Part shown: positions 1 to 64,000 of the stretch, in pieces | Layout of the letters: every line of letters starts with the position of its first letter | Numbering within the stretch: the first letter of the stretch is position 1 | The notes under the pieces: model-generated | The model's database searches: none | The model's input: only the letters and a program-made list of their open reading frames with translations | Told to the model about the DNA's origin: nothing | Assembly (NCBI GenBank): GCA_036172245.1 | Contig: JAYWIR010000043.1 | Coordinates: 124,001-188,000, forward strand | Direction of reading: 5' to 3' | DNA: 64,000 nt | DNA from: Raillietiella orientalis | Lineage: Eukaryota | Program-made: the position numbers and the translations under genes

Positions 1-487
1 GTGTCCGATGGCAGCGTTGCCCGAGGACACCGCGATAAAAGTAGGCGTGAGGGAGGCTTGTTCGTCCCCACAGCCTACTAGATCAGGGGCATCCGCCCCG
101 GAATCGTCCCCGGCGAAGCCATGGTCATGGAGCGCCATGGTGGCCGCTCCTACTGTGGAAGCCATCGCCGAGATAGAAGCCTACAAGATAGCGGGGTATA
201 AACCCTCGCTAGTCTACAAGGTAGGCAACCTTTTTGATGGGCGAATTGCACGCAACTTTAAGAAGGCGCTGCGGAACGCCAATATCTTCGAAGAAGATCT
301 TGACGGCCTATCCGTCCTCAGCGGCGGGCAGCGGGTCGAGGTGGTATGCAAAGATATCAGTTTGGCCCGACGCCTAATCACCCACCCTCTGATCGTTGAA
401 GGTCGTAAGATCTTGCCGGTGACCATCGACCGCTGGGTGGTGGTCCATCTCACTGGGATCTCGAGTCGAATGACTAGGTCAGCGGTT
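1..487 (+). pseudogene. N-terminal fragment of L1/Tx1-like ORF1 (gag-like protein), same family as L1-D
   Basis: ORF 8-496 (MAALPEDTA...WSAMVAAP...GYKPSLVYKVGNLFDGR...LSVLSGGQRVEVVCKD) is colinear with L1-D ORF1 at 28196; similarity stops at about 487. Confidence 0.9.
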
Positions 488-844
488 CAGCCATGAGTTC
501 TTCCACCGCCTGCAGGAAGGCGTCATCCTCGATTGCGTCGAGCTCGGCGCGCGGTTCCCCCTCTCTTTCGCCAGAGGGTTCAATATCGACAGTCGCCACT
601 TCACCGGACGCGAGAACAGGGATTGCTCCCCCAGTGGCGGCATCAGTTGCCTCCACACTTTCCACTTCTACCGAACAAGCGCGGAGCTTTTCGCGGCACG
701 ATTTTGTGCGCTGCGTTTTTGTCTTAACAGCGCTTCGTTCGGGACTCCCAGGCGTTCTTCTAAGATGTACCATCTGCTAGCCTACGCCGTCGCCAGCGTG
801 GTCAAGAGTGCTCTCAACCGAAGTTTGCTGGGATGGCATGAGGG
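488..844 (-). pseudogene. Internal/C-terminal fragment of another L1/Tx1-like ORF1
   Basis: Minus frame reads VESTLDHAGDGVG*Q...LRACSVEVE...GEPRAELDAIEDDAFLQAVEELMAE, matching L1-G ORF1 (ESTDHAEKSEGWQ...IRECSVALE...GEPRDALAAIDEAAFQQAAEELAAE). Confidence 0.85.
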
Positions 845-943
845 NNNNNNNNNNNNNNNNNNNNNNNNNNNNNNNNNNNNNNNNNNNNNNNNNNNNNNNN
901 NNNNNNNNNNNNNNNNNNNNNNNNNNNNNNNNNNNNNNNNNNN
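845..943. other. Assembly gap (run of N)
   Basis: 99 consecutive N bases. Confidence 1.
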
Positions 944-1046
944 GTCCGCACGAGAAAAAGCTTTCATTTTCGAAACACACGAATGCAGTACAGCATCGAT
1001 GACCTGTTCCGTCTTGTCACACACGTGAACGGTCTTTTACGGCTGG

Positions 1047-1086
1047 GCATGCGTCAACTGTGAAGCGCGTCACTGTTGACGCATGC
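1047..1086. repeat. 40-nt inverted repeat/hairpin, once per unit (also 6769-6808, 12487-12526, 18221-18260)
   Basis: GCATGCGTCAAC-T-GTGA-AGCGCG-TCAC-T-GTTGACGCATGC: perfect 12-bp stem plus 4-bp inner stem. Confidence 0.9.
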
Positions 1087-1532
1087 GCATCCAGAAACCA
1101 TGTTTCCCGTCTTCCGAAAACTGCACGCTATGAGACGGTTCCAAGCGATCGGAAGAGGAATCGGGAATACGCAGGGCTGTCTTTATCGTTCGCGGTTGCG
1201 TTGCGCCGGCCTGCAGACAGACCACCGGCCAGGATGAGCGGAAAGTTCGGAAATCGGGGTAACTCGCTGCTGCTGCTGAGTAGGATGTAATTAGCGAGAG
1301 CGCTGGACGTGATCCTTGACGATGCCTTTGTCCCGAGCAAGCGGCATCTTTGCTTTGTTGCTGCGTGCAAAAGTGCGCATTAGCAGCACCTGCCAAAGTA
1401 TTTGATGTAGAAGGAAGGGAAAAGAAAAGCTCTGCATAATCCCCAGCTAAGGATCCTCCGTGTTGTGGGCAGTGAAACCGCTACCCCGAAACGGATAGAG
1501 AGTCCTCGAGTTTTCCTTCGTTACCCACGGTT

Positions 1533-1557
1533 TCAGCTCAGCTCAGCTCAGCTCAGC
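1533..1557. repeat. (TCAGC)5 microsatellite, once per unit
   Basis: Five perfect TCAGC copies, also present in the other three units. Confidence 0.9.
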
Positions 1558-4500
1558 CATGTCGCTGGGATTTTTCACGCTTGCGTTCCCTGTACAAGTC
1601 CAGCATCCGAGATCCGCATGCAGGCATTGCTCGAATTGCGAACGCTCTGGGAGGATGTGTGTGAACCTGAGGTTCGGAAGCCATCGCGTAGCCTTCTTGG
1701 ACGCGCGCCTGGAAGAACACGACACCATTTGAGGTTGCCAGTGGTAGCGGAATGCCTGATCGACGAATGCGGATTTCCGTGCATTCGCGCTGGGAATTCG
1801 CGAAAACGTATAGAGAATGTAGTGGTATGATCTTGTCGGCTTGAGGCCAACCCATGGGAATGGCGAGAGATGGGAAGGTGCCGGTTGCCGAAATCAAGGA
1901 GGCGGCATGCTATATGGTGGTGGCTCCACGATCCTCTTGCCTTCGGTTGCGTACCGTCACGCTCTGGTCGGCTGCCTCAGCTACCCTGGGGTGCAACAAC
2001 AGATCCAAGGATTGGACAACGGAGCACGGCCACGCTTAAGGAAGAGCAACTCTTTTTGATTTGATGAAGGGAGCTCGTGGGAGCGTGAGGCCGCCAGAAG
2101 TCGGCCCCGCCGCAGCCGACCGATGGCGGCAACCTCGCCGGTGTGCTCAGCACGCCGAAAGCTCGCCGCCAAGGCTCCACTGGATTTGATCGATGTTGGT
2201 GGACAGGGTCGTGAGGAACTTGTCGAAACCGCTTCTGCAACGAAGACACATGATGCGCCATGCACGAAACGCATAGCTGCCGAAGGTGGGTGCGCTGCTC
2301 ACTCGTATGTCGTGTGCTCATCCTGACTGCCCAGCAGCGAACCAGCCACGCAGGAGAACTGAAACGAAGAACAGGCAACATGGGTATCCGAAGGAGGAAA
2401 CGCAGCGTTTTCGAAAGGCACCACCACGGGGAAAGCGCACAGGCGAGGCTCACCTGCATCTCGCTCAGCGCACCGCCGTCCGCCAGCAGCGCGCGGTAAT
2501 CGAGAGGCAGCGCTTCCGCGCCGCCGTCTGGCTCTTGCGTACGAAACCTGAGGAAGCACCGCGCGACGAATTGGTGTTGTGCGGTACTCTTGGATGCCGC
2601 CAGAGAAAACCTCGGTCTTTCCCCTCACTCTGTGGGCCACCGAGTGTTCTCTTACCTGCCGGGTGCATCCTGCTCGTTCTCGCTCTGTTCTTCGTCACCG
2701 AGCACCTGCGCGATGTTTTGAAGCCTGAAAAAAGGTGCAGGAGGAGAGCGCAACATGGAAGGAGAGCACGCTAGCAGCGCCCGGCGACTGGACTCACCGG
2801 AGCGTGCAGACGTCGAAGAGGCGGGCCTGCGTCAGTTCGCTAGCGATCTGAAAGGAAGGAGAGGGACCGTGGGGAGGAGGAACGGACACAAGAGAGGATG
2901 CGCGGATGGCCGGCGAATGGAGGCTCACGCAGAGCACCGAAGAGAGAGGGCGAGCGCGAGTGGGAAGGAGCCCGAGCTGACTGCGAGACCTAAGTAGGCG
3001 CTTTGCCTGCTACGCGTAAAGCGAACCGCCACCGCGGCATTACGTCTTTGGAAGGGGCTCGTTGGGCGGCCGGGCGCACAGCAGACTCGACGTACGGATG
3101 GATCGTTCGCCGGGCTTCGGTGGGATTTTGCCGCCACTCCTCTTCCTTGCAGTCGTCCACCTGCATGCTGCGATGCGGAAGAAGAAAAAAGGGGATGTTC
3201 GAGGAAAGGATGCGAGCTAAAGGGCAGGCTAACCTCGTCTTTTGCCTGTCCTCCCCCTCATGCTCCAACAGTTTGCCCATGAGCGCGTGCTTCCTCGTGA
3301 ACCCATCCTGCGACGGCACGTCCCCCGACTCGGCCTGCAGGATGTTCTGGAAAGAAGAGCGGGACGTGATAAGCGCACATCTCTTGCCCGATCTTTCGGC
3401 CGGCAATCAACGATCGACGGCCTCACCTGGACGATGGTTTTCCTCGTGCGATGCTCATGGGCATCCTTGGAACGTGAAGGGCAGGGGTGGGCCGGAGGGT
3501 CGATGGTTGTGCGACGCATCTGGCAGCCTGGAGTCTTGAAGCGGCTCTTGTTGGCATGCTGCTTCTGCAAAAGAGTCCGCCAAGCGGGTGGGCGTGAGAA
3601 AGTACAAGTCGATGTCGTTTGCAGTGGCTACGCCGAGCGCGAGCCCTAGGAAACGCGCGCAATCTTTCCGACTGCGGCACGGGACATGCGTCGTCTTTCG
3701 CACCTTGTCCGAACTTCTGCCCGCCAGTTTCTTCACCTGCTGGGACACGTGGGTGCGATCCGGACGTCCCTTCCGTGTGATCCTGGATTCCTTTTCTACC
3801 TGGAAAGACGTGAAACACAAAAGAATGTCCGAAGTGGAAGTCAACGTCGCTCAAACACGTCGCGGCGATCGGGTGTGTCCACGTACCTGCAAGGAAGCGC
3901 GCGTCTTCTTGGTTGCTCCACCTTTCAATTCGCTGCCATCGCTCTTCTTCCGATCAGTGGTGCAGGAAGGAGCCGAGGCTTTTTGCGTACAGCGCGGGCC
4001 CCGAAGCATCGGAACTGTTTTCTGGTCGCGGGAGACGCGCGTTCGGAGACGGCCGCCCGCCATCTCCGCCTGCGCATCCGTCCACGACTCGCCCAACTGA
4101 AAGCGGAAGAGGCTTTCACGCTGCCCACCTCTCGCTCCGGAACCTACCGCTGTCAACAAGTCATCCTGCAACGTGGTGTCCTGCAGGGGCGACAGGGACA
4201 CTCGTTAGGCAAGTAAGCGCGCAGCGCCCCCAACCGCTCCGCGAGCTCGCTCGGCGCACCTTACCGCCCTTCCCAGAATGTCTCGGTTGCGGATTTCGTG
4301 TGCGTCGTCTAGCCCACTATCTAGCACGACTCTGGAGACTTCCCTCACCAAGGTCACCAGCTGCTGCGCGGTAGAGGACAAGCAGTTCTGCTTGTCAGCA
4401 ACCGGCAAAATAGCGACCAATTCCTGAGATGCAAAAATTAGGGCGAAGTTCAGGAAAGGTGTTAGTCGCGCGTGCGCAGCGGGCCAGCGCTTGCTGCTGA

Positions 4501-6665
4501 ACGCGCGTGGTCACCGTTCGGCGCGGACCTCTCACCTCCAATGCTCGTAGCATCCAGCGATGTGTTGAAATGAGCCTGGAAAGAAACCAGGCATCCGGTG
4601 GCGATCCCGCGCTTCTGGCTTTCTTCTCGAGTTCTCTGCTCACGTTTCCGTAATGATACAGCTCAGCGCTCATTCTGGAGAGAAAGCCCCGTCTCCTCTC
4701 CATCCGACGCTTTCTATCTTTGTCGTCCTCAGGAAGGATGCACATCGGCATCCTGAGCAGTTCCTTCATGGTGTCCAACGTGCCGTCGATTCTGCTCCTA
4801 AGGAGGAGCAGAGCAACCCTGTACGCTGAAAGGCAGCTTTGGCCGCCTAGGCAGTCCATCCTGCCGCTGGAATTTTGGTTTGCGGAATGAAAAATGCAAG
4901 CAGCGCGGGCGTCTCCATGGTTTCCTTTCTTTTACAGATGAAAAGTCACAACCGAAGGAGAGGCAGAACGGATTTTGCACGTTTCGCGCGATGCCGATCC
5001 GCCTGCGCCGTTCCTTTCTTGCTATTGGCGAATTGCGAGGTCGCAGCTACCAGCAGTTTGTCGTGTTGCATTTCGATTGATTGCTTCCTAGACGGAAGGA
5101 ATCGTAGAGGATCCCCATCGGATTCCGGAATGATGTTGTCGGTCGCATACAGTTTCGACATTCCAAAGGACGGAGGGAGGGATCGAAGGGGAGGGGGCGA
5201 TGAAAGGGATGGACTCGCTTTTTCCGTTTGTGGTCACGATGCCCGGGATACGCGCACACGGGAAAGGCAGGTGCTGTTGCGTTCTAGTGCTGAGCCAATT
5301 TCCTGGAATGCGTGAATCGCCTGGATGGGAACCCGTATGAGTGAAAGGGTGGCTGCTCGCCAGGAGGGAGAATAGTCGGCCACCCTGCAGCAATTGCAAG
5401 GTTGGGTAGGGTAGATGTGCTCAAATGAAATTTTCTTGGTTTCCTGGTTTGCGTCGTGACTTGAGGTGCGCATGACGAGTGGGCATGGGTCGATGGTGGG
5501 AACGTGGTGGATGGATGCGCAATATTCGTAGATTCCTGTTTCCACGACAAAGGGCCTGGGATTTTCTGAATTGCGTGGACATCTTGGGTATGCATTGGAA
5601 GAGGAACTGAGGAAAGGGAAGCGTTTGGCGGCACGCGAGTAGGTTCGATGTGACCGGGTACATTTTCAGGGCGTCGACATTGGAGGTTGATGCATAGGTG
5701 AACCGAAATTCTCACCAATTGCAAATGCTTTCCGTTGCGACGTGAGGAATGTGAATGCGAGGGAAGTGCGGGCGCTTGGATAGGAAAAATACAGGGAAGC
5801 AAGGAACGGCCCAGCTGGGCAGAGTGGAAAGAGAATTCGCAGCGCCAGTTCGCGTCTTTGGCAATCTAGCTGCCAGGGATCGAGCCAAGGTAGAAGAAGT
5901 GCTGCATATTGCAGGTAATGCGAAGAAGGACTCGGAGAAGGTGTGCCGAATGACTTGGTATGCTGACGTGATTGAAAATTTACAGGTTAAACACGTATGC
6001 ATTTAACGTCGCTAGAGCCACCGCCACGTACATACAGCCGGGGCAGCCCAGCGGGCTGCTTGCACTAAGCAAAGCATAGGCAGCCGGGGAAGAAGCGGGC
6101 CGAAGGGTGACGAACGGCGAAATTGAATAGACGAGGGATGGCGAAGAAATGTCTAAAGCCGCACTTGGGCAGCGAAGAAAAGTCTCAAAGCTTAGCAAGA
6201 TGACTTCAAGAATGTTGAACTGCGTTCCTGCATTTTGACAAAGTCGGTTGTCAGATTGCGGTTCCGGAAAAGAGAAAGCGCGATACGTCGAAGGCAGATA
6301 TTTGAACGGGGGGTTCGGACAGAGAACTAGTTGGACGAAGGGGAGGTGGACCAGGGGAAAAAGAAGAGCGTAGCCATGCTCTTGCAGAATGCAAGGTAAT
6401 GTGGTCCGTATTTTCAAAACCCTTTCCACTTTCATCCGTTTGTAAAAACACATGGAATGCAGGACTGAATGTGGAAGTGGATTTTCTGTACTCGACGAAT
6501 GGCTAGAATGCGAGACGTAATGCGAGTCTGTCGAAAAATGCTGAAAACGCTAAAAGCATTGCCAGCCGTCCGCAGGCACATTCTGCTGCCAGCGACGCGG
6601 TATTCTTTCTTCGTTTCTTCTGGAGGCCTCTGCTGGTGTTTCCTAAAGGCAGTCGGCGCACCGCG

Positions 6666-9600
6666 GTCCGCACGAGAAAAAGCTTTCATTTTCGAAACAC
6701 ACGAATGCAGTACAGCATCGATGACCTGTTCCGTCTTGTCACAAACGCTAACGGTCTTTTACGGCTGGGCATGCGTCAACTGTGAAGCGCGTCACTGTTG
6801 ACGCATGCGCATCCAGAAACCATGTTTCCCTTTTTCCGAAAACTGCACGCTGCGAGACGGTTCCAAGCGATCGGAAGAGGAATCGGGAATACGCTGAGCT
6901 GTCTTTATCGTTCGCGGTTTCGTTGCGCCGGCCTGCAGACAGACCACCGGCCAGGATGAGCGGAAAGTTCGGAAATCGGGGTAACTCGCTGCTGCTGCTG
7001 AGTAGGATGTAATTAGCGAGAGCGCTGGACGTGATCCTTGACGATGCCTTTGTCCCGAGCAAGCGGCATCTTTGCTTTGTTGCTGCGTGCAAAAGTGCGC
7101 ATTAGCAGCACCTGCCAAAGGATTTGATGTAGAAGGAAGGGAAAAGAAAAGCTCTGCATAATCCCCAGCTAAGGATCCTCCGTGTTGTGGGCAGTGAAAC
7201 CGCTACCCCGAAACGGATAGAGAGTCCTCGAGTTTTCCTTCGTTACCCACGGTTTCAGCTCAGCTCAGCTCAGCTCAGCCATGTCGCTGGGATTTTTCAC
7301 GCTTGCGTTCCCTGTACAAGTCCAGCATCCGAGATCCGCATGCAGGCATTGCTCGAATTGCGAACGCTCTGGGAGGATATGTGTGAACCTGAGGTTCGGA
7401 AGCCATCGCGTAGCCTTCTTGGACGCGCGCCTGGAAGAACACGACACCATTTGAGGTTGCCAGTGGTAGCGGAATGCCTGATCGACGAATGCGGATTTCC
7501 GTGCATTCGCGCTGGGAATTCGCGAAAACGTATAGAGAATGTAGTGGTATGATCTTGTCGGCTTGAGGCCAACCCATGGGAATGGCGAGAGATGGGAAGG
7601 TGCCGGTTGCCGAAATCAAGGTGGCGGCATGCTATATGGTGGTGGCTCCACGATCCTCTTGCCTTCGGTTGCGTACCGTCACGCTCTGGTCGGCTGCCTC
7701 AGCTACCCTGGGGTGCAACAACAGATCCAAGGATTGGACAACGGAGCACGGCCACGCTTAAGGAAGAGCAACTCTTTTTGATTTGATGAAGGGAGCTCGT
7801 GGGAGCGTAAGGCCGCCAGAAGTCGGCCCCGCCGCAGCCGACCGATGGCGGCAACCTCGCCGGTGTGCTCAGCACGCCGAAAGCTCGCCGCCAAGGCTCC
7901 ACTGGATTTGATCGATGTTGGTGGACAGGGTCGTGAGGAACTTGTCGAAACCGCTTCTGCAACGAAGACACATGATGCGCCATGCACGAAACGCATAGCT
8001 GCCGAAGGTGGGTGCGCTGCTCACTCGTATGTCGTGTGCTCATCCTGACTGCCCAGCAGCGAACCAGCCACGCAGGAGAACTGAAACGAAGAACAGGCAA
8101 CATGGGTATCCGAAGGAGGAAACGCAGCGTTTTCGAAAGGCACCACCACGGGGAAAGCGCACAGGCGAGGCTCACCTGCATCTCGCTCAGCGCACCGCCG
8201 TCCGCCAGCAGCGCGCGGTAATCGAGAGGCAGCGCTTCCGCGCCGCCGTCTGGCTCTTGCGTACGAAACCTGAGGAAGCACCGCGCGACGAATTGGTGTT
8301 GTGCGGTACTCTTGGATGCCGCCAGAGGGAACCTCGGTCTTTCCCCTCACTCTGCGGGCCACCGAGTGTTCTCTCACCTGCCGGGTGCATCCTGCTCGTT
8401 CTCGCTCTGTTCTTCGTCACCGAGCACCTGCGCGATGTTTTGAAGCCTGAAAAAAGGTGCAGGAGGAGAGCGCAACATGGAAGGAGAGCACGCTAGCAGC
8501 GCCCGGCGACTGGACTCACCGGAGCGGGCAGACGTCGAAGAGGCGGGCCTGCGTCAGTTCGCTAGCGATCTGAAAGGAAGGGAGAGGGACCGTGGGGAGG
8601 AGGAACGGACACAAGAGAGGATGCGCGGATGGCCGGCGAATGGAGGCTCACGCAGAGCACCGAAGAGAGAGGGCGAGCGCGAGTGGGAAGGCGCCCGAGC
8701 TGACTGCGAGACCTAAGTAGGCGCTTTGCCTGCTACGCGTAAAGCGAACCGCCACCGCGGCATTACGTCTTTGGAAGGGGCTCGTTGGGCGGCCGGGCGC
8801 ACAGCAGACTCGACGTACGGATGGATCGTCCGCCGGGCTTCGGTGGGATTTTGCCGCCACTCCTCTTCCTTGCAGTCGTCCACCTGCATGCTGCGATGCG
8901 GAAGAAGAAAAAAGGGGATGTTCGAGGAAAGGATGCGAGCTAAAGGGCAGGCTAACCTCGTCTTTTGCCTGTCCTCCCCCTCATGCTCCAACAGTTTGCC
9001 CATGAGCGCGTGCTTCCTCGTGAACCCATCCTGCGACGGCACGTCCCCCGACTCGGCCTGCAGGATGTTCTGGGAAGAAGAGCGGGACGTGATAAGCGCA
9101 CATCTCTTGCCCGATCTTTCGGCCGGCAATCAACGATCGACGGCCTCACCTGGACGATGGTTTTCCTCGTGCGATGCTCATGGGCATCCTTGGAACGTGA
9201 AGGGCAGGGGTGGGCCGGAGGGTCGATGGTTGTGCGACGCATCTGGCAGCCTGGAGTCTTGAAGCGGCTCTTGTTGGCATGCTGCTTCTGCAAAAGAGTC
9301 CGCCAAGCGGGTGGGCGTGAGAAAGTACAAGTCGATGTCGTTTGCAGTGGCTACGCCGAGCGCGAGCCCTAGGAAACGCGCGCAATCTTTCCGACTGCGG
9401 CACGGGACATGCGTCGTCTTTCGCACCTTGTCCGAGCTTCTGCCCGCCAGTTTCTTCACCTGCTGGGACACGTGGGTGCGATCCGGACGTCCCTTCCGTG
9501 TGATCCTCGATTCCTTTTCTACCTGGAAAGACGTGAAACACAAAAGAATGTCCGAAGTGGAAGTCAACGTCGCTCAAACACGTCGCGGCGATCGGGTGTG

Positions 9601-12383
9601 TCCACGTACCTGCAAGGAAGCGCGCGTCTTCTTGGTTGCGCCACCTTTCAATTCGCTGCCATCGCTCTTTTTCCGATCAGTGGTGCAGGAAGGAGCCGAG
9701 GCTTTTTGCGTACAGCGCGGGCCCCGAAGCATCGGAACTGTTTTCTGGTCGCGGGAGACGCGCGTTCGGAGACGGCCGCCCGCCATCTCCGCCTGCGCAT
9801 CCGTCCACGACTCGCCCAACTGAAAGCGGAAGAGGCTTTCACGCTGCCCACCTCTCGCTCCGGAACCTACCGCTGTCAACAAGTCATCCTGCAACGTGGT
9901 GTCCTGCAGGGGCGACAGGGACACTCGTTAGGCAAGTAAGCGCGCAGCGCCCCCAACCGCTCCGCGAGCTCGCTCGGCGCACCTTACCGCCCTTCCCAGA
10001 ATGTCTCGGTTGCGGATTTCGTGTGCGTCGTCTAGCCCACTATCTAGCACGACTCTGGAGACTTCCCTCACCAAGGTCACCAGCTGCTGCGCGGTAGAGG
10101 ACAAGCAGTTCTGCTTGTCAGCAACCGGCAAAATAGCGACCAATTCCTGAGATGCAAAAATTAGGGCGAAGTTCAGGAAAGGTGTTAGTCGCGCGTGCGC
10201 AGCGGGCCAGCGCTTGCTGCTGAACGCGCGTGGTCACCGTTCGGCGCGGACCTCTCACCTCCAATGCTCGTAGCATCCAGCGATGTGTTGAAATGAGCCT
10301 GGAAAGAAACCAGGCATCCGGTGGCGATCCCGCGCTTCTGGCTTTCTTCTCGAGTTCTCTGCTCACGTTTCCGTAATGATACAGCTCAGCGCTCATTCTG
10401 GAGAGAAAGCCCCGTCTCCTCTCCATCCGACGCTTTCTATCTTTGTCGTCCTCAGGAAGGATGCACATCGGCATCCTGAGCAGTTCCTTCATGGTGTCCA
10501 ACGTGCCGTCGATTCTGCTCCTAAGGAGGAGCAGAGCAACCCTGTACGCTGAAAGGCAGCTTTGGCCGCCTAGGCAGTCCATCCTGCCGCTGGAATTTTG
10601 GTTTGCGGAATGAAAAATGCAAGCAGCGCGGGCGTCTCCATGGTTTCCTTTCTTTTACAGATGAAAAGTCACAACCGAAGGAGAGGCAGAACGGATTTTG
10701 CACGTTTCGCGCGATGCCGATCCGCCGGCGCCGTTCCTTTCTTGCTATTGGCGAATTGCGAGGTCGCAGCTACCAGCAATTTGTCGTGTTGCATTTCGAT
10801 TGATTGCTTCCTAGACGAAAGGAATCGTAGAGGATCCCCATCGGATTCCGGAATGATGTTGTCGGTCGCATACAGTTTCGACATTCCAAAGGACGGAGGG
10901 AGGGATCGAGGGGGAGGGGGCGATGAAAGGGATGGACTCGCTTTTTCCGTTTGTTGTCACGATCCCCGGGATACGCGCACACGGGAAAGGCAGGTGCTGG
11001 TGCGTTCTAGAGCTGAGCCAATTTCCTGGAATGCGTGAATCGCCTGGATGGGAACCCGTATGAGTGAAAGGGTGTCGCCAGGAGGGAGAATAGTCGGCCA
11101 CCCTGCAGCAATTGCGAGGTTGGGTAGGGGAGATGTGCTCAAATGAAATTTTCTTGGTTTCCTGGTTTGCGTTGTGACTTGAGGTGCGCATGACGAGTGG
11201 GCATGGGTCGATGGGGGGAACGTGGTGGATGGATGCGCAATATTCGTAAATTCCTGTTTCCACGACAAAGGGCCTGGGATTTTCTGAATTGCGTGGACAT
11301 CTTGGGTATGCATTGGAAGAGGAACTGAGGAAAGGGAAGCGTTTGGCGGCACGCGAGTAGGTTCGATGTGACCGGGTACATTTTCAGGGCGTCGACATTG
11401 GAGGTTGATGCATAGGTGAACCGAAATTCTCACCAATTGCAAATGCTTTCCGTTGCGACGTGAGCAATGCGAATGCGAGGGAAGTGCGGGCGCTTGGATA
11501 GGAAAAATACAGGGAAGCAAGGAACGGCCCAGCAGGGCAGAGTGGAAAGAGAATTCGCAGCGCCAGTTCGCGTCTTTGGCAATCTAGCTGCCTGGGATCG
11601 AGCCAAGGTAGAAGAAGTGCTGCATATTGCAGGTAATGCGAAGAAGGACTCGGAGAAGGTGTGCCGAATGACTTGGTATGCTGACGTGATTGAAAATTTA
11701 CAGGTAGAACACGTATGCATTTAACGTCGCTAGAGCCACCGCCACGTACATACAGCCGGGGCAGCCCAGCGGGCTGCTTGCACGAAGCAAAGCATAGGCA
11801 GCCGGGGAAGATGCAAGCAGAAGGGTGACGAACGGCGAAATTGAATAGTCGAGGGATGGCGAAGAAATGTCTAAAGCCGCACTTGGGAAGCGAAGAAAAG
11901 TCTCAAAGCTTAGCAAGATGACTTCAAGAATGTTGAACTGCGTTCCTGCATTTTGACAAAGTCGGTTGTCAGATTGCGGTTCCGGAAAAGAGAAAGCGCG
12001 ATACGTCGAAGGCAGATATTTGAACGGGGGGTTCGGACAGAGAACTAGTTGGACGAAGGGGAGGTGGACCAGGGGAAAAAGAAGAGCGTAGCCATGCTCT
12101 TGCAGAATGCAAGGTAATGTGGTCCGTATTTTCAAAACCCTATCCACTTTCATCCGTTTGTAAAAACACATGGAATGCAGGACTGAATGTGGAAGTGGAT
12201 TTTCTGTACTCGACGAATGGCTAGAATGCGAGACGTAATGCGAGTCTGTCGAAAAATGCTGAAAACGCTGAAAGCATTGCCAGCCGTCCGCAGGCACATT
12301 CTGCTGTCAGCGACGCGGTATTCTTTCTTCGTTTCTTCTGGAGGCCTCTGCTGGTGTTTCCTAAAGGCAGTCGGCGCACCGCG
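6666..12383. repeat. Macrosatellite unit 2 (type B)
   Basis: Shares diagnostic variants with unit 4. Confidence 0.95.
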
Positions 12384-15300
12384 GTCCGCACGAGAAAAAG
12401 CTTTCATTTTCGAAACACACGAATGCAGTACAGCATCGATGACCTGTTCCGTCTTGTCACACACGTGAACGGTCTTTTACGGCTGGGCATGCGTCAACTG
12501 TGAAGCGCGTCACTGTTGACGCATGCGCATCCAGAAACCATGTTTCCCGTCTTCCGAAAACTGCACGCTATGAGACGGTTCCAAGCGATCGGAAGAGGAA
12601 TCGGGAATACGCAGGGCTGTCTTTATCGTTCGCGGTTGCGTTGCGCCGGCCTGCAGACAGACCACCGGCCAGGTTGAGCGGAAAGTTCGGAAATCGGGGT
12701 AACTCGCTGCTGCTGCTGAGTAGGATGTAATTAGCGAGAGCGCTGGACGTGATCCTTGACGATGCCTTTGTCCCGAGCAAGCGGCATCTTTGCTTTGTTG
12801 CTGCGTGCAAAAGTGCGCATTAGCAGCACCTGCCAAAGTATTTGATGTAGAAGGAAGGGAAAAGAAAAGCTCTGCATAATCCCCAGCTAAGGATCCTCCG
12901 TGTTGTGGGCAGTGAAACCGCTACCCCGAAACGGATAGAGAGTCCTCGAGTTTTCCTTCGTTACCCACGGTTTCAGCTCAGCTCAGCTCAGCTCAGCCAT
13001 GTCGCTGGGATTTTTCACGCTTGCGTTCCCTGTACAAGTCCAGCATCCGAGATCCGCATGCAGGCATTGCTCGAATTGCGAACGCTCTGGGAGGATGTGT
13101 GTGAACCTGAGGTTCGGAAGCCATCGCGTAGCCTTCTTGGACGCGCGCCTGGAAGAACACGACACCATTTGAGGTTGCCAGTGGTAGCGGAATGCCTGAT
13201 CGACGAATGCGGATTTCCGTGCATTCGCGCTGGGAATTCGCGAAAACGTATAGAGAATGTAGTGGTATGATCTTGTCGGCTTGAGGCCAACCCATGGGAA
13301 TGGCGAGAGATGGGAAGGTGCCGGTTGCCGAAATCAAGGAGGCGGCATGCTATATGGTGGTGGCTCCACGATCCTCTTGCCTTCGGTTGCGTACCGTCAC
13401 GCTCTGGTCGGCTGCCTCAGCTACCCTGGGGTGCAACAACAGATCCAAGGATTGGACAACGGAGCACGGCCACGCTTAAGGAAGAGCAACTCTTTTTGAT
13501 TTGATGAAGGGAGCTCGTGGGAGCGTGAGGCCGCCAGAAGTCGGCCCCGCCGCAGCCGACCGATGGCGGCAACCTCGCCGGTGTGCTCAGCACGCCGAAA
13601 GCTCGCCGCCAAGGCTCCACTGGATTTGATCGATGTTGGTGGACAGGGTCGTGAGGAACTTGTCGAAACCGCTTCTGCAACGAAGACACATGATGCGCCA
13701 TGCACGAAACGCATAGCTGCCGAAGGTGGGTGCGCTGCTCACTCGTATGTCGTGTGCTCATCCTGACTGCCCAGCAGCGAACCAGCCACGCAGGAGAACT
13801 GAAACGAAGAACAGGCAACATGGGTATCCGAAGGAGGAAACGCAGCGTTTTCGAAAGGCACCACCACGGGGAAAGCGCACAGGCGAGGCTCACCTGCATC
13901 TCGCTCAGCGCACCGCCGTCCGGCAGCAGCGCGCGGTAATCGAGAGGCAGCGCTTCCGCGCCGCCGTCTGGCTCTTGCGTACGAAACCTGAGGAAGCACC
14001 GCGCGACGAATTGGTGTTGTGCGGTACTCTTGGATGCCGCCAGAGGGAACCTCGGTCTTTCCCCTCACTCTGGGGGCCACCGAGTGTTCTCTTACCTGCC
14101 GGGTGCATCCTGCTCGTTCTTGCTCTGTTCTTCGTCACCGAGCACCTGCGCGATGTTTTGAAGCCTGAAAAAAGGTGCAGGAGGAGAGCGCAACATGGAA
14201 GGAGAGCACGCTAGCAGCGCCCGGCGACTGGACTCACCGGAGCGTGCAGACGTCGAAGAGGCGGGCCTGCGTCAGTTCGCTAGCGATCTGAAAGGAAGGG
14301 AGAGGGACCGTGGGGAGGAGGAACGGACACAAGAGAGGATGCGCGGATGGCCGGCGAATGGAGGCTCACGCAGAGCACCGAAGAGAGAGGGCGAGCGCGA
14401 GTGGGAAGGAGCCCGAGCTGACTGCGAGACCTAAGTAGGCGCTTTGCCTGCTACGCGTAAAGCGAACCGCCACCGCGGCATTACGTCTTTGGAAGGGGCT
14501 CGTTGGGCGGCCGGGCGCACAGCAGACTCGACGTACGGATGGATCGTTCGCCGGGCTTCGGTGGGATTTTGCCGCCACTCCTCTTCCTTGCAGTCGTCCA
14601 CCTGCATGCTGCGATGCGGAAGAAGAAAAAAGGGGATGTTCGAGGAAAGGATGCGAGCTAAAGGGCAGGCTAACCTCGTCTTTTGCCTGTCCTCCCCCTC
14701 ATGCTCCAACAGTTTGCCCATGAGCGCGTGCTTCCTCGTGAACCCATCCTGCGACGGCACGTCCCCCGACTCGGCCTGCAGGATGTTCTGGAAAGAAGAG
14801 CGGGACGTGATAAGCGCACATCTCTTGCCCGATCTTTCGGCCGGCAATCAACGATCGACGGCCTCACCTGGACGATGGTTTTCCTCGTGCGATGCTCATG
14901 GGCATCCTTGGAACGTGAAGGGCAGGGGTGGGCCGGAGGGTCGATGGTTGTGCGACGCATCTGGCAGCCTGGAGTCTTGAAGCGGCTCTTGTTGGCATGC
15001 TGCTTCTGCAAAAGAGTCCGCCAAGCGGGTGGGCGTGAGAAAGCACAAGTCGATGTCGTTTGCAGTGGCTACGCCGAGCGCGAGCCCTAGGAAACGCGCG
15101 CAATCTTTCCGACTGCGGCACGGGACATGCGTCGTCTTTCGCACCTTGTCCGAACTTCTGCCCGCCAGTTTCTTCACCTGCTGGGACACGTGGGTGCGAT
15201 CCGGACGTCCCTTCCGTGTGATCCTGGATTCCTTTTCTACCTGGAAAGACGTGAAACACAAAAGAATGTCCGAAGTGGAAGTCAACGTCGCTCAAACATG

Positions 15301-18117
15301 TCGCGGCGATCGGGTGTGTCCACGTACCTGCAAGGAAGCGCGCGTCTTCTTGGTTGCGCCACCTTTCAATTCGCTGCCATCGCTCTTCTTCCGATCAGTG
15401 GTGCAGGAAGGAGCCGAGGCTTTTTGCGTACAGCGCGGGCCCCGAAGCATCGGAACTGTTTTCTGGTCGCGGGAGACGCGCGTTCGGGAGGCCGGCCGCC
15501 CGCCATCTCCGCCTGCGCATCCGTCCACGACTCGCCCAACTGAAAGCGGAAGAGGCTTTCACGCTGCCCACCTCTCGCCCCGGAACCTACCGCTGTCAAC
15601 AAGTCATCCTGCAACGTGGTGTCCTGCAGGGGCGACAGGGACACTCGTTAGGCAAGTAAGCGCGCAGCGCCCCCAACCGCTCCGCGAGCTCGCTCGGCGC
15701 ACCTTACCGCCCTTCCCAGAATGTCTCGGTTGCGGATTTCGTGTGCGTCGTCTAGCCCACTATCTAGCACGACTCTGGAGACTTCGCTCACCAAGGTCAC
15801 CAGCTGCTGCGCGGTAGAGGACAAGCAGTTCTGCTTGTCAGCAACCGGCAAAATAGCGACCAATTCCTGAGATGCAAAAATTAGGGCGAAGTTCAGGAAA
15901 GGTGTTAGTCGCGCGTGCGCAGCGGGCCAGCGCTTGCTGCTGAACGCGCGTGGTCACCGTTCGGCGCGGACCTCTCACCTCCAATGCTCGTAGCATCCAG
16001 CGATGTGTTGAAATGAGCCTGGAAAGAAACCAGGCATCCGGTGGCGATCCCGCGCTTCTGGCTTTCTTCTCGAGTTCTCTGCTCACGTTTCCGTAATGAT
16101 ACAGCTCAGCGCTCATTCTGGAGAGAAAGCCCCGTCTCCTCTCCATCCGACGCTTTCTATCTTTGTCGTCCTCAGGAAGGATGCACATCGGCATTCTGAG
16201 CAGTTCCTTCATGGTGTCCAACGTGCCGTCGATTCTGCTCCTAAGGAGGAGCAGAGCAACCCTGTACGCTGAAAGGCAGCTTTGGCCGCCCTGAGCGGTC
16301 CATCCTGCCGCTGGAATTTTGGTTTGCGGAATGAAAAATGCAAGCAGCGCAGGCGTTTCCATGGTGGTTTCTTTTCTTTTACAGATGAAGAGGAAAGTCA
16401 CAACCGAAGGAGAGGCAGAACGGATTTTGCACGTTTCGCGCGATGCCGATCCGCCTGCGCCGTTCCTTTCTTGCTATTGGCGAATTGCGAGGTCGCAGCT
16501 ACCAGCAGTTTGTCGTGTTGCATTTCGATTGATTGCTTCCTAGACGGAAGGAATCGTAGAGGATCCCCATCGGATTCCGGAATGATGTTGTCGGTCGCAT
16601 ACAGTTTCTACATTCCAAAGGACGGAGGGAGGGATCGAAGGGGAGGGGGCGATGAAAGGGATGGACTCGCTTTTTCCGTTTGTGGTCACGATGCCCGGGA
16701 TACGCGCACACGGGAAAGGCAGGTGCTGGTGCGTTCTAGTGCTGAGCCAATTTCCTGGAATGCGTGAATCGCCTGGATGGGAACCCGTATGAGTGAAAGG
16801 GTGGCTGCTCGCCAGGAGGGAGAATAGTCGGCCACCCTGCAGCAATTGCGAGGTTGGGTAGGGGAGATGTGCTTAAATGAAATTTTCTTGGTTTCCTGGT
16901 TTGCGTCGTGACTTGAGGTGCGCATGACGAGTGGGCATGGGTCGATGGTGGGAACGTGGTGCATGGATGCGCAATATTCGTAGATTCCTGTTTCCACGAC
17001 AAAGGGCCTGGGATTTTCTGAATTGCGTGGACATCTTGGGTATGCATTGGAAGAGGAACTGAGGAAAGGGAAGCGTTTGGCGGCACGCGAGTAGGTTCGA
17101 TGTGACCGGGTACATTTTCAGGGCGTCGACATTGGAGGTTGATGCATAGGTGAACCGAAATTCTCACCAATTGCAAATGCTTTCCGTTGCGACGTGAGCA
17201 ATGTGAATGCGAGGGAAGTGCGGGCGCTTGGATAGGAAAAATACAGGGAAGCAAGGAACGGCCCAGCTGGGCAGAGTGGAAAGAGAATTCGCAGCGCCAG
17301 TTCGCGTCTTTGGCAATCTAGCTGCCAGGGATCGAGCCAAGGTAGAAGAAGTGCTGCATATTGCAGGTAATGCGAAGAAGGACTCGGAGAAGGTGTGCCG
17401 AATGACTTGGTATGCTGACGTGATTGAAAATTTACAGGTTAAACACGTATGCATTTAACGTCGCTAGAGCCACCGCCACGTACATACAGCCGGGATAGCC
17501 CAGCGGGCTGCTTGCACTAAGCAAAGCATAGGCAGCCGGGGAAGAAGCGGGCCGAAGGGTGACGAACGGCGAAATTGAATAGACGAGGGATGGCGAAGAA
17601 ATGTCTAAAGCCGCACTTGGGAAGCGAAGAAAAGTCTCTAAGCTTAGCAAGATGACTTCAAGAATGTTGAACTGCGTTCCTGCATTTTGACAAAGTCGGT
17701 TGTCAGATTGCGGTTCCGGAAAAGAGAAAGCGCGATACGTCGAAGGCAGATATTTGAACGGGGGGTTCGGACAGGGAACTAGTTGGACGAAGGGGAGGTG
17801 GACCAGGGGAAAAAGAAGAGCGTAGCCATGCTCTTGCAGAATGCAAGGTAATGTGGTCCGTATTTTCAAAACCCTTTCCACTTTCATCCGTTTGTAAAAA
17901 CACATGGAATGCAGGACTGAATGTGGAAGTGGATTTTCTGTACTCGACGAATGGCTAGAATGCGAGACGTAATGCGAGTCTGTCGAAAAATGCTGAAAAC
18001 GCTAAAAGCATTGCCAGCCGTCCGCAGGCACATTCTGCTGCCAGCGACGCGGTATTCTTTCTTCGTTTCTTCTGGAGGCCTCTGCTGGTGTTTCCTAAAG
18101 GCAGTCGGCGCACCGCG
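12384..18117. repeat. Macrosatellite unit 3 (type A)
   Basis: Shares diagnostic variants with unit 1; has private indels near 16290-16395. Confidence 0.95.
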
Positions 18118-21100
18118 GTCCGCACGAGAAAAAGCTTTCATTTTCGAAACACACGAATGCAGTACAGCATCGATGACCTGTTCCGTCTTGTCACACACGT
18201 GAACGGTCTTTTACGGCTGGGCATGCGTCAACTGTGAAGCGCGTCACTGTTGACGCATGCGCATCCAGAAACCATGTTTCCCGTCTTCCGAAAACTGCAC
18301 GCTATGAGACGGTTCCAAGCGATCGGAAGAGGAATCGGGAATACGCGGGGCTGTCTTTATCGTTCGCGGTTGCGTTGCGCCGGCCTGCAGACAGACCACC
18401 GGCCAGGATGAGCGGAAAGTTCGGAAATCGGGGTAACTCGCTGCTGCTGCTGAGTAGGATGTAATTAGCGAGAGCGCTGGACGTGATCCTTGACGATGCC
18501 TTTGTCCCGAGCAAGCGGCATCTTTGCTTTGTTGCTGCGTGCAAAAGTGCGCATTAGCAGCACCTGCCAAAGTATTTGATGTAGAAGGAAGGGAAAAGAA
18601 AAGCTCTGCATAATCCCCAGCTAAGGATCCTCCGTGTTGTGGGCAGTGAAACCGCAACCCCGAAACGGATAGAGAGTCCTCGAGTTTTCCTTCGTTACCC
18701 ACGGTTTCAGCTCAGCTCAGCTCAGCTCAGCCATGTCGCTGGGATTTTTCACGCTTGCGTTCCCTGTACAAGTCCAGCATCCGAGATCCGCATGCAGGCA
18801 TTGCTCGAATTGCGAACGCTCTGGGAGGATGTGTGTGAACCTGAGGTTCGGAAGCCATCGCGTAGCCTTCTTGGACGCGCGCCTGGAAGAACACGACACC
18901 ATTTGAGGTTGCCAGTGGTAGCGGAATGCCTGATCGACGAATGCGGATTTCCGTGCATTCGCGCTGGGAATTCGCGAAAACGTATAGAGAATGTAGTGGT
19001 ATGATCTTGTCGGCTTGAGGCCAACCCATAGGAATGGCGAGAGATGGGAAGGTGCCGGTTGCCGAAATCAAAGAGGCGGCATGCTATATGGTGGTGGCTC
19101 CACGATCCTCTTGCCTTCGGTTGCGTACCGTCACGCTCTGGTCGGCTGCCTCAGCTACCCTGGGGTGCAACAACAGATCCAAGGATTGGACAACGGAGCA
19201 CGGCCACGCTTAAGGAAGAGCAACTCTTTTTGATTTGATGAAGGGAGCTCGTGGGAGCGTGAGGCCGCCAGAAGTCGGCCCCGCCGCAGCCGACCGATGG
19301 CGGCAACCTCGCCGGTGTGCTCAGCACGCCGAAAGCTCGCCGCCAAGGCTCCACTGGATTTGATCGATGTTGGTGGACAGGGTCGTGAGGAACTTGTCGA
19401 AACCGCTGCTGCAACGAAGACACATGATGCGCCATGCACGAAACGCATAGCTGCCGAAGGTGGGTGCGCTGCTCACTCGTATGTCGTGTGCTCATCCTGA
19501 CTGCCCAGCAGCGAACCAGCCACGCAGGAGAACTGAAACGAAGAACAGGCAACATGGGTATCCGAAGGAGGAAACGCAGCGTTTTCGAAAGGCACCACCA
19601 CGGGGAAAGCGCACAGGCGAGGCTCACCTGCATCTCGCTCAGCGCACCGCCGTCCGCCAGCAGCGCGCGGTAATCGAGAGGCAGCGCTTCCGCGCCGCCG
19701 TCTGGCTCTTGCGTACGAAACCTGAGGAAGCACCGCGCGACGAATTGGTGTTGTGCGGTACTCTTGGATGCCGCCAGAGGGAACCTCGGTCTTTCCCCTC
19801 ACTCTGCGGGCCACCGAGTGTTCTCTCACCTGCCGGGTGCATCCTGCTCGTTCTCGCTCTGTTCTTCGTCACCGAGCACCTGCGCGATGTTTTGAAGCCT
19901 GAAAAAAGGTGCAGGAGGAGAGCGCAACATGGAAGGAGAGCCCGCTAGCAGCGCCCGGCGACTGGACTCACCGGAGCGGGCAGACGTCGAAGAGGCGGGC
20001 CTGCGTCAGTTCGCTAGCGATCTGAAAGGAAGGGAGAGGGACCGTGGGGAGGAGGAACGGACACAAGAGAGGATGCGCGGATGGCCGGCGAATGGAGGCT
20101 CACGCAGAGCACCGAAGAGAGAGGGCGAGCGCGAGTGGGAAGGCGCCCGAGCTGACTGCGAGACCTAAGTAGGCGCTTTGCCTGCTACGCGTAAAGCGAA
20201 CCGCCACCGCGGCATTACGTCTTTGGAAGGGGCTCGTTGGGCGGCCGGGCGCACAGCAGACTCGACGTACGGATGGATCGTCCGCCGGGCTTCAATGGGA
20301 TTTTGCCGCCACTCCTCTTCCTTGCAGTCGTCCACCTGCATGCTGCGATGCGGAAGAAGAAAAAAGGGGATGTTCGAGGAAAGGATGCGAGCTAAAAAGC
20401 AGGCTAACCTCGTCTTTTGCCTGTCTTTCCCCTCATGCTCCAACAGTTTGCCCATGAGCGCGTGCTTCCTCGTGAACCCATCCTGCGACGGCACGTCCCC
20501 CGACTCGGCCTGCAGGTTGTTCTGGGAAGAAGAGCGGGACGTGATAAGCGCACATCTCTTGCCCGATCTTTCGGCCGGCAATCAACGATCGACGGCCTCA
20601 CCTGGACGATGGTTTTCCTCGTGCGATGCTCATGGGCATCCTTGGAACGTGAAGGGCAGGGGTGGGCCGGAGGGTCGATGGTTGTGCGACGCATCTGGCA
20701 GCCTGGAGTCTTGAAGCGGCTCTTGTTGGCATGCTGCTTCTGCAAAAGAGTCCGCCAAGCGGGTGGGCGTGAGAAAGTACAAGTCGATGTCGTTTGCAGT
20801 GGCTACGCCGAGCGCGAGCCCTAGGAAACGCGCGCAATCTTTCCGACTGCGGCACGGGACATGCGTCGTCTTTCGCACCTTGTCCGAGCTTCTGCCCGCC
20901 AGTTTCTTCACCTGCTGGGACACGTGGGTGCGATCCGGACGTCCCTTCCGTGTGATCCTCGATTCCTTTTCTACCTGGAAAGACGTGAAACACAAAAGAA
21001 TGTCCGAAGTGGAAGTCAACGTCGCTCAAACACGTCGCGGCGATCGGGTGTGTCCACGTACCTGCAAGGAAGCGCGCGTCTTCTTGGTTGCGCCACCTTT

Positions 21101-22565
21101 CAATTCGCTGCCATCGCTCTTTTTCCGATCAGTAGTGCAGGAAGGAGCCGAGGCTTTTTGCGTACAGCGCGGGCCCCGAAGCATCGGAACTGTTTTCTGG
21201 TCGCGGGAGACGCGCGTTCGGAGACGGCCGCCCGCCATCTCCGCCTGCGCATCCGTCCACGACTCGCCCAACTGAAAGCGGAAGAGGCTTTCACGCTGCC
21301 CACCTCTCGCTCCGGAACCTACCGCTGTCAACAAGTCATCCTGCAACGTGGTGTCCTGCAGGGGCGACAGGGACACTCGTTAGGCAAGTAAGCGCGCAGC
21401 GCCCCCCACCGCTCCGCGAGCTCGCTCGGCGCACCTTACCGCCCTTCCCAGAATGTCTCGGTTGCGGATTTCGTGTGCGTCGTCTAGCCCACTATCTAGC
21501 ACGACTCTGGAGACTTCCCTCACCAAGGTCACCAGCTGCTGCGCGGTAGAGGACAAGCAGTTCTGCTTGTCAGCAACCGGCAAAATAGCGACCAATTCCT
21601 GAGATGCAAAAGTGGGGCTGAGTTCAGGAAAGGTGTTAGTCGCGCGTGCGCAGCGGGCCAGCGCTTGCTGCTGAACGCGCGTGGTCACCGTTCGGCGCGG
21701 ACCTCTCACCTCCAATGCTCGTAGCATCCAGCGATGTGTTGAAATGAGCCTGGAAAGAAACCAGGCATCCGGTGGCGATCCCGCGCTTCTGGCTTTCTTC
21801 TCGAGTTCTCTGCTCACGTTTCCGTAATGATACAGCTCAGCGCTCATTCTGGAGAGAAAGCCCCGTCTCCTCTCCATCCGACGCTTTCTATCTTTGTCGT
21901 CCTCAGGAAGGATGCACATCGGCATCCTGAGCAGTTCCTTCATGGTGTCCAACGTGCCGTCGATTCTGCTCCTAAGGAGGAGCAGAGCAACCCTGTACGC
22001 TGAAAGGCAGCTTTGGCCGCCTAGGCAGTCCATCCTGCCGCTGGAATTTTGGTTTGCGGAATGAAAAATGCAAGCAGCGCGGGCGTCTCCATGGTTTCCT
22101 TTCTTTTACAGATGAAAAGTCACAACCGAAGGAGAGGCAGAACGGATTTTGCACGTTTCGCGCGATGCCGATCCGCCGGCGCCGTTCCTTTCTTGCTATT
22201 GGCGAATTGCGAGGTCGCAGCTACCAGCAATTTGTCGTGTTGCATTTCGATTGATTGCTTCCTAGACGAAAGGAATCGTAGAGGATCCCCATCGGATTCC
22301 GGAATGATGTTGTCGGTCGCATACAGTTTCGACATTCCAAAGGACGGAGGGAGGGATCGAGGGGGAGGGGGCGATGAAAGGGATGGACTCGCTTTTTCCG
22401 TTTGTTGTCACGATCCCCGGGATACGCGCACACGGGAAAGGCAGGTGCTGGTGCGTTCTAGAGCTGAGCCAATTTCCTGGAATGCGTGAATCGCCTGGAT
22501 GGGAACCCGTATGAGTGAAAGGGTGGTTGCTCGCCTGGAGGGAGAATAGTCGGCCATCCTGCAGC
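18118..22565. repeat. Macrosatellite unit 4 (type B, partial)
   Basis: About 4.45 kb of the unit, then joins the LINE relic. Confidence 0.95.
20165..22033 (-). pseudogene. Decayed reading frame of unknown function in the macrosatellite unit (equivalents at 2990-4859, 8713-10582, 14431-16401)
   Basis: ORFs 21380-22033, 21026-21376, 20630-21019 and 20165-20581 lie in one frame: about 620 codons with only 4 internal stops. No domain recognised. Confidence 0.45.
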
Positions 22566-23065
22566 GGTCTCGAGGGGGAGATACTCGCGTCCAAGCACTG
22601 AGAAGGAACGACAAGTTCTTCGTTGAGTATCTTTAGTAGCTCGCTCCTCCGAATAAATCTTTTGGCAAGAATGTGAGGCTTGGCAACTTCTGCCAGGGGC
22701 AACTTCGTCTAGGCTCCCTGCAGTCGAGTTTCGCTCTCGGTTTTCAAGCTCCCTCCCACCACGCCGGTAGGTCACGGTTTTTTCACAATATCAGTGCCTA
22801 TAGTGCTTCGTCGAGGGACATGGCGGCTACGCGTGTCCACTTGTCGTGAGCTTGCAAGAATTCCCTCACTGGACAGTATAGGAAAGTTTGTCGCAACGGA
22901 GTTCCAAACGGAACACATTTTGTTGCGGTGCCCTGGACAATAAGGCTTTCTGCCTCTAGGCTTTGAGGTTCGTCGTCCTGCTGGAGGTCCACGAACGCCT
23001 TCTCAGAAGCCTGGCGATCTGCTTAAGAGGGTAGTCTATTCCTCTCAAGACGCGCTTCGTGAGCA
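22566..23065 (-). mobile_element. Old relic of L1/Tx1-like ORF2 C-terminal region
   Basis: IDYPLKQIARLLRRRSWTSSRTTNLKA and LAEVAKPHILAKRFIRRSELLKILNEELVVPSQCLDASISP align with L1-E FGFPLKPLYRLLEAQGWISCRPTNFQA and LADAATPRHVPKGLLRWSEHLSVPLEELVVPPSCLNTSVFP. Confidence 0.75.
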
Positions 23066-24612
23066 GGTCGGCCGGCAAGGCAAAATTACCCGTGCCGCGT
23101 TCGAAAACTTTACGCGAATGCACGGTCGTATTGGAACGAATTTCCTTTTCAGAGGATGCCACCCGGGGCTACAATCCTCTTATTGCCGTTTCCGCCTCGT
23201 CCGAGGTTCGCGACGGCAAACCCTCTGTGTACACTGAGGGTAAGCCGCCAGACGCGCGAACCGACAGCAAGGACGGCACGTTCGCGTAGGCGGCGGAGGA
23301 GCAAGCGAACACGCTGGATGAGCGTGAGAACCCCTCTCGCAAGGCCGTGCGAAGGCCGGATCCGGCAAAGAAAGCCGCCACAGGTGAGTAAGACCTGGGG
23401 GCCGGAAGTACATCCTCCACCTCGGAAGCACCCCACAGGAAGTCGGGACGCAAGTCCCAGAAACGCAGGGGGCGCCTCCCCTCCACTAGCGAGGAGGAGA
23501 AGCCGGAAGGAAGCGGCAGCGTGGGAACTCCGCAGGAAGAATTTCCATGCCCGGAAGCCGTCCAGCAGGCCACCCCTATGGAGGAAGGTAAGCAAGCAAT
23601 GGGGTGGAGTCCTCCCTGCAGTCGCCGATCCTGAACAGCGTGCCTTCATGGAGGAGGGCCAACAGGTTGGCGTGACTCCACCTGAGGGTGACTCGCCCGA
23701 AGCGCCGTCACCGATGGAGGAGGGGGACCGGGTGCCTTCACCACCTGTCCCTCCTCCTCCTCCTAGCGTCCCTCACCAGCAGGTGGCGGACGCCGCATCG
23801 CCATCCTCTCAGGACTAACACCTCGGTTCGCTAGTCGCCGCCCGATTCGAACAGCCTGTTGGAACGTCAACAAGCTGCGCGATGACGGCAACAGGCGGGA
23901 CACGGCCGACACCCTGTGTGACTTGCAATGCGGTGCTCGCAACACCTGTGGCGTCGCGTTTTTTATGGAGCCAGCAGTCGCTTCCTTCGTGAAGGACGTA
24001 CGATTCGACAAGGACAGTCTGGTTGGCCAGCTTATCCTTAGGTGGTCGGACTCGATCGACCTTGTCGTGACTAATGTGTATGCTGCGAACGGAGGACGCG
24101 TGTACGGGGAACGTTCCCGGTTCCTTGAAACCTTGAAGCGCGACTGGCTGGCGGATACAAACGTACGCAAGGCACATCTCACTGGTGGGGATTTCAACAT
24201 CCGCCTGCTCTCAGGTGTGCCTTGCAGGCAAAAAGACGCAACCAACGAGTTGTGCGCCGCCATGCGTACGCGCAACTTGCTGGGGGACCTACCGGAAATT
24301 GCTCAAAGCGTACACCACGTCTTCCTTGACGCCAACTCGTGCCCACGGATCGGCAGACGAGGGAAACTTCTGTCGACGCTATCGGACCACCTCCGGTTGA
24401 TAATCGGAATTATGCCACGCGACAAAGGACCACCATCCAGGGCGTGGCGTATGCCAGAAAACTTACGCGCATCTCCGGTGCGGCGGAACATCTCCGTCAG
24501 TTCCTGAGAGGCGTCATCCTCCGCAACCTAGAAGATTGGGACCGCATGAAGGTCTCGGTCAGCGAGTTCTGCGAAGATTTCCTATTGCACCGCCTGCCCC
24601 GGAGATTTGGAG
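23066..24612 (+). mobile_element. L1-A: 5'-truncated, degraded L1/Tx1-like element (ORF1 C-terminus plus APE endonuclease), interrupted by L1-B
   Basis: RSKTLRECTVVLER and PMEEG repeats; ORF1 stop at 23816-23818; EN motifs TCGVAFF, VTNVYA, GDFN, SDH in ORF 23923-24507. Left boundary approximate. Confidence 0.85.
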
Positions 24613-26718
24613 TTGCCACCCGGGAGGCCCGGGGCGTTTATTAATAGAAAACTCTACAATCGCAGTACCAGGCCCCGCTCACGGCCCTATGCACAAGACC
24701 TACCGGGACGCCGGGACGCAGCCCGGCGTGGCCCTCCCCGACAGCGAAAGGAGATGGTGAAAAACAAAAATAAAAATAAAGACGCAAACAAACAAAAGAG
24801 GTTGGAGGGCAGGGAAGGGATCACTGTTCGCTGAGAGGAGGGCCCATCCGTTGAAGAAAGCCTTCGAGGTCCATCCGTATATTCCCCAGTTGGGGCCATC
24901 CAGCAGATCTCCGCAAGAAGCGTTGGGCATATGGGATAACATCCCTCGCGTGTTGACCCACTCCTTCCTTCTTGGTGTCGCTCCATGCCGCCACCATGCC
25001 TCGGTTGCAGCACAAGGCTGCAAGGGCTGCGGCTGGCTGCAGGGCGTCCTTCACGAAGAGGGGCCGAAGAACGTCTCTAGGGGAACTGCCCGTAGGGAGA
25101 CCGAGGGTCGTCCCAAAATGTTCCCAAAGGGGACAAAGGGCAGCGCAGTCCACAATAAGGTGATAGAGCGATTCCCGCTCTCCGCACCTGACACACAAAG
25201 GATCCACAACTCCTCTTGTCCAGTGGGAGCGGCGTGCGTTGCAGCGTAAACCCCAATGCAAAAACAGCAACTTCGACTCTTTTCACTTAAAGGGCAGGAT
25301 CCTCGATTCCTGAAGAAGCGGAGGCCACTTCAGCACATCCATAGGGATGCCCAGCAGGTCGACCTATCTTCTTAGTCCTCGCGGCTGGACGCACAAGGTC
25401 GTGGCTTCCGCCAGTTGACCAATGGACCAGCCGCTTATTCTTTTCTCCCGTCCCTCGATGCAGCAGGAGACTTGCCTCCTTGGCGTCCGACCGCTGTGAA
25501 GCGCCTTCCTCAGGAAGGGCAGCGCCGTAGCCAGGCGGGTTGTCTCTGCCCACGTGCTTCTAGCTGGATTCTCCAGGAGATTCTTCAGAGTGCAGCGGGC
25601 GCAGGGGCCGCATCGGAGACGATTCCACGTTACGTAGCTTCTCCGGTTCACCACATCCCACGTTCCAATGTTCTCCACCATCCAGGCGGAGGACTTGGCG
25701 GGGCAGCAAACCATCCAGCTGTTCTCCATGGCCAACGATGCCATGCGCCCCAGCTGTAGGCCGCATCTTCTGATCTTCCGGCCGGGGATCAAAAGAAAAG
25801 ACGCGAGTCCCTCCACCGGGACAAAGGACTGGCGAGTAGGCGAGTCGGAATGCACCACGGGGTGCTCCACATCTTCGTTGCGATGGCGAGGGTACGCCAT
25901 CGCAGCTGTTTCTCCACGCGCTCCAGCGTCAGGAGGCTAAGTCCACGGTCCCGACGATTAGCAAAAAGGTCCTTCAAAGGGACTCGGGGACTCCTCTTGC
26001 CCTAAAGCGGGATGCGGAGGAGGTCCTTCGTCCTCTTTTTAACAACTCCCAGGGCGGGGCAAACAAAAAGCAAGGGGCGGACGATGGGGGCGGCAAAGGC
26101 GTTCCAAACCGCATCCCGTTCCGGCAAGGGAAACTTGCATTCCAGGAACGGGCCGATCGCCGTCTCGACTTTTTCGAGGCAGCTGGACCACGCTGCCGCA
26201 GGGGAGAAGTCCCCCAACGGAACACCAAGGTACTTGATGCACCTCGCAGTGAGGATCCCCAGACGGACCCAGTCCTGCTGCCCTGCCCACGCCGCACCAA
26301 CTGGCACCACCGACGACTTCGTCCTGTACACCTGCAGCCAGGTCCCGCGGCTGAGCAGCTCGAAGAAGTCTCCGACGGCCTTCGCCAAGGTAGACATAGG
26401 TAACAAGAGCAAAAGATCGTTGGCATAAACACTGACGGCGGACTTGCCGGGGCACGAGCTCGGCAAGGGGGCCAAAGTCACAATGCACGCTCTCAGCACC
26501 AACTCAAAGTAAGTGCTAAAGAGCAGGGCACTGAGACTATCTCCCTGCCGTATGCCCCGTTGCACCGGCACGCCATACACCTTGTGACCGCTGAAAGAGA
26601 CGGTAATCATCGCATTCTGCAAGCAAGAGCGCAGGTAGGAAATCAAGGAGGGTGGGAAGCCCATGCGAACCAGGAGCTCCAAGAGGAGTTCCTGGTCTAG
26701 ACAGTCAAACGCCTTGCA
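24613..26718 (-). mobile_element. L1-B: 3' part of an L1/Tx1-like element (RT C-half, CCHC, 3' UTR), interrupted at the KAFD motif by L1-C
   Basis: RGIRQGDSLS, YAND (mutated YADD), IKYLGV, CVRCGERESLYHLIVDC; ORF2 stop at 24821; terminal AATAAACGCCCCGGGCCTCCCGGGTG on the minus strand at about 24617-24642. Confidence 0.92.
26705..26718. repeat. Degenerate target-site duplication of L1-C (partner 55615-55628)
   Basis: TCAAACGCCTTGCA vs TCGAACGCCTTGTG; both derive from TCGAACGCCTTGCG by CpG deamination. Confidence 0.75.
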
Positions 26719-26812
26719 TGCTCCAGAGTGGACGCGTTTTGTCGGTGCTCCTCGTGCCAGGAAGTCTCCCCCAGTGCAAGCGTCGTGTGGTTCGGTGGTC
26801 CATCATGCAGCG

Positions 26813-28096
26813 ATGCCTGACGCGACCACCAGGGATGGCAAGGGGGCAGCGGCAACGCCGCCCCCAGAGGCGATGGAGAGCCAGGGGGTGGCGGCAACGT
26901 CGCTCCCAGAGGCGATGGAGGTGGGGGCATCCGCCTTCACAGAATCGGTCCCCGCTGCAGCGCGGGCGTGGAGCGATGTGTCGGCGCCATCGCCTGCAGC
27001 CGCGGAAGAATTGTCGGCCTATGTAGAGGAGGGGTACAACCCCTCATTGTTCTAAAACGTAGGCAATTTATATTCTTTAGAGAGCGCGCGCGCCTTCTCG
27101 AAGGGCGTGCGCGCTCTCGATGTGAAAGAGGAGGAGTTCAGCGCTGTGACCATCCGCAGCGGGGGTCAGTACGTTGAGGTCATCTGCAAATATGCAGAGC
27201 TGGCCCAACGACTGCTAAAAACCCCCGTTGTGATGAAGACGCGCAGGCTCCTCCCCACTACGACGGACCGCAGCATGGTGGTCCACCTGTTAGACGTCAC
27301 CGCGCGGATGCGCAAGGAACAGGTTCGCGCCGCGTTGGAGGAATACGGAACGGTCCACGCGCAGTGGACGAAAGTTAGTCCTTTCGAGGACTATACGGGG
27401 CTGCAACACGGCCTCACTGCTGCGCGCGTGATCGTTCGGGAGGGCTGCACTCTTCCCCACAAACTGGTGGTCGAAGGCGAAACCGTCGACCTCTGGTATG
27501 TGGTGAAGCCGAAATACTGTGGCTTCTGCAATACGTCGGGCCACCTCAAAAAGAGGTGTCCCAATGTGCAGTCCCAAGTATGCGGCACCATGGGACACAC
27601 GAGCGAGGTGTGCCCTAAAGCAGCAGTGCGGGTGGTTTCCAAGAGAAACCTTAAAAAACGTGCCCGGCTTCTGCAGAAAAGGCTGGCGACGAAAGCTGCC
27701 GCAAAGGCTGTGCCACCCGCGCCCAAGGCCCAGGCCGCACCCGAAACCTCGGCGAACAACGCCGAACAAGTCGAGGGAACAAGCCAGGAGCCTGGGTGGC
27801 AGGTGGCTACGGCCAAAAAATCAAAGAAGGAGAGGAGGATGGAGAAAAAGCTCGCTTACCGCCAGAAAAAACAGCAGGCGAGCAAGCAAATTAAAGAATG
27901 CAGTGTTGTCGTCGAGCGTATTCCCGACCGCTGCGAAAAAGAACTCGCCGCTACCAACGACAACCCCTCTGTTGACTCTGTCAACAAGGATGGAAGCGAC
28001 ACGGCGGCGTCGTCCGTCATCGACACCACCATCGATTACGTAGCCTTCGCGCGAGCCGCGGAAGAGCTGGCAGCCTCGTTGCAGCCACAACCCTCC
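26813..28096 (+). pseudogene. L1-C ORF1, 5' part (gag-like, CCHC knuckles); remainder at 45499-45876
   Basis: MPDATTRDG..., in-frame stop at 27053-27055, CGFCNTSGHLKKRC and SQVCGTMGHTSEVC. Confidence 0.85.
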
Positions 28097-28109
28097 GCGG
28101 CCAGTAGGA

Positions 28110-28121
28110 GGACGTGTTTTT
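28110..28121 (+). promoter_or_regulatory. Conserved 5'-terminal RGACGTGTTTT motif, candidate internal promoter element (also 26730, 36238, 55640 on +; 53248-53259 on -)
   Basis: Found 2-13 nt inside the 5' junction of five elements whose 5' UTRs otherwise differ. Confidence 0.6.
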
Positions 28122-28195
28122 CCTTCACTCCCCAAAGAGTAGTAGGAAAGCGCTTTTTCTTCTGTGTGGTGTTTTGTGTACATCGTCGGTGTCCA

Positions 28196-29946
28196 ATGGC
28201 CACGACGCCAGAGGACACCGCAATGGAGGTGGGAGTGGGGGAGGCTAGTTCGCCCCCACAGCCTACTGGAGCAGGGGCAGCCGCCCCGGAATCATCCCCG
28301 GCCACGCCGAGGACATGGAGCGCCATGGTGGCCGCGCCCAGCGCAGAAGCCATGGCGGAGATGGCCGCATACAAGGCCTCCGGGTACAAGCCTTCGCTTG
28401 TGTACCAGGTAGGCAACTTGTTCGACGGCCGGACAGCGCGCGCCTTCAGCAAAGCGTTGAAGGACGCGAATGTCACAAAAAAGGATCTGGACGGCCTCTC
28501 CGTCCTCAGCGGCGGGCAGCGGGTCGAGGTGGTCTGCAAAGATGTCACCTTGGCTCACCGCCTTATCCATGCGCCGCTGAACGTAGACGGCCGCAAGATC
28601 CTGCCAGTATCTATGGACCGCTCCGTGGTGGTCCACATGACTGGCATCACCAGCCGCATGACGCGGTCAGCGGTTGGTGAGGAATTAAGAAAGTACGGTG
28701 AGGTGCACGCACTGTGGCCGAAACCCTCCATTTTCGACGGCTTCGATAGCCTTTTTGGTGGGCAGGCTGCAGCGCGGGTCACCGTACGGGAGAATTGTGG
28801 GCTTCCCCACAAACTACAGGTGGCGCAAGAAAACGTCGACCTGTGGTATGTAGGGAAGCCCCGGTATTGCGGCCATTGTGATACCGTGGGACACCTACGT
28901 AAAAGGTGTCCCAATATACGATGCCATTTGTGCGGGGAGCGGGGCCACGTTCGGCGCGTGTGTCCCAAACGCCCCACCCCGGTTCCCCCTGCCGCGAAAA
29001 AAGCGCAGGGGAAACGTGCTTCAAAGGTCTCTAGACCTAAAGTAGAAAAGGGCCAGCACAAGCTGCCAACACCTCAACCTCCGGCGCCTAAGCCGGAGGA
29101 TAAACCTTCTGAAACGGTGGAAGGCGAAGAGGGATGGCAGCTTGTAGAGGCCAGAAAGCCGAGAAAACTCCCACCCGCGGAGAGCAAAGAGCGCAAGACG
29201 GCCGGTAAGCCGAAAAAACCCGGTCCGCGCTCGAAAACTTTGCGCGAGTGCACGGTGGCACTGGAACGAATCGTCGTTCCCGAGATTGCCACCCGGAGCG
29301 TCGATCCTCCCCTTGCCGTTTCCGCTGCGCCCGAGGCTCGCGACGGCGAACCCTCTGTTTACACAGAGGGTGAGCCGCGCGACATAGCGGCGGTCGAAGC
29401 CGCGGACGCCGCGTTCGCGCAGGCGGCGGAGGAGCTCGCGGTCACGCTGGCCGAGCGTGAGAACCTCTCGCGCAAGGCCGTGCGAAGGCCGGCTCCGGCG
29501 AGGAAGGCCCCCAAAGGTGAGTTAGACCTGGGGGCCGGAAGCACATCCTCCTCCTCGGAGGCACCCCCCAGGAAGTCGGGACGCAAGTCCTAGAAGCCCA
29601 GGAGGCGCCTCCCTCCACCCGCGAGGAGGAGAAGACGGAAGCCGTCGCCAGCGTGGGAAATTCGGAGGAGGAATTCCCACGCTCGGAAGCCGTCGATGCG
29701 GCCACCCCCATGGAGGAGGGTGAACAGGGGGGTGAAGTCCCCCCTGCAGGCGCCGACCCAGAACAGCCCGCCCCCATGGAGGAGGGCGAACAGGTAGGCG
29801 CGACTCCACCTGCGGGTGATCCGGCCGACGGGCCGGCACCGATGGAGGAGGGGGACCAGGTGCCTTCAGCACCTGACCCCCCTGCTCCACCTAGGGTCCC
29901 GCCCCAGCAGGTGGCGGACGCCGCACTGCCATCTTCCCAGGAGTAA
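28196..29946 (+). pseudogene. L1-D ORF1 (gag-like nucleic-acid-binding protein, 2 CCHC knuckles)
   Basis: MATTPEDTAMEV...CGHCDTVGHLRKRC...CHLCGERGHVRRVC; premature TAG at 29591 and a 1-bp frameshift; ends PSSQE*. Confidence 0.9.
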
Positions 29947-30363
29947 CACCTGGGCTCGCCAGTCGCCGTCGGATTCGCGCGGCCTGGTGGAATGTCAACG
30001 GGCTGCGCGACGACGGTAACAGGCGAGATACAGCCGACACCCTGCGGGAGTTCGACCTGGCCCTGTTGCAGGAGATCCACGTGATCACCGCGGCAGACGT
30101 CCAGGAGATCGAGACGATCGCGGGGGGTCGGCTGTTTGTCACCCGGGTGCGCCGGGGCGTTTATTATAAACTATCCGGGAACAGGGTTCCCGGACAAAGG
30201 GGAAAACAAGAGACGAAGGGGGTGGGATCCCCGACACGCAGGTCGGTATGCCGAAAGTCCGGAACGGGAGGGAAGGGACCACAAACACACTACTATATAA
30301 AAAAATAAAAGAAAAATATGGAGGGCAGGGGACAGGGGTCTTTGGTAAATGCGTTCCTTCCTT

Positions 30364-33300
30364 TCAAAACCGGCGATGGATGCCGGCGATCTCTCTCCTT
30401 ACGCCCTGTGGCAGATGGGCCCACTGGGCAGCCGACGACATGTTTTCGCTAAATAATTCGGTGGGCTGACGAAGGATGGCCAGCTTCTCCAACTCTCGGT
30501 GGGCCTTGTCGATGGCGCGGGTGCAACACACGGTTGCAACGACAGCACCCAATGACAGGCCGCCTGGCGTGAAGAAGCGGCGCATCAACTCCCTCGCGGT
30601 GTCCCCCTGGTGCAGGAGAGCTGAGGCCAGCCTCCGCCAGAGTCCTAGAAGGGCACCGCGGTCCAGGAGCAGGTGCGGGAGCGTTTCCACTTCCCCGCAC
30701 CGCTTACAGTTTGGGGAGACGACTCCCCCGGAAACAAGGTTCGTGCGCTGGTTGGAGTGAAAACCCCAATGCACCAGCATAATCACATCCTGCTTCCACG
30801 AAAGGGGGAACACAGAAGTGTTCAGACAAGAGGGAGGAACCACAAGTTCTTCAAGGGGCACACTCAAGTGTTCGCTCCACCGAAGGAGTCCCTTCGGAAC
30901 GTGGCGGGGCGTGGCGGCGTCCGCCAGCTCGCAAGTCTTCCAGCCGCCAATAGGTCGCGTTGTTCCTGCGATGGTGCAGGCGACCTCCCATCTCGCCGGT
31001 TCGCAACTGTCATCTCTTGCCCTGAGGGCTGACAGTGCGTCTTCGAGGGGGTGACGGCCAGGCGGGTCCACTTCTCCTGGCTGTTGCACACCTCATCCAC
31101 CGTGCAGTACGGGGAGAGGTGAGCGCAACGGAGTTCCAGGAGGGAAACATCCTGGTGCTTTGCCCAGCCATGCAACGGTTCCTGCCGCCAGGCTTGAAAG
31201 TTCGTTGGGCGGCAGGAGATCCATCCCTGGGCTTCCAGGAGCCGATACAGCGGTTTCAAGGGAAAACCGAAGCTTCTCGTGGCGCGCTCCGTGTGCGGCC
31301 GCAGCGACAGAAGTCCATCGCTGCCTGTGCAGCGCCGCAGAAGCAGGCGCGCGGGAGCGCACCACGGAGTGGACCAAAGGTTGGCGCACAGGGCCAACAT
31401 CCGAAGCTGCACCTGCAGCTCGATTCTCTCCAGCGTCAGGATGCCTAAGCCAGCATCCCGACGCGGAGCCGCCAAGTCTTTGAGGCGGATCCTGGACCTC
31501 GCAGGTCCCCACAGAGCGTTCCTCAACAGGCTGTGCGCCTGGAGCTTGGCCGAGTAGGGGGGCAGAAAAACAAAAAGCAGGGGGCGCAAGAGAGGGGCAA
31601 CGAAGGTGTTCCATATCGTGGCCCGCTCCGGCAGGACGAACCTGCCATGGTGGAACGGGCTCAGGGCATTCGAAGCCTTCCGAAGGCAGTCCGACCACAC
31701 TTCCATTGGGCTGATGTTCCCCAGCGGAACTACCAGATATTGCACGGAGGAAGCGGTCGGGATCCCCAGGCGGATCCAGTCGGACTGCCCCTCCCACGCC
31801 GCACCAATAGGTACGACCACGCTCTTGCTCCGGTTTACGCTCATGCCCGCTCCTCGGCGAATCAGCTCGAAGAAATCCTCGAGACTGGATGCCGGGGTGG
31901 TCATGGGTAAGAGGAGGAGCAGGTCGTCAGCATAGGCCGCCACGGACGGCGTTCCTGGACAAGAGCTCGGCAGGTTGGCCAGCGTCAGCCTGTACGCCCT
32001 CAGCACCAACTCAAAGAAGATGCTGAAGAGCAGCGGGCTTAAGCTGTCGCCCTGCCTGATGCCCCGCCGCACCGGCACGCCGTACACGTGGCAGCCGCTA
32101 AAAGAGATGGAAATGAGCGCGTGGCGCCAGCAAGCGCGCAACTACGCCACGAGGTGCACCGGGAGACCGAGGCGTTCCAGGAGCTCCAGCAGGAGATCCT
32201 GATTTACGCAATCGAACGCCTTGCGGAGATCGACCGCGACCGCCAAGGCACCCGGCGCTTCCCCAGGCCGAATGCAGCGACGCCTAGCCTCGGCAGCCGC
32301 AGACGCAGTTGCCTGGCTGTCGTGCGCCACGCAGCGTTGCAGCTCGAGCCACGTGCGCGCGAAGAACAGGTTCGCCTCCATGGACCGCCCGGGAACAGCG
32401 TAAGACTGCTCCGGACTTACCACGGATCCAGCGATCCTGCCCAGGCGCGCGACCCACAGCCTGGAGAACAACTTGACGTCCGCATTCACCAAGGTGATGG
32501 GACGCCAGTTGCTTAAATGGCGCATGTCTCCGCCTTTCGGCAACAGACGCACCCTTGCTGAGCGAAACGAGGCCGGGAGATTGCCCGTCTCTCGCATCAG
32601 CGCAGAAAGCCTCAGCACCAGGGGGATGAGTTCCGCCGCGAAGCACTGGAAGAACTCCGCAGGCAGACCATCCTCACCTGGCGCCTTGCGCTTCTTGAGG
32701 CCCGCTATGGCGCAAGACACCTCTTCCGCCGTGTAGGGCAAGTCAAGAGTGGCGCGTTCCTCCTCGTCGACCGCCGGGGAATCCGCCGGCAGAAGCAGCT
32801 CCGAGAGACTGCGTTCCGTCGGCTCCCTCGCGTACAACAAGGAGTAATAGCGCTTTAGGAGGCGGCGAACTTCGGCCGCGCCCGAGCACTCCAGGCCCTG
32901 GTCGTCGAGCAGACAAGCTGCTCCTGACTGCCAGACCTGGCGCTCGGCCTTGGCCTTGTACTCCGCAAGGTACCGGACGTCCGGGCATCGGAAGAATTGG
33001 CGGGCCTGCAGAAACTCTCTGCTGTTGGCCACGCCTTTCCCGAAGCCACGGGGAAGCAGGCGCAAGGGGAACCGGCTGCAGAACTCGCGGACCGATCTTT
33101 TCAGATCGTCCCAGTCCACGAGCTCTCGAACGGCAAAGGTCCGGAGATGCTGGCGGAGGTGCTCCGCAGCCACCGGATTTCTCAACCAGTCGGCCGGCAA
33201 CCTCCAGACGTGCGTCGGAGGGCCCTTGCCAGGCGGGAGTAGCTCAAACTCCAGCCTGTAGTGGTCGGAAAGCTCGGACGGCACGGGACCTCTCCGACCC

Positions 33301-33926
33301 ACCCGACAATGCAGGTGATCGTCGAGGAACACATGGTCCGGCAAAGCACGCATTCCGGGATCGTCGGCCAGCAAATTCGAGGCGTGCACCGACGCGCACA
33401 CCTCGTTCACCAGCCGTTTCTCCCGGCGACGGTGAGACTCCTCCGATAGCGCGTGGACGTTGAAGTCCCCGGCTACGAGGTGAGCCACGTCGGGGCCGGA
33501 GTTGCTGAGCCAGCGGTCGCGCAGTCTCTCGAAAAACTCCAGTTTCTCGGTGTGACGCGCGGAGCCGCTCGGCGCGTACACGTTCGTGACGACAAGGTTG
33601 ATCGATTCGGACCACTTGAGAACAAGTTGGCCCACACGACCTTCCTCGTCGAAACAAACGCTCCGCACTGCTCCCGCCACCCTGCCCCGGACAAGGAATG
33701 CGACTGCGCAGGTATTCTGGGAGCCTGACCTCCAATGGAGCGTCCCGCCTGCGCGAACTTGCAGATCGGCCGCTTGCTGCTCGGAGAGTGCGTCAATCTC
33801 CTGCAGCAGGGCCAGATCGAAGTCGCGCAAGACGTTGGCAACCAATCGCCTCTTCTCGTTGTCCTGCAGCCCGTTGACGTTCCAACAGGCCACTCGGACG
33901 CGACGGGAAGAAGCGAGACCGCGCAT
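30364..33926 (-). pseudogene. L1-E ORF2 (APE endonuclease, RT, CCHC)
   Basis: WNVNGL, LLQE, GDFN, SDH, KAPGEDG, DLRKAFD, YADD, CKRCGEVETLPHLLLD; stop at 32142 and frameshift near 31060. Confidence 0.95.
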
Positions 33927-33931
33927 TGCTG

Positions 33932-35866
33932 CTACGGACATGGAAGTGCGTTCCTCGCCCCGTCCGGCGAGGCATCAGCCGGGAGCACGGCGGATGAGGT
34001 AGCGCAAGCGCTTCCTGTCCCCGCCGCGCCGCTCGCGGCCGGCTCGGTCGAGTCGAGGACCATTGCCTCGGGCTCCGAAGAGCATCGAGAACCGTTCCCG
34101 GCATCAGGCTCTTGCCTGGCAAGTTTTGGCTTGCGCGCAGCCCTGGCCTTGACCGGGGCTTGGCGAGCCTTAGCGCTGCCCTCGGACTCCACCTCGGAGT
34201 CCGAATTGCGCGCGCGCGGCGGCGGGCGTTTCGCCTGCCTCTTTGTTTGCTGGCAGCCCGGAGCTGGTCCAGCACTCTTAGAGGGCGCCTTCGTCGCCGA
34301 TCCCCCTTTCGGGGTCACGGCTTCGGCAGCTCCCCTCTCGCCGCGGGTGTTTGCGGCGGCGCGCGCGGCGGCAGCAGAGGCTTTTCCTTGCGCCTTTCTG
34401 GGCGCGCGGAGTTGCCTCTTCACCCCGCCTACCTTTTGGATCGGGAAGTGGGAAGGATCGCGCGGTTTGCGCTCCTTCTTTCCCCCGACGAAGGTCCAGC
34501 CATCCTCGCCGCCTTCCTGTTTGTCCCGGTTGGGCGCGAGGGCTTCCAGGGTCCTTCGCATCCTTTCCAAGGCCTCGGATGCGGCGATGGAGGCCAGTGT
34601 CTCCTTCGTCACGTCTGCCTTCTGCACCTCCTTACAGGAAGGTGTGAGCAGAGTGGCGGGATTCTCGTGGGTTGCGCGAGGCTTTTCAGCCTTTGCTGGC
34701 ATTCGGCCCGCCGTGGCCGGCTTGCCTGTCGCGGGCAAAGGGGCGCGCGACCCCTTTTTCGACGCTCCGGTGGTCTTCCCGGGCGTGCCACCGCTATTTC
34801 GCTCCGGAGCGAGAGCGGACGGAAGCGGCGGTGGTTTTGCAGCCTGCCCGATGTTATCGGCGGGCTGGGTCGCTCAAGGCTTTACTGAAGCAGCCTGGAG
34901 GAGCTTCTTGTCCTTTCGCGCAAGTTTTGGTGGAGCATTGCTCCGAGAATCGCCCGCGCAAGCGGACTTTTCACTTCTCCGCTGAGAATGCTCGTTCGCG
35001 CCTGATTTCTTCCCCGACGACGGGGCGGATGGAGTCGGCGCGGACGGCGATGTTGCGGGGAGGTTTCTCGCCCTCCTCTTTCGTTTCAGCTCGGCGCACT
35101 CGTTAATCGAGTGGCCGAGCAGCTTACAGTATCGGCAACTGCGTGTTGGGCACTTCCGCGGACGGTGGCCCTCCTTCCCGCAGTTGCCGCAAGCGGGGGT
35201 TTGCCCGGCAAACCGGAGATAGACGACGACGTCACCGAGGAGGATCTGCGAAGGCATGAGCCTCCGGTCGTCCATGGTGACGCGCGCCGTCGCGAGTCCG
35301 CAAGAGAGGCGCGCGACTTTATCGATCGGGTTCGCGCGCCTCCACATCGCGTGCACTGTGGCGAACGCCTCGAGTGCAACAATGATGTCGCGGTCCGTTA
35401 TTCTCGGCCTAATGCCCGAGAGCTGGACCACGAACGATTGATCCAGGGCCGAGGGGACGACCTCCTTACCCCTGATTTTCAGGGGGGTTCGCAGTAGGCG
35501 CTGGACGAGGGCTGCATCCTTGCAGTGCACCTCCCAATGGCCTACCGCGCTCACTGGCATAATTGCCAGAAGATCGTCCTCTCGGACCCCTACGCGTTCC
35601 AGCTCGCTCCAGAGCTGGTTGCCCGTCCCATCCCGGTACGCGGCACTGACCTTGTAGGCCAGAGGGGGGTTGTAGCCGTTAGCGGCGTACGCCCGCAGTT
35701 CTGCCTCGTCGGGTGAAACTCCGTGAGCCGCCGCTGCCTTAGCAACGGCGGCAAAACTTCTCGCTGGAGGCGAGGGACGATCGGTGGAGGCTTCCGCTCC
35801 TCCCGAAGAAGGTCCTGCGACGCAGGGTGATTCCTCCACCTCCATTTCTGCGGGCACTGGCTTCAT
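33932..35866 (-). pseudogene. L1-E ORF1 (gag-like, 2 CCHC)
   Basis: MKPVPAEMEVEE...RSFAAVAK...CGNCGKEGHRPRKC...CRYCKLLGHSINEC; one in-frame TGA at 34874-34876. Confidence 0.9.
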
Positions 35867-36309
35867 TTCCAAATGAAAAATCCAACCACACCCAAAAGGA
35901 ACAACCGCAAAGAAGCACCAAAGACGGAGCGCCAATGGAGGGGGTCGGCTGTACTGGCAATGCGGCATCCGCAACACCTGCGGGGTCGCGTTCTTCGTGA
36001 AGCCGGCCATCGACGCTGCCGTGAAGGGCGTGCGCTTCGATGACGACGGTCGGGTCGGTCAGCTGACTCTCGGCTGGTCCGACTCGATCGATCTGATCGT
36101 CACGAATGTGTACGCCCCAACCGGTCAAAAGGGATACAGCAACCGTACCAGGCTGCTTGAATCCTTGAAGCGCGACTGGCTGGCGAACACGAGCGTGCGG
36201 AAGGCTCACCTGAAAGCGGGAGATTTCAATCGAGTGCGGACGTGTTTTCCTTCGCTCTCGTATCCGTGCTTTCATCCGCTTCATCTTGGCGTCGTACATT
36301 TTGACGACG

Positions 36310-38232
36310 ATGTCGACCCAACTTGAAGCTACTGAAGTTGGAGGAACAGCATCCGGATCTGCAATCGCGGAACCGACGGCCGCCTCCACTTCGTCTTTCT
36401 CGCCGATGGAGAGGAGTTTTGCTGACGTTGCTGCCACAGCAGCCGTCAAAGGGAAACCACTCGACGAGTCGGAGTTGCGAGCATACGTAGCCCAAGGCTA
36501 TAGACCTGCTCTCCGATATAAGGTGAGTGGCTTTCTTTCTGCGCGCGACGGAAATCAGTTCAACGATGAACTGACCCGTGTTGGCGTGCGGGAGGAGGAC
36601 CTTCTCGCCATTATGCCCGTAAAAGACATGGGCTATTTCAAGGTGCGTTGCAAAGACGCTGCACTGGTGCAACGTTTGCTGCGCACCCCGTTGTCGATCC
36701 GTGGCCAGAAGGTCTTCCCGGCCGCCATGGACGACTCATTTGTGGTGGAGATTTTCGACATCGAGTCGGAAATCTCCGATACTGATATTCGGAACGCGTT
36801 GGCGAAATTCGCCACGGTCCATGCGCTGTGGAGGGTGCGTAGCAACCTCAAGGACTTCCTGTCCATACAAAGCGGAGTCGCTGGAGTCCGGCTTACAATG
36901 CCGGACCGCCGTCTGCTGCCCACCAAACTACAGGTGAAAGACACGGTCGTTCACCTGTGGTTCGTGGGCAAAGTAAAAACGTGCGAGCAATGCGGGAAGG
37001 AGGGGCATTGTTTGGATAAATGCCCCTCTGGAAAATGCCGTTATTGCAAACTATCCGGGCACCAGTTGAAAAATTGCCCGGATCTTTTGCGAAAAAAGGC
37101 AGCCGCGGAGCTCCATTTTAAAAAACAAAACGCGGATAAAAAAAAAAAATCTGCGAAAAACCTGCAGACCCCACGGCAGAAATTCGGTAAAAACGCGAGG
37201 CGGAATGTCGCCCCAAAGCAGCAGGACACCTCGCACGCGAAGCCCTGCGCACCCCCTCTGCCGGCAGGGGAGCCGCAAAAGAAAGGGTGCGGGGAATCCG
37301 GAGCAATGGTAAGTCCCCCTAGGCGCAATAGCTGTCCTTCCCAAGCACGCCCGGCTCTCTCGGAGTTCGAGCAACCGGCGTGGACGCCAATGGACAACGG
37401 CGGTAAGGACACTTCCAGTACCGTCAGATCCATTCCTTCACCTCCTGCAGTGGCTGAGAAGCCCAAATCGGGTAAGAAGTGTTGTGCCGTTTCGACTTCG
37501 AAAGTCGGCAAAAAAAAATCCGCGTCGCGATCCAACACCGCGGAAGCGGAGAAAAATCTCACGCCGTCGCAGTCGGAGAGCAAGCTCTCGACTGGCGCGG
37601 ATGCCATGCCAACGAAGGGATTAAAAGCCCTTCCGAAAGCAGCGTCCATGACGAGCGTGTCGGAGCCATCGAAAGTGCTCCCGTCCAAAGACGCGGATGG
37701 CTTCAAAGATGGCCATGGAGCACAATCTCCATTTACGGCGCCACGCGAAGTAAGGAACCGTAATGAAGTAAAGAAGACTTCAGCAAAGGTCCCTCGTGCA
37801 ACTGCGCGTGAGCACGCTGAAAACGCGCGCGCCGGGAAAGCAGCCGTCACCAAAAGCGATGCTCTGGTGACGGAAAACGAAAACAGGACAGCTGTCAATC
37901 CAGCAGAACCTGTCACTGCTTCGCGGAAGGCCGAAACCCGATCGAACATGCGCCGGTCGGACTCCGAAATGGATGCCGTTCCGATCAGCGAGACGAGGAC
38001 AACTCGTTCAAAAGCGTGTGCGCGCCGATCAAAAGTAGGCAGCCAGGCAACGCTCGCCGCGAAGCAACGCGAAGTCTCCACGAAACCCGACGGGGTTCAG
38101 CCTGGCGTGGAGGCATTACTTGCATGCAGCACGACAGAGGACGGTGGCGACCGTCCCCTCCAGCCAGTCGTGCTGCTCGCCGTCTGCTCGCCGAATAAAG
38201 CGAGCAAAAAGCCGCCACCTTCCCAGCAGTAA
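36310..38232 (+). CDS. L1-F ORF1, intact gag-like protein (~640 aa; RRM-like region, 2 CCHC, long basic/low-complexity tail)
   Basis: Uninterrupted frame 36286-38232, first ATG at 36310; RSFADVAA, CEQCGKEGHCLDKC, CRYCKLSGHQLKNC. Confidence 0.9.
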   Translation: MSTQLEATEVGGTASGSAIAEPTAASTSSFSPMERSFADVAATAAVKGKPLDESELRAYVAQGYRPALRYKVSGFLSARDGNQFNDELTRVGVREEDLLAIMPVKDMGYFKVRCKDAALVQRLLRTPLSIRGQKVFPAAMDDSFVVEIFDIESEISDTDIRNALAKFATVHALWRVRSNLKDFLSIQSGVAGVRLTMPDRRLLPTKLQVKDTVVHLWFVGKVKTCEQCGKEGHCLDKCPSGKCRYCKLSGHQLKNCPDLLRKKAAAELHFKKQNADKKKKSAKNLQTPRQKFGKNARRNVAPKQQDTSHAKPCAPPLPAGEPQKKGCGESGAMVSPPRRNSCPSQARPALSEFEQPAWTPMDNGGKDTSSTVRSIPSPPAVAEKPKSGKKCCAVSTSKVGKKKSASRSNTAEAEKNLTPSQSESKLSTGADAMPTKGLKALPKAASMTSVSEPSKVLPSKDADGFKDGHGAQSPFTAPREVRNRNEVKKTSAKVPRATAREHAENARAGKAAVTKSDALVTENENRTAVNPAEPVTASRKAETRSNMRRSDSEMDAVPISETRTTRSKACARRSKVGSQATLAAKQREVSTKPDGVQPGVEALLACSTTEDGGDRPLQPVVLLAVCSPNKASKKPPPSQQ

Positions 38233-41200
38233 TGCGGGGAATCGCGTCTTCTCGTCGTCTGTCGGTAACGTGTTGGAATGTGAACGGACTGCAGAACGAC
38301 GAGAAGAGGCGATTAGTAGCCAACGCCCTGCGCCCCTTCGACCTCGCGCTGCTGCAGGAGATTCACGTAATCTCCGACGAGCAGGCAGCCGAAATCGAAG
38401 AGCGCGCAGGCGGAACGCTACATTGGCGGTGCGGCGGAGCACACACGTGCGGCGTCGCGTTCCTCGTAAGAGGAAAAATGGCGGAAGCGGTGCGCAGTGT
38501 TCGTTTCGATGACAACGGACGGATAGGCCAGCTTGTCATCAAGTGGTCCGTGTCCATCGATCTCGTCGTTACGAACGTCTACGCGCCGAGTGGCTCTCGC
38601 TACCTCGAAGAAAGAGTAGCTTTCTTTGGTGAGGTGCAGAGCCAGTGGCTCAACAACTCCGGCTTCCAAGTGGCGCACCTCGTCGCTGGGGACTTCAACG
38701 TCCGCCTGCTCTCCGACGATTGGAGCCGCCCGAGGGAGCGCGCGCTGCCCATCGAGATGTGCGCGTCCGTGCACGCCGCCAACTTGATGGTCAGCGAACC
38801 TGGGATGGGAAGATCGCTCGATCACGTTTTCCTCGATGAAAACCTGCATTCGCGTGTGGGTAGGAGAGGAAGATTGTTGACTGAGCTTTCTGACCACCAC
38901 AGGTTGGAGTTTGAGATCCTTCCGCCAGGCAGGGGGCCTCCGTTGCAAAGCTGGAGGATGCAGGCGGATTGGCTTAGCCAACCGGAGGCTGCGGAGCATC
39001 TACGTGGATACCTCCGGGGCTTTGCCATTCAAGAACTTGCGGACTGGGACGATCTCAAAAAATCTGTCCGCGAGTTCTGTTGCCAATTCCCCTTGCACCG
39101 GCTTCCACGCGGTTTCGGAGAGGGCGTGGCCAACAGTAGAGACTTTCTGCAGGCCCGCACGTTTTCGAGACGCGCGGATGTCGGGCGTCTCGCAGAGTAC
39201 AAGGCGAGGGCCGAGCGCCAGGTCTGGCAGTCCGGAGCAGCAGGCCTGTTGGACGACAAGGGCCAGGAATGTTCGGCCCCAGCCGAAGTACGCCGCATTG
39301 TGAGACGCTACTACTCCTCGCTCTACGCGGAATCCCCGACGGAGGATATTCTTTCTGAGATACTCCTGTCTCAGGATGCTCGTGTTGTCGGCGAGGAGGA
39401 ACGCGAACGTCTCGACGAGCCCTTCACGGCGGATGAATTTTCGTCCGGCATCGCTGGGCTGAAGAGACGAAAGGCGCCAGGCGAGGATGGGCTCCCTGCA
39501 GAGTTTTATCAGTGCTTTGCAGTGGAGCTCATTCCCTTGATGCTGAAACTCGCGACGCTGATGAGTGAATCCGGGAATGTCCTTGAATCCTTCCGCTCAG
39601 AGAAGGTGCGTCTCCTGCCGAAAGGCGGAGACTCGCGCCAACTTAACAACTGGCGTCCGATCACCTTGGTGAACTCGGACGTCAAGTTGTTTTCCAAGCT
39701 GTGGGTCGCGCGGTTAGGAAGAATCGCGGAATCTGTGTTGAGCCCGGAACAAACCTACGCGGTTCCGGGACGATCCATGGAGGCGAACATCCTTTTCGCG
39801 CGTACATGGATGCAGCTGCAGGAAGTTGTGGCGCAGCAAAGCCAGGCTGCTGCGAAAGTCACTGCCGCAGGCAAAAAGAACAGGCGCCGACGGCAGGAGG
39901 GAACGCAAGGTGCCTTGGCGGTCGCGGTCGATCTCCACAAGGCGTTCGACTGCGTAAACCAGAAGCTGCTTTTGGAGCTTATGGAACGCCTTGGGTTCCC
40001 GGCGCAACTCCTGCTGTATTTGCGCGCGTGCTGGCACCACGCGCTAACCTGCATTACTTTCAGCGGCTGCCGCGTGTATGGTATTCCCGTTCGTAGGGGC
40101 ATCCGACAGGGCGACAGCTTAAGCCCGTTGCTCTTCAGCATCTTCTTTGAGTTGATGCTAAGAGCATACAGGCTGACGCTGTCTCACTTGCCAAGCTCCT
40201 GCCCGGGAACGCCTGCCGTGGCCGCCTACGCTGATGACCTGCTTCTTCTGCTCCCCATGTCCACCCCGGCGTCCAGTGTCGAGGATTTCTTCGACCTGAT
40301 TCGTCGAGGAGCGGGCGTGAGCGTGAACAGAGAGAAGAGCGTGGTCGTTCCTGTGGGTACGTCGTGGGAGGGGCAGTCCGACTGGATCCGCCTGGGGATC
40401 CCCACGGGCGGGTACTTTGAGTACCTTGGCGTTCCGTTGTGCGCTTTCGGCGCAGCCGTAGCGAGGACGGACTGTCTTCAGAAAGCAGAGTTGACCATCA
40501 GCCCGTTCTTTAACGGCAAGTTTACCTTGCAGGAACGGGCGACTATTTGGAACACCTTTGTGGCCCCCCTCCTCCGTCCCCTGTTTTTTGTTTGCGACCT
40601 TCCCTATGCGGCAAAACAGCGGGCTAAACGCCTGCTCAGGAACGCTCTCTGGGGTCCGGCGAGATCCAGGATCCGCTTTAAAGATTTGTCAGCTCCTCGT
40701 CGGGATGCTGGTTTGGGTATCCTGACAATGGAGCGAATCGGACTGCAGGTGCAGTTCCGACTGCAGGCACTGTGTGCCCAGCTATGGACATCCCCCCTGT
40801 GTGTGCCAGCTCGCATTCTCCTGCGGAGATGCGCCGGCAGTGGAAGATTTCTCTCGCTTTTGCCGGGCACTCAATACAGGAAGCGGGGTTTCGGGTTTCC
40901 ATTGCGGCAGTTGACCGCACTTCTGGAAGCACACTCTTGGATCTCCTGCCGCCCAATGAACTTTGAAGCTTGGCGGCAGGAGTCTGTTGAATCCTGGGCG
41001 ACGTTCCAAGGAATACGCCCTGAAGATCTTCGCCCCCTGCGCCAATTTTTTCCACGATCCTTGGGAGAAGGACTGCAGGACGAGGTGAAGTTTTCTACCC
41101 TGGCTGCCACGCCTCTTGCCGCAGCGCTGTCTGCCCTTAGGGCGAGAAACGACAGTTACCAACCGGCGAGGTGGGAGGTTTCCTGCACGATAGCGGGAAG

Positions 41201-41825
41201 AACCAAACTCCTTGGCACCTGGAAGACAAGTGAGTTGGCGGACGCCGCCACTCCTCGTGTTACTGCAAAGGGACTCCTCCGGTGAGCAGAAGAACTTGCT
41301 GTCACCCCCGAAAAACTTGTAGTCCCCCCACAGTGTATAAACAGTTCGCTGCTCCCCCTTGCTTGGAAACAAGCCGTGCTGCTTTTCGTTCACTGGGGTT
41401 TTCAGTGCAACGAGCGTTGGCATCGTGACTCCGGGGGACTTGCGTCTGCGAACTGCGTTCGGTGCGGATCGACGGAGTCGATTCCCCACCTACTTCTGGA
41501 CTGCGGTGTCCTACAAGGACTGTGACGTAGGCTGGCAACAGCACTATTGCATCCCGTGGACACCGCAAGAGACTTGCTGCGACGATTCTTCACGCCGAGC
41601 GGGCTTTCACTAAGCGCAAGGATTGCAACCATCGGTTGCATACGCGCGATAGTTTCCGTCCGCCAGGCGTTGGTAATCAACGGACAGCACCAAGAGGTAA
41701 TCAGCAAAGCATCCTTTTACATGGGAGCATCCGCTAGATGGCCTCATTTGACAGAGGAGATAAAGAGGAATCTCGCCGCAATACACCGCCGGTTTACACA
41801 CCCTCATCAGCGGCCAACCCGGTAA
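38232..41825 (+). pseudogene. L1-F ORF2 (APE endonuclease, reverse transcriptase, CCHC), ~1197 codons with two nonsense mutations
   Basis: Open for 1017 aa (WNVNGL, LQE, GDFN, LDH, SDHH, KAPGEDG, NWRPITL, DLHKAFD, QGDSLSP, YADD at 40227-40238). TGA at Trp positions 41283 and 41523; same frame continues through CVRCGSTESIPHLLLDC to 41825. Confidence 0.96.
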
Positions 41826-42147
41826 TCATTGCCCTACCCTCCATAAACTAAATTTGCATTTTCTTTTTACACCCGCGTCCCCATAGGCTCCGGAACATTT
41901 TAGGTGCTCATCGTATAAATCCCCGTGAGTACGGAGCCTAACCAAAAACCCGTTACCCTTCCCTCCAATTTTTGATTTTTGTTTGTTTCCCCTCATTCCC
42001 CCCACGCTGCGAGCGGTTTGTTTACCAGGCTTGCGTTCCGATAATTTTTCTATGTTCTCTGTCGTTCTCTTGGTTGGGAACATGGTCCCTGACCAGTTTA
42101 TTATTATTAATAAACGCCCCGGCGTGGCAAGGTGATAAATTTCAATC

Positions 42148-45100
42148 TCCGCCTACTAACAGGTGAGCCGGAAACACAGGTGAACGCGATGAACGAGTTG
42201 TGCGCCGCCATGCGTGCGCGCAACTTGTTCGCGGGTGAGAGGGGAATGGTCCGTAGCATCGACCACGTCTTCCTCGACGCTGACCTGTGTTCACGGGTCG
42301 GCAAACGGGGGAGGGTTGCGTCAACGTTGTCGGACCATTCCCGGTTAATTTTCGAGATGCGGCCTCGCGACAAAGGACCGCCATTCAGAGACTGGCGTCT
42401 GCCGGGGGACTGGACGCGACTCTCAGGTGCGAAGGAACACCTTCGCGAATACCTGAGAGGCGTCACGCTCCGGAATCTCCAAGACTGGGACCTTTTTAAG
42501 GAATCGGTCCGGGAATTCTACGAGCAGTTCCCCCTGGACCGCCTGCCCTCCGGATTCGGCGAGGGTCCTTGCAACCATCGGGCCTATTTACAGGCCCGTA
42601 GGTACGAGCGAACCCCTAAAGTCCGTCGCCTGGCCGAGTACCGCGCCGGGGCCGAACGCCAAGCCTGGCAATCCGAATCGGCCAGCTTGCTGGACGACCA
42701 GGGCCGGGAATGTTCGTCCCCGGCGTCGGTACTGCATCTCGTGCGGAGTTATTATTCCTCCCTTTACGCCAGGGCGCCCCCGGATCAAGATGCCTCTCGG
42801 CTCTTGCTTCCGGATGGTGCCCCGGCAATAGGGGAGGAGGAGTCGTTAAGCCTCGATGAGCCTTTTACCACTGGCAAAATTCTCGCCGGTATCAAAAGGC
42901 TCAAGAGACGGAAAGCTCCAGGGAAAGACGGCTTGCCCGCGGAGTTCTATCAGAGCTTCGCGGAAGAGCTGGCACCCCTGCTGCTTCAGCTGAAAAGGCT
43001 GATCCGAGACGAAGGCGATGTTCCCGCCTCGTTTCGGTCAGCCAGAGTGAGGCTCTTTCCGAAAGGGGGAGACCTTAGGAATTTGAACAACTGGCGTCCG
43101 ATCACGATTGTGAATACGGACGCCAAGTTGGTTGCCGGGCTATGGGCTTCGCGTCTGGGGCAGGTGGCGGAATCCATTATTAGCCCGGAGCAGAGATATG
43201 CTGTTCCCGGGCGAAGTATGGATGCCAACCTCTTCTTCGCGAGCACGTGGTTGTACGCGCAGAGGTGTCGAAAGGAAGGGAAAGAAAAATCGGCAACCCC
43301 ACTTTGGGGCCGCCAGCAGGGCAGGGAATGGACTCCCGGGCGGGGAAGGGGGCCTTAGCGCTCGAAGTCGATCTCCATAAGGCGTTCGACTGTGTTGACC
43401 AGGGGCTTTTGTTGGAGCTCCTGGGTCGCATGGGCTTCCCACCCTCCTTGATCAACTACCTGCGCTCCTGCTGGCGCCATGCCATAATTTCCGTCTCTTT
43501 CAGCGGTCAGAAGGTGCATGGCGTGCCAGTGCGGCGGGGCATCAGGCAGGGAGATAGCCTGAGTCCCCTGCTCTTCAGCACCTACTTTGAGTTGGTGCTG
43601 AGAGCCTACAGGGTGACTTTGGCCTTCTTGCCTAGCTCGTGTCCCGGCACGCCCGCCGTAGCAGCCTATGCCGACGACCTTCTGCTCCTGTTACCTATGT
43701 CCACCCCAGCGAAGGCGGTCGGAGACTTCTTCGATCTGCTCAGCCGTGGGACCGGACTGCAGGTCAACAGGGCGAAGTCGTCGGTGGTGCCAGTAGGTGC
43801 GGCGTGGGCAGGGCAGCAGGACTGGGTCCGTCTGGGGATCCCCACGGCGAGGTGCATCAAGTACCTTGGTGTGCCTTTGGGTGACTACTCCCCTGCGGAA
43901 GCGTGGTCCAGCTGTCTTCAGAAAGTTGAGACGGCGATCGGCCCGTTCCTGGAAGGCAAGTTTCACTTGCCGGAACGGGCCGCGGTTTAAAACGCCTTCG
44001 CGGCCCCCATCCTCCGCCCCTTGCTTTTTGTTTGCCCCGCCCTTAGAGAATGCAAAAAGAGGACGAAGGACCTCCTCCGCATCGCCCTTTGGGGCAAAGG
44101 GAGGCCCCGAGTCCCTCTGCAGGACTTGTGCGCTCCGCGTCGGGACGGCGGCCTTGGCCTCCTGACGCTGGAGCGCGTGGGAATCCAGCTGCGGTGGCGA
44201 ACCCTCGCCATCGCAGCGAAGATGTGGAGCACCCCTTGGTGCGTTCCGGCCCGCCACCTTGCCAGGCGTGTGTCCCGATGCGAAGGACTCGCGTCGTTTC
44301 TTCTGTGCCCTGGCCGGAAGATCCGAAGATGCGGCCTTATGCTCGGACGCATAGCAACCTTGGCGAAGACGAACGGTTGGATGGTTTGTGGCCCCGCCAA
44401 CTCCTCCGCCTGGTTGGAGGAGTCTGCTGGCACATGGGCTAAGCTGAACCGGAGAAGTGAAAACCACATGAACTGCCTTCGAATCGGCCCATACGCCAAC
44501 CGCACCCTGCGGGAAATACTGGAATTCCCCCGGAGTCGCAGGTGGGCGTTGACGACCCCCCTTGCTACGGCGATGCCCTACCTCCTGAGGGCGCTCCAGG
44601 ATCGCCAGAAGCCGAGGTGGAAAGTCACCTGCCAGATCGCAGGCAGAGAGAAGATGTTAAGCGGCTGGACCACAAAAGAACTGGCGGACGCCACGACCCC
44701 GAGCGTCCAGCCGCGTGGATTAATGAGATGGGGCGAGCTGCTCGCCATCCCTACGGATGTGCTGAAGTGGCCGTCGGTACTAAAGGAATCCAGGATCCTG
44801 CCCCTTAAGTGGCAAGAGTCGGCGTTGCTACTGCTGCACTGGGGATTACCCTGCAACGCACGCCGCTTCCACTGGACAAGGGGAACTGTGGATCCTGAGT
44901 GTGCCAGGTGCGGAGAGCGGGAATCGCTCTCCCACCTTATTGTGGACTGTGCTGCCATCCGACCCCTCTGGGAACGGTTCGGGGCGACCCTAGAGCTCCC
45001 TACAGGCAGCACCCCCAGAGACGTTCTTCGGCCCCTCTTCGTGAAGGACGCACTGCAGCCAGCCGCAGCCATCGCAGCCTTGTGCTGTGTCCGTGGCATC

Positions 45101-45274
45101 GTGGCGGCATGGAGCGACGCCAATAACGAAGGAGTGGGTCCACACGCGAGGGATGTCATCCCATACGCCCAACGCTTCATGCGGAGAGCTGCCGGATGGC
45201 CCCAACTGGGGAATATACGGACGGACCTCAAGGGCTTCCTTCAACGGATGGGCCCTCCTCACAGCGTTCAGTGA
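42148..45274 (+). pseudogene. L1-D ORF2, main part (EN C-half, RT, C-terminal CCHC)
   Basis: IDHVFL, SDH, KAPGKDG, NWRPITI, DLHKAFD, RQGDSLSP, YADD, KYLGV, CARCGERESLSHLIVDC; frameshift near 43300, stop at 43988. Confidence 0.93.
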
Positions 45275-45368
45275 TCCCTTCCCTGCCCTCCAACTTCTTT
45301 TTGTCTGTTTATGTTTTTTATTTTTCTTTTTGTTTTATCCCCATCCCCCTTCGCTGCTGAGGAACGCT

Positions 45369-45493
45369 ACGCTGGGCTGCGTCCCGGCGTCCCGGCAAGT
45401 CCAGTGCATATGGCCGTGAGCGGGGCCTTGTACCGCGGATGTAGAGTTGTTTTTTTTTAAAAAATAAACGCCCCGGGCGTACCCGGGTGTAAA
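45369..45493 (+). promoter_or_regulatory. Conserved structured 3' end: CUGCGU stem-loop, AATAAA, terminal hairpin ending GGGTG
   Basis: Equivalent modules at the 3' ends of L1-B, C, E, G and I, and degenerate in F. Confidence 0.75.
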
Positions 45494-45875
45494 CCTCCAA
45501 GGCTGGCAAGAAGGCCGTAAGGCGTCCGGCCTCCCCTCAGGAATCCCCCACTTCCGACCCCGAGGTGCAGGCCTGAAGCACAGCCTCCCTTTCCACGGCA
45601 CCGTGCAAGAAGGCTGGACGTAAGTCCACAAAGCCAAGGAAGCTCGTCTCCCCCTTCGAAGGGGAAGAAATGGCTTCCGCAAGCGAGGGTGCCATGAACG
45701 TGGGAAACCCTCGGGACCCGTCGCCCTAGAGACTCCCACGCGCGGACACGGAGGGGATGGAGGGAGTGGAGGCCGAATAGGTGCCTCAGGTGCCTGAGAA
45801 GTTCGAAACCCCCATGGAAATCCCGCCCGCCTCGCAAGAGGAGGGCTCCCCTACACCTTAATCTTCCCAGCAGTA

Positions 45876-47336
45876 ATGCCAAGAATCACCACCCGCCGTC
45901 GTCTGCGCATCGCCGTTTGGAACGTGAATGGCATGACAGACGCCGGCAGGAGACGAGACATATTTGCCCTTCTGGAGTCCTACGACCTTGCGCTGCTGCA
46001 GGAGATCCACGTGATCTCTGCAGAACCAGCGCAAGAGATCGAAAGGATCTCCGGAGGACGGCTATGGTACAGGTGTGGGAGAGCGAGAAGTTGCGGTGTC
46101 GCCTACCTGCTTCGGCCAGCCGTCGAGACCGCGGCTCGGGGCGTGCGGTTCGACGATCACGGTCGTGTCGGCCAGCAGACTCTCAGGTGTTCCGACTCGA
46201 TCGATCTGATCGTCACGAACGTGTACGCACCGAGCGGCAAGGACCTGATGAGCAGGAGGGCGAGGAAAGAGTTTTTCCTTGCCCTCCGGAGAGACTGGCT
46301 GACCGAAGAGGCGTGCGGAATGCCCATCTGGTTGCAGGCGATTTCAACGTTCGCCTGAAACCAGATGAGCAGAATCCCGAGCGTGACCTGGTGAACGAGG
46401 TGTACAAGGCGGTGCACACCTGCAATTTGTTGGCCAGTGCACCGGAGATGGTAGACAGCATTGAACACGTGTTTCTTGACGAGCTCCTGTGCCCTCGCTT
46501 GGGCAGGCGTGGCAAGTTACCGTGCGAGCTCTCCGACCATCGCTTGCTAGTCCTCGAGATCCATCCGCGCGACAGGGGCCCCCCCTCGTCAGCGTGGCGT
46601 CTCCCAGGGGACTGGCTGACGCTCGCGGACGCGGCGGAACATCTCCGCACGTTCATACGGAACTTCAGGCTACGGACACTCCAGGATTGGGATCGCTTCA
46701 AGCAGTCGGTCCAGGATTTCTGCCACCAGTTCCCTCTGCACCGCCTACCTACGGGTTTTGAGACCAAAGTACGTAACGAAGAAGCCTACCTGCATGTCCG
46801 TCGTTACGCGAGGACCCCCGACATCCGCAGGCTGGCGGAATACAAAGCGGGAGCTAAGAGGCAAGCCTGGCAGTCCGGATCGGCCAGCTTACTGCACGAT
46901 CAGGGCCAGGAGCACTCGGCACCTGCCCAAATTTGCGGCCTGCTTCGGAGTTACTACTCCTCCCTGTATGCCAGGGCACCTCCGCAGAGGAACGTCTAAC
47001 GACTCCTGGTTTCGGAAGGCGCTCCAGCGATCGGGGAGGAGCAGAGAAATATTCTCGACGAGCCTTTGACGATGGACGAGATCCTCTCGGCCATCGGAAA
47101 GCTCAAGAGGCGAAAGACTACAGGGGAGGACGGCCTGCCCGCGGAGTTTTATCAAACTTTCGCGGCTGAGCTTACTCCCCTGGTACAGCAACTCACCTTG
47201 CTGATACGCGAAACAGGTGACGTTCCCGCCTCGTTTCGTTCGGCAAAGGTGCGGCTCCTCCCTAAGGGAGGAGATCTGAGGAGCATGAACAACTGGCGTC
47301 CCATCACAATAGTGAATGCGGACGCCAAGTTGCTGG
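45876..47336 (+). pseudogene. L1-C ORF2, 5' part (endonuclease and RT N-terminus)
   Basis: MPRITTRRRLRIAVWNVNG, LQE, GDFN, SDH, NWRPITIVNADAKLL; several lesions. Confidence 0.9.
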
Positions 47337-47541
47337 TTGCCACCCAGTCACGCCGGGGCGTTTATTAAAAATTCTCTTTGATTCGTGGTACGAGGCCCCT
47401 CTGCGGCCAACTCAACTGCACCTCCGGGTCGCCGGTACGCAGACCGGCGCGACTGTCCTCGGCAGCGGAAGGGGGTGGGGAAAAAACCCCAAAGAAAAAT
47501 AGAACATAAAAACAAAAAGATTTGGGAGGGTTGGGGAGGGA

Positions 47542-50500
47542 TCACTGACCACTGGGAGGAGGGTCCATCCTTCGCAGGATGCCCTCGAGGTCCGTCCGTA
47601 TAATTCCCAGTTGGGGCCATCTGGTCACAATCCGCAGGTAGCGGACTGCAAGTACGACGGCATCCCTGTCGTGGCTCGGTCTTCTGACGTTGCTCCAGCA
47701 CGTCACAATCCCGCGTACGCAGCAAAGTGCAATCAGGGTAGCGGCTGGACGCAGGGCATCATGCAGGAACAGAAGCCGAAAAACGTCTCTGGGCTGGCTG
47801 CCCTTTTGGATCCGTAGGGAGGCACGAAGACGTTCCTACAGGGGTCGGAGGGCAGCACAATCGACAAGGAGGTGGAGGAGGGTTTCCCGTTCCCCACACC
47901 TGATGCAGGCAGGATCTACTCGACCCCTGGTCCAGTGGTGGCGGCGTGCGTTGCAGGGTAGACCCCAATGCAACAACAGAAGCGCCGACTCCTGCCACTT
48001 TAGGGGGAGGATCCTAGAACCAATTAATACCGGGGGCCACTTCAGGTCATCCGGCTGGATGCCGAGTAGCTCACCCCATCTCTGGAGTCCTCTCGGCTGG
48101 ACACTAGGGGTACTGCCGTCCGCCAGTTCACCCGTGGACCAGCCGCTGATCAACTTCTCCTTGCCTGCGATGCGGCAGGAGACATGCCACCTAGGCTTGC
48201 GGCTGCTGGAGAGCGCCCTCCTCAGGAAGGGCATCGCCGTAGCTAGGGGGGTTGTCTCTGCCCACGTGCTTCTCGCGGGACACTGGAGTAGCTTCCGCTG
48301 AGTGCAGCGGGAATAGGCGCCGCGTCGCAAGCAGTTCCACATCTCTCCGTTCTTCTGGTTTATCTTCGCCCACGTGCCAGCTGTCTCCTCCAGCCATGCG
48401 GAGGAGTTGGCGGGGCTGCATACCATCCAGCCGTTTTCCTTAGCCAGAGTTGCCATGCGTCCCAGGAGAAGTCCGCATCTCTTGATCTTCTTGCCACGGC
48501 AGAGAAGATAGGACGCTAGACCCTTTGTTCCGGATACACGGCTGGCAAGGAGTCGGGCCGGAACGCACCAAGGGGTGCTCCATAACTTCGCTGCGATGTT
48601 GAGGGTTCGCCAGCGCAGCTGAATCTTTACTCGCTCCATCGTCAAGAGGCAGAGACCGCCATCCCGATGTGGAGCACACTAGTCTTTCAACGGGACTCGG
48701 GGCCTCCCTCTTCCCCAAAGGGCAATTCTCAGAAGATCCTTCGTCCGTTTTCTCAACTCTCTGGGGACGGGGCAAACAAAAAGCAGGGGGCGGAGGATAG
48801 GAGCCGCAAACGCGTTCCATACCGCGGCCCGTTCCGGAAGGAGAAACTTGTCTTCCAGGAACGGGCCGATCGCCGTTTCCTCTTTTTGGAGGCAGCCGAA
48901 CCACGCTTCCGCAGGGGAGTAGTCCCCCAACGGCACACCAAGGTACTTCAAGCACCTCGCCGTGGGGATCTACAAGCGGACCCAGTCCTGCTGCCCAGCC
49001 CACGCCGCACCGACTGGAACCACCGTCGACTTCGCCCTGTTGACCTGCAGTCCGGTCCCACGGCTGAGCAGATCGAAGAAGTCTCCGACCGCCTTCGCTG
49101 GGGTGGACATAGGTAACAGGAGCAGAAGGTCGTCGGCATAGGCTGCTACGGCGGGCGTGCCGGGACACGAGCTAGGCAAGGGGGCCAAAGTCACCCTATA
49201 CGCTCTCAGCATTAACTCAAAGTAGGTGCTAAAGAGCAGGGGACTGAGGCTGTCGCCCTGCCGTATGCCCCGCCGTACCGGCACGCCGTAGGCCATTTGA
49301 CCTCTGAAAGAGATATTGATCAGCGTGCTGCGCCAGCAAGAGCGCAGGTAGGTTAGTAGGGAGGGAGGGAAGCCCATGCGTCCGAGGAGCTCCAGCAGGA
49401 GATCCTGGTCCACGCAGTCAAACGCTTTGTGCAGATCGACTGCGATCGCTAGGGCTCCCTTCCCCACCTGGGAGTCCTGTCCCTGCCCGGCTGACGCTCC
49501 CAAAGCGGGGCTGGCAATCCTTCCCTCTTCCTTTTCTTGACTACACTGCACATGAAACCATGTGCTCGCGAAGAAAAGGCTGGCCTCCATACTTCGCCCG
49601 GGAACAGCGTAAGTCTGCTCCGGGCTAATTATGGAATTGGCCACCTGCCCCAGACGCGAAGCCCACAGTCCGGCGATCAACTTGGCGTCCGTGTTCACAA
49701 TTGTGATCGGACGCCAGTTGCTGAGTTTCCTGAGGTCTCCTCCTTTCGGAAGGAGCCTCACTCTGGCTGACCGAAACGAGGCGGGTACATCGCCTTCATC
49801 TCGGATCAGCCTTGTCAACTCAAGCACCAGGGGTGCCAACTCTGCCGCGAAGCATTAAAAAAACTCCGCAGGCAGGCCGTCCTCCCCTGGTGCTTTCCGC
49901 CTTTTGAGCCTTTTGATACCGGCGAGAATTTCGCCGGTGGTAAAAGGCTCGTCGAGGCTTTCCTTCTCCTCCTCCCCTATTGCCGGGGCACCGTTCGGAA
50001 GCAAGCGCCGAGAGGCATCTTGGTCCGAGGGCGCCCTGGCGTAAAGGGAGGAATAAAAACGCCGCACGAGGTGCCGTATTCTAGCCGGAGCCGAGTGCTC
50101 CCGGCCCTGGTCGTCCAGCAAGCTGGCCGATCCGGATTGCTAGGCTTGACGTTCGGCCCCAGCTCGGTACTCTGCCAGGCGACGGACATTGGGGGTCCTC
50201 TCGTACCGGCGGGCCTGTGAATAGGCCCTATGGTTCCGAGTTCCTTCCCCAAATCCGGGGCACAGGCGGTGCAGGGGGAACTCCTCGCAGAACTCGCGGA
50301 CCGAGGCCTTGAAGAAGTCCCAATCTTTGAGACTGTGGAGGGTGACGGCTCTCAGGAATTCGCGAAGGTGTTCCTTCGCACCTGAGAGTCGCGTCCAGTC
50401 CCCAGGCAGACGCCACGCCCTGGATGGGGGGCCCTTGTCGCGCGGGCACACCTCGAATATCAACCGGAAATGGTCAGACAGCTCCGACGCAACTTTCCCC

Positions 50501-51129
50501 CGTTTGCCGACCCGTGAACACAGGTCGAAATCCAGGAAGACGTGGTGGATGCTGCTGACCATTTCCGAAAGATCCTCTAACAAGTTGCGCGTGCGCATGG
50601 CGGCGCACAACTCGTTAGCCGTCCGTTCCTGTGCGTGTGGCTCACCTGAAAGCAGGCGGAGATTAAAGTTCCCCGCTATCAGGTGAGCCACGCGCACGTT
50701 CGCCTCCACCAGCCAGTCGCGCTTCAGGGTTTCCAGGAACGCCTTACGTTCCTGGTACCTGGTAGGACCGCTCGGAGCGTACACATTTGTTACGACGAGG
50801 TCGATCGTGTCGGACCACCTGAGAATCATCTGGCCGACACGACCGGCTTCGTCGAAGCGCACGCCCTTCACGGCTGCGTCGACTGCCGGCTTCATGAAAA
50901 ACGCGACGCCGCAGGTGTATCGGGTTGCGCATTGCCACATCAACCGTCCCCCTGCGATCCTTTCGATCTCCTGGGCGTTCTCCGCGGTGATCACGTGGAT
51001 CTCCTGCAGGAGTGCCAGGTCGAAGTCACGAAGGGTGGCGGCCGTGTCCCGTCTGTTGCCGTCGTCGCGCAGCCCGTTCACGTTCCAGCAGGCCACGCGT
51101 AATCGACGGCGACAGGCGAGCCCATGTGT
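47542..51129 (-). pseudogene. L1-G ORF2 (APE endonuclease, RT, CCHC)
   Basis: WNVNGL, LQE, GNFN, SDH, KAPGEDG, DLHKAFD, YADD, CIRCGERETLLHLLVDC; several stops. Confidence 0.93.
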
Positions 51130-53173
51130 TACTCCTGGGAAAGTGGCAATGGGGCTCCCGCCACCTGGTCGGGCGGGACGGATGGAGGCATGGGGGCACC
51201 GCCCAGCGGTTCTCCCACCTCCATGGGGGCCGATTCCTCGGCGGACCGCAAGGGTTGAAGGGAGCATGCTTCACGCACCTGCTTCCCCTCTTCCATGGGG
51301 GCCGATTCCCCGACTGCGATGGACGGCAAGGGGGAGCGGTTCTCAGCTGTCTGCTCCCCCTCTTCCATGACCATCTTCTCCGCAGGCTCCACCGGTGGAA
51401 GGGGGAGGCAATGCTCTACCTGCTCCCCCTCCTCCATGGGGGTGGCCGGCTGCTCGGTGGCGGAGGGTGGGAGAATTCCTCCCTCCGTTCCCACGCTGCC
51501 AGCTTCCCCCTCGGCTGCCGGTGCGTCCCCCTCGCTCTTCGTCGGGATGCGCCTCTTGGGATTCCTGGACTTCCGTCCAGTCTTCTTCGGAGGCGCCTCC
51601 GTGGAGGAGGACGCACTTCCGGCATCCGGGTCGTGGTCACCTGTCGGAGATGCCCTGGTCGCTGCTGGCCTTCGCAAGGCCTTTCGCGCGCCGTTCTCAC
51701 GGTCGGCGAGTTCGGCCGCGAGCTCTTCCGCCGCCTGCTGGAAGGCGGCCTCGTCGATCGCGGCGAGCGCGTCGCGCGGTTCCCCCTCTGTTTGCACAGA
51801 GGGTTCGCCTTCCGTGATCGCGTTATCGTCGGCGTCGACGCGGGGGAAATCTCCCCCGGTGGCGGTCTCGGGTACCTCCACACGCTCCAAAGCGACCGAA
51901 CATTCGCGGATCAACGCGCGGCGTTGTCTCCTATTTAAAGGAGACGTCGCGGGTTCCGCTGTCGATCCTTCGGTTTTCTTTGGTTTCTTAGCTTTAGGCT
52001 TCGCCTTCTGCCAGCCTTCGCTCTTTTCAGCGTGGTCGGTAGATTCCACGACCGGCGTTTGCTGTACGGGCTCGGGCTCCGCCTATGGGTTCCGCTCACG
52101 GGTGCCTTCGCAGGGTTTTCCGTAGCCTCCGCGCGTTTCCCTTTGGCCTTTTTCAAGGCAGCGGGAGCCAGGGGTTCGCGCTTCGGGCACACTTTGCGGA
52201 GGTGGCCCTTCTCTCCACAGTGGAAACACTGGATGTGAGGGCACCGCTTTTTCAGGTGCCCTGTGGCATCACAGTGTCCACAGTATTTGGGCTTGCCCAC
52301 GTACCAGACGTCGAAGGTCTCGTTGCCGACGTCTAGTTTGTGGGGTAGCCTACTGTTTTCGTGGACGGTTACACGCGCACCAGCCATGCCACTAAACAGT
52401 CTTCCGTAAATCTGGAAGACGTTGGGCTTGGGCCATACCTCGTGAACCGTTCCGTATTTTCCGAGTTCCTCCTGCACGTCGGCTTTCGACATGCGGGGGG
52501 TGACTCCCGTGAGGTGCGTCACCACGAAGCGATCCTCCGTTACCGGGAAAATCTTTCGGCCTTCCAGTGTGATTGGCGCATTCAGGAGGTGTTGAGCAAG
52601 GCTTGCATTTCTGCAAGTCAGCTCCACCCGCTGACCACCACTCAACACGGAAAGACCTTCCAGGTCTTCCTCTTTTACGTTCAACCGCTGCAACTCCCTT
52701 TCGAAGTTGCGAGCGGTGTTCCCGACAAACAGATTGCCTACCTTGTATATCAGGGACGGCTTGTGTCCCTGCTCCAGGTAGGCTTTCTGCTCGGCGAGGG
52801 CTGCAGGAGATGGAGCTGCAGCCACTGAACTCCAGGTCCTCGGCGATGCCGAAGACGCATTCGAGGGTGCAGGTGCCCCTTTTTTGAAGGAGGCGGTTGC
52901 GCCCTTTTCCAGGGTTGCGGTTGTCCCCTTTTTCAAGGAGGCGGTTGCGCCCTTTTCCAGGGTTGCGGTTGACCCCTTTTTCAAGGGGGCTTTTGCCCCC
53001 TTTTTCAAGGGGGCCTTTGCCCTCGCTTCCGAGGCGGCGGTTGCCCCCTTTTTCAGGGGTGCGGCTGCCGTCGCCTCCGTGGGGGCGGTTGCCTCCACCT
53101 CCGTAAATTGGGGAGAGGAACAAGCCTCTCCCCCTCCTATATCCATCGCGGTGTCCTCAGGCATTTCTGCCAT
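51129..53173 (-). pseudogene. L1-G ORF1 (gag-like, 2 CCHC, KKGA and PMEEG repeats)
   Basis: MAEMPEDTAM...CGHCDATGHLKKRC...CFHCGEKGHLRKVC; frameshift near 52090; ends PLSQE*. Confidence 0.9.
52875..53060 (-). repeat. Coding minisatellite (24-bp unit) in L1-G ORF1
   Basis: Encodes APLKKGA / APLKKGS / ATLEKGA / ASLKKGT / ASFKKGA octapeptide repeats; absent from the other ORF1s in the window. Confidence 0.85.
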
Positions 53174-53276
53174 TGGACACCGCAGATGTTTCACACACAA
53201 ACACAAAAGAAACCAAACGCTTTACACCAGGCGCGGAGGAGCGCTACAAAAACACGTCTGCACGCCAAGTTGCTGG

Positions 53277-55395
53277 CTAAGGTTTGGGCAGAGCGTCTGG
53301 GACGGGTTGCCAACATCTTCATCAGCCCGCAACAGACATATGCTGTTCCCGGGCGAAGCATGGAGGCGAACCTGTTCCACGCTTCCACCTGGCTAGAGCT
53401 CCAACATGAAAGGAGCTTGGTGCGCAGCCGGAATTCCGGTGCGTGCGCCGGCAGGGGGTTGGATGGCCGGGTGGGGGAGGGAGCCCTTGCGGTCGCAATC
53501 GACTTCCGAAAAGCATTCGATTGCGTCGACCAGAATCTCCTTCTAGAGCTTTTAAAACGCTTGTGCTTCCCGGCCTCATTAGTCGCCTATCTGCGCTCCT
53601 GCTGGCGGGATGCGCTCATCAATGTTACTTTCAGCGGGCAGACCGTGCACGGCGTGCCGGTGCGGCGTGGGATCCGGCAGGGAGACAGCCTGAGCCCCTT
53701 GCTCTTCAGTACCTACTTTGAGTTGCTACTGAGAGCGTACAGGGGAACTCTGGTGCACCTGCCGCACGAATGTGCCGGTACGCCGGCCGTTTCAGCATAC
53801 GCAGACAACCTTCTGCTGCTGCTCCTTATGTCCACCTCGGCGGCGGCGGTCGAGGAGTTCTTCGACCTGCTGCATCGGGAAACCGGACTTACGGTGAACA
53901 GGGCGAAGTCGTCCGTGATGGCAGTTGGTGCGGCGTGGGCAGGGCAGCAGGACTGGGTCCGTTTGGTGATCCCCACGGTGAGGTACTTCAAGTACCTTGG
54001 TGTGCCGTTGAGGGACTACTCCTTTGCGGAAGCGTGTTCCGGCTGCCTTCGAAAAGTAGAGACGGCTTTCGGCCTGTTCCGAAGCGGCAGGTTTTTCATG
54101 CCTGAACGGGCCGCGGTTTGGAACACGTTCGCGGCTCCTCTCCTCCGCCCCCTGCTTCTTGTTTGCTCCCCCACAGAGAGACTTAAAAAGCGAACAAAGG
54201 ACCTCCTCCGTAGCGCCCTTTGGGGCAACGGGAGGGCCCGAGTCCGCTTAAAGGACTTGTGCGCTCCTCGTCGGGATGGTGGTCTGGGCCTCCTGACGCT
54301 GAGCGGCTGGAGCTTCAGCTCCAGTTCCGATTGTCCGCACTCGTTCCAGAGTTGTGGTGAACCTGTTGGTGCGTCTCTGCACTTCTCCTTCTCCAGCAAG
54401 CCACCGGTAAGACGGCACTGACGTTGTTTCTTGCACTCCGTCGCCGCGTCAACCGATGCGGACTCCAGCTACGGAGGGTGGCTGCGCTGTATCGCAAAAA
54501 CCCAGGATTGCTCACCTGTCGCTCTTTGAACGGTAGTGCCTGGTTGCAGGAAACCGTTCGAACTTGGGGACAGTTCGGCATGCAACGCTCCCAACAGGAA
54601 CGAAGGTTCCTGTTGAAGGGTTAGAGAAGTTGCACGCTCCACGAGATCCTGGAGGATCTAAAGAAGAGACCGTGGGCAGGAAGAACCCTCCTCGCTGCTA
54701 CGCTGCCCTCCCTGATGGAAAATCTGGACAGAGATGTTGCGGCTAAGTTGGTGGTTACAGTAACAATCTCCGGAAAGGAGAAAAAGATAGGAGAGTGGAA
54801 GACGGGCCAGTTAACAGACGCTGCGACCCCGTGTACGCCTCCTAATGGACTTCTGCGCTGGGGCACGCTGCTCGATGTTCCCACTGAACATCTGAAGTGG
54901 CCCCCGGTGCTCATGAACACTTCCGCCCTCCCCTCAAAATAACAGGAATCGGCTCTCCTGTTGCAGCACTAAGGACTCCCCTGCAACGCCCGCCGACACC
55001 ACTGGACCTGGGGAGCGGTGGACCACAATTGCGTCAAGTGTGGGAAACGGGATTCCCGCCCCCACCTGCTAGTGGATTGTGTTGCCCTTCGGCCCCTTTG
55101 GTTTCGCTTTGCAGCGGCCATCGGAATCCCCTGCAGCAACCTTAGGGACGCACGGAAAGCCCTCTTCGTTGCCGACGCCCTTCGGCTAGCGGCCTCGTTA
55201 GCAGCTCTGTGCTGCCTCCGCGGGATCGTCGTCGCCTGGAGCAAGGCTACGGGAGGACCACACGACCAAGGTGCCATGCAGCCAGCCTCTTAGTTCCTGA
55301 GAAGGGCGATCCGATGGCCCCACCTAAATCCAGGAATACAGATGGAGCTTGCCGGCATCCTGCAAAGGATGCAACGGCCCCACCAGCAACTGTGA
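53277..55395 (+). pseudogene. L1-C ORF2, 3' part (RT, CCHC)
   Basis: DFRKAFD, RQGDSLSP, YADN (mutated), KYLGV, CVKCGKRDSRPHLLVDC; multiple lesions. Confidence 0.9.
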
Positions 55396-55628
55396 TACCT
55401 TCCCGTACCCTCCCAGTTTTTTCTTTTCTTTCTGTTTTCTTTCTTTGTTTTTCTGCTTTCCCCCTGCTGCCGTGGTGGACCGTACCGGTCTTCGAACCAG
55501 TGACCCGGCAGGCTCTGTGTTTCTTCGTGCGTGGCTGGAACAATGGTCCAGCCACTGCACGTCTTTGTAAATGTTTATTTTAGAATAAACGCTTCGGTGA
55601 AATCCGGGTGAAAATCGAACGCCTTGTG

Positions 55629-57541
55629 TGCTCTAGGGCGGACGTGTTTTCTCGGTGCTCCTCGTGCCAGGAAGTCTCCCCGTCGTGTGGTTCTGTGGTC
55701 GATCAGGCAGCAATGCATGACCCGACCACCAGGGATGGAAAGGGGGTAGCGGCAACTCCGTCCTCAGTGGCGATGGAAGGCGAGGGGGCGGCGACAACTT
55801 CGCCCCCAGAGGCGATGTAGATGGAAGCATCGTCCCCCAAAAAATCGGTCCCCGTTACAGCGCGGGCGTGGAGCGCCGTTGTGTCGGGGCCATTGTCTGC
55901 AGCCGCGGCGGAATTGTCTGCGTATGTGTAGAAGGGGTATAACTTCTCACTGTTTTACAAGGTAGGCAATGTTTATTCTTTACAGAGTGCGCGCGCCTTC
56001 TCGAAGGGGATGCGAGCTCTTCATGTGAAAGAGGAAAAGCTCAGCGCTATGATCATCCTCAGCGGGGGTCAGTACGCTGAGGTCATCTGCAAACAAGCAG
56101 AGCTGGCCTAACGACTGCTTAAAACCCCCGTGGTGATGGGGACGCGCAGGCTTCTTCCTATTGCGGCGGACCGCAGCATGGTGGTCCACCTGTTAGGTGT
56201 TTTTGCGCGGATACGCAAGGAACAGGTTCGTGCAGCGTTGGAGGAATACGTTACGGTCCACGCGCAGTGGACGAAAGTTAGTCCTTTCGAGGACTACACA
56301 GGGCTGGAACACATCCTCACGGCTCTGCGCGTGACCGCTCGGGAGGACTGCACCCTTCCCCACAATCTGGTGGTCGAAGGCGAAACCGTTGATATCTGGT
56401 ATGTGAAGAAGCCGAAATACTGCGGCTTGTGCAATACGGCGGGATACATCAAAAAGAGGTGTCCCAATGTGAAGTGCCAAGTATGCGGAACCATGGGACA
56501 CACGAGGGAGGTGTGCCGTGAAGCAGCAGTGCGGGTGGTTTCCAAGAGAAACCTTAAAAAACGCTCCCGGCTGCTGCAGAAGAGGCTGGCGGCGAAATAT
56601 GCCGCGATAGCTGTGCCAACCGCGCCCAGGACCCAGGCCGCAGCCGAGTCACAGGCGACCTACGCCGGCAAAGTTGAGGGAACCGGTCAGAGACTGGGTA
56701 GCAAGTGGCAACGGCCAGAAAATCAAAGAAGGAAAGGAGGATGAAAAAAAAAATCACCTATGAACGAAGGAAGAAAGAGCAGGGTAGCGCGATAATTAAA
56801 GAATGCAGCGTCGTTGTCGAACGCGTTCCTGATGTTGGCGAACGCTGCCAGAAAGAACTCGCCGCTGCCGACGACCATCCGTCTATTGACTCTGTCAACA
56901 TCGAGGACAGGGAGCCGGCGGCGGCGTCCGTCATCGACATCACCATCGAAGACGAAGCCTTCGAGCGAGCGGCGGAGGAGCTGGCTGACTTCTTGCAGCC
57001 GCCCGCCTCCAAGGCTGGCAAGAAGGCCTTAAGGCGTCCGGCTTCCTCTTAGGAGTCTTCCACTTCCGACTACGAGGTGGATGCCGGAAGCGCTCCTCAG
57101 TTTTCACGGCATTCTGCAAGAAGGCTGGACGTAAGTCCACAAAGCCGAGGAAGATCGTCTCCACCGTCGAAGCGGAAGAGATGGCTTCCGGAAGCGTGGG
57201 TGCCATGTGAGTGAGAAACTCGCTGGACCCGTCGCCCAAGAGACTCCCACGCGCGTACACGGAGAGGATGGAGGAGGTGGAGGCCGATCAGGTAACTCAG
57301 GTGCCTGAGAAGGCCGAAATCCCCTTGGACATCCCGCCTGCCTCGCATGATGCGGGCTCCCCCTCACCTTTATCTTCCCAGCAGTAATGCCGGAAATCTC
57401 CTACCGCTTTCGTCTGCGCTTCGCCGTTTGGAACGTGAACTGCATGACAGACGACGGAGGAGACGAGACATGGCCGCCCTTCTAGAATCTTTCGCTGCTG
57501 CAGGAGATCCACGTGATCTCTGCAGAACAAACGCAAGAGAT
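55629..57541 (+). mobile_element. L1-H: second, more decayed copy of the L1-C family (5' end, ORF1, start of ORF2), interrupted by L1-I
   Basis: 5' TGCTCTAGGGCGGACGTGTTTT matches the L1-C start; ORF1 colinear with L1-C (CGLCNTAGYIKKRC, CQVCGTMGHTREVC); TAATG at 57385-57389. Confidence 0.9.
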
Positions 57542-60500
57542 TTCTCACCCGGTCACACCGGAGCGTTTATTTCATAGAATATGAACAAAAACAATCATAT
57601 AAAATAAACCAGCTGCCATGCTGTCAACCGACGACTGAACAAGGATCAAGAAAAAATTGCTGGCACGTAGGCCAGAATAACACAGAACGGTGTGCGAAAA
57701 CTGGGAACACAAGCAAACAAAAACAAAAGAAAAAGAAATCAATGGGGGACGGCGGGACAAGTGTCTTTGGGATCGCTCGGGTTCACAATGGGATAAAAGT
57801 AATGGAACCGGCAGTTTAGCAGAGCGAGCGGGAAAGGGGTATGGATTGGCTTCAACACGTAGTGATCACCGGATTAAGCCGTTCTTAAAAGTCTGTAAGC
57901 CGGCGATGGATGCTGGCGATGTTCTCTTTGACCTCGTCACGAAGATAAGGCCACCTATCTACCTTTTCTATGGATTCTGCTGCAAACCGTTGAGCCTCAC
58001 TTCGCTGCGCTGACAACACCAGGGCGTAGCAAGCCTTCACGATGGCGCGAAAGCAACACACGGTTGCGACAATGGCGCCTACCGAAAATCTATTCCTCCT
58101 GAAGAAGCGCCGCAGCACATCAATAGCAGTGCCACCCTGCGGCAGGATTGCTGAAATCAGCCTTCGCCAAAGTTCACGGAGGTTACCGCAGTCCAGCAAG
58201 AGGTGCGGAAAAGACTCTATCTCTCCGCACCTCAAACTGTTTGGCAGAGCAGCTCCCCCGGGAACGATGCTTCGCAGCCGATTATAGTGGAAGCCCCAGT
58301 GAAAAAGAGCAGCACATCTTGTATCTACTTTAACGGGAACACGAAGCTGTCCAATCAAACGGGAGGAACCACTATCTCTTCCGGGGTTACACTTAAGTGT
58401 TCACTCCACCGAAGCAGGCCTTTCGCCCGATTAAGAGGAGTGGCAGTTTCCACCAGCTCCTTTGTCGTCCAGCCGCCGAGGAGCTTACTGACTTCCGCTA
58501 TTGTGCAGGAGAACTGAAACCTCTTTGGTAGGCAACTGTCGTCGCTTGCCCTGAGGGCAGACAGCGCTTCGACGAGTGGTGTGGTGGCCAGACGATCCGT
58601 CTTCTTCTTCTCCTGCTTGACTTGATCCATTGGATGACTGATGAAAAGTCGCAGGCGCCGGATATCTTCCGAGTGCGTTTCTTCCGAAGCTGCCCACGAT
58701 GAAAAAGATCCCTGCCGACATGCATTAATGTTCATGAGGCGGCAGGAGATCCAACATTGGGCTTCTAGCAGTGAGGACAGCTGCCTCAGCAAGAAGCCAA
58801 ACCTTATTCTGGTGTGCCGAAACTGGGGCAGCAACGAAAGCAGTCCCTCGTTTCCCGTACAGCGCGTCAGTATAAGTCGTGCAGGTAAGCACCACGGCGT
58901 ACACCACAGCTTAGCACAGGGTCGCAGAATTCAAAACCGCACCTGCAGCTCTATGCTTTTTAAGTATAGGATGCCCAAGCCTGCATCCTGACGCGGCGCC
59001 ACCTAGTCTTTAAGTCTTACGCGGGTTCTTGCAGCGCCTGACAACGTTTTGCGTAGAAGGCGCTGCGTCCAGACATTGACTTCCTGGGAGGGTGGACAAA
59101 CAAAAAACAGGGGGCGCAGGAGAGGGGCAAAAAAGGTGTTCCAGATGCTGGCTCGTTCCGGCAAAACGAACTCGCCTCCTGAGAAAGGTCCAAGTGCACA
59201 CTCTGCCTTCCGAAGGCAGTCCGACCACGCTTGAGATGCAAGAGTCGCCCAACGGCACGCCAGTGTACCTTAGGTACATACCCGTGGGCATCCCCAGGCG
59301 GATCCAGTCGGACTGCCCGTCCCACGTGGCTCCAACCGGAACAACAATGCACTTGCTCCTGTTGACGCTCAAGCCCGCACCGCGACGGATCAACTCAAAG
59401 AAATCTTCAAGCGACACCGCCGGGTTGGACATGGGCAACAAGGGAAGCAGGTCGTCGGCATAGGCTGCCACAGCCGGCGTACCTGGACAGGAGCTCGGCA
59501 GGTTGGCTAGCGTCAGCCTGTAAACCTTCAGCACCATTTCGAAATAGATGCTAAAGAGCAGCGGGCTTAAGCTATCACCCTGCCTAATTCCTCGCCTAAC
59601 CGGCAGGCCGTACACGCGACAGCTACTGAAAACAATGGATGTAATCGCGTCTCGCCGGCAGGAGCGCAAGTACGCCATCGGGGATGCCAGGAGCCCCAGA
59701 CGTTCCAAGAGCTCAAGAAGAAGCTTTTGGTTCACGCAATCGAAAGCTTTGTACAAATCGACTGCAACCGCCACAGCTCCCGGGGTTTCCCTTTTCGACC
59801 CGCGCATTTGTCGGTGAGAGATCAAAGGCGTCGCTTCCGCACGACGATCCACCGCTACACGATGCTGCAATTGCAGCCATGTGCGGATGAACAAGAGATT
59901 CGTGTCTATGGACCGCCCAGGAACAGCGCACGTCTGCTCCGGACTTACCAAGGATACGGCGATCCTCCCCATCCGCGCCACTCAAAGTTTAGAGAACAAC
60001 TTGACGTCCGAATTCACTAATGCGATCGGACGCCAATTGTTAAGTAGGCGCAAATCTCCGCCTTTCGGCAGGAGACGCACCTTCGCTGATTGGAACGAGG
60101 CGGGGACATCCCCCGCGTCTTGCATCAGCGACGAGACCTGGAGCACTAGGTGGGTGAGCTCCGCCGCACAACACTGGAAGAATTCTGCGGGGAGTCCATC
60201 CTTGCCTGGCGCTTTCCGTTTCTTGAGTCCCGAGATGGTCGAAGAAATTTGCTCTCCCGTGAAGGTCTCATCGAGACGCACCGCGTTCCTCCTCGTCTAC
60301 GACTGGTGCATCAATCATCAGAAGCAGCTCGGAAGGACTGCGTTCCGTTGATGTCTCTGCATACAAAGAAGAGTAATAGCGCCTAACTATCCGCCGCACA
60401 TCGTCTGGAGCCGAGCATTCCCGGTCCTGGTCGTCGAGCAGAACTGTCACTTCTGACTGCCAGACCTGGCGCTAAGCCTTGGACTTGTACTCGGATAATT

Positions 60501-62170
60501 GAGCAACGACCGCGAGCCTGGAGTAAGAGTGGGCCTGCAGAAGATCTCTGCTGTTGGCTACACCCTCTCCGAGGCCGCGCAGCAGCTGGTGCAAGGGAAA
60601 CCGGCAGCAGAACACGCGGACCGATCTTTTAAGATCGTCCCAGTCCTCGAGCTCACTTATGGCACAACCGAGGAGGTACTGGCGAAGATGCTCATCCGCC
60701 TCCGGGTGGCTTAGCCAGTCTGCCGGCATCCTCCAAAAACAGTTTGGAGGCCCTTTGCCGGGAGGGAGCAACTCGAACTCGAGCCTGTTGTGGTCTGAAG
60801 GCACGGACGGCACTGGACCTCCCCGACCCAATCGACAGAGCAAGTGTTCATCAAGGTATACGTGGTCCGGCGTTGCTGCCATAACAGGGTCGCTAGCAAA
60901 TAAGTTGCACGCGTGCACGGACGCGCACATCTATTCCGCTAGCAACTTTTCCCTTTTGTGGGATCTATTCTCGGAAAGCAGGTGGACGTTAAAGTCCCCC
61001 GCAATGAGATGGGCCACAGTAGGGTGAGATCGAGTGAGCCACTGGCTTTGAAGGGTACCGAAGAACTCAATCCTTTCGGCCCATCGTCCAGCACCGCTCG
61101 GCGCGTACACGTTGGTTACGACAAGGTCCATCGATTCGGACCACTTGAGTACAAGCTGTCCCACTCGGCCTTCCGTGTCGAAACGAACGCTGCGCACCGC
61201 TCCCGCCAAAGTTCCTTGCACGAGGAAAGCGACGCCGCACGTACGTGGAACGCCGCACCTATAAAGTAGCGTTCCGCCCGCACGCCGTTCGATTTCGGCA
61301 GCCTGCTCTCCGGAGATGCTGTGAATCTCCTGTAGGAGCGTCAAGTCGAAGGCGCGCAGAGTGTCAGCCACTAGTCGCCTCTTCTCCTCGTGTTGGAGCC
61401 CGCTGACGTTCGAAGACGTTATGGCAACACGACGAGAAGACGCGATTGCCCTCATCACGGCTGGGAAAGCGAGGCCGTGATGCTCGTCTCACCCGGCGAG
61501 CGGGCAGTAAGCAGCACGACGGGCTGGAGGGCGCGGTCGCCACCGGCCTCAACTGTCCTGCACGTAATCGGGTGCTCCTCCCCGGGTGCAGAACCTGTGG
61601 GTTCCGGGGTGAGCACTCGCCGTTCGGCGGCGAGTGTGTCACGCCTCAGGGCTTCAGCCCTGCGGGCGCTCGCTCACGCGCGAGTAACGCGTTGTTCAGC
61701 AGCACTATCGGACTCCTTTGCGGAGTCTGATGCTCGCACGATCGACGTGCGCTTGCATCCGTCCCATTGCACCGGAATGGTCTTTTTGGCGGTCACAGAG
61801 GCGGACTTGCACGCGTTGAAGGCGCTGGCTTGTTCATTGGAAGAGGCACAAGCAGCGCGTGTTTTCGTATTCCCACGACTGCTTTTTCCTTTGGAAGAGC
61901 TCAGGGATGGATGTTGCGGAGCATTTTTTGGAGATTTTTCTTTCCTCCTCTCCACAACCTTCCATTAGCCTTCGCGCTTTTCGGAGGCTTCCGCGACAGT
62001 AGTTACGGAAACCTTGGGATTTTCGCTGCGTTCTCTGGGGGCGTTGCTTTCGCTACGCCTTTAAAAGGCGGCAACGGAGTCACCTTCTTGACAGTCGGGA
62101 GATCGCTCCGCTCATGCAGAGTCCGTGAACTTGCTCCGCGGCTCGAAGTATTGTGCGCTTGACAACTTAA
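57542..62170 (-). mobile_element. L1-I: decayed element (ORF2 61455-57885 and ORF1 C-terminus), interrupted by L1-J
   Basis: MRAIASSRRV, LQE, GDFN, SDH, KAPGKDG, DLYKAFD, YADD; terminal AATAAACGCTCCGGTGTGACCGGGTG. Right boundary approximate. Confidence 0.9.
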
Positions 62171-64000
62171 TCAGTTCATTGTGCTCGTGTGTGCCCGGAA
62201 AGGGGAAGTTTTCCAGAAGAAACAAAAAAAAAGAAGCGGCGAGGAGATCGCGGCAAAAGACCTGCAGTGGTCCCGTGCAGCAAGACCAACTGCCAGAATG
62301 CAGGCACCTAGAAGAGGAGTGGAGAGACCGTCGTCTTCCATGGAAGCCTTGGAGGTAACGTGCCGCAACGGCGAGGCGGTGGCAGGCATGCCGAGGATCG
62401 CGCCCGCGGCGGGCTTTGCTGCGCCGGCAGAGGCGACGCCGAGGATCGTGCCCGCGGCGGGGAAGGTCGCGCCTGCGGCGGCGATGCTGAGGGTGCCGCC
62501 CGCGGCGGTAACGGCGGCAACGTCGAGGATTGCGCCCGCGGCGGTGGCGTCCCAGGCGGGACCCGCGGGCGTCCACGCGGTGCAGGGAGCGACGCCGTCT
62601 TGTTTGGCTGCGGCGTCGCAGCCCTTTTGATATGCGTAGGTGGCGGCTGGACAGGCGAGTGTCCACCCACCTCGGAAATTCGGTAAGCCGCTTAGCGGAA
62701 AAGTACTAAAAGTGGACGGTCCAATAGTCGAAATAGGCCTCAACGTGAAGCCCATTATCTTCAAGACGGGGCTAATAAAATTTAATAACATCAGGGAGGT
62801 CTATTTGTCCCTCGACAAGACGGACATAGACTTTGATCGCATTCAGGCGATCATTCCATCAAACAACGGGTTCACAGTCTTTACAGACTGTGAAAACATT
62901 AGAGAGCGATTGATCCAGAATGGGATCAATATACAAGGACGGATGGTTTGTGGTATTGGCGAGATGCCATACACAACCGTCTTTTTAAACGGCATCTCCA
63001 TCCTCACACCGCAACTAGCGGTGTGGAATTACTTGGAGCAGTTTGGGGAAGTTCTGGACCTTGATTTCCAGAACTTCTCTGGAAACATATTTTCTGGCGA
63101 CATGATCGCCAAGATGAAGTTGAGGGAGAGAGCGGTGATCCCTGGATTGGCCGTTATTGACGAACAATCCCAGGGAGTGAATGTGCGTTACCGGCAACAA
63201 CCGGTATTCTGCACCGGGTGCAAGCAGTTCGGCCACAGGGCCGGGGCTTGCCCAACGTGTCGTTGTTTCCGCTGCGGCAAAGTAGGACATCAAGTCCGAA
63301 ACTGCCCGCAGCCGGAGGTGTGCTCCTTCTGCAAGAAACACGGACATGCGAAATGGAGCTGTCCGGAGTTTAAAAACTGCAGAAGGATTCGAGGTCTCTC
63401 TCCCGTGAGAGAGAGAAACATCAAGGAGGCCGAGCAGCCTCAGAAGGCAGGAAGGCAGAAAAAAGTGAAAGAAGCCGTCCCATTGTCGGCGGACGGCTTC
63501 ATAGACGTGGGAAAGAAGGGAAAGAGGAGGATGCTCGTCAAGGAGCAAGGAACTCCTCAAATCCTGGAAGCAGCAGAGCAGGAAGGCGAGAAGATGGAGG
63601 TAGCGCAGGAAGGCGCGAAGGAAGAGAGACAGGAAGCCACTAAAGTGTCGCAGGAAGCTCTGCAGACTACGGAGGAGTTGGCAACACTGGCGGAGGAGAT
63701 CATGGAGGTGCAAAGCGGTCCTCAGCAAGAGAAAATCTTGCAGAAGATCTGCACTGCACAAGAGAACATCAACCAGGTGGTGGAGGTCGCTGAACGCGAG
63801 AAGTTAGAGGAACAGCTTCTCGACGTGAAGGCGAACTTCTGCGCCAAAGTCGAAATAGAGGCGCTATCTCGAAAATTGATCGCGCAGGCGGAACACTCTA
63901 CGGAGGAGGCGGAAATTACCGACCTCACAGGTACGGAGAGTGACGCCGGCAGCGAAAAACCCGCTGCTTCTTCATTGTCTGGAAGAGCACGCTCTCTCAG
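62171..64000 (+). mobile_element. L1-J: 5' part of a more distant non-LTR element, running off the window
   Basis: Abrupt change from the L1-I ORF1 remnant to a plus-strand gag-like ORF1. The 5' boundary is uncertain by tens of bases; TCAGTT at 62171. Confidence 0.75.
62340..64000 (+). pseudogene. L1-J ORF1 (gag-like, three CCHC knuckles, Glu/Gln-rich tail), partial
   Basis: My translation: MEALEV...PF*YA*VAAG (stops at 62628 and 62637), then open with CTGCKQFGHRAGAC, CFRCGKVGHQVRNC and CSFCKKHGHAKWSC at 63210-63362. The distal part is absent from the supplied ORF track, probably because it has no stop in the window. Confidence 0.85.

Follow-up and report, generated by a model that had tools for sequence, protein, structure and literature searches.

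A nest of LINE copies

From 23.8 kb to 64 kb, the window (the whole 64-kb stretch of DNA that was analysed) consists of LINEs of the APE+RT type, nested so that one is inserted in another. Seven copies have their 3' ends in the window (B, C, D, E, F, G, and I). Copies E and F lie within D, and B, G, and I lie within other copies. Two copies are full-length:

30136..35939, minus strand: copy E, full-length (5804 bp), inside ORF2 of copy D
36232..42138, plus strand: copy F, full-length (5907 bp), inside ORF2 of copy D

Copy F is the least damaged of the seven, with an open ORF1 and a single in-frame TGA in ORF2 (41283-41285). Zepp and ZeppL of green algae are clusters of L1-type LINEs that formed by insertion into each other, and the window copies likewise pile up by mutual insertion. 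Zepp, however, ends in (A)n (Table 1, PMC3472496), whereas the window copies have no poly(A).

The ORF2 proteins of the subfamilies that carry the hairpin described below are only about 50-67% identical. Matches to Exo_endo_phos and RVT_1 are clear; the match of the C-terminal 181 aa to zf-RVT stays under the cut-off (21.3 bits versus 27.5, E 4.5e-4). No RNase H match was found in the pieces scanned. The closest database relatives are at most 28% identical, and many of them carry zf-RVT. The ORF1p of each copy carries a pair of CCHC knuckles. Comparison with a protein atlas identified a generic APE+RT LINE and nothing further.

The first-pass annotation had assigned the elements to an L1/Tx1 lineage. 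That placement appears compatible with the domains (APE, RT, sub-threshold zf-RVT, and the CCHC knuckles of ORF1), but single-target insertion of the Tx1 kind was not seen, as insertions in the window fall at five different places in ORF2 of other copies (about aa 66, 72, 166, 314, and 498) and their target-site duplications (TSDs) or flanks are unrelated to one another. No curated Rfam model reached its gathering score anywhere in the window, and the UTRs of D and E have only chance-level matches (at most 16.2 bits, against cut-offs of 45-58.6). Given zero Rfam matches, we also rejected the idea that a 5.72-kb tandem repeat is rDNA.

The internal hairpin and its covariation

Within the 3' UTRs we identified a hairpin, H1, with a six-base loop. 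Six of these had been described in the first-pass annotation, and all lie exactly where it placed them; a seventh, degenerate, is added here in copy F:

24708..24729, minus strand: H1 of copy B, CUGCGU loop on an 8-bp stem; pair probability 0.8 when the whole UTR is folded
30231..30246, minus strand: H1 of copy E, CUGCGU loop on a 5-bp stem; both sides changed in the two loop-proximal pairs
42023..42043, plus strand: H1 homologue of copy F, degenerate; 5/7 aligned pairs hold, an A is bulged, and the loop reads (C)UUGCGU(U); placed by MAFFT
45369..45390, plus strand: H1 of copy D, 8 bp including one U.G, loop CUGCGU
47430..47449, minus strand: H1 of copy G, CUGCGU loop on a 7-bp stem, a U-A closing pair replacing G-C
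55483..55502, plus strand: H1 of copy C, CUUCGA loop on a stem of 7 positions, among them one U.G and one C.A mismatch
57660..57675, minus strand: H1 of copy I, 5 bp, loop CUACGU; pair probability 0.92

The distance from the loop to the 3' end is 103-127 nt in all seven copies. H1 of the B, D, G, and C subfamilies is the apical portion of a longer interrupted stem, and this extended form has 16 pairs and an internal loop. The sequencing data comprised one public DNA run (X1, Logan contigs, share 0.24), from which 656 contigs match the window at ≥80%. Among the differences listed, the hairpins are touched only at position 45373, in H1 of D, where 3/3 covering contigs read C. The U.G pair of D therefore looks specific to that copy.

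The seven whole 3' UTRs, representing about five lineages, were aligned with MAFFT, which is blind to structure. On this alignment RNAalifold predicts just two shared helices, H1 and a terminal hairpin. At H1, 44 of 49 cells are paired (89.8%) and five of the seven pairs are changed on both sides, a count reached by 6 of 500 shuffles. The earlier description of stems that vary yet keep pairing thus holds, across seven copies of one window. The covariation score is 0.565, versus 0.288 +/- 0.071 in shuffles, none of which (0/500) reaches the observed value. One of the five measures, the number of further pair types, shows no excess at H1 (8 versus 7.5 in shuffles, with 261/500 reaching it). When the partners are slid, covariation is 0.03-0.27. 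Identity between subfamilies is 79% in the loop, 51-54% in the arms, and 31% over the next 90 columns. It had also been claimed that the surrounding UTRs often cannot be aligned. This is true of blastn, which links distant subfamilies solely via the last 30-40 nt, but MAFFT aligns conserved blocks through all seven UTRs.

Hairpins of this kind might instead be palindromes that arose by chance or neutrally in sequence rich in GC and CCGG and were picked after the fact. Stems of five bases are common at 58% G+C, the loops of I and C are admitted with one and two changes, C requires a mismatch, and F barely pairs. However, the hairpins fall in one column block of the structure-blind alignment, and with slid partners only 22-45% of cells pair, compared with 90% otherwise. 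The two strands of the window together have 47 CTGCGT hexamers; the four in UTRs are flanked by 5-8 pairs, and the other 43 by at most three. The looser pattern CT.CG[TA] occurs at 327 sites, and five or more flanking pairs are present solely at B, D, G, E, and I (0/322 non-UTR sites). Among 20000 mononucleotide shuffles of each UTR, a stem at least equal to the observed one beside such a loop arose 9 times for B, 5 for D, 7 for G, 86 for E, and 112 for I (669 for C, with its mismatch); the UTR of F has no stem beside such a loop to serve as a counterpart in this test. The H1 pattern exceeds chance, and the chance explanation, which we regard as scarcely credible, is largely refuted.

We also built a covariance model (R1) from B, D, G, and C alone and scanned 128 kb with it. 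The held-out hairpins of I and E rank 7th and 8th (11.4 and 11.3 bits), versus 5.0 and 4.3 bits with a sequence-only model, although the R1 matches are not individually significant (E-values of 2.3 for E and 2.1 for I). R1 missed the homologue in F at E<=10.

In folds of the whole UTRs, the pair probability of H1 ranges from 0.92 in I and 0.8 in B to 0.26 in D and at most 0.04 in G, C, E, and F. In four or five of the seven UTRs, a fold other than H1 is predicted to dominate. The competing pairing in G, C, E, and F involves other CCGG-containing segments.

The conserved 3' tail

The second shared helix lies in the last 30 nt, a tail made of AAUAAACGC, the terminal hairpin, and then GGUGNNAA-3'. 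This more conserved 3' end was absent from the first-pass annotation. Identity between subfamilies is 74% in the tail versus 31-53% elsewhere in the UTR. The sequence AATAAACGC is present in 7/7 copies with 3' ends and has seven matches in the window, versus 0.23 expected; all seven of these tails are attached to LINE bodies. The tails are as follows:

24613..24642, minus strand: tail of B, AAUAAACGC, terminal hairpin, GGUGGCAA-3'
30136..30165, minus strand: tail of E, end fixed by the 13-bp TSD GGGGGTCGGCTGT (30123-30135, 35940-35952)
42109..42138, plus strand: tail of F, terminal hairpin weak, end fixed by the 9-bp TSD ATTTCAATC (36223-36231, 42139-42147)
45463..45493, plus strand: tail of D, conserved
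47337..47366, minus strand: tail of G, conserved
55584..55614, plus strand: tail of C, conserved
57541..57571, minus strand: tail of I, conserved

Poly(A) is absent at the element ends, and the ends of E and F, which are fixed by TSDs, have at most 2-3 terminal A. The G insertion may include up to 4 more bases, because contigs of run X1 diverge from the window at 47332. In stringent-type LINEs the recognized stem-loop lies within the last few tens of bases, next to the initiation site; in the window copies the terminal hairpin occupies that stretch, and H1 lies outside it. In the terminal hairpin 91.4% of cells are paired, and no pair is changed on both sides in the seven-UTR alignment. The terminal hairpin of F is weak (-4.2 kcal/mol).

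The sequences do not settle the strand on which H1 would fold: 2 C.A cells could pair solely in the antisense strand, and sense-only wobbles are hardly more numerous (3 U.G). The inverted repeat might act as DNA or as minus-strand cDNA, for instance in a second-strand fold-back or as a protein-binding palindrome. Against such a role, the conserved loop is not palindromic, and the terminal hairpin nearby has five U.G/G.U wobbles, which pair in the sense strand only, versus one C.A. Further, no LINE mechanism is known to require a palindrome of this sort in the DNA 100 nt from the element end. We consider a function in DNA or cDNA very unlikely.

The tail is at least as good a candidate as H1 for recognition by the reverse transcriptase; it is conserved and sits where reverse transcription must start. 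Potentially, the 30-nt tail alone is the site of recognition and initiation, and H1 serves another step in the life of the RNA: binding by the ORF1p knuckles (for packaging or in cis-preference), stability or export of the RNA, or processing of its 3' end beside AAUAAA. No other part of the UTR is as well conserved in primary sequence as the tail, and blastn aligns nothing else between distant subfamilies; the tail is also at the very end, the site of priming. H1 lies more than 100 nt upstream. The AAUAAA is 24-25 nt upstream of the element end, which is the usual cleavage distance. G-containing hairpin loops are bound by retroviral knuckles, and two CCHC knuckles are encoded in every ORF1. 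Weighing on the other side, the terminal hairpin lacks the two-sided pair changes seen at H1, and the data do not separate ORF1p binding from ORF2p binding. We view this division of labor as possible, but not probable. Copy F cannot discriminate H1 from the tail because its tail hairpin is degraded too.

Three further ideas were rejected. A 4-bp pairing between loop (GCGU) and tail (ACGC) is contradicted by the loop variants of I and C, which are uncompensated in their tails. Long-range pairing of H1 arms with the tail, which copies G and E show in their minimum-energy folds, does not track the stem changes of E and I. Finally, the weak H1 of F cannot be tied to loss of an ORF1 knuckle, as F has two.

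Proposed recognition of the transcript, and known systems

What we observe is a covarying hairpin at a roughly constant distance from the 3' end, followed by a conserved tail that lacks poly(A). As a compensated hairpin is common to diverged subfamilies that lack poly(A), stringent-type, structure-dependent recognition is a reasonable reading. We favor, with a probability of roughly 55%, the interpretation that H1 is a selectively maintained stem-loop that, together with the tail, marks the element's own transcript for this type of 3' recognition. The six-base loop is nearly fixed (C-U-N-C-G-U), and the stem would be free to vary while pairing persists. H1 and the conserved end (AAUAAACGC, terminal hairpin, GGUGNNAA-3') would most likely mark the transcript for the element's own proteins, and target-primed reverse transcription would start precisely at the last unique-sequence bases, not on a poly(A) tail. 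We infer that folding takes place in the sense RNA and that the loop is read by a protein, which may be ORF2p; ORF1p, with its two CCHC knuckles, is an equally open putative binding partner of H1. Counting against selective maintenance of H1 and the tail, copy F has an open ORF1 and only one stop in ORF2, yet its H1 is degenerate and its terminal hairpin weak. The first-pass annotation had proposed that ORF2p recognizes its template through a structured RNA element. The shared, compensated hairpin and the lack of poly(A) are consistent with this proposal, but the assignment of that role to H1 is weakened by a tail that is at least as good a candidate.

A more elaborate scheme, which we put forward tentatively and think rather unlikely, is recognition in two parts. 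The internal hairpin, about 105-125 nt from the end, would be read by one element protein, perhaps through the CCHC knuckles of ORF1p, and the AAUAAACGC-hairpin-GGUGNNAA terminus would position ORF2p. The canonical poly(A) signal would be used, and reverse transcription would proceed from the exact cleavage site, leaving the poly(A) uncopied. If true, this mode would be intermediate between stringent and relaxed recognition, and it would occur in an L1-like family with hardly any close relatives in the databases.

Returning to stringent-type recognition of H1 and the tail, the closest parallels are in the L1 clade. Stringent L1-clade LINEs of monocots have a 3' stem-loop with compensatory stem changes and a conserved loop (Ohshima 2012, PMC3472496), so the suggestion of an undescribed system was overstated. 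Like the window copies, the monocot LINE1-1_ZM group and L1-1_CR of Chlamydomonas are L1-type APE+RT elements with a 3' end far more conserved than the rest, and their compensated variable stem with few fixed loop or flank bases has been read as specific 3'-end recognition (PMC3472496). In those elements, however, the hairpin falls within the final 45-50 nt, and poly(A) tails are present in most of them (PMC3472496). The window copies have their covarying hairpin 103-127 nt upstream of the 3' end, carry another hairpin at the terminus itself, and lack poly(A). As described, the motifs differ as well (loop UCU and flank CGAG in the elements of PMC3472496, CUGCGU here).

Outside the L1 clade, the loop of ZfL2 confers specificity and the stem need only pair (PMC4176376). 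UnaL2, ZfL2-1, and ZfL2-2 resemble the window copies in this specific loop, pairing-only stem, and independence of poly(A) (PMC4176376). They belong to the L2 clade, and ORF2p binding and dependence of retrotransposition were demonstrated experimentally there (PMC4176376). Their stem-loop is at the very end, with short terminal repeats directly after it, and H1 is farther from its end than this. For human L1 and Alu, a conserved 3' UTR stem-loop has been proposed, its role being a hypothesis from structure prediction (PMC5135761). That structure is position-specific, with a loop of 5-7 nt and a bulged stem, and the extended H1 of B, D, G, and C is similar in shape, but human L1 ends in poly(A) (PMC5135761).

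L1-clade LINEs with conserved, compensated 3' stem-loops are already known, and the current picture of LINE biology is unchanged by our finding. The seven copies appear to add a further L1-like family, seen in one window so far and with hardly any close database relatives, to the LINEs that seemingly recognize their own 3' RNA. The unusually clean split between a fixed loop and a free stem, with a conserved terminus that lacks poly(A), makes these elements a natural test case for template choice.

The hairpin and tail may also serve as a search handle for non-autonomous partners in the host genome; a tail common to a LINE and a SINE has been described in a green alga (Chlamydomonas L1-1_CR with SINEX-3_CR; PMC3472496). 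A metagenome scan with a 14-base tail word returned at least 120 loci, and the downstream CCGGGTG is in 0/120 of those listed, so we take the loci listed to be chance bacterial matches. A gapped tail pattern gave one chance bacterial match in genome_contigs and none in viral_contigs, and an ORF2 protein scan of viral_contigs gave no match. A literature search on the motif strings found nothing relevant.

Between H1 and the tail, some copies have another hairpin (H2), which is not family-wide. It had been reported for E, C, and F and was seen in all three:

30174..30194, minus strand: H2 of E, 9-12 bp
42071..42095, plus strand: H2 of F, identified by eye; the segment has a different minimum-energy fold
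55531..55555, plus strand: H2 of C

The three share GGAAC...G(U)UCC, and their outer stems differ.

Nested LINE copies and the extent of their 3′ UTRs

From ~23.8 kb to 64 kb of the window, non-LTR retrotransposons are piled one within another. By Pfam, the long frames contain Exo_endo_phos (APE endonuclease) and RVT_1, and the ORF1 frames contain zf-CCHC. We mapped LINE fragments by tblastn with the best-preserved copy's ORF1 and ORF2 as queries. Identity of ORF2 to that copy is ~50% to 69% across the window, indicating several subfamilies. The closest database relative of ORF2 is one JGI protein (56% identity); the remaining relatives share ≤28%. The domains fit a putative membership in L1/Tx1, and no Tx1-like site specificity was seen among the insertions in the window. 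Seven copies have 3′ ends here, all with AATAAACGC (7 matches versus 0.23 expected).

LINE copies and ORF2 features in the window
Copies with 3′ ends: B (−), E (−), F (+), D (+), G (−), C (+), I (−)
30136–35939, −, copy E, full-length, inside D, 13-bp target-site duplication GGGGGTCGGCTGT
36232–42138, +, copy F, full-length, inside D, 9-bp target-site duplication ATTTCAATC
44729–45271 (copy D), ORF2 C-terminal ~180 aa with Cys/His motif, homologues in all seven copies

Copy D is broken by the full-length insertions E and F, both in its ORF2, and B, G, and I likewise lie within ORF2 of other copies. The insertions into ORF2 occupy five different positions in both orientations, and C and D adjoin 5′ regions of further copies at their 3′ ends. 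Such mutual insertion could reflect a target preference for the element's own kind, or simply a graveyard region. Three contigs of a public DNA sequencing run (X1) track the host copy of G to 47332 and then continue as uninterrupted ORF2-like sequence, so the same kind of copy without the G insertion occurs elsewhere in that data set.

Two CCHC knuckles were identified in ORF1p of every copy. Copy F shows hardly any damage: ORF1 reads open over 672 codons from stop to stop, and ORF2 is broken by just one in-frame TGA (41283–41285), where E, I, and D have tryptophan, with the C-terminal domain in frame after it. The D frame continues for 181 aa past the point at which ORF2 of F was initially taken to end. 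This C-terminal stretch is kept in all seven copies (32–80% identity), and its match to zf-RVT is slightly under the Pfam cut-off. Because of it, the 3′ UTRs measure only ~205–315 nt, less than the frames suggest at first sight, with 175–283 nt between the true stop codons and AAUAAA. All seven UTRs open with a C-rich box (CCCTNCCCTCCA-like; e.g., 45275–45350 in D), doubled in F, followed by a T-rich tract of 40–60 nt, a second C-rich box, and then the hairpin discussed below; the C-rich/T-rich region makes up the first ~95 nt of each UTR.

The hairpin H1 and its covariation

The first-pass annotation had listed 3′ UTR hairpins with a CUGCGU-type six-base loop (H1), and each is present where it was placed. 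Our analysis covers seven copies in a single window. The seven UTRs were aligned by MAFFT, structure ignored, and 272 columns were given to RNAalifold. All listed hairpins, and a degenerate homologue in F, fall in one block, and only two helices were predicted. One is H1, with 7 pairs; the other is a 5-bp hairpin within the terminal tail, the conserved last ~30 nt of the copies. Standard pairs fill 44 of 49 H1 cells (89.8%), both sides have changed in five of the seven pairs, and the loop-closing pair varies (G-C, U-A, C-G). The covariation score is 0.565 versus 0.288 ± 0.071 in shuffles, none of 500 reaching it, and sliding the 3′ partners by 1–3 columns lowers pairing to 22–45% and the score to 0.03–0.27. 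Further pair types show no excess (8 versus 7.5 in shuffles; matched by 261 of 500). For seven sequences in about five lineages the covariation is suggestive, short of formal proof. RNAalifold adds a lower stem in B, D, G, and C, pairing a 5′ CGCUGC box with a 3′ CCCGGCAG box, giving 16 pairs with an internal loop; this lower part covaries little.

Alignment-free controls agree with these counts. Counting both strands, the window contains CTGCGT 47 times; the four UTR occurrences have 5–8 flanking pairs and the other 43 at most 3. Among 327 CT.CG[TA] hexamers, at least five flanking pairs occur only at B, D, G, E, and I. When each UTR was shuffled 20,000 times, a stem at least as long as that observed arose at such a loop 9 times for B, 5 for D, 7 for G, 86 for E, and 112 for I. 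The figure for C was 669 of 20,000, scoring only its three contiguous pairs, and F had no qualifying stem at such a loop.

As a leave-out test, we trained a covariance model solely on B, D, G, and C and searched the window with it in both orientations, filters disabled. Held-out I ranked 7th (11.4 bits, E-value 2.1) and held-out E 8th (11.3 bits, E-value 2.3), each at exactly the right bases and neither significant singly. A sequence-only model from the same alignment gave 5.0 bits (rank 11) and 4.3 bits (rank 15), respectively; structure thus contributes 6–7 bits. The leave-out model missed H1 of F. Overall, we consider H1 real as a conserved, covarying RNA hairpin.

Several points weigh against a simple reading of H1. 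In whole-UTR folds its probability is 0.8 in B, 0.92 in I, and 0.26 in D, and near nil in G, C, E, and F, where other CCGG-containing segments, the tail among them, compete for pairing. Copy F has an open ORF1 and one TGA in ORF2, yet its H1 is degenerate and its terminal hairpin weak. Wobble cells (three U·G versus two C·A) leave the strand of H1 unfixed; the U·G pair in D is probably a private C-to-T change, as all three covering contigs of the public run read C. A second hairpin, between H1 and the tail, had also been named: it is strong in E and C and present in F, and B, D, G, and I do not share it.

The terminal tail

Between subfamily groups, identity is 79% in the H1 loop, 54% and 51% in its arms, 31% over the 90 columns past it, and 74% in the terminal 31 columns. 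In each of the seven copies the loop is 103–127 nt away from the 3′ end, with almost unalignable sequence between. The tail was overlooked in the first-pass annotation; comparison of the element ends revealed the order AAUAAACGC, a CCCGG-N4-6-CCGGG hairpin with a G·U pair, and GGUGNNAA-3′. It is the sole UTR part aligned by blastn across distant subfamilies (82–92% over 26–40 nt). Its hairpin has energies of −6.7 to −13.9 kcal/mol (−4.2 in F). In the terminal helix 91.4% of cells are paired, five of them U·G or G·U and pairing in the sense strand only; no pair has changes on both sides in the seven UTRs.

The elements lack poly(A). This is certain in E and F from their target-site duplications, and is supported in G by the public-run contigs that diverge from the window at 47332. 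AAUAAA lies 24–25 nt upstream of the element end, the customary spacing between this signal and the cleavage site.

By eye, the 3′ arm of H1 and the next CCCGG in four copies resemble each copy's own terminal CCCGG-N-CCGGG, including spacer bases (e.g., UGA at both sites in C). These segments could be internal duplicates of the tail or alternative pairing partners.

Tail-like segments at H1
24690–24716, copy B
45382–45408, copy D
47411–47437, copy G
55495–55521, copy C

Probable recognition of the element RNA

Given the lack of poly(A), the invariant terminus, the fixed loop, and the drifting stem, H1 and the tail most likely act jointly as a cis signal by which the element proteins would select their own RNA, and reverse transcription would start at the last bases of the element. 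In these features the family resembles ZfL2-1 and ZfL2-2, in which the fixed-loop/drifting-stem pattern was shown by experiment to be read by ORF2p (PMC4176376). There the reader is the linker between endonuclease and reverse transcriptase, its conserved part reading the stem and its variable part the loop. Template recognition of H1 by ORF2p, as first proposed, is plausible but unproven. For reading by ORF2p, the tail is no weaker a candidate than H1, and ORF1p, with its two CCHC knuckles, is an open candidate reader of H1.

The signal belongs with the stringent-type LINE 3′ signals already known and does not constitute a new system. The earlier suggestion of an undescribed system was not borne out, such L1 signals being already published (PMC3472496), and the premise that L1 relies on poly(A), with a structured L1/Tx1 tail undescribed, is outdated by monocot and algal precedents. 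Specifically, in a monocot L1 lineage the last 45 nt are far better conserved than the remainder (divergence 0.144 versus 0.570), with a hairpin in which stem changes are compensated and loop and flank bases are fixed; one green-algal L1 has its tail in common with a SINE; and stringent recognition has been proposed as ancestral among plant L1s (Ohshima 2012, PMC3472496). For human L1, too, a position-specific 3′ UTR stem-loop is proposed (PMC5135761). No Rfam family matches the UTRs and no relevant paper was found for the motif strings, so the particular H1/tail motif is, as far as searched, undescribed in the literature and Rfam.

Elsewhere in the window, 944–22565 is a head-to-tail array of a 5.72-kb unit (~3.8 copies, 98.8–99% identity), adjoining a 99-N assembly gap (845–943). 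Eleven scanned frames of the unit gave no Pfam match, and rDNA was ruled out by the lack of an Rfam match. A shorter tandem repeat at 52865–53069 (48-nt or 72-nt unit, 2.5–4.2 copies, 73–80% matches) surrounds the start of an ORF1 frame (51935–53221, −), tentatively that of copy G, and extends into an overlapping frame, ORF2 of copy C (52973–54421, +).

What the first reader, a model, noticed from the sequence alone, without database searches (positions are those of the whole stretch)
29930..29960. ORF1/ORF2 stop-start overlap, with the AUG replaced by ACA in one lineage
Seen: F (38230-38234), C (45874-45878) and H (57385-57389) have TAATG, and I has TGATG (61457-61453). D (29944-29948), A (23816-23820) and G (51131-51127) have TAACA at the homologous position: ACA CCT GGG CTC GCC and ACA CAT GGG CTC GCC align with ATG CGG GGA ATC GCG. 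In D and G the next in-frame Met lies downstream of the essential WNVNG and LQE endonuclease motifs. Three copies from two subfamilies agree, so random decay is unlikely, although ACG to ACA decay is possible. Established: UAAUG overlaps mediate termination-reinitiation, and human L1 ORF2 tolerates experimental loss of its AUG. Inference: natural AUG-independent ORF2 initiation, or a -1 frameshift fusion.
Basis: partly seen in the sequence, partly recalled or inferred. Interest (0 to 1): 0.7.

Follow-up and report, generated by a model that had tools for sequence, protein, structure and literature searches.

The report
Jumping-gene lineage without a start codon
A whole lineage of L1-like jumping genes has lost the AUG start of its second gene, yet kept spreading with that gene under selection, most likely because ribosomes restart at the first gene's stop codon beside two conserved RNA hairpins.

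Summary
Confirmed, and larger than reported. All seven junctions are in the window. TAACA is the lineage's master state, not decay: 30 of 30 nearest D-family copies have it, and only 1.3% of CpG sites decayed. Among the first 100 of 348 lineage junctions none has ATG (ACA 78, GCA 13, ACC 6, other 3). ORF2 codons 2-62, upstream of any Met, are under purifying selection between five AUG-less subfamilies (dN/dS 0.03-0.24). The ORF1 stop is kept while the 'start' codon drifts, even to GCA. Two predicted hairpins are kept: one 25-45 nt upstream, one holding the stop in its loop. Sister families move the stop 6-15 nt upstream or use ACG/GTG/TTG. Best reading: termination-coupled restart that needs no AUG (0.62; exact start codon not shown). 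No conserved slippery site exists. A splice route (in-frame donor 29517, acceptor 29940) is possible on paper, but no spliced copy was found beside 367 unspliced ones. No RNA data. This scan reported the same lineage before on other pieces of this genome, and a similar case in another genome.

The parts
28110..28195 (+). 5' end and 5' UTR of copy D, inserted into ORF1 of a related element
   Evidence: same 5' end and target site in 13 of 13 D copies
28196..29946 (+). D ORF1 (583 codons in intact copies, CCHC knuckles); this copy has a premature stop at 29591 and is 1 nt shorter than intact copies
29517..29522 (+). Splice-donor-like site AAG|GTGAGT, phase 1 of ORF1; joined to the AG at 29939-29940 it would fuse ORF1 to ORF2 (rival model, no spliced copy found)
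29896..29919 (+). Predicted upstream hairpin H1 (CCGCC 29899-29903 with GGCGG 29913-29917)
29936..29954 (+). Predicted junction hairpin H2: CCCAGG / CCTGGG with the TAACA in its 7-nt loop
29944..29948 (+). D junction TAACA: ORF1 stop overlapping ORF2 codon ACA in the -1 frame
29946..30137 (+). D ORF2 codons 1-64 (endonuclease start, WNVNG, LQE), no Met; cut here by the antisense insertion of copy E
35904..36230 (+). D ORF2, second piece, cut by insertion of copy F
42138..44971 (+). D ORF2, third piece (rest of endonuclease, RT, C-terminal region)
51127..51131 (-). G junction TAACA; G ORF2 runs 51129-47839
23816..23820 (+). A junction TAACA (older, decayed copy)
38230..38234 (+). F junction TAATG (AUG sister family; ORF2 open 1017 codons)
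45859..45878 (+). C junction: ORF1 stop TAA at 45859-45861, then TAATG at 45874-45878
57385..57389 (+). H junction TAATG
61453..61457 (-). I junction TGATG
33924..33934 (-).

Best explanation
These are L1/Tx1-like LINE retrotransposons with a two-gene RNA. Ribosomes translate ORF1 and stop; a small share stay on the RNA and restart ORF2 in the -1 frame at or within a few codons of the stop. The position seems to be set by RNA structure (hairpin H1 about 25-45 nt upstream, hairpin H2 around the stop) more than by the codon. In sister families the restart codon is AUG; in the D/G lineage it has become ACA, then ACC or GCA, so the restart needs no AUG. It uses either that non-cognate codon or a nearby in-frame near-cognate codon (ATC/ATT/ATA/ACG/AAG at -7 to -1). 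Shown: lineage-wide AUG loss, independent insertions, selection on the Met-free N-terminus, a kept stop, nucleotide-level conservation matching the stems. Inferred: that the hairpins form and act, coupling to ORF1 termination, and which codon and tRNA start the chain.
For: 30 of 30 nearest D copies have TAACA. 0 of the first 100 of 348 lineage junctions have ATG: ACA 78, GCA 13, ACC 6 (counted by eye). 16 TAGCA copies genome-wide keep a stop while changing the codon; the 17 TAGCA/TGGCA copies examined are old and lie on several subfamily backgrounds. CpG decay to CA/TG 41 of 3060. Flanks 82% vs bodies 98% identical in 78 of 78 pairs, so insertions are independent. dN/dS 0.03-0.24 over codons 2-62 with dS 0.27-0.65 in 10 pairs of 5 subfamilies; codons 3, 8 and 9 vary only synonymously. 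The lineage forms one clade in a 700-nt tree (support 0.82) among AUG families. Sister families shift the stop by -6, -9 or -15 nt, place an ATG 4-5 codons upstream, or use ACG, GTG, TTG at the same column: the pattern expected of a relaxed restart window. H1 is predicted in all three subgroup alignments, with both-side changes in two. Four-fold ORF1 sites are invariant at 6 of 7 in the last 20 codons vs 7 of 22 further upstream. Literature: restart at non-cognate codons with eIF2D or by post-termination 80S ribosomes in vitro (PMC5972666, passages); L1 ORF2 translation is AUG-independent (PMC11485995 and PMC5009743, passages).
Against: No RNA, ribosome or protein data. RNAalifold on the full 34-sequence alignment gave no consensus structure because stem registers differ between families. 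In the AUG-less subgroup the stems are essentially invariant (10 of 12 pairs in all 10 rows), so they show no covariation. The AUG-less H2 register scores below shuffles over all 34 rows, and the CACAC sister lineage lacks H2. A folding peak as strong as H1 lies at +120 to +156, so H1 is not unique. No TURBS motif 1. ORF1 third positions are also ORF2-frame first positions, so part of the conservation could reflect upstream translation in the ORF2 frame. Splice-like signals are kept in the lineage.
Confidence: 0.62

Rival explanations
1. Non-canonical -1 (or +2) ribosomal frameshift in the last 12 ORF1 codons makes an ORF1-ORF2 fusion; ACA/ACC/GCA is just an internal codon.
For: The ORF2 frame is open 12-22 codons upstream of ACA in most lineage copies and reads G-G-G-x-x-x-A-x-F-P-G-(V/I/L) throughout. 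The codon drifts freely to GCA. -1 overlaps of 14-59 bp are described in Drosophila R1B elements (PMC2718515, passage).
Against: Canonical X XXY YYZ heptamers in the overlap: 3 hits in 2 of 56 AUG-less junctions, none conserved. The codon before the stop varies (GAG/GAT/GAA/GAC/GCA). Variable bases in the last 12 codons fall on all three codon positions. In family C the ribosome stops before the conserved TCCCAG, so that motif is no shift site there.
Confidence: 0.14
2. Structure-directed internal initiation (IRES-like) places the ribosome at the junction independently of ORF1 termination.
For: H1 keeps a nearly fixed distance to the ORF2 start column while the ORF1 stop moves by up to 15 nt. 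Codon identity is free. The idea of IGR-type IRESs in LINEs is raised in PMC3894237 (parts 1-2 read).
Against: The ORF1 stop stays at the junction column in 40 of 40 junctions with the main AUG-less start and within 15 nt in nearly all sister junctions tabulated. The two hairpins are small and no pseudoknot was seen. SART1 and L1 ORF2 depend on ORF1 translation (PMC2881922, passage).
Confidence: 0.12
3. Splicing from the phase-1 donor at 29517 to the acceptor TCTTCCCAG|G at 29940 joins ORF1 codons 1-440 to ORF2, so the ORF1 AUG starts a fusion protein.
For: Perfect donor AAG|GTGAGT in the right phase in D. The core AG|GTGA is kept at the homologous place in 32 of 37 aligned lineage copies (11 more could not be aligned). 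A pyrimidine tract plus YAG precedes the stop in most families.
Against: 0 genomic copies with exon sequence upstream of the acceptor against 367 unspliced. The 6 variants and the 4 were inspected and none is spliced. Spliced L1 RNAs do retrotranspose (PMC5860796, abstract), so such copies would be expected. The donor is weak in G and ACC subfamilies (GTGACC, GTGATA). The CACAC sister lineage, also partly AUG-less, has no AG there. Background identity of four-fold sites is 7 of 22, so keeping one GGT codon is weak evidence.
Confidence: 0.08
4. The lineage is defective and was copied in trans by AUG-bearing relatives; ACA is a dead mutation or CpG decay.
For: No fully intact D copy among 12 fetched: each has a break in ORF1 or ORF2. 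Modules recombine near ORF2 base 190.
Against: Purifying selection on ORF2 codons 2-62 and 63-233 within the lineage, as strong as in AUG controls. CpG decay 1.3%.
Confidence: 0.04

Closest known systems
SART1 (Bombyx mori non-LTR retrotransposon), UAAUG translational coupling (Kojima 2005, seen only as cited in PMC5972666, PMC3894237, PMC2881922)
   Same: Two-ORF LINE, ORF1 stop overlapping ORF2 start in the -1 frame; sister families here have exactly TAATG/TGATG; RNA structure near the junction.
   Different: No AUG in the D/G lineage; the most conserved predicted structures lie upstream of and around the stop, whereas SART1's is downstream; L1-like rather than R1-like (clade of SART1 recalled).
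Human LINE-1 ORF2 unconventional translation (Alisch 2006, seen only as cited in PMC5972666, PMC5009743, PMC11485995)
   Same: Closest solved relative of ORF2 (E 2.5e-44); ORF2 translation reported to be independent of its AUG.
   Different: Human L1 keeps its AUG in nature and has a 63-nt spacer; here the AUG is lost naturally, across several amplification waves, with a stop-start overlap.
Calicivirus / influenza B TURBS termination-reinitiation (PMC5972666 passages, PMC10275272 passages)
   Same: Stem-loop at a set distance upstream of a stop-start site; tolerance of non-AUG codons; narrow stop-to-start window.
   Different: No UGGGA motif (1 of 34) and no shared complement to this organism's 18S helix 26 tip (at most 5 of 34); viral starts are AUG in nature.
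Tx1- and Zepp-type site-specific or self-nesting L1-clade elements
   Same: ORF1 with CCHC knuckles, APE endonuclease-RT ORF2, insertion at one fixed site in related elements (13 of 13).
   Different: Clade placement not tested against Repbase references; I found no report of an AUG-less ORF2 in them in the searches made.

Membership tests
L1-clade (Tx1-like) non-LTR retrotransposon | ORF2 with APE endonuclease then RT | tested here: met
   PF03372 E 1e-12 and PF00078 E 3e-18;
L1-clade (Tx1-like) non-LTR retrotransposon | ORF2 closer to L1 ORF2p than to R2 | tested here: met
   L1 ORF2p E 2.5e-44 vs R2 2e-13 among solved structures; few clades are represented there
L1-clade (Tx1-like) non-LTR retrotransposon | C-terminal zinc-binding domain; ORF1 with CCHC knuckle | tested here: inconclusive
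   zf-RVT E 0.007, below cut-off; zf-CCHC over cut-off only in G ORF1, E 7.6e-5
L1-clade (Tx1-like) non-LTR retrotransposon | RT phylogeny with reference clades | not testable with these tools
   no Repbase references held
SART1-type UAAUG coupling | Stop overlapping an AUG | tested here: not met
   Met in F, H, I; not met in the D/G lineage (0 ATG in 100 listed)
SART1-type UAAUG coupling | Downstream stimulatory structure | tested here: inconclusive
   folding peak at +120 to +156 (mean z -2.35, 12 of 20 below -2) in conserved coding sequence
SART1-type UAAUG coupling | ORF2 output depends on ORF1 termination nearby | not testable with these tools
   needs reporters; stop position is conserved
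TURBS reinitiation | Motif 1 complementary to 18S helix 26 | tested here: not met
   UGGGA 1 of 34; complements of this genome's helix 26 tip 0-5 of 34; helix 26 located by recall
TURBS reinitiation | Stem-loop at set distance upstream of the stop-start | tested here: inconclusive
   H1 predicted in three subgroups, no consensus over all 34
Programmed -1 frameshift | Conserved X XXY YYZ slippery heptamer in the overlap | tested here: not met
   3 hits in 2 of 56 junctions, not shared
Spliced pol-type expression | In-frame donor and acceptor | tested here: met
Spliced pol-type expression | Spliced retrocopies in the genome | tested here: not met
   0 vs 367; 10 variants inspected
Spliced pol-type expression | Spliced RNA reads | not testable with these tools
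   no run id available to lay

The most novel reading that the evidence does not exclude
A natural, selection-maintained system in which a two-hairpin RNA element holds the post-termination ribosome and starts ORF2 on whatever codon sits in the hairpin loop (ACA, ACC, GCA), without an AUG-like codon and possibly without initiator tRNA. It would be the in vivo counterpart of non-cognate reinitiation so far described in vitro and in mutated L1.
Probability: 0.3. Interest if true: 0.8.

Novelty: new variant of a known kind. Interest (0 to 1): 0.56.

Why it matters
How LINEs make their second protein is a long-open question; the L1 evidence for AUG-independence comes from engineered mutants. This clade supplies a natural series at one column (ATG, GTG, TTG, ACG, ACA, ACC, GCA), with the stop moved 0 to 15 nt and the hairpins present or absent, all passed through evolution. 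That makes the question directly testable with short reporter inserts. It also shows that ATG-based annotation would call such lineages dead or cut off their endonuclease.

Tried and rejected
RNA runs: no RNA holder listed, so no reads were laid. Metagenome scan with the F endonuclease: 395 pattern hits, none confirmed; no junction from another species was obtained. Protein search: closest relative 56% over 58% of the query on a short contig, the rest at most 30%. Rfam at gathering score: nothing in the window. CpG decay of ACG: rejected. Segmental duplication as the source of copy number: rejected. One consensus structure over all families: none. TURBS motif 1: not found. A conserved near-cognate start: none shared by all subfamilies. 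L173 looked spliced but is a deletion of about 340 nt at a CCAG microhomology, with no GT at the break in its closest intact relative. Alisch 2006 is not held and Kojima 2005 was not looked up; both are cited through reviews. Literature searches for a natural AUG-less LINE ORF2 listed no direct report; the library lacks most older papers, and I recall, unverified, that some R1/TRAS elements have Met-less overlapping ORF2s.

Full report
Observation. The window holds an eighth junction, copy E (33928-33924, minus), with CAATG and a TAG stop 6 nt upstream. In C, ORF1 stops at a TAA 15 nt before the TAATG; 5 of 8 collected junctions with the C-type start share this. From about 22.6 kb on, the window is a nest of related LINEs. 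D is a full-length copy cut by E (antisense) and by F. ORF2 has endonuclease and RT domains, and its closest solved relative is human L1 ORF2p (E 2.5e-44). The genome is a 210-Mb unidentified eukaryote; its 18S looks animal-like to me (recalled, not tested).

ACA is the lineage's state. A DNA search gave 1326 candidates, 40 scored and 30 returned as loci at 97-100% identity; 30 of 30 have TAACA. In these copies 41 of 3060 CpG observations changed to CA or TG, so ACG-to-ACA decay cannot explain it. In 13 copies with a 5' end, flanks average 82% identity and bodies 98%, and the flank is lower in 78 of 78 pairs: these are independent insertions at one target site. A pattern that fixes the lineage's flanking bases and leaves the codon free has 348 matches. 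In the first 100 listed I counted by eye ACA 78, GCA 13, ACC 6, ATA, CCA and AAA 1 each, ATG 0. Genome-wide, 16 of the 19 matches without A as first base are TAGCA, and 17 of the 29 matches are TAACC in this lineage. TAA to TAG keeps the ORF1 stop but turns the ORF2 codon into GCA, which differs from AUG at all three places. The 17 TAGCA/TGGCA copies examined are older, mostly 83-93% alike, and sit on several subfamily backgrounds.

ORF2 stayed under selection. Of 144 junctions collected, 72 had enough endonuclease coverage for a 700-nt tree (TAGCA and AAT copies fell out at this filter). The ACA/ACC copies form one clade (support 0.82) among AUG families; one very divergent TAACC copy (L069) falls outside. 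Using codons fixed within subfamilies, dN/dS between five AUG-less subfamilies is 0.03-0.24 over codons 2-62 (dS 0.27-0.65) and 0.17-0.47 over codons 63-233. Three AUG-family control pairs and one sister pair give 0.12-0.35. The first Met lies at codon 64 to 178 depending on subfamily, after WNVNG and LQE. Codons 3, 8 and 9 vary only synonymously, which points to translation starting before codon 3. No fully intact D copy was among 12 fetched, and modules appear to recombine near ORF2 base 190; codons 2-62 travel with the junction.

Sister families show a relaxed restart window. An unbiased search (514 + 1124 matches, first 100 of each listed) and follow-up loci show a lineage whose stop is 9 nt upstream and whose codon at the same column is ATG, ACG, GTG, TTG or ATC. 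E-like families carry a second ATG five codons upstream, and an old ACG family has an ATG four codons upstream. In the AUG-less lineage an in-frame ATG near the junction occurs in 3 of 56 copies and is not shared; near-cognate codons occur at -7, -5 or -1 in most subfamilies but never at one shared place. The start codon is therefore not fixed by this analysis.

RNA structure. The lead to a hairpin at the junction also came from earlier notes of this scan; I tested it. Single-sequence folds of 36 representatives (34 of the clade, 2 outgroup) show an upstream hairpin H1 in most clade members but not in the two outgroup elements, and a junction hairpin H2 with the stop in its loop. In a sliding profile over 20 representatives and 41 windows, the lowest mean z-scores are at -60 to -12 (-2.25, -2.07) and +120 to +156 (-2.35); the representatives are related, so these are not independent tests. 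RNAalifold finds nothing on all 34 rows because registers shift. It finds H1 and H2 in the AUG-less subgroup (10 of 12 pairs in all 10 rows, no both-side change) and in the F/I/E subgroup (3 pairs with both-side changes), and H1 alone in the CACAC subgroup (3 such pairs). Over all 34 rows, H2 in the AUG register pairs 65% of cells (0 of 500 shuffles as high; slid controls up to 55%), while the AUG-less register, one base off, scores below shuffles. The base closing the loop is C facing the G of ATG in AUG families, and G facing C in the AUG-less lineage. Four-fold ORF1 sites are identical in all five subfamilies at 6 of 7 places in the last 20 codons against 7 of 22 upstream. There is no TURBS motif 1.

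Rivals. Frameshift: 3 canonical heptamers in 2 of 56 junctions, none conserved, and the overlap is only 12 codons in the ACC subfamily. Splicing deserved a real test: D has a perfect phase-1 donor at 29517 that would fuse ORF1 to ORF2 at the acceptor-like TCTTCCCAG|G, and its AG|GTGA core is kept in 32 of 37 alignable copies (11 not alignable). But no genomic copy has both T bases at -7 and -6 replaced, as that exon would give, against 367 that keep them. The 6 single variants and 4 AUG-family variants are not spliced. Copies with T at -7 and another base at -6 were not searched. Spliced L1 RNAs are known to integrate (PMC5860796, abstract), so absence counts against this model, though not decisively without RNA.

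Comparison with what is known. It works like SART1 stop-start coupling and like the AUG-independent translation of human L1 ORF2 (PMC5972666, PMC10275272, PMC5009743, PMC2881922, PMC11485995: passages; PMC3894237: parts 1-2 of 3; primary papers not seen). It is not a member of the UAAUG or TURBS classes as defined, since the AUG and motif 1 are absent. In vitro, restart at non-cognate codons is possible with eIF2D and a cognate tRNA or by post-termination 80S ribosomes (PMC5972666), which offers a route for ACA, ACC and GCA. PMC5203782, PMC5563155 and PMC2718515 (passages) gave context only. The searches named under Tried and rejected listed no natural AUG-less LINE ORF2 of this kind, but older literature is mostly not held. 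This scan noted the same lineage on other pieces of this genome and a UUG case in another genome; those notes are leads, not support.

Verdict. Real, lineage-wide and under selection; a new variant of termination-coupled ORF2 translation, with the mechanism inferred. Interest 0.56.

Noticed in passing
window 944-22565: About four tandem copies of a 5.7-kb unit at 99% identity; 12 of its longer ORFs and 3 other window ORFs have no Pfam match, and there is no Rfam match.
   Followed up: partly
window 28110; L031-L042: D-family elements insert at one fixed site in ORF1 of a related family in 13 of 13 copies. F follows D at a fixed 2468-2469 nt in several genome places (listing), so F targets one site in D's ORF2.
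   Followed up: partly
L174-L187, about 190 nt into ORF2: Similarity between AUG-less subfamilies switches partners at ORF2 base 185-192, the same place where E is inserted in D (30137); suggests a recombination or template-switch point.
   Followed up: no
window 42115-42135, 45460-45490, 30140-30175 (-): Elements F, D and E seem to end not in poly(A) but in an AT-rich run followed by a shared ATAAACGCCCCGG-like motif.
   Followed up: no
window 28409 and 36523: A donor-like site (CAG|GTAGGC in D, AAG|GTGAGT in F) lies 213 nt after the ORF1 ATG in both families, phase 0; splicing there would give a short upstream ORF ending at the same stop.
   Followed up: partly
L127, L163, L165: Further rare junction types with AAT or ACT at the start column (TAAAT, TTACT), in old dispersed copies.
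   Followed up: no
L118, L128, L130 and others: A distant LINE family in the same genome starts ORF2 at a plain ATG a few bases after the ORF1 stop and lacks both hairpins.
   Followed up: partly

Follow-up and report, generated by a model that had tools for sequence, protein, structure and literature searches.

A shared 3'-terminal hairpin and a start of copying fixed to one base in tail-less retrotransposons assigned to the L1 group

The retrotransposons described here have a start of copying that does not vary by even one base and lies four bases past a GC hairpin near the 3' end of the element. All seven 3' ends visible in the window (the whole stretch of DNA that was analysed, 64,000 nucleotides) consist of AATAAA, a GC hairpin ending in GTG and a tail of the form NNAA. 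A first-pass annotation of the window had listed these tails, and every one was found exactly as given; the helices upstream of AATAAA and the NNAA pattern, with its invariant AA, come in addition to that annotation. As a whole, the data are best explained by a start of copying that a tag in the RNA would set, combined with a tail that would be the root of a poly(A) tract, an explanation that we moderately favour.

The shared end in the window and in the genome

From about 23 kb onward the window is, by self-alignment, a nest of non-LTR retrotransposons. Upstream of it lie a 99-base N gap (845-943) and about four tandem copies, about 99% identical, of a 5.7-kb unit (944-22565), for which Rfam, tRNA and Pfam searches (the last on the frames scanned) gave no match. 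Element D, spanning 28108-45493, is apparently split by elements E (antisense, 30136-35939) and F (sense, 36236-42138); D is itself inside the ORF1 region of another element, and its 5' flank and 3' target match only in part. A GCGGACGTGTTTT-like motif is common to five 5' ends (26728, 28108, 36236 and 55638 on the plus strand, 53261 on the minus strand); it resembles the (A/G)GACGC(G/A) motif near the starts of frog L1 elements (PMC5381506) and may be an internal promoter.

The layout of the end can be followed in D, whose parts are all on the plus strand. The C-terminal part of its ORF2 (43991..45274) carries a CCHC zinc motif, with a zf-RVT match (E 0.0015) below the curated cut-off, and gave no sequence match in the PDB. 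The 3' UTR (45275..45462) contains a pyrimidine/T-rich block, family-specific stems, a TGTA at 45440 and a U-rich stretch able to pair with AATAAAC. AATAAA (45463..45468) has the consensus of a poly(A) signal and may in addition serve as the 3' arm of an AU helix; it is followed by the 21-nt terminal GC hairpin (45469..45489), which has a near-invariant stem and a family-specific loop and ends in GGGTG, and by the 4-nt tail TAAA (45490..45493). Target DNA resumes at 45494, a junction confirmed by an empty paralogous site near 57006. The other modules are those of elements B (24613..24642, minus strand, tail GCAA), E (30136..30165, minus, ACAA), F (42109..42138, plus, ATAA, with a decayed stem), G (47337..47366, minus, GCAA), C (55584..55614, plus, AAAA, where the target begins TCGA) and I (57542..57571, minus, AGAA). 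Allowing up to two mismatches, the end motif has nine matches in the window against a shuffle mean of 1.2; seven are exact, and the two with two mismatches are unrelated. Rfam and ARAGORN gave no matches in the window, which means that the hairpin belongs to no known RNA family and is no tRNA.

The same end recurs throughout the genome searched (210 Mb in 491 contigs). The head motif has 2,113 matches in the whole assembly against 2 for the control, and head plus 3' arm define 1,678 ends against none, although these are related copies and the counts overstate their independence; the NNAA tail is present in 1,525 of the 1,678. In metagenome and viral contigs, a set from which records near this genome were possibly excluded, the motif had no match. 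A detailed set was built from 120 distinct ends, taken from fetched loci and from the window; four with a poor 3' arm were dropped, and the resulting 116 include five loci chosen for A runs and a few near-duplicates. Homology to the ORF2 C-terminus lies within 700 nt upstream in 92 of them. Each position of the terminal stem is paired in 104 to 114 of the 116 ends; the stem is conserved more than covarying, with few compensatory swaps (three T-A), while the loops are family-specific. This 30-nt end is held in common despite reverse transcriptases (RTs) that are 53-89% identical, as would be expected of a tag under selection; the ORF2 C-terminal stretches of other copies are 27-85% identical to that of D.

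Conservation is uneven within the tail. Position +3 is A in 111 and position +4 in 107 of the 116 ends; +1 and +2 are variable, and NN takes 14 forms. Among 100 listed ends selected without reference to the hexamer, AATAAA is exact in 74; of the 26 that vary, judged by eye, 25 have single changes spread across the hexamer. The AA has decayed by about 4.6% per site, as calculated from the 1,525 intact tails, which equals the decay of AATAAA; thus, both were probably invariant at insertion and NN was free.

Junction register, targets and copies with A runs

An unrestricted search for target-site duplications (TSDs) gave about 11% false calls (25/232), and for this reason calls with boundaries set by homology, or by the 5' motif, were used. 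On this basis a TSD of 9-19 bp was found in 36 of the 116 ends. It begins at offset 4 after the hairpin in 23 of these, and 11 more are compatible with that offset, giving 34 of 36: three read as offset 3 through a shared A, two as 0 in same-site tandem copies, and six as 5, 6 or 8 through a mismatch or indel in the first TSD bases. The remaining two, at offsets 7 and 16, are copies with A runs. In the window, the TSDs of E (a perfect 13 bp, 30123-30135 and 35940-35952), F (nine exact bases, 42139-42147 and 36223-36231) and G (a perfect 15 bp, 47322-47336 and 53262-53276) all begin at offset 4, while no convincing TSD was found within the window for B, C, D and I. Family C, which comprises 145 copies by pattern, is the most regular: among 25 further ends, 13 have a TSD, 13-16 bp long and at offset 4 in all 13, and by eye none of 120 listed junctions is out of register. 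A further set of 34 ends from older, decayed copies, mostly with a mutated hexamer, gave ten weak calls, four at offset 4 and six elsewhere. Some copies also gave seeming TSDs some 1,060-1,170 nt upstream; these resemble sequence internal to the element and were set aside.

Two other kinds of insertion were observed. L102, L022 and L112 are same-site tandem insertions, with two copies in series and one TSD between them. At L107:6650-6720, on the minus strand, a 38-nt insertion is flanked by an 11-bp TSD; the copied part includes just 8 nt upstream of AATAAA, and the tail is still 4 nt long.

In vertebrate L1s the 3' end is formed by AATAAA and poly(A) (PMC5381506), and the ends seen here could be ordinary L1 tails that were eroded, or collapsed by the assembly. 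The probability of this is close to nil: perfect 13-16-bp TSDs lie exactly four bases past the hairpin, the 120 listed family-C junctions have no length spread, and the assembly retains many A15 runs as well as the tail of L097. The family-C TSDs and the register of the listed junctions refute both erosion and collapse, which the first-pass annotation had considered unlikely for the former. Since erosion cannot yield such a pattern, the start of copying is fixed, as that annotation had proposed in placing it just after the hairpin; its further proposal, that the fixed start corresponds to the cleavage and poly(A) site, is plausible and somewhat better than balanced.

The annotation had also named long poly(A) tails on copies elsewhere in the genome as evidence that would speak against it; the proposal withstands this check, a single long-tailed copy, L097, having been found. 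Two patterns quantify this scarcity: A8 within 8 nt of GGTG has two matches genome-wide, in one of which the run is part of the TSD, and NN followed by A5, with a looser head pattern, has four; one copy is common to both sets. L097 carries T plus A15 before an 11-bp TSD at a homology boundary, and L098 carries AC plus A5 before a 15-bp TSD; both were selected by the search for A runs. In each the run lies outside the TSD and begins inside NNAA. Conversely, the A's of L031 and L099 belong to the TSD, and L100 is without boundary support. L097 and L098 are most simply read as copies of an RNA that was cut within NNAA and polyadenylated. The A's may also have been added without a template; at SART1Bm junctions, A runs of variable length arose from tail-less templates (PMC7265360).

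The first bases of the TSD form a motif that differs from family to family, such as ACARC in eight family-E sites and TCGAR in family C; CCAG is another target start. Targets that begin with TCGA, ACARC or CCAG cannot pair with poly(A), and it is such pairing with the target that is favoured in human L1 priming (PMC3649969). Across the nick, family E has a purine at -3 in all eight sites, and family C has G at -4 in 9 of 13 and G or C at -1 in 12 of 13; this bias is weaker than the motif at the TSD start, the strongest information being at TSD +1 to +5, on the primer side. Moreover, 125 of the 145 family-C copies have C at +8, and many of these share a single nested site. Target information that is gapped and two-sided fits a read-out by the endonuclease, i.e. 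by protein. Families G, C and I insert antisense into sibling elements, within conserved coding motifs of ORF2, and the base hit is identical at independent loci (47322, 55615 and 57541 in the window; L033, L054 and L091).

How the start of copying may be set

In the explanation that we favour, the 30-nt end would act as a stringent RNA tag that sets the start of reverse transcription, while the endonuclease of each family would pick the insertion site. By analogy with R2Bm, it is very probable that ORF2p binds a structured end, composed of an upstream family-specific stem, an A-rich hinge and the terminal hairpin, and thereby places base +4 at the nicked primer. Little or no pairing between primer and template would be required. 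A stem also narrows the start for human ORF2p (PMC10830416). Conversely, human ORF2p primes best with four paired bases (PMC3649969) and the stem is held about 15 nt from its active site (PMC10830416), against 4 here, while unpaired starts of R2Bm are less precise (PMC10499050); these three observations count against the explanation, as do the six of ten weak TSD calls that fall at other offsets in the older ends.

The RNA end itself may well arise through ordinary cleavage and polyadenylation between +2 and +4, with only two A's copied, and we lean towards this origin. The AA would then be the root of the poly(A) tail, renewed at each jump, whereas NN drifts; the rest of the tail would be bypassed by internal initiation or trimmed to the footprint of the protein. 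This reading is supported by the animal host, by an AA as conserved as AATAAA while NN drifts, and by the two A runs that start in NNAA. The host is indicated by an actin gene of animal cytoplasmic type in the same genome, which has AATAAA about 50 nt past its stop. Genome-wide, the signal of retrocopies with AATAAA followed by A15 is 101 against 104 in the control. A decayed actin copy at L124:1050-2360, which has lost the first intron, kept the second and carries A10 about 13 nt past AATAAA, is either a partly processed retrocopy or an old duplicate, not a clean retrocopy. The lack of a U/GU-rich downstream element (the T fraction downstream of the junction is 0.20), which is due to the target following directly, counts against the explanation.

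The 75 nt upstream of the end fold better than shuffles (mean z -1.5 over 115 ends, vs -0.2 to -0.4 in control regions), whereas folding of the entire 3' UTR of D shows no such gain (z 0.04). Within 45 nt upstream, GTTTRTT, the complement of AATAAAC, occurs in 36 of 116 ends; shuffles give 3.1, and a control block just as rich in T gives 6 of 115. In the 21 cases where the helix that it can form with AATAAAC has a loop of at least 5 nt, the adjoining pair is Watson-Crick in 14, against 7.2 expected. More generally, upstream pairing of AATAAAC exceeds that of shuffles (mean 0.47 vs 0.25), and TGTA is found upstream in 53 of 116 ends against 26 by shuffle; given the relatedness of the copies, the pairing and TGTA figures are indicative.

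Such a complement could mask the AAUAAA signal, which counts against an origin by polyadenylation and underlies an alternative involving read-through and target pairing, as for R1Bm and for R2 with 3' homology. Here AAUAAA would be masked in the helix, Pol II would run into the TSD of the donor copy, and its first four or five bases would pair with the nicked strand and fix +4; pairing would thereby reinforce the target motif of each family, and AA would be kept because ORF2p reads it. We regard this, the main alternative, as rather unlikely, yet as having real arguments behind it. In HIV-1, polyadenylation is repressed by a hairpin that occludes the signal (PMC2645353), R2Bm starts become precise through homology (PMC10499050), and R1Bm needs downstream target sequence (cited in PMC7265360). 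In the elements described here the helix has a covarying extension, the first four or five target bases are family-specific and hold the strongest target information, and the sites of both copies with A runs depart from the family motif at the start of the TSD, which would fit a failure of pairing. However, no clear 3' transduction was seen among 49 boundary-confirmed TSDs, and L194, in which the first base is changed in both TSD copies, is still joined at +4. Furthermore, the information at -1, -4 and +8 is beyond the reach of short pairing, the complement (as a strict motif) is absent in 80 of 116 ends, and an exact AATAAA would need a separate reason.

A broader proposal built on read-through is that an animal L1-group lineage replaced poly(A) priming by self-renewing target pairing, with AAUAAA masked, read-through into the old TSD and four or five bases, held in register by the hairpin, priming the next site. 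It is speculative and rather improbable; if true, one and the same 30-nt tag would be used by many families whose targets differ, and an L1-type enzyme could employ it as a portable module that allows insertion without a scar and with single-base precision.

AATAAA might also not be a poly(A) signal at all, being instead a hinge rich in A, or one arm of a helix, to which ORF2p binds, with the +4 end made by another cut or by exonuclease trimming to the hairpin-protein complex. ATTAAA is a usable variant of the poly(A) signal. Among 38 hexamers varied at position 2, AG accounts for 20, AT for 13 and AC for 5, so that ATTAAA is not clearly favoured; this would suit a hinge, as would the upstream pairing of AATAAAC and the requirement of R2Bm for conserved hinge adenosines between two stems (PMC10499050). 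On the other hand, it would be coincidence that the sequence equals the animal signal exactly, stands at a workable distance and has TGTA enriched upstream, and the A15 of L097 begins at this very point, so that a hinge without signal function appears quite improbable.

Classification and comparison with known elements

The domain content points to retrotransposons of the L1 group (L1/Tx1) with an APE-type endonuclease. An APE endonuclease (PF03372) followed by an RT (PF00078) is found in the frames 38199-41285 and 32142-33974; the former, on the plus strand, is ORF2 of element F, with an early stop after 1028 aa. ORF1 of F (36214..38232, plus strand) is without Pfam match, while the sibling ORF1 frames 27056-29593 and 51935-53221 contain zf-CCHC. 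The best solved RT relative is human L1 ORF2p (E 3e-44, vs 2e-13 for R2). In a FastTree phylogeny of 125 RTs, those of the window cluster as a single clade on a long branch, inside a group of 98 members (support 0.87) that has vertebrate, plant and fungal matches without clade labels; support for the sister group is 0.51, in a set of homologues with no labelled Tx1 reference. Further features of the L1 group are present: a C-terminal CCHC, separate zf-CCHC ORF1 frames, TSDs of 9-19 bp and many 5'-truncated copies. The animal host and the preference for target sequences are Tx1-type features, and membership in Tx1 is plausible from host, ORF1 and targeting. The canonical features of vertebrate, relaxed L1s, i.e. 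poly(A) after AATAAA and an A-rich target start, are lacking, whereas the conserved 3'-terminal stem-loop of stringent-type LINEs is present. A LINE of that type would moreover depend on the stem-loop, bound by its ORF2p, for retrotransposition, would leave host mRNAs unretroposed and would share its tail with a partner SINE. The only close relative outside is P0002, a JGI protein from a 2,870-base contig, which nests within the RT clade of the window at 59-78% identity; a search with it gave seven distant loci only.

A near-total absence of the poly(A) tail is unusual among relatives of human L1 and points to a start of copying set by structure. An L1-type RT with a minimal 30-nt tag, no tail and one-base junctions over about 1,700 copies would offer a simple test system for ORF2p starting without poly(A)-T pairing, in which sibling families that differ only in loop and target would serve as built-in swap controls; for RNA-based gene insertion, too, a short tag that gives precise junctions without a tail is of interest.

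No description of this type of end was found in the open-access papers searched; closed-access work, Repbase or supplements may already describe tail-less Tx1 members. Among animal L1-group elements, Tx1L, Keno and Tx1-Mar likewise prefer sites inside other transposons (PMC4494074), and a zinc-knuckle ORF1 is common to Tx1-clade elements (PMC5203782) and to those of the window. In the portion of PMC4494074 available, no description of the 3' junctions of Tx1L, Keno and Tx1-Mar was found; the SINEU partners of Tx1 elements carry poly(A) (PMC4494074).

A conserved 3'-terminal hairpin is also known in other L1-clade elements, namely the monocot 1a in ME1 and Chlamydomonas L1-1_CR (PMC3747384). 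L1-1_CR and most plant L1s end in poly(A) (PMC3747384), whereas the elements of the window are tail-less; further differences from monocot 1a and L1-1_CR are the animal host, the one-base junction and an AATAAA that abuts the hairpin. It has been proposed that relaxed, poly(A)-dependent L1s derive from a stringent ancestor, and the stringent L1 examples given with that proposal still end in poly(A). In the L2 clade, UnaL2 and ZfL2-1/2 resemble the present elements in a shared 3' stem with a family-specific loop, which in those elements is bound by ORF2p (PMC4176376, PMC3747384); they belong to a different clade and end in short tandem repeats (TGTAA in UnaL2), while the window elements have no repeat.

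Human L1 is alike in an ORF2 with APE, RT and CCHC, in TSDs, 5' truncation and a terminal AATAAA, and in that a stem-loop can narrow its start site; however, it needs about 20 A's and T-rich primers and leaves variable tails (PMC10830416, PMC3649969, PMC5381506), whereas the targets in the window cannot pair with poly(A). In the 3' UTR of R2Bm, which likewise has no long poly(A), a pair of stems, a hinge with A's and a short tail ending in A together set the start (PMC11194090, PMC10499050). R2 differs in its single ORF, restriction-like endonuclease and rDNA target, and the RTs of the window are far closer to human L1 ORF2p, which places the elements outside R1 and R2. Thus, the elements are best described as having a stringent, R2-like structured start of copying in a lineage of the L1 group.
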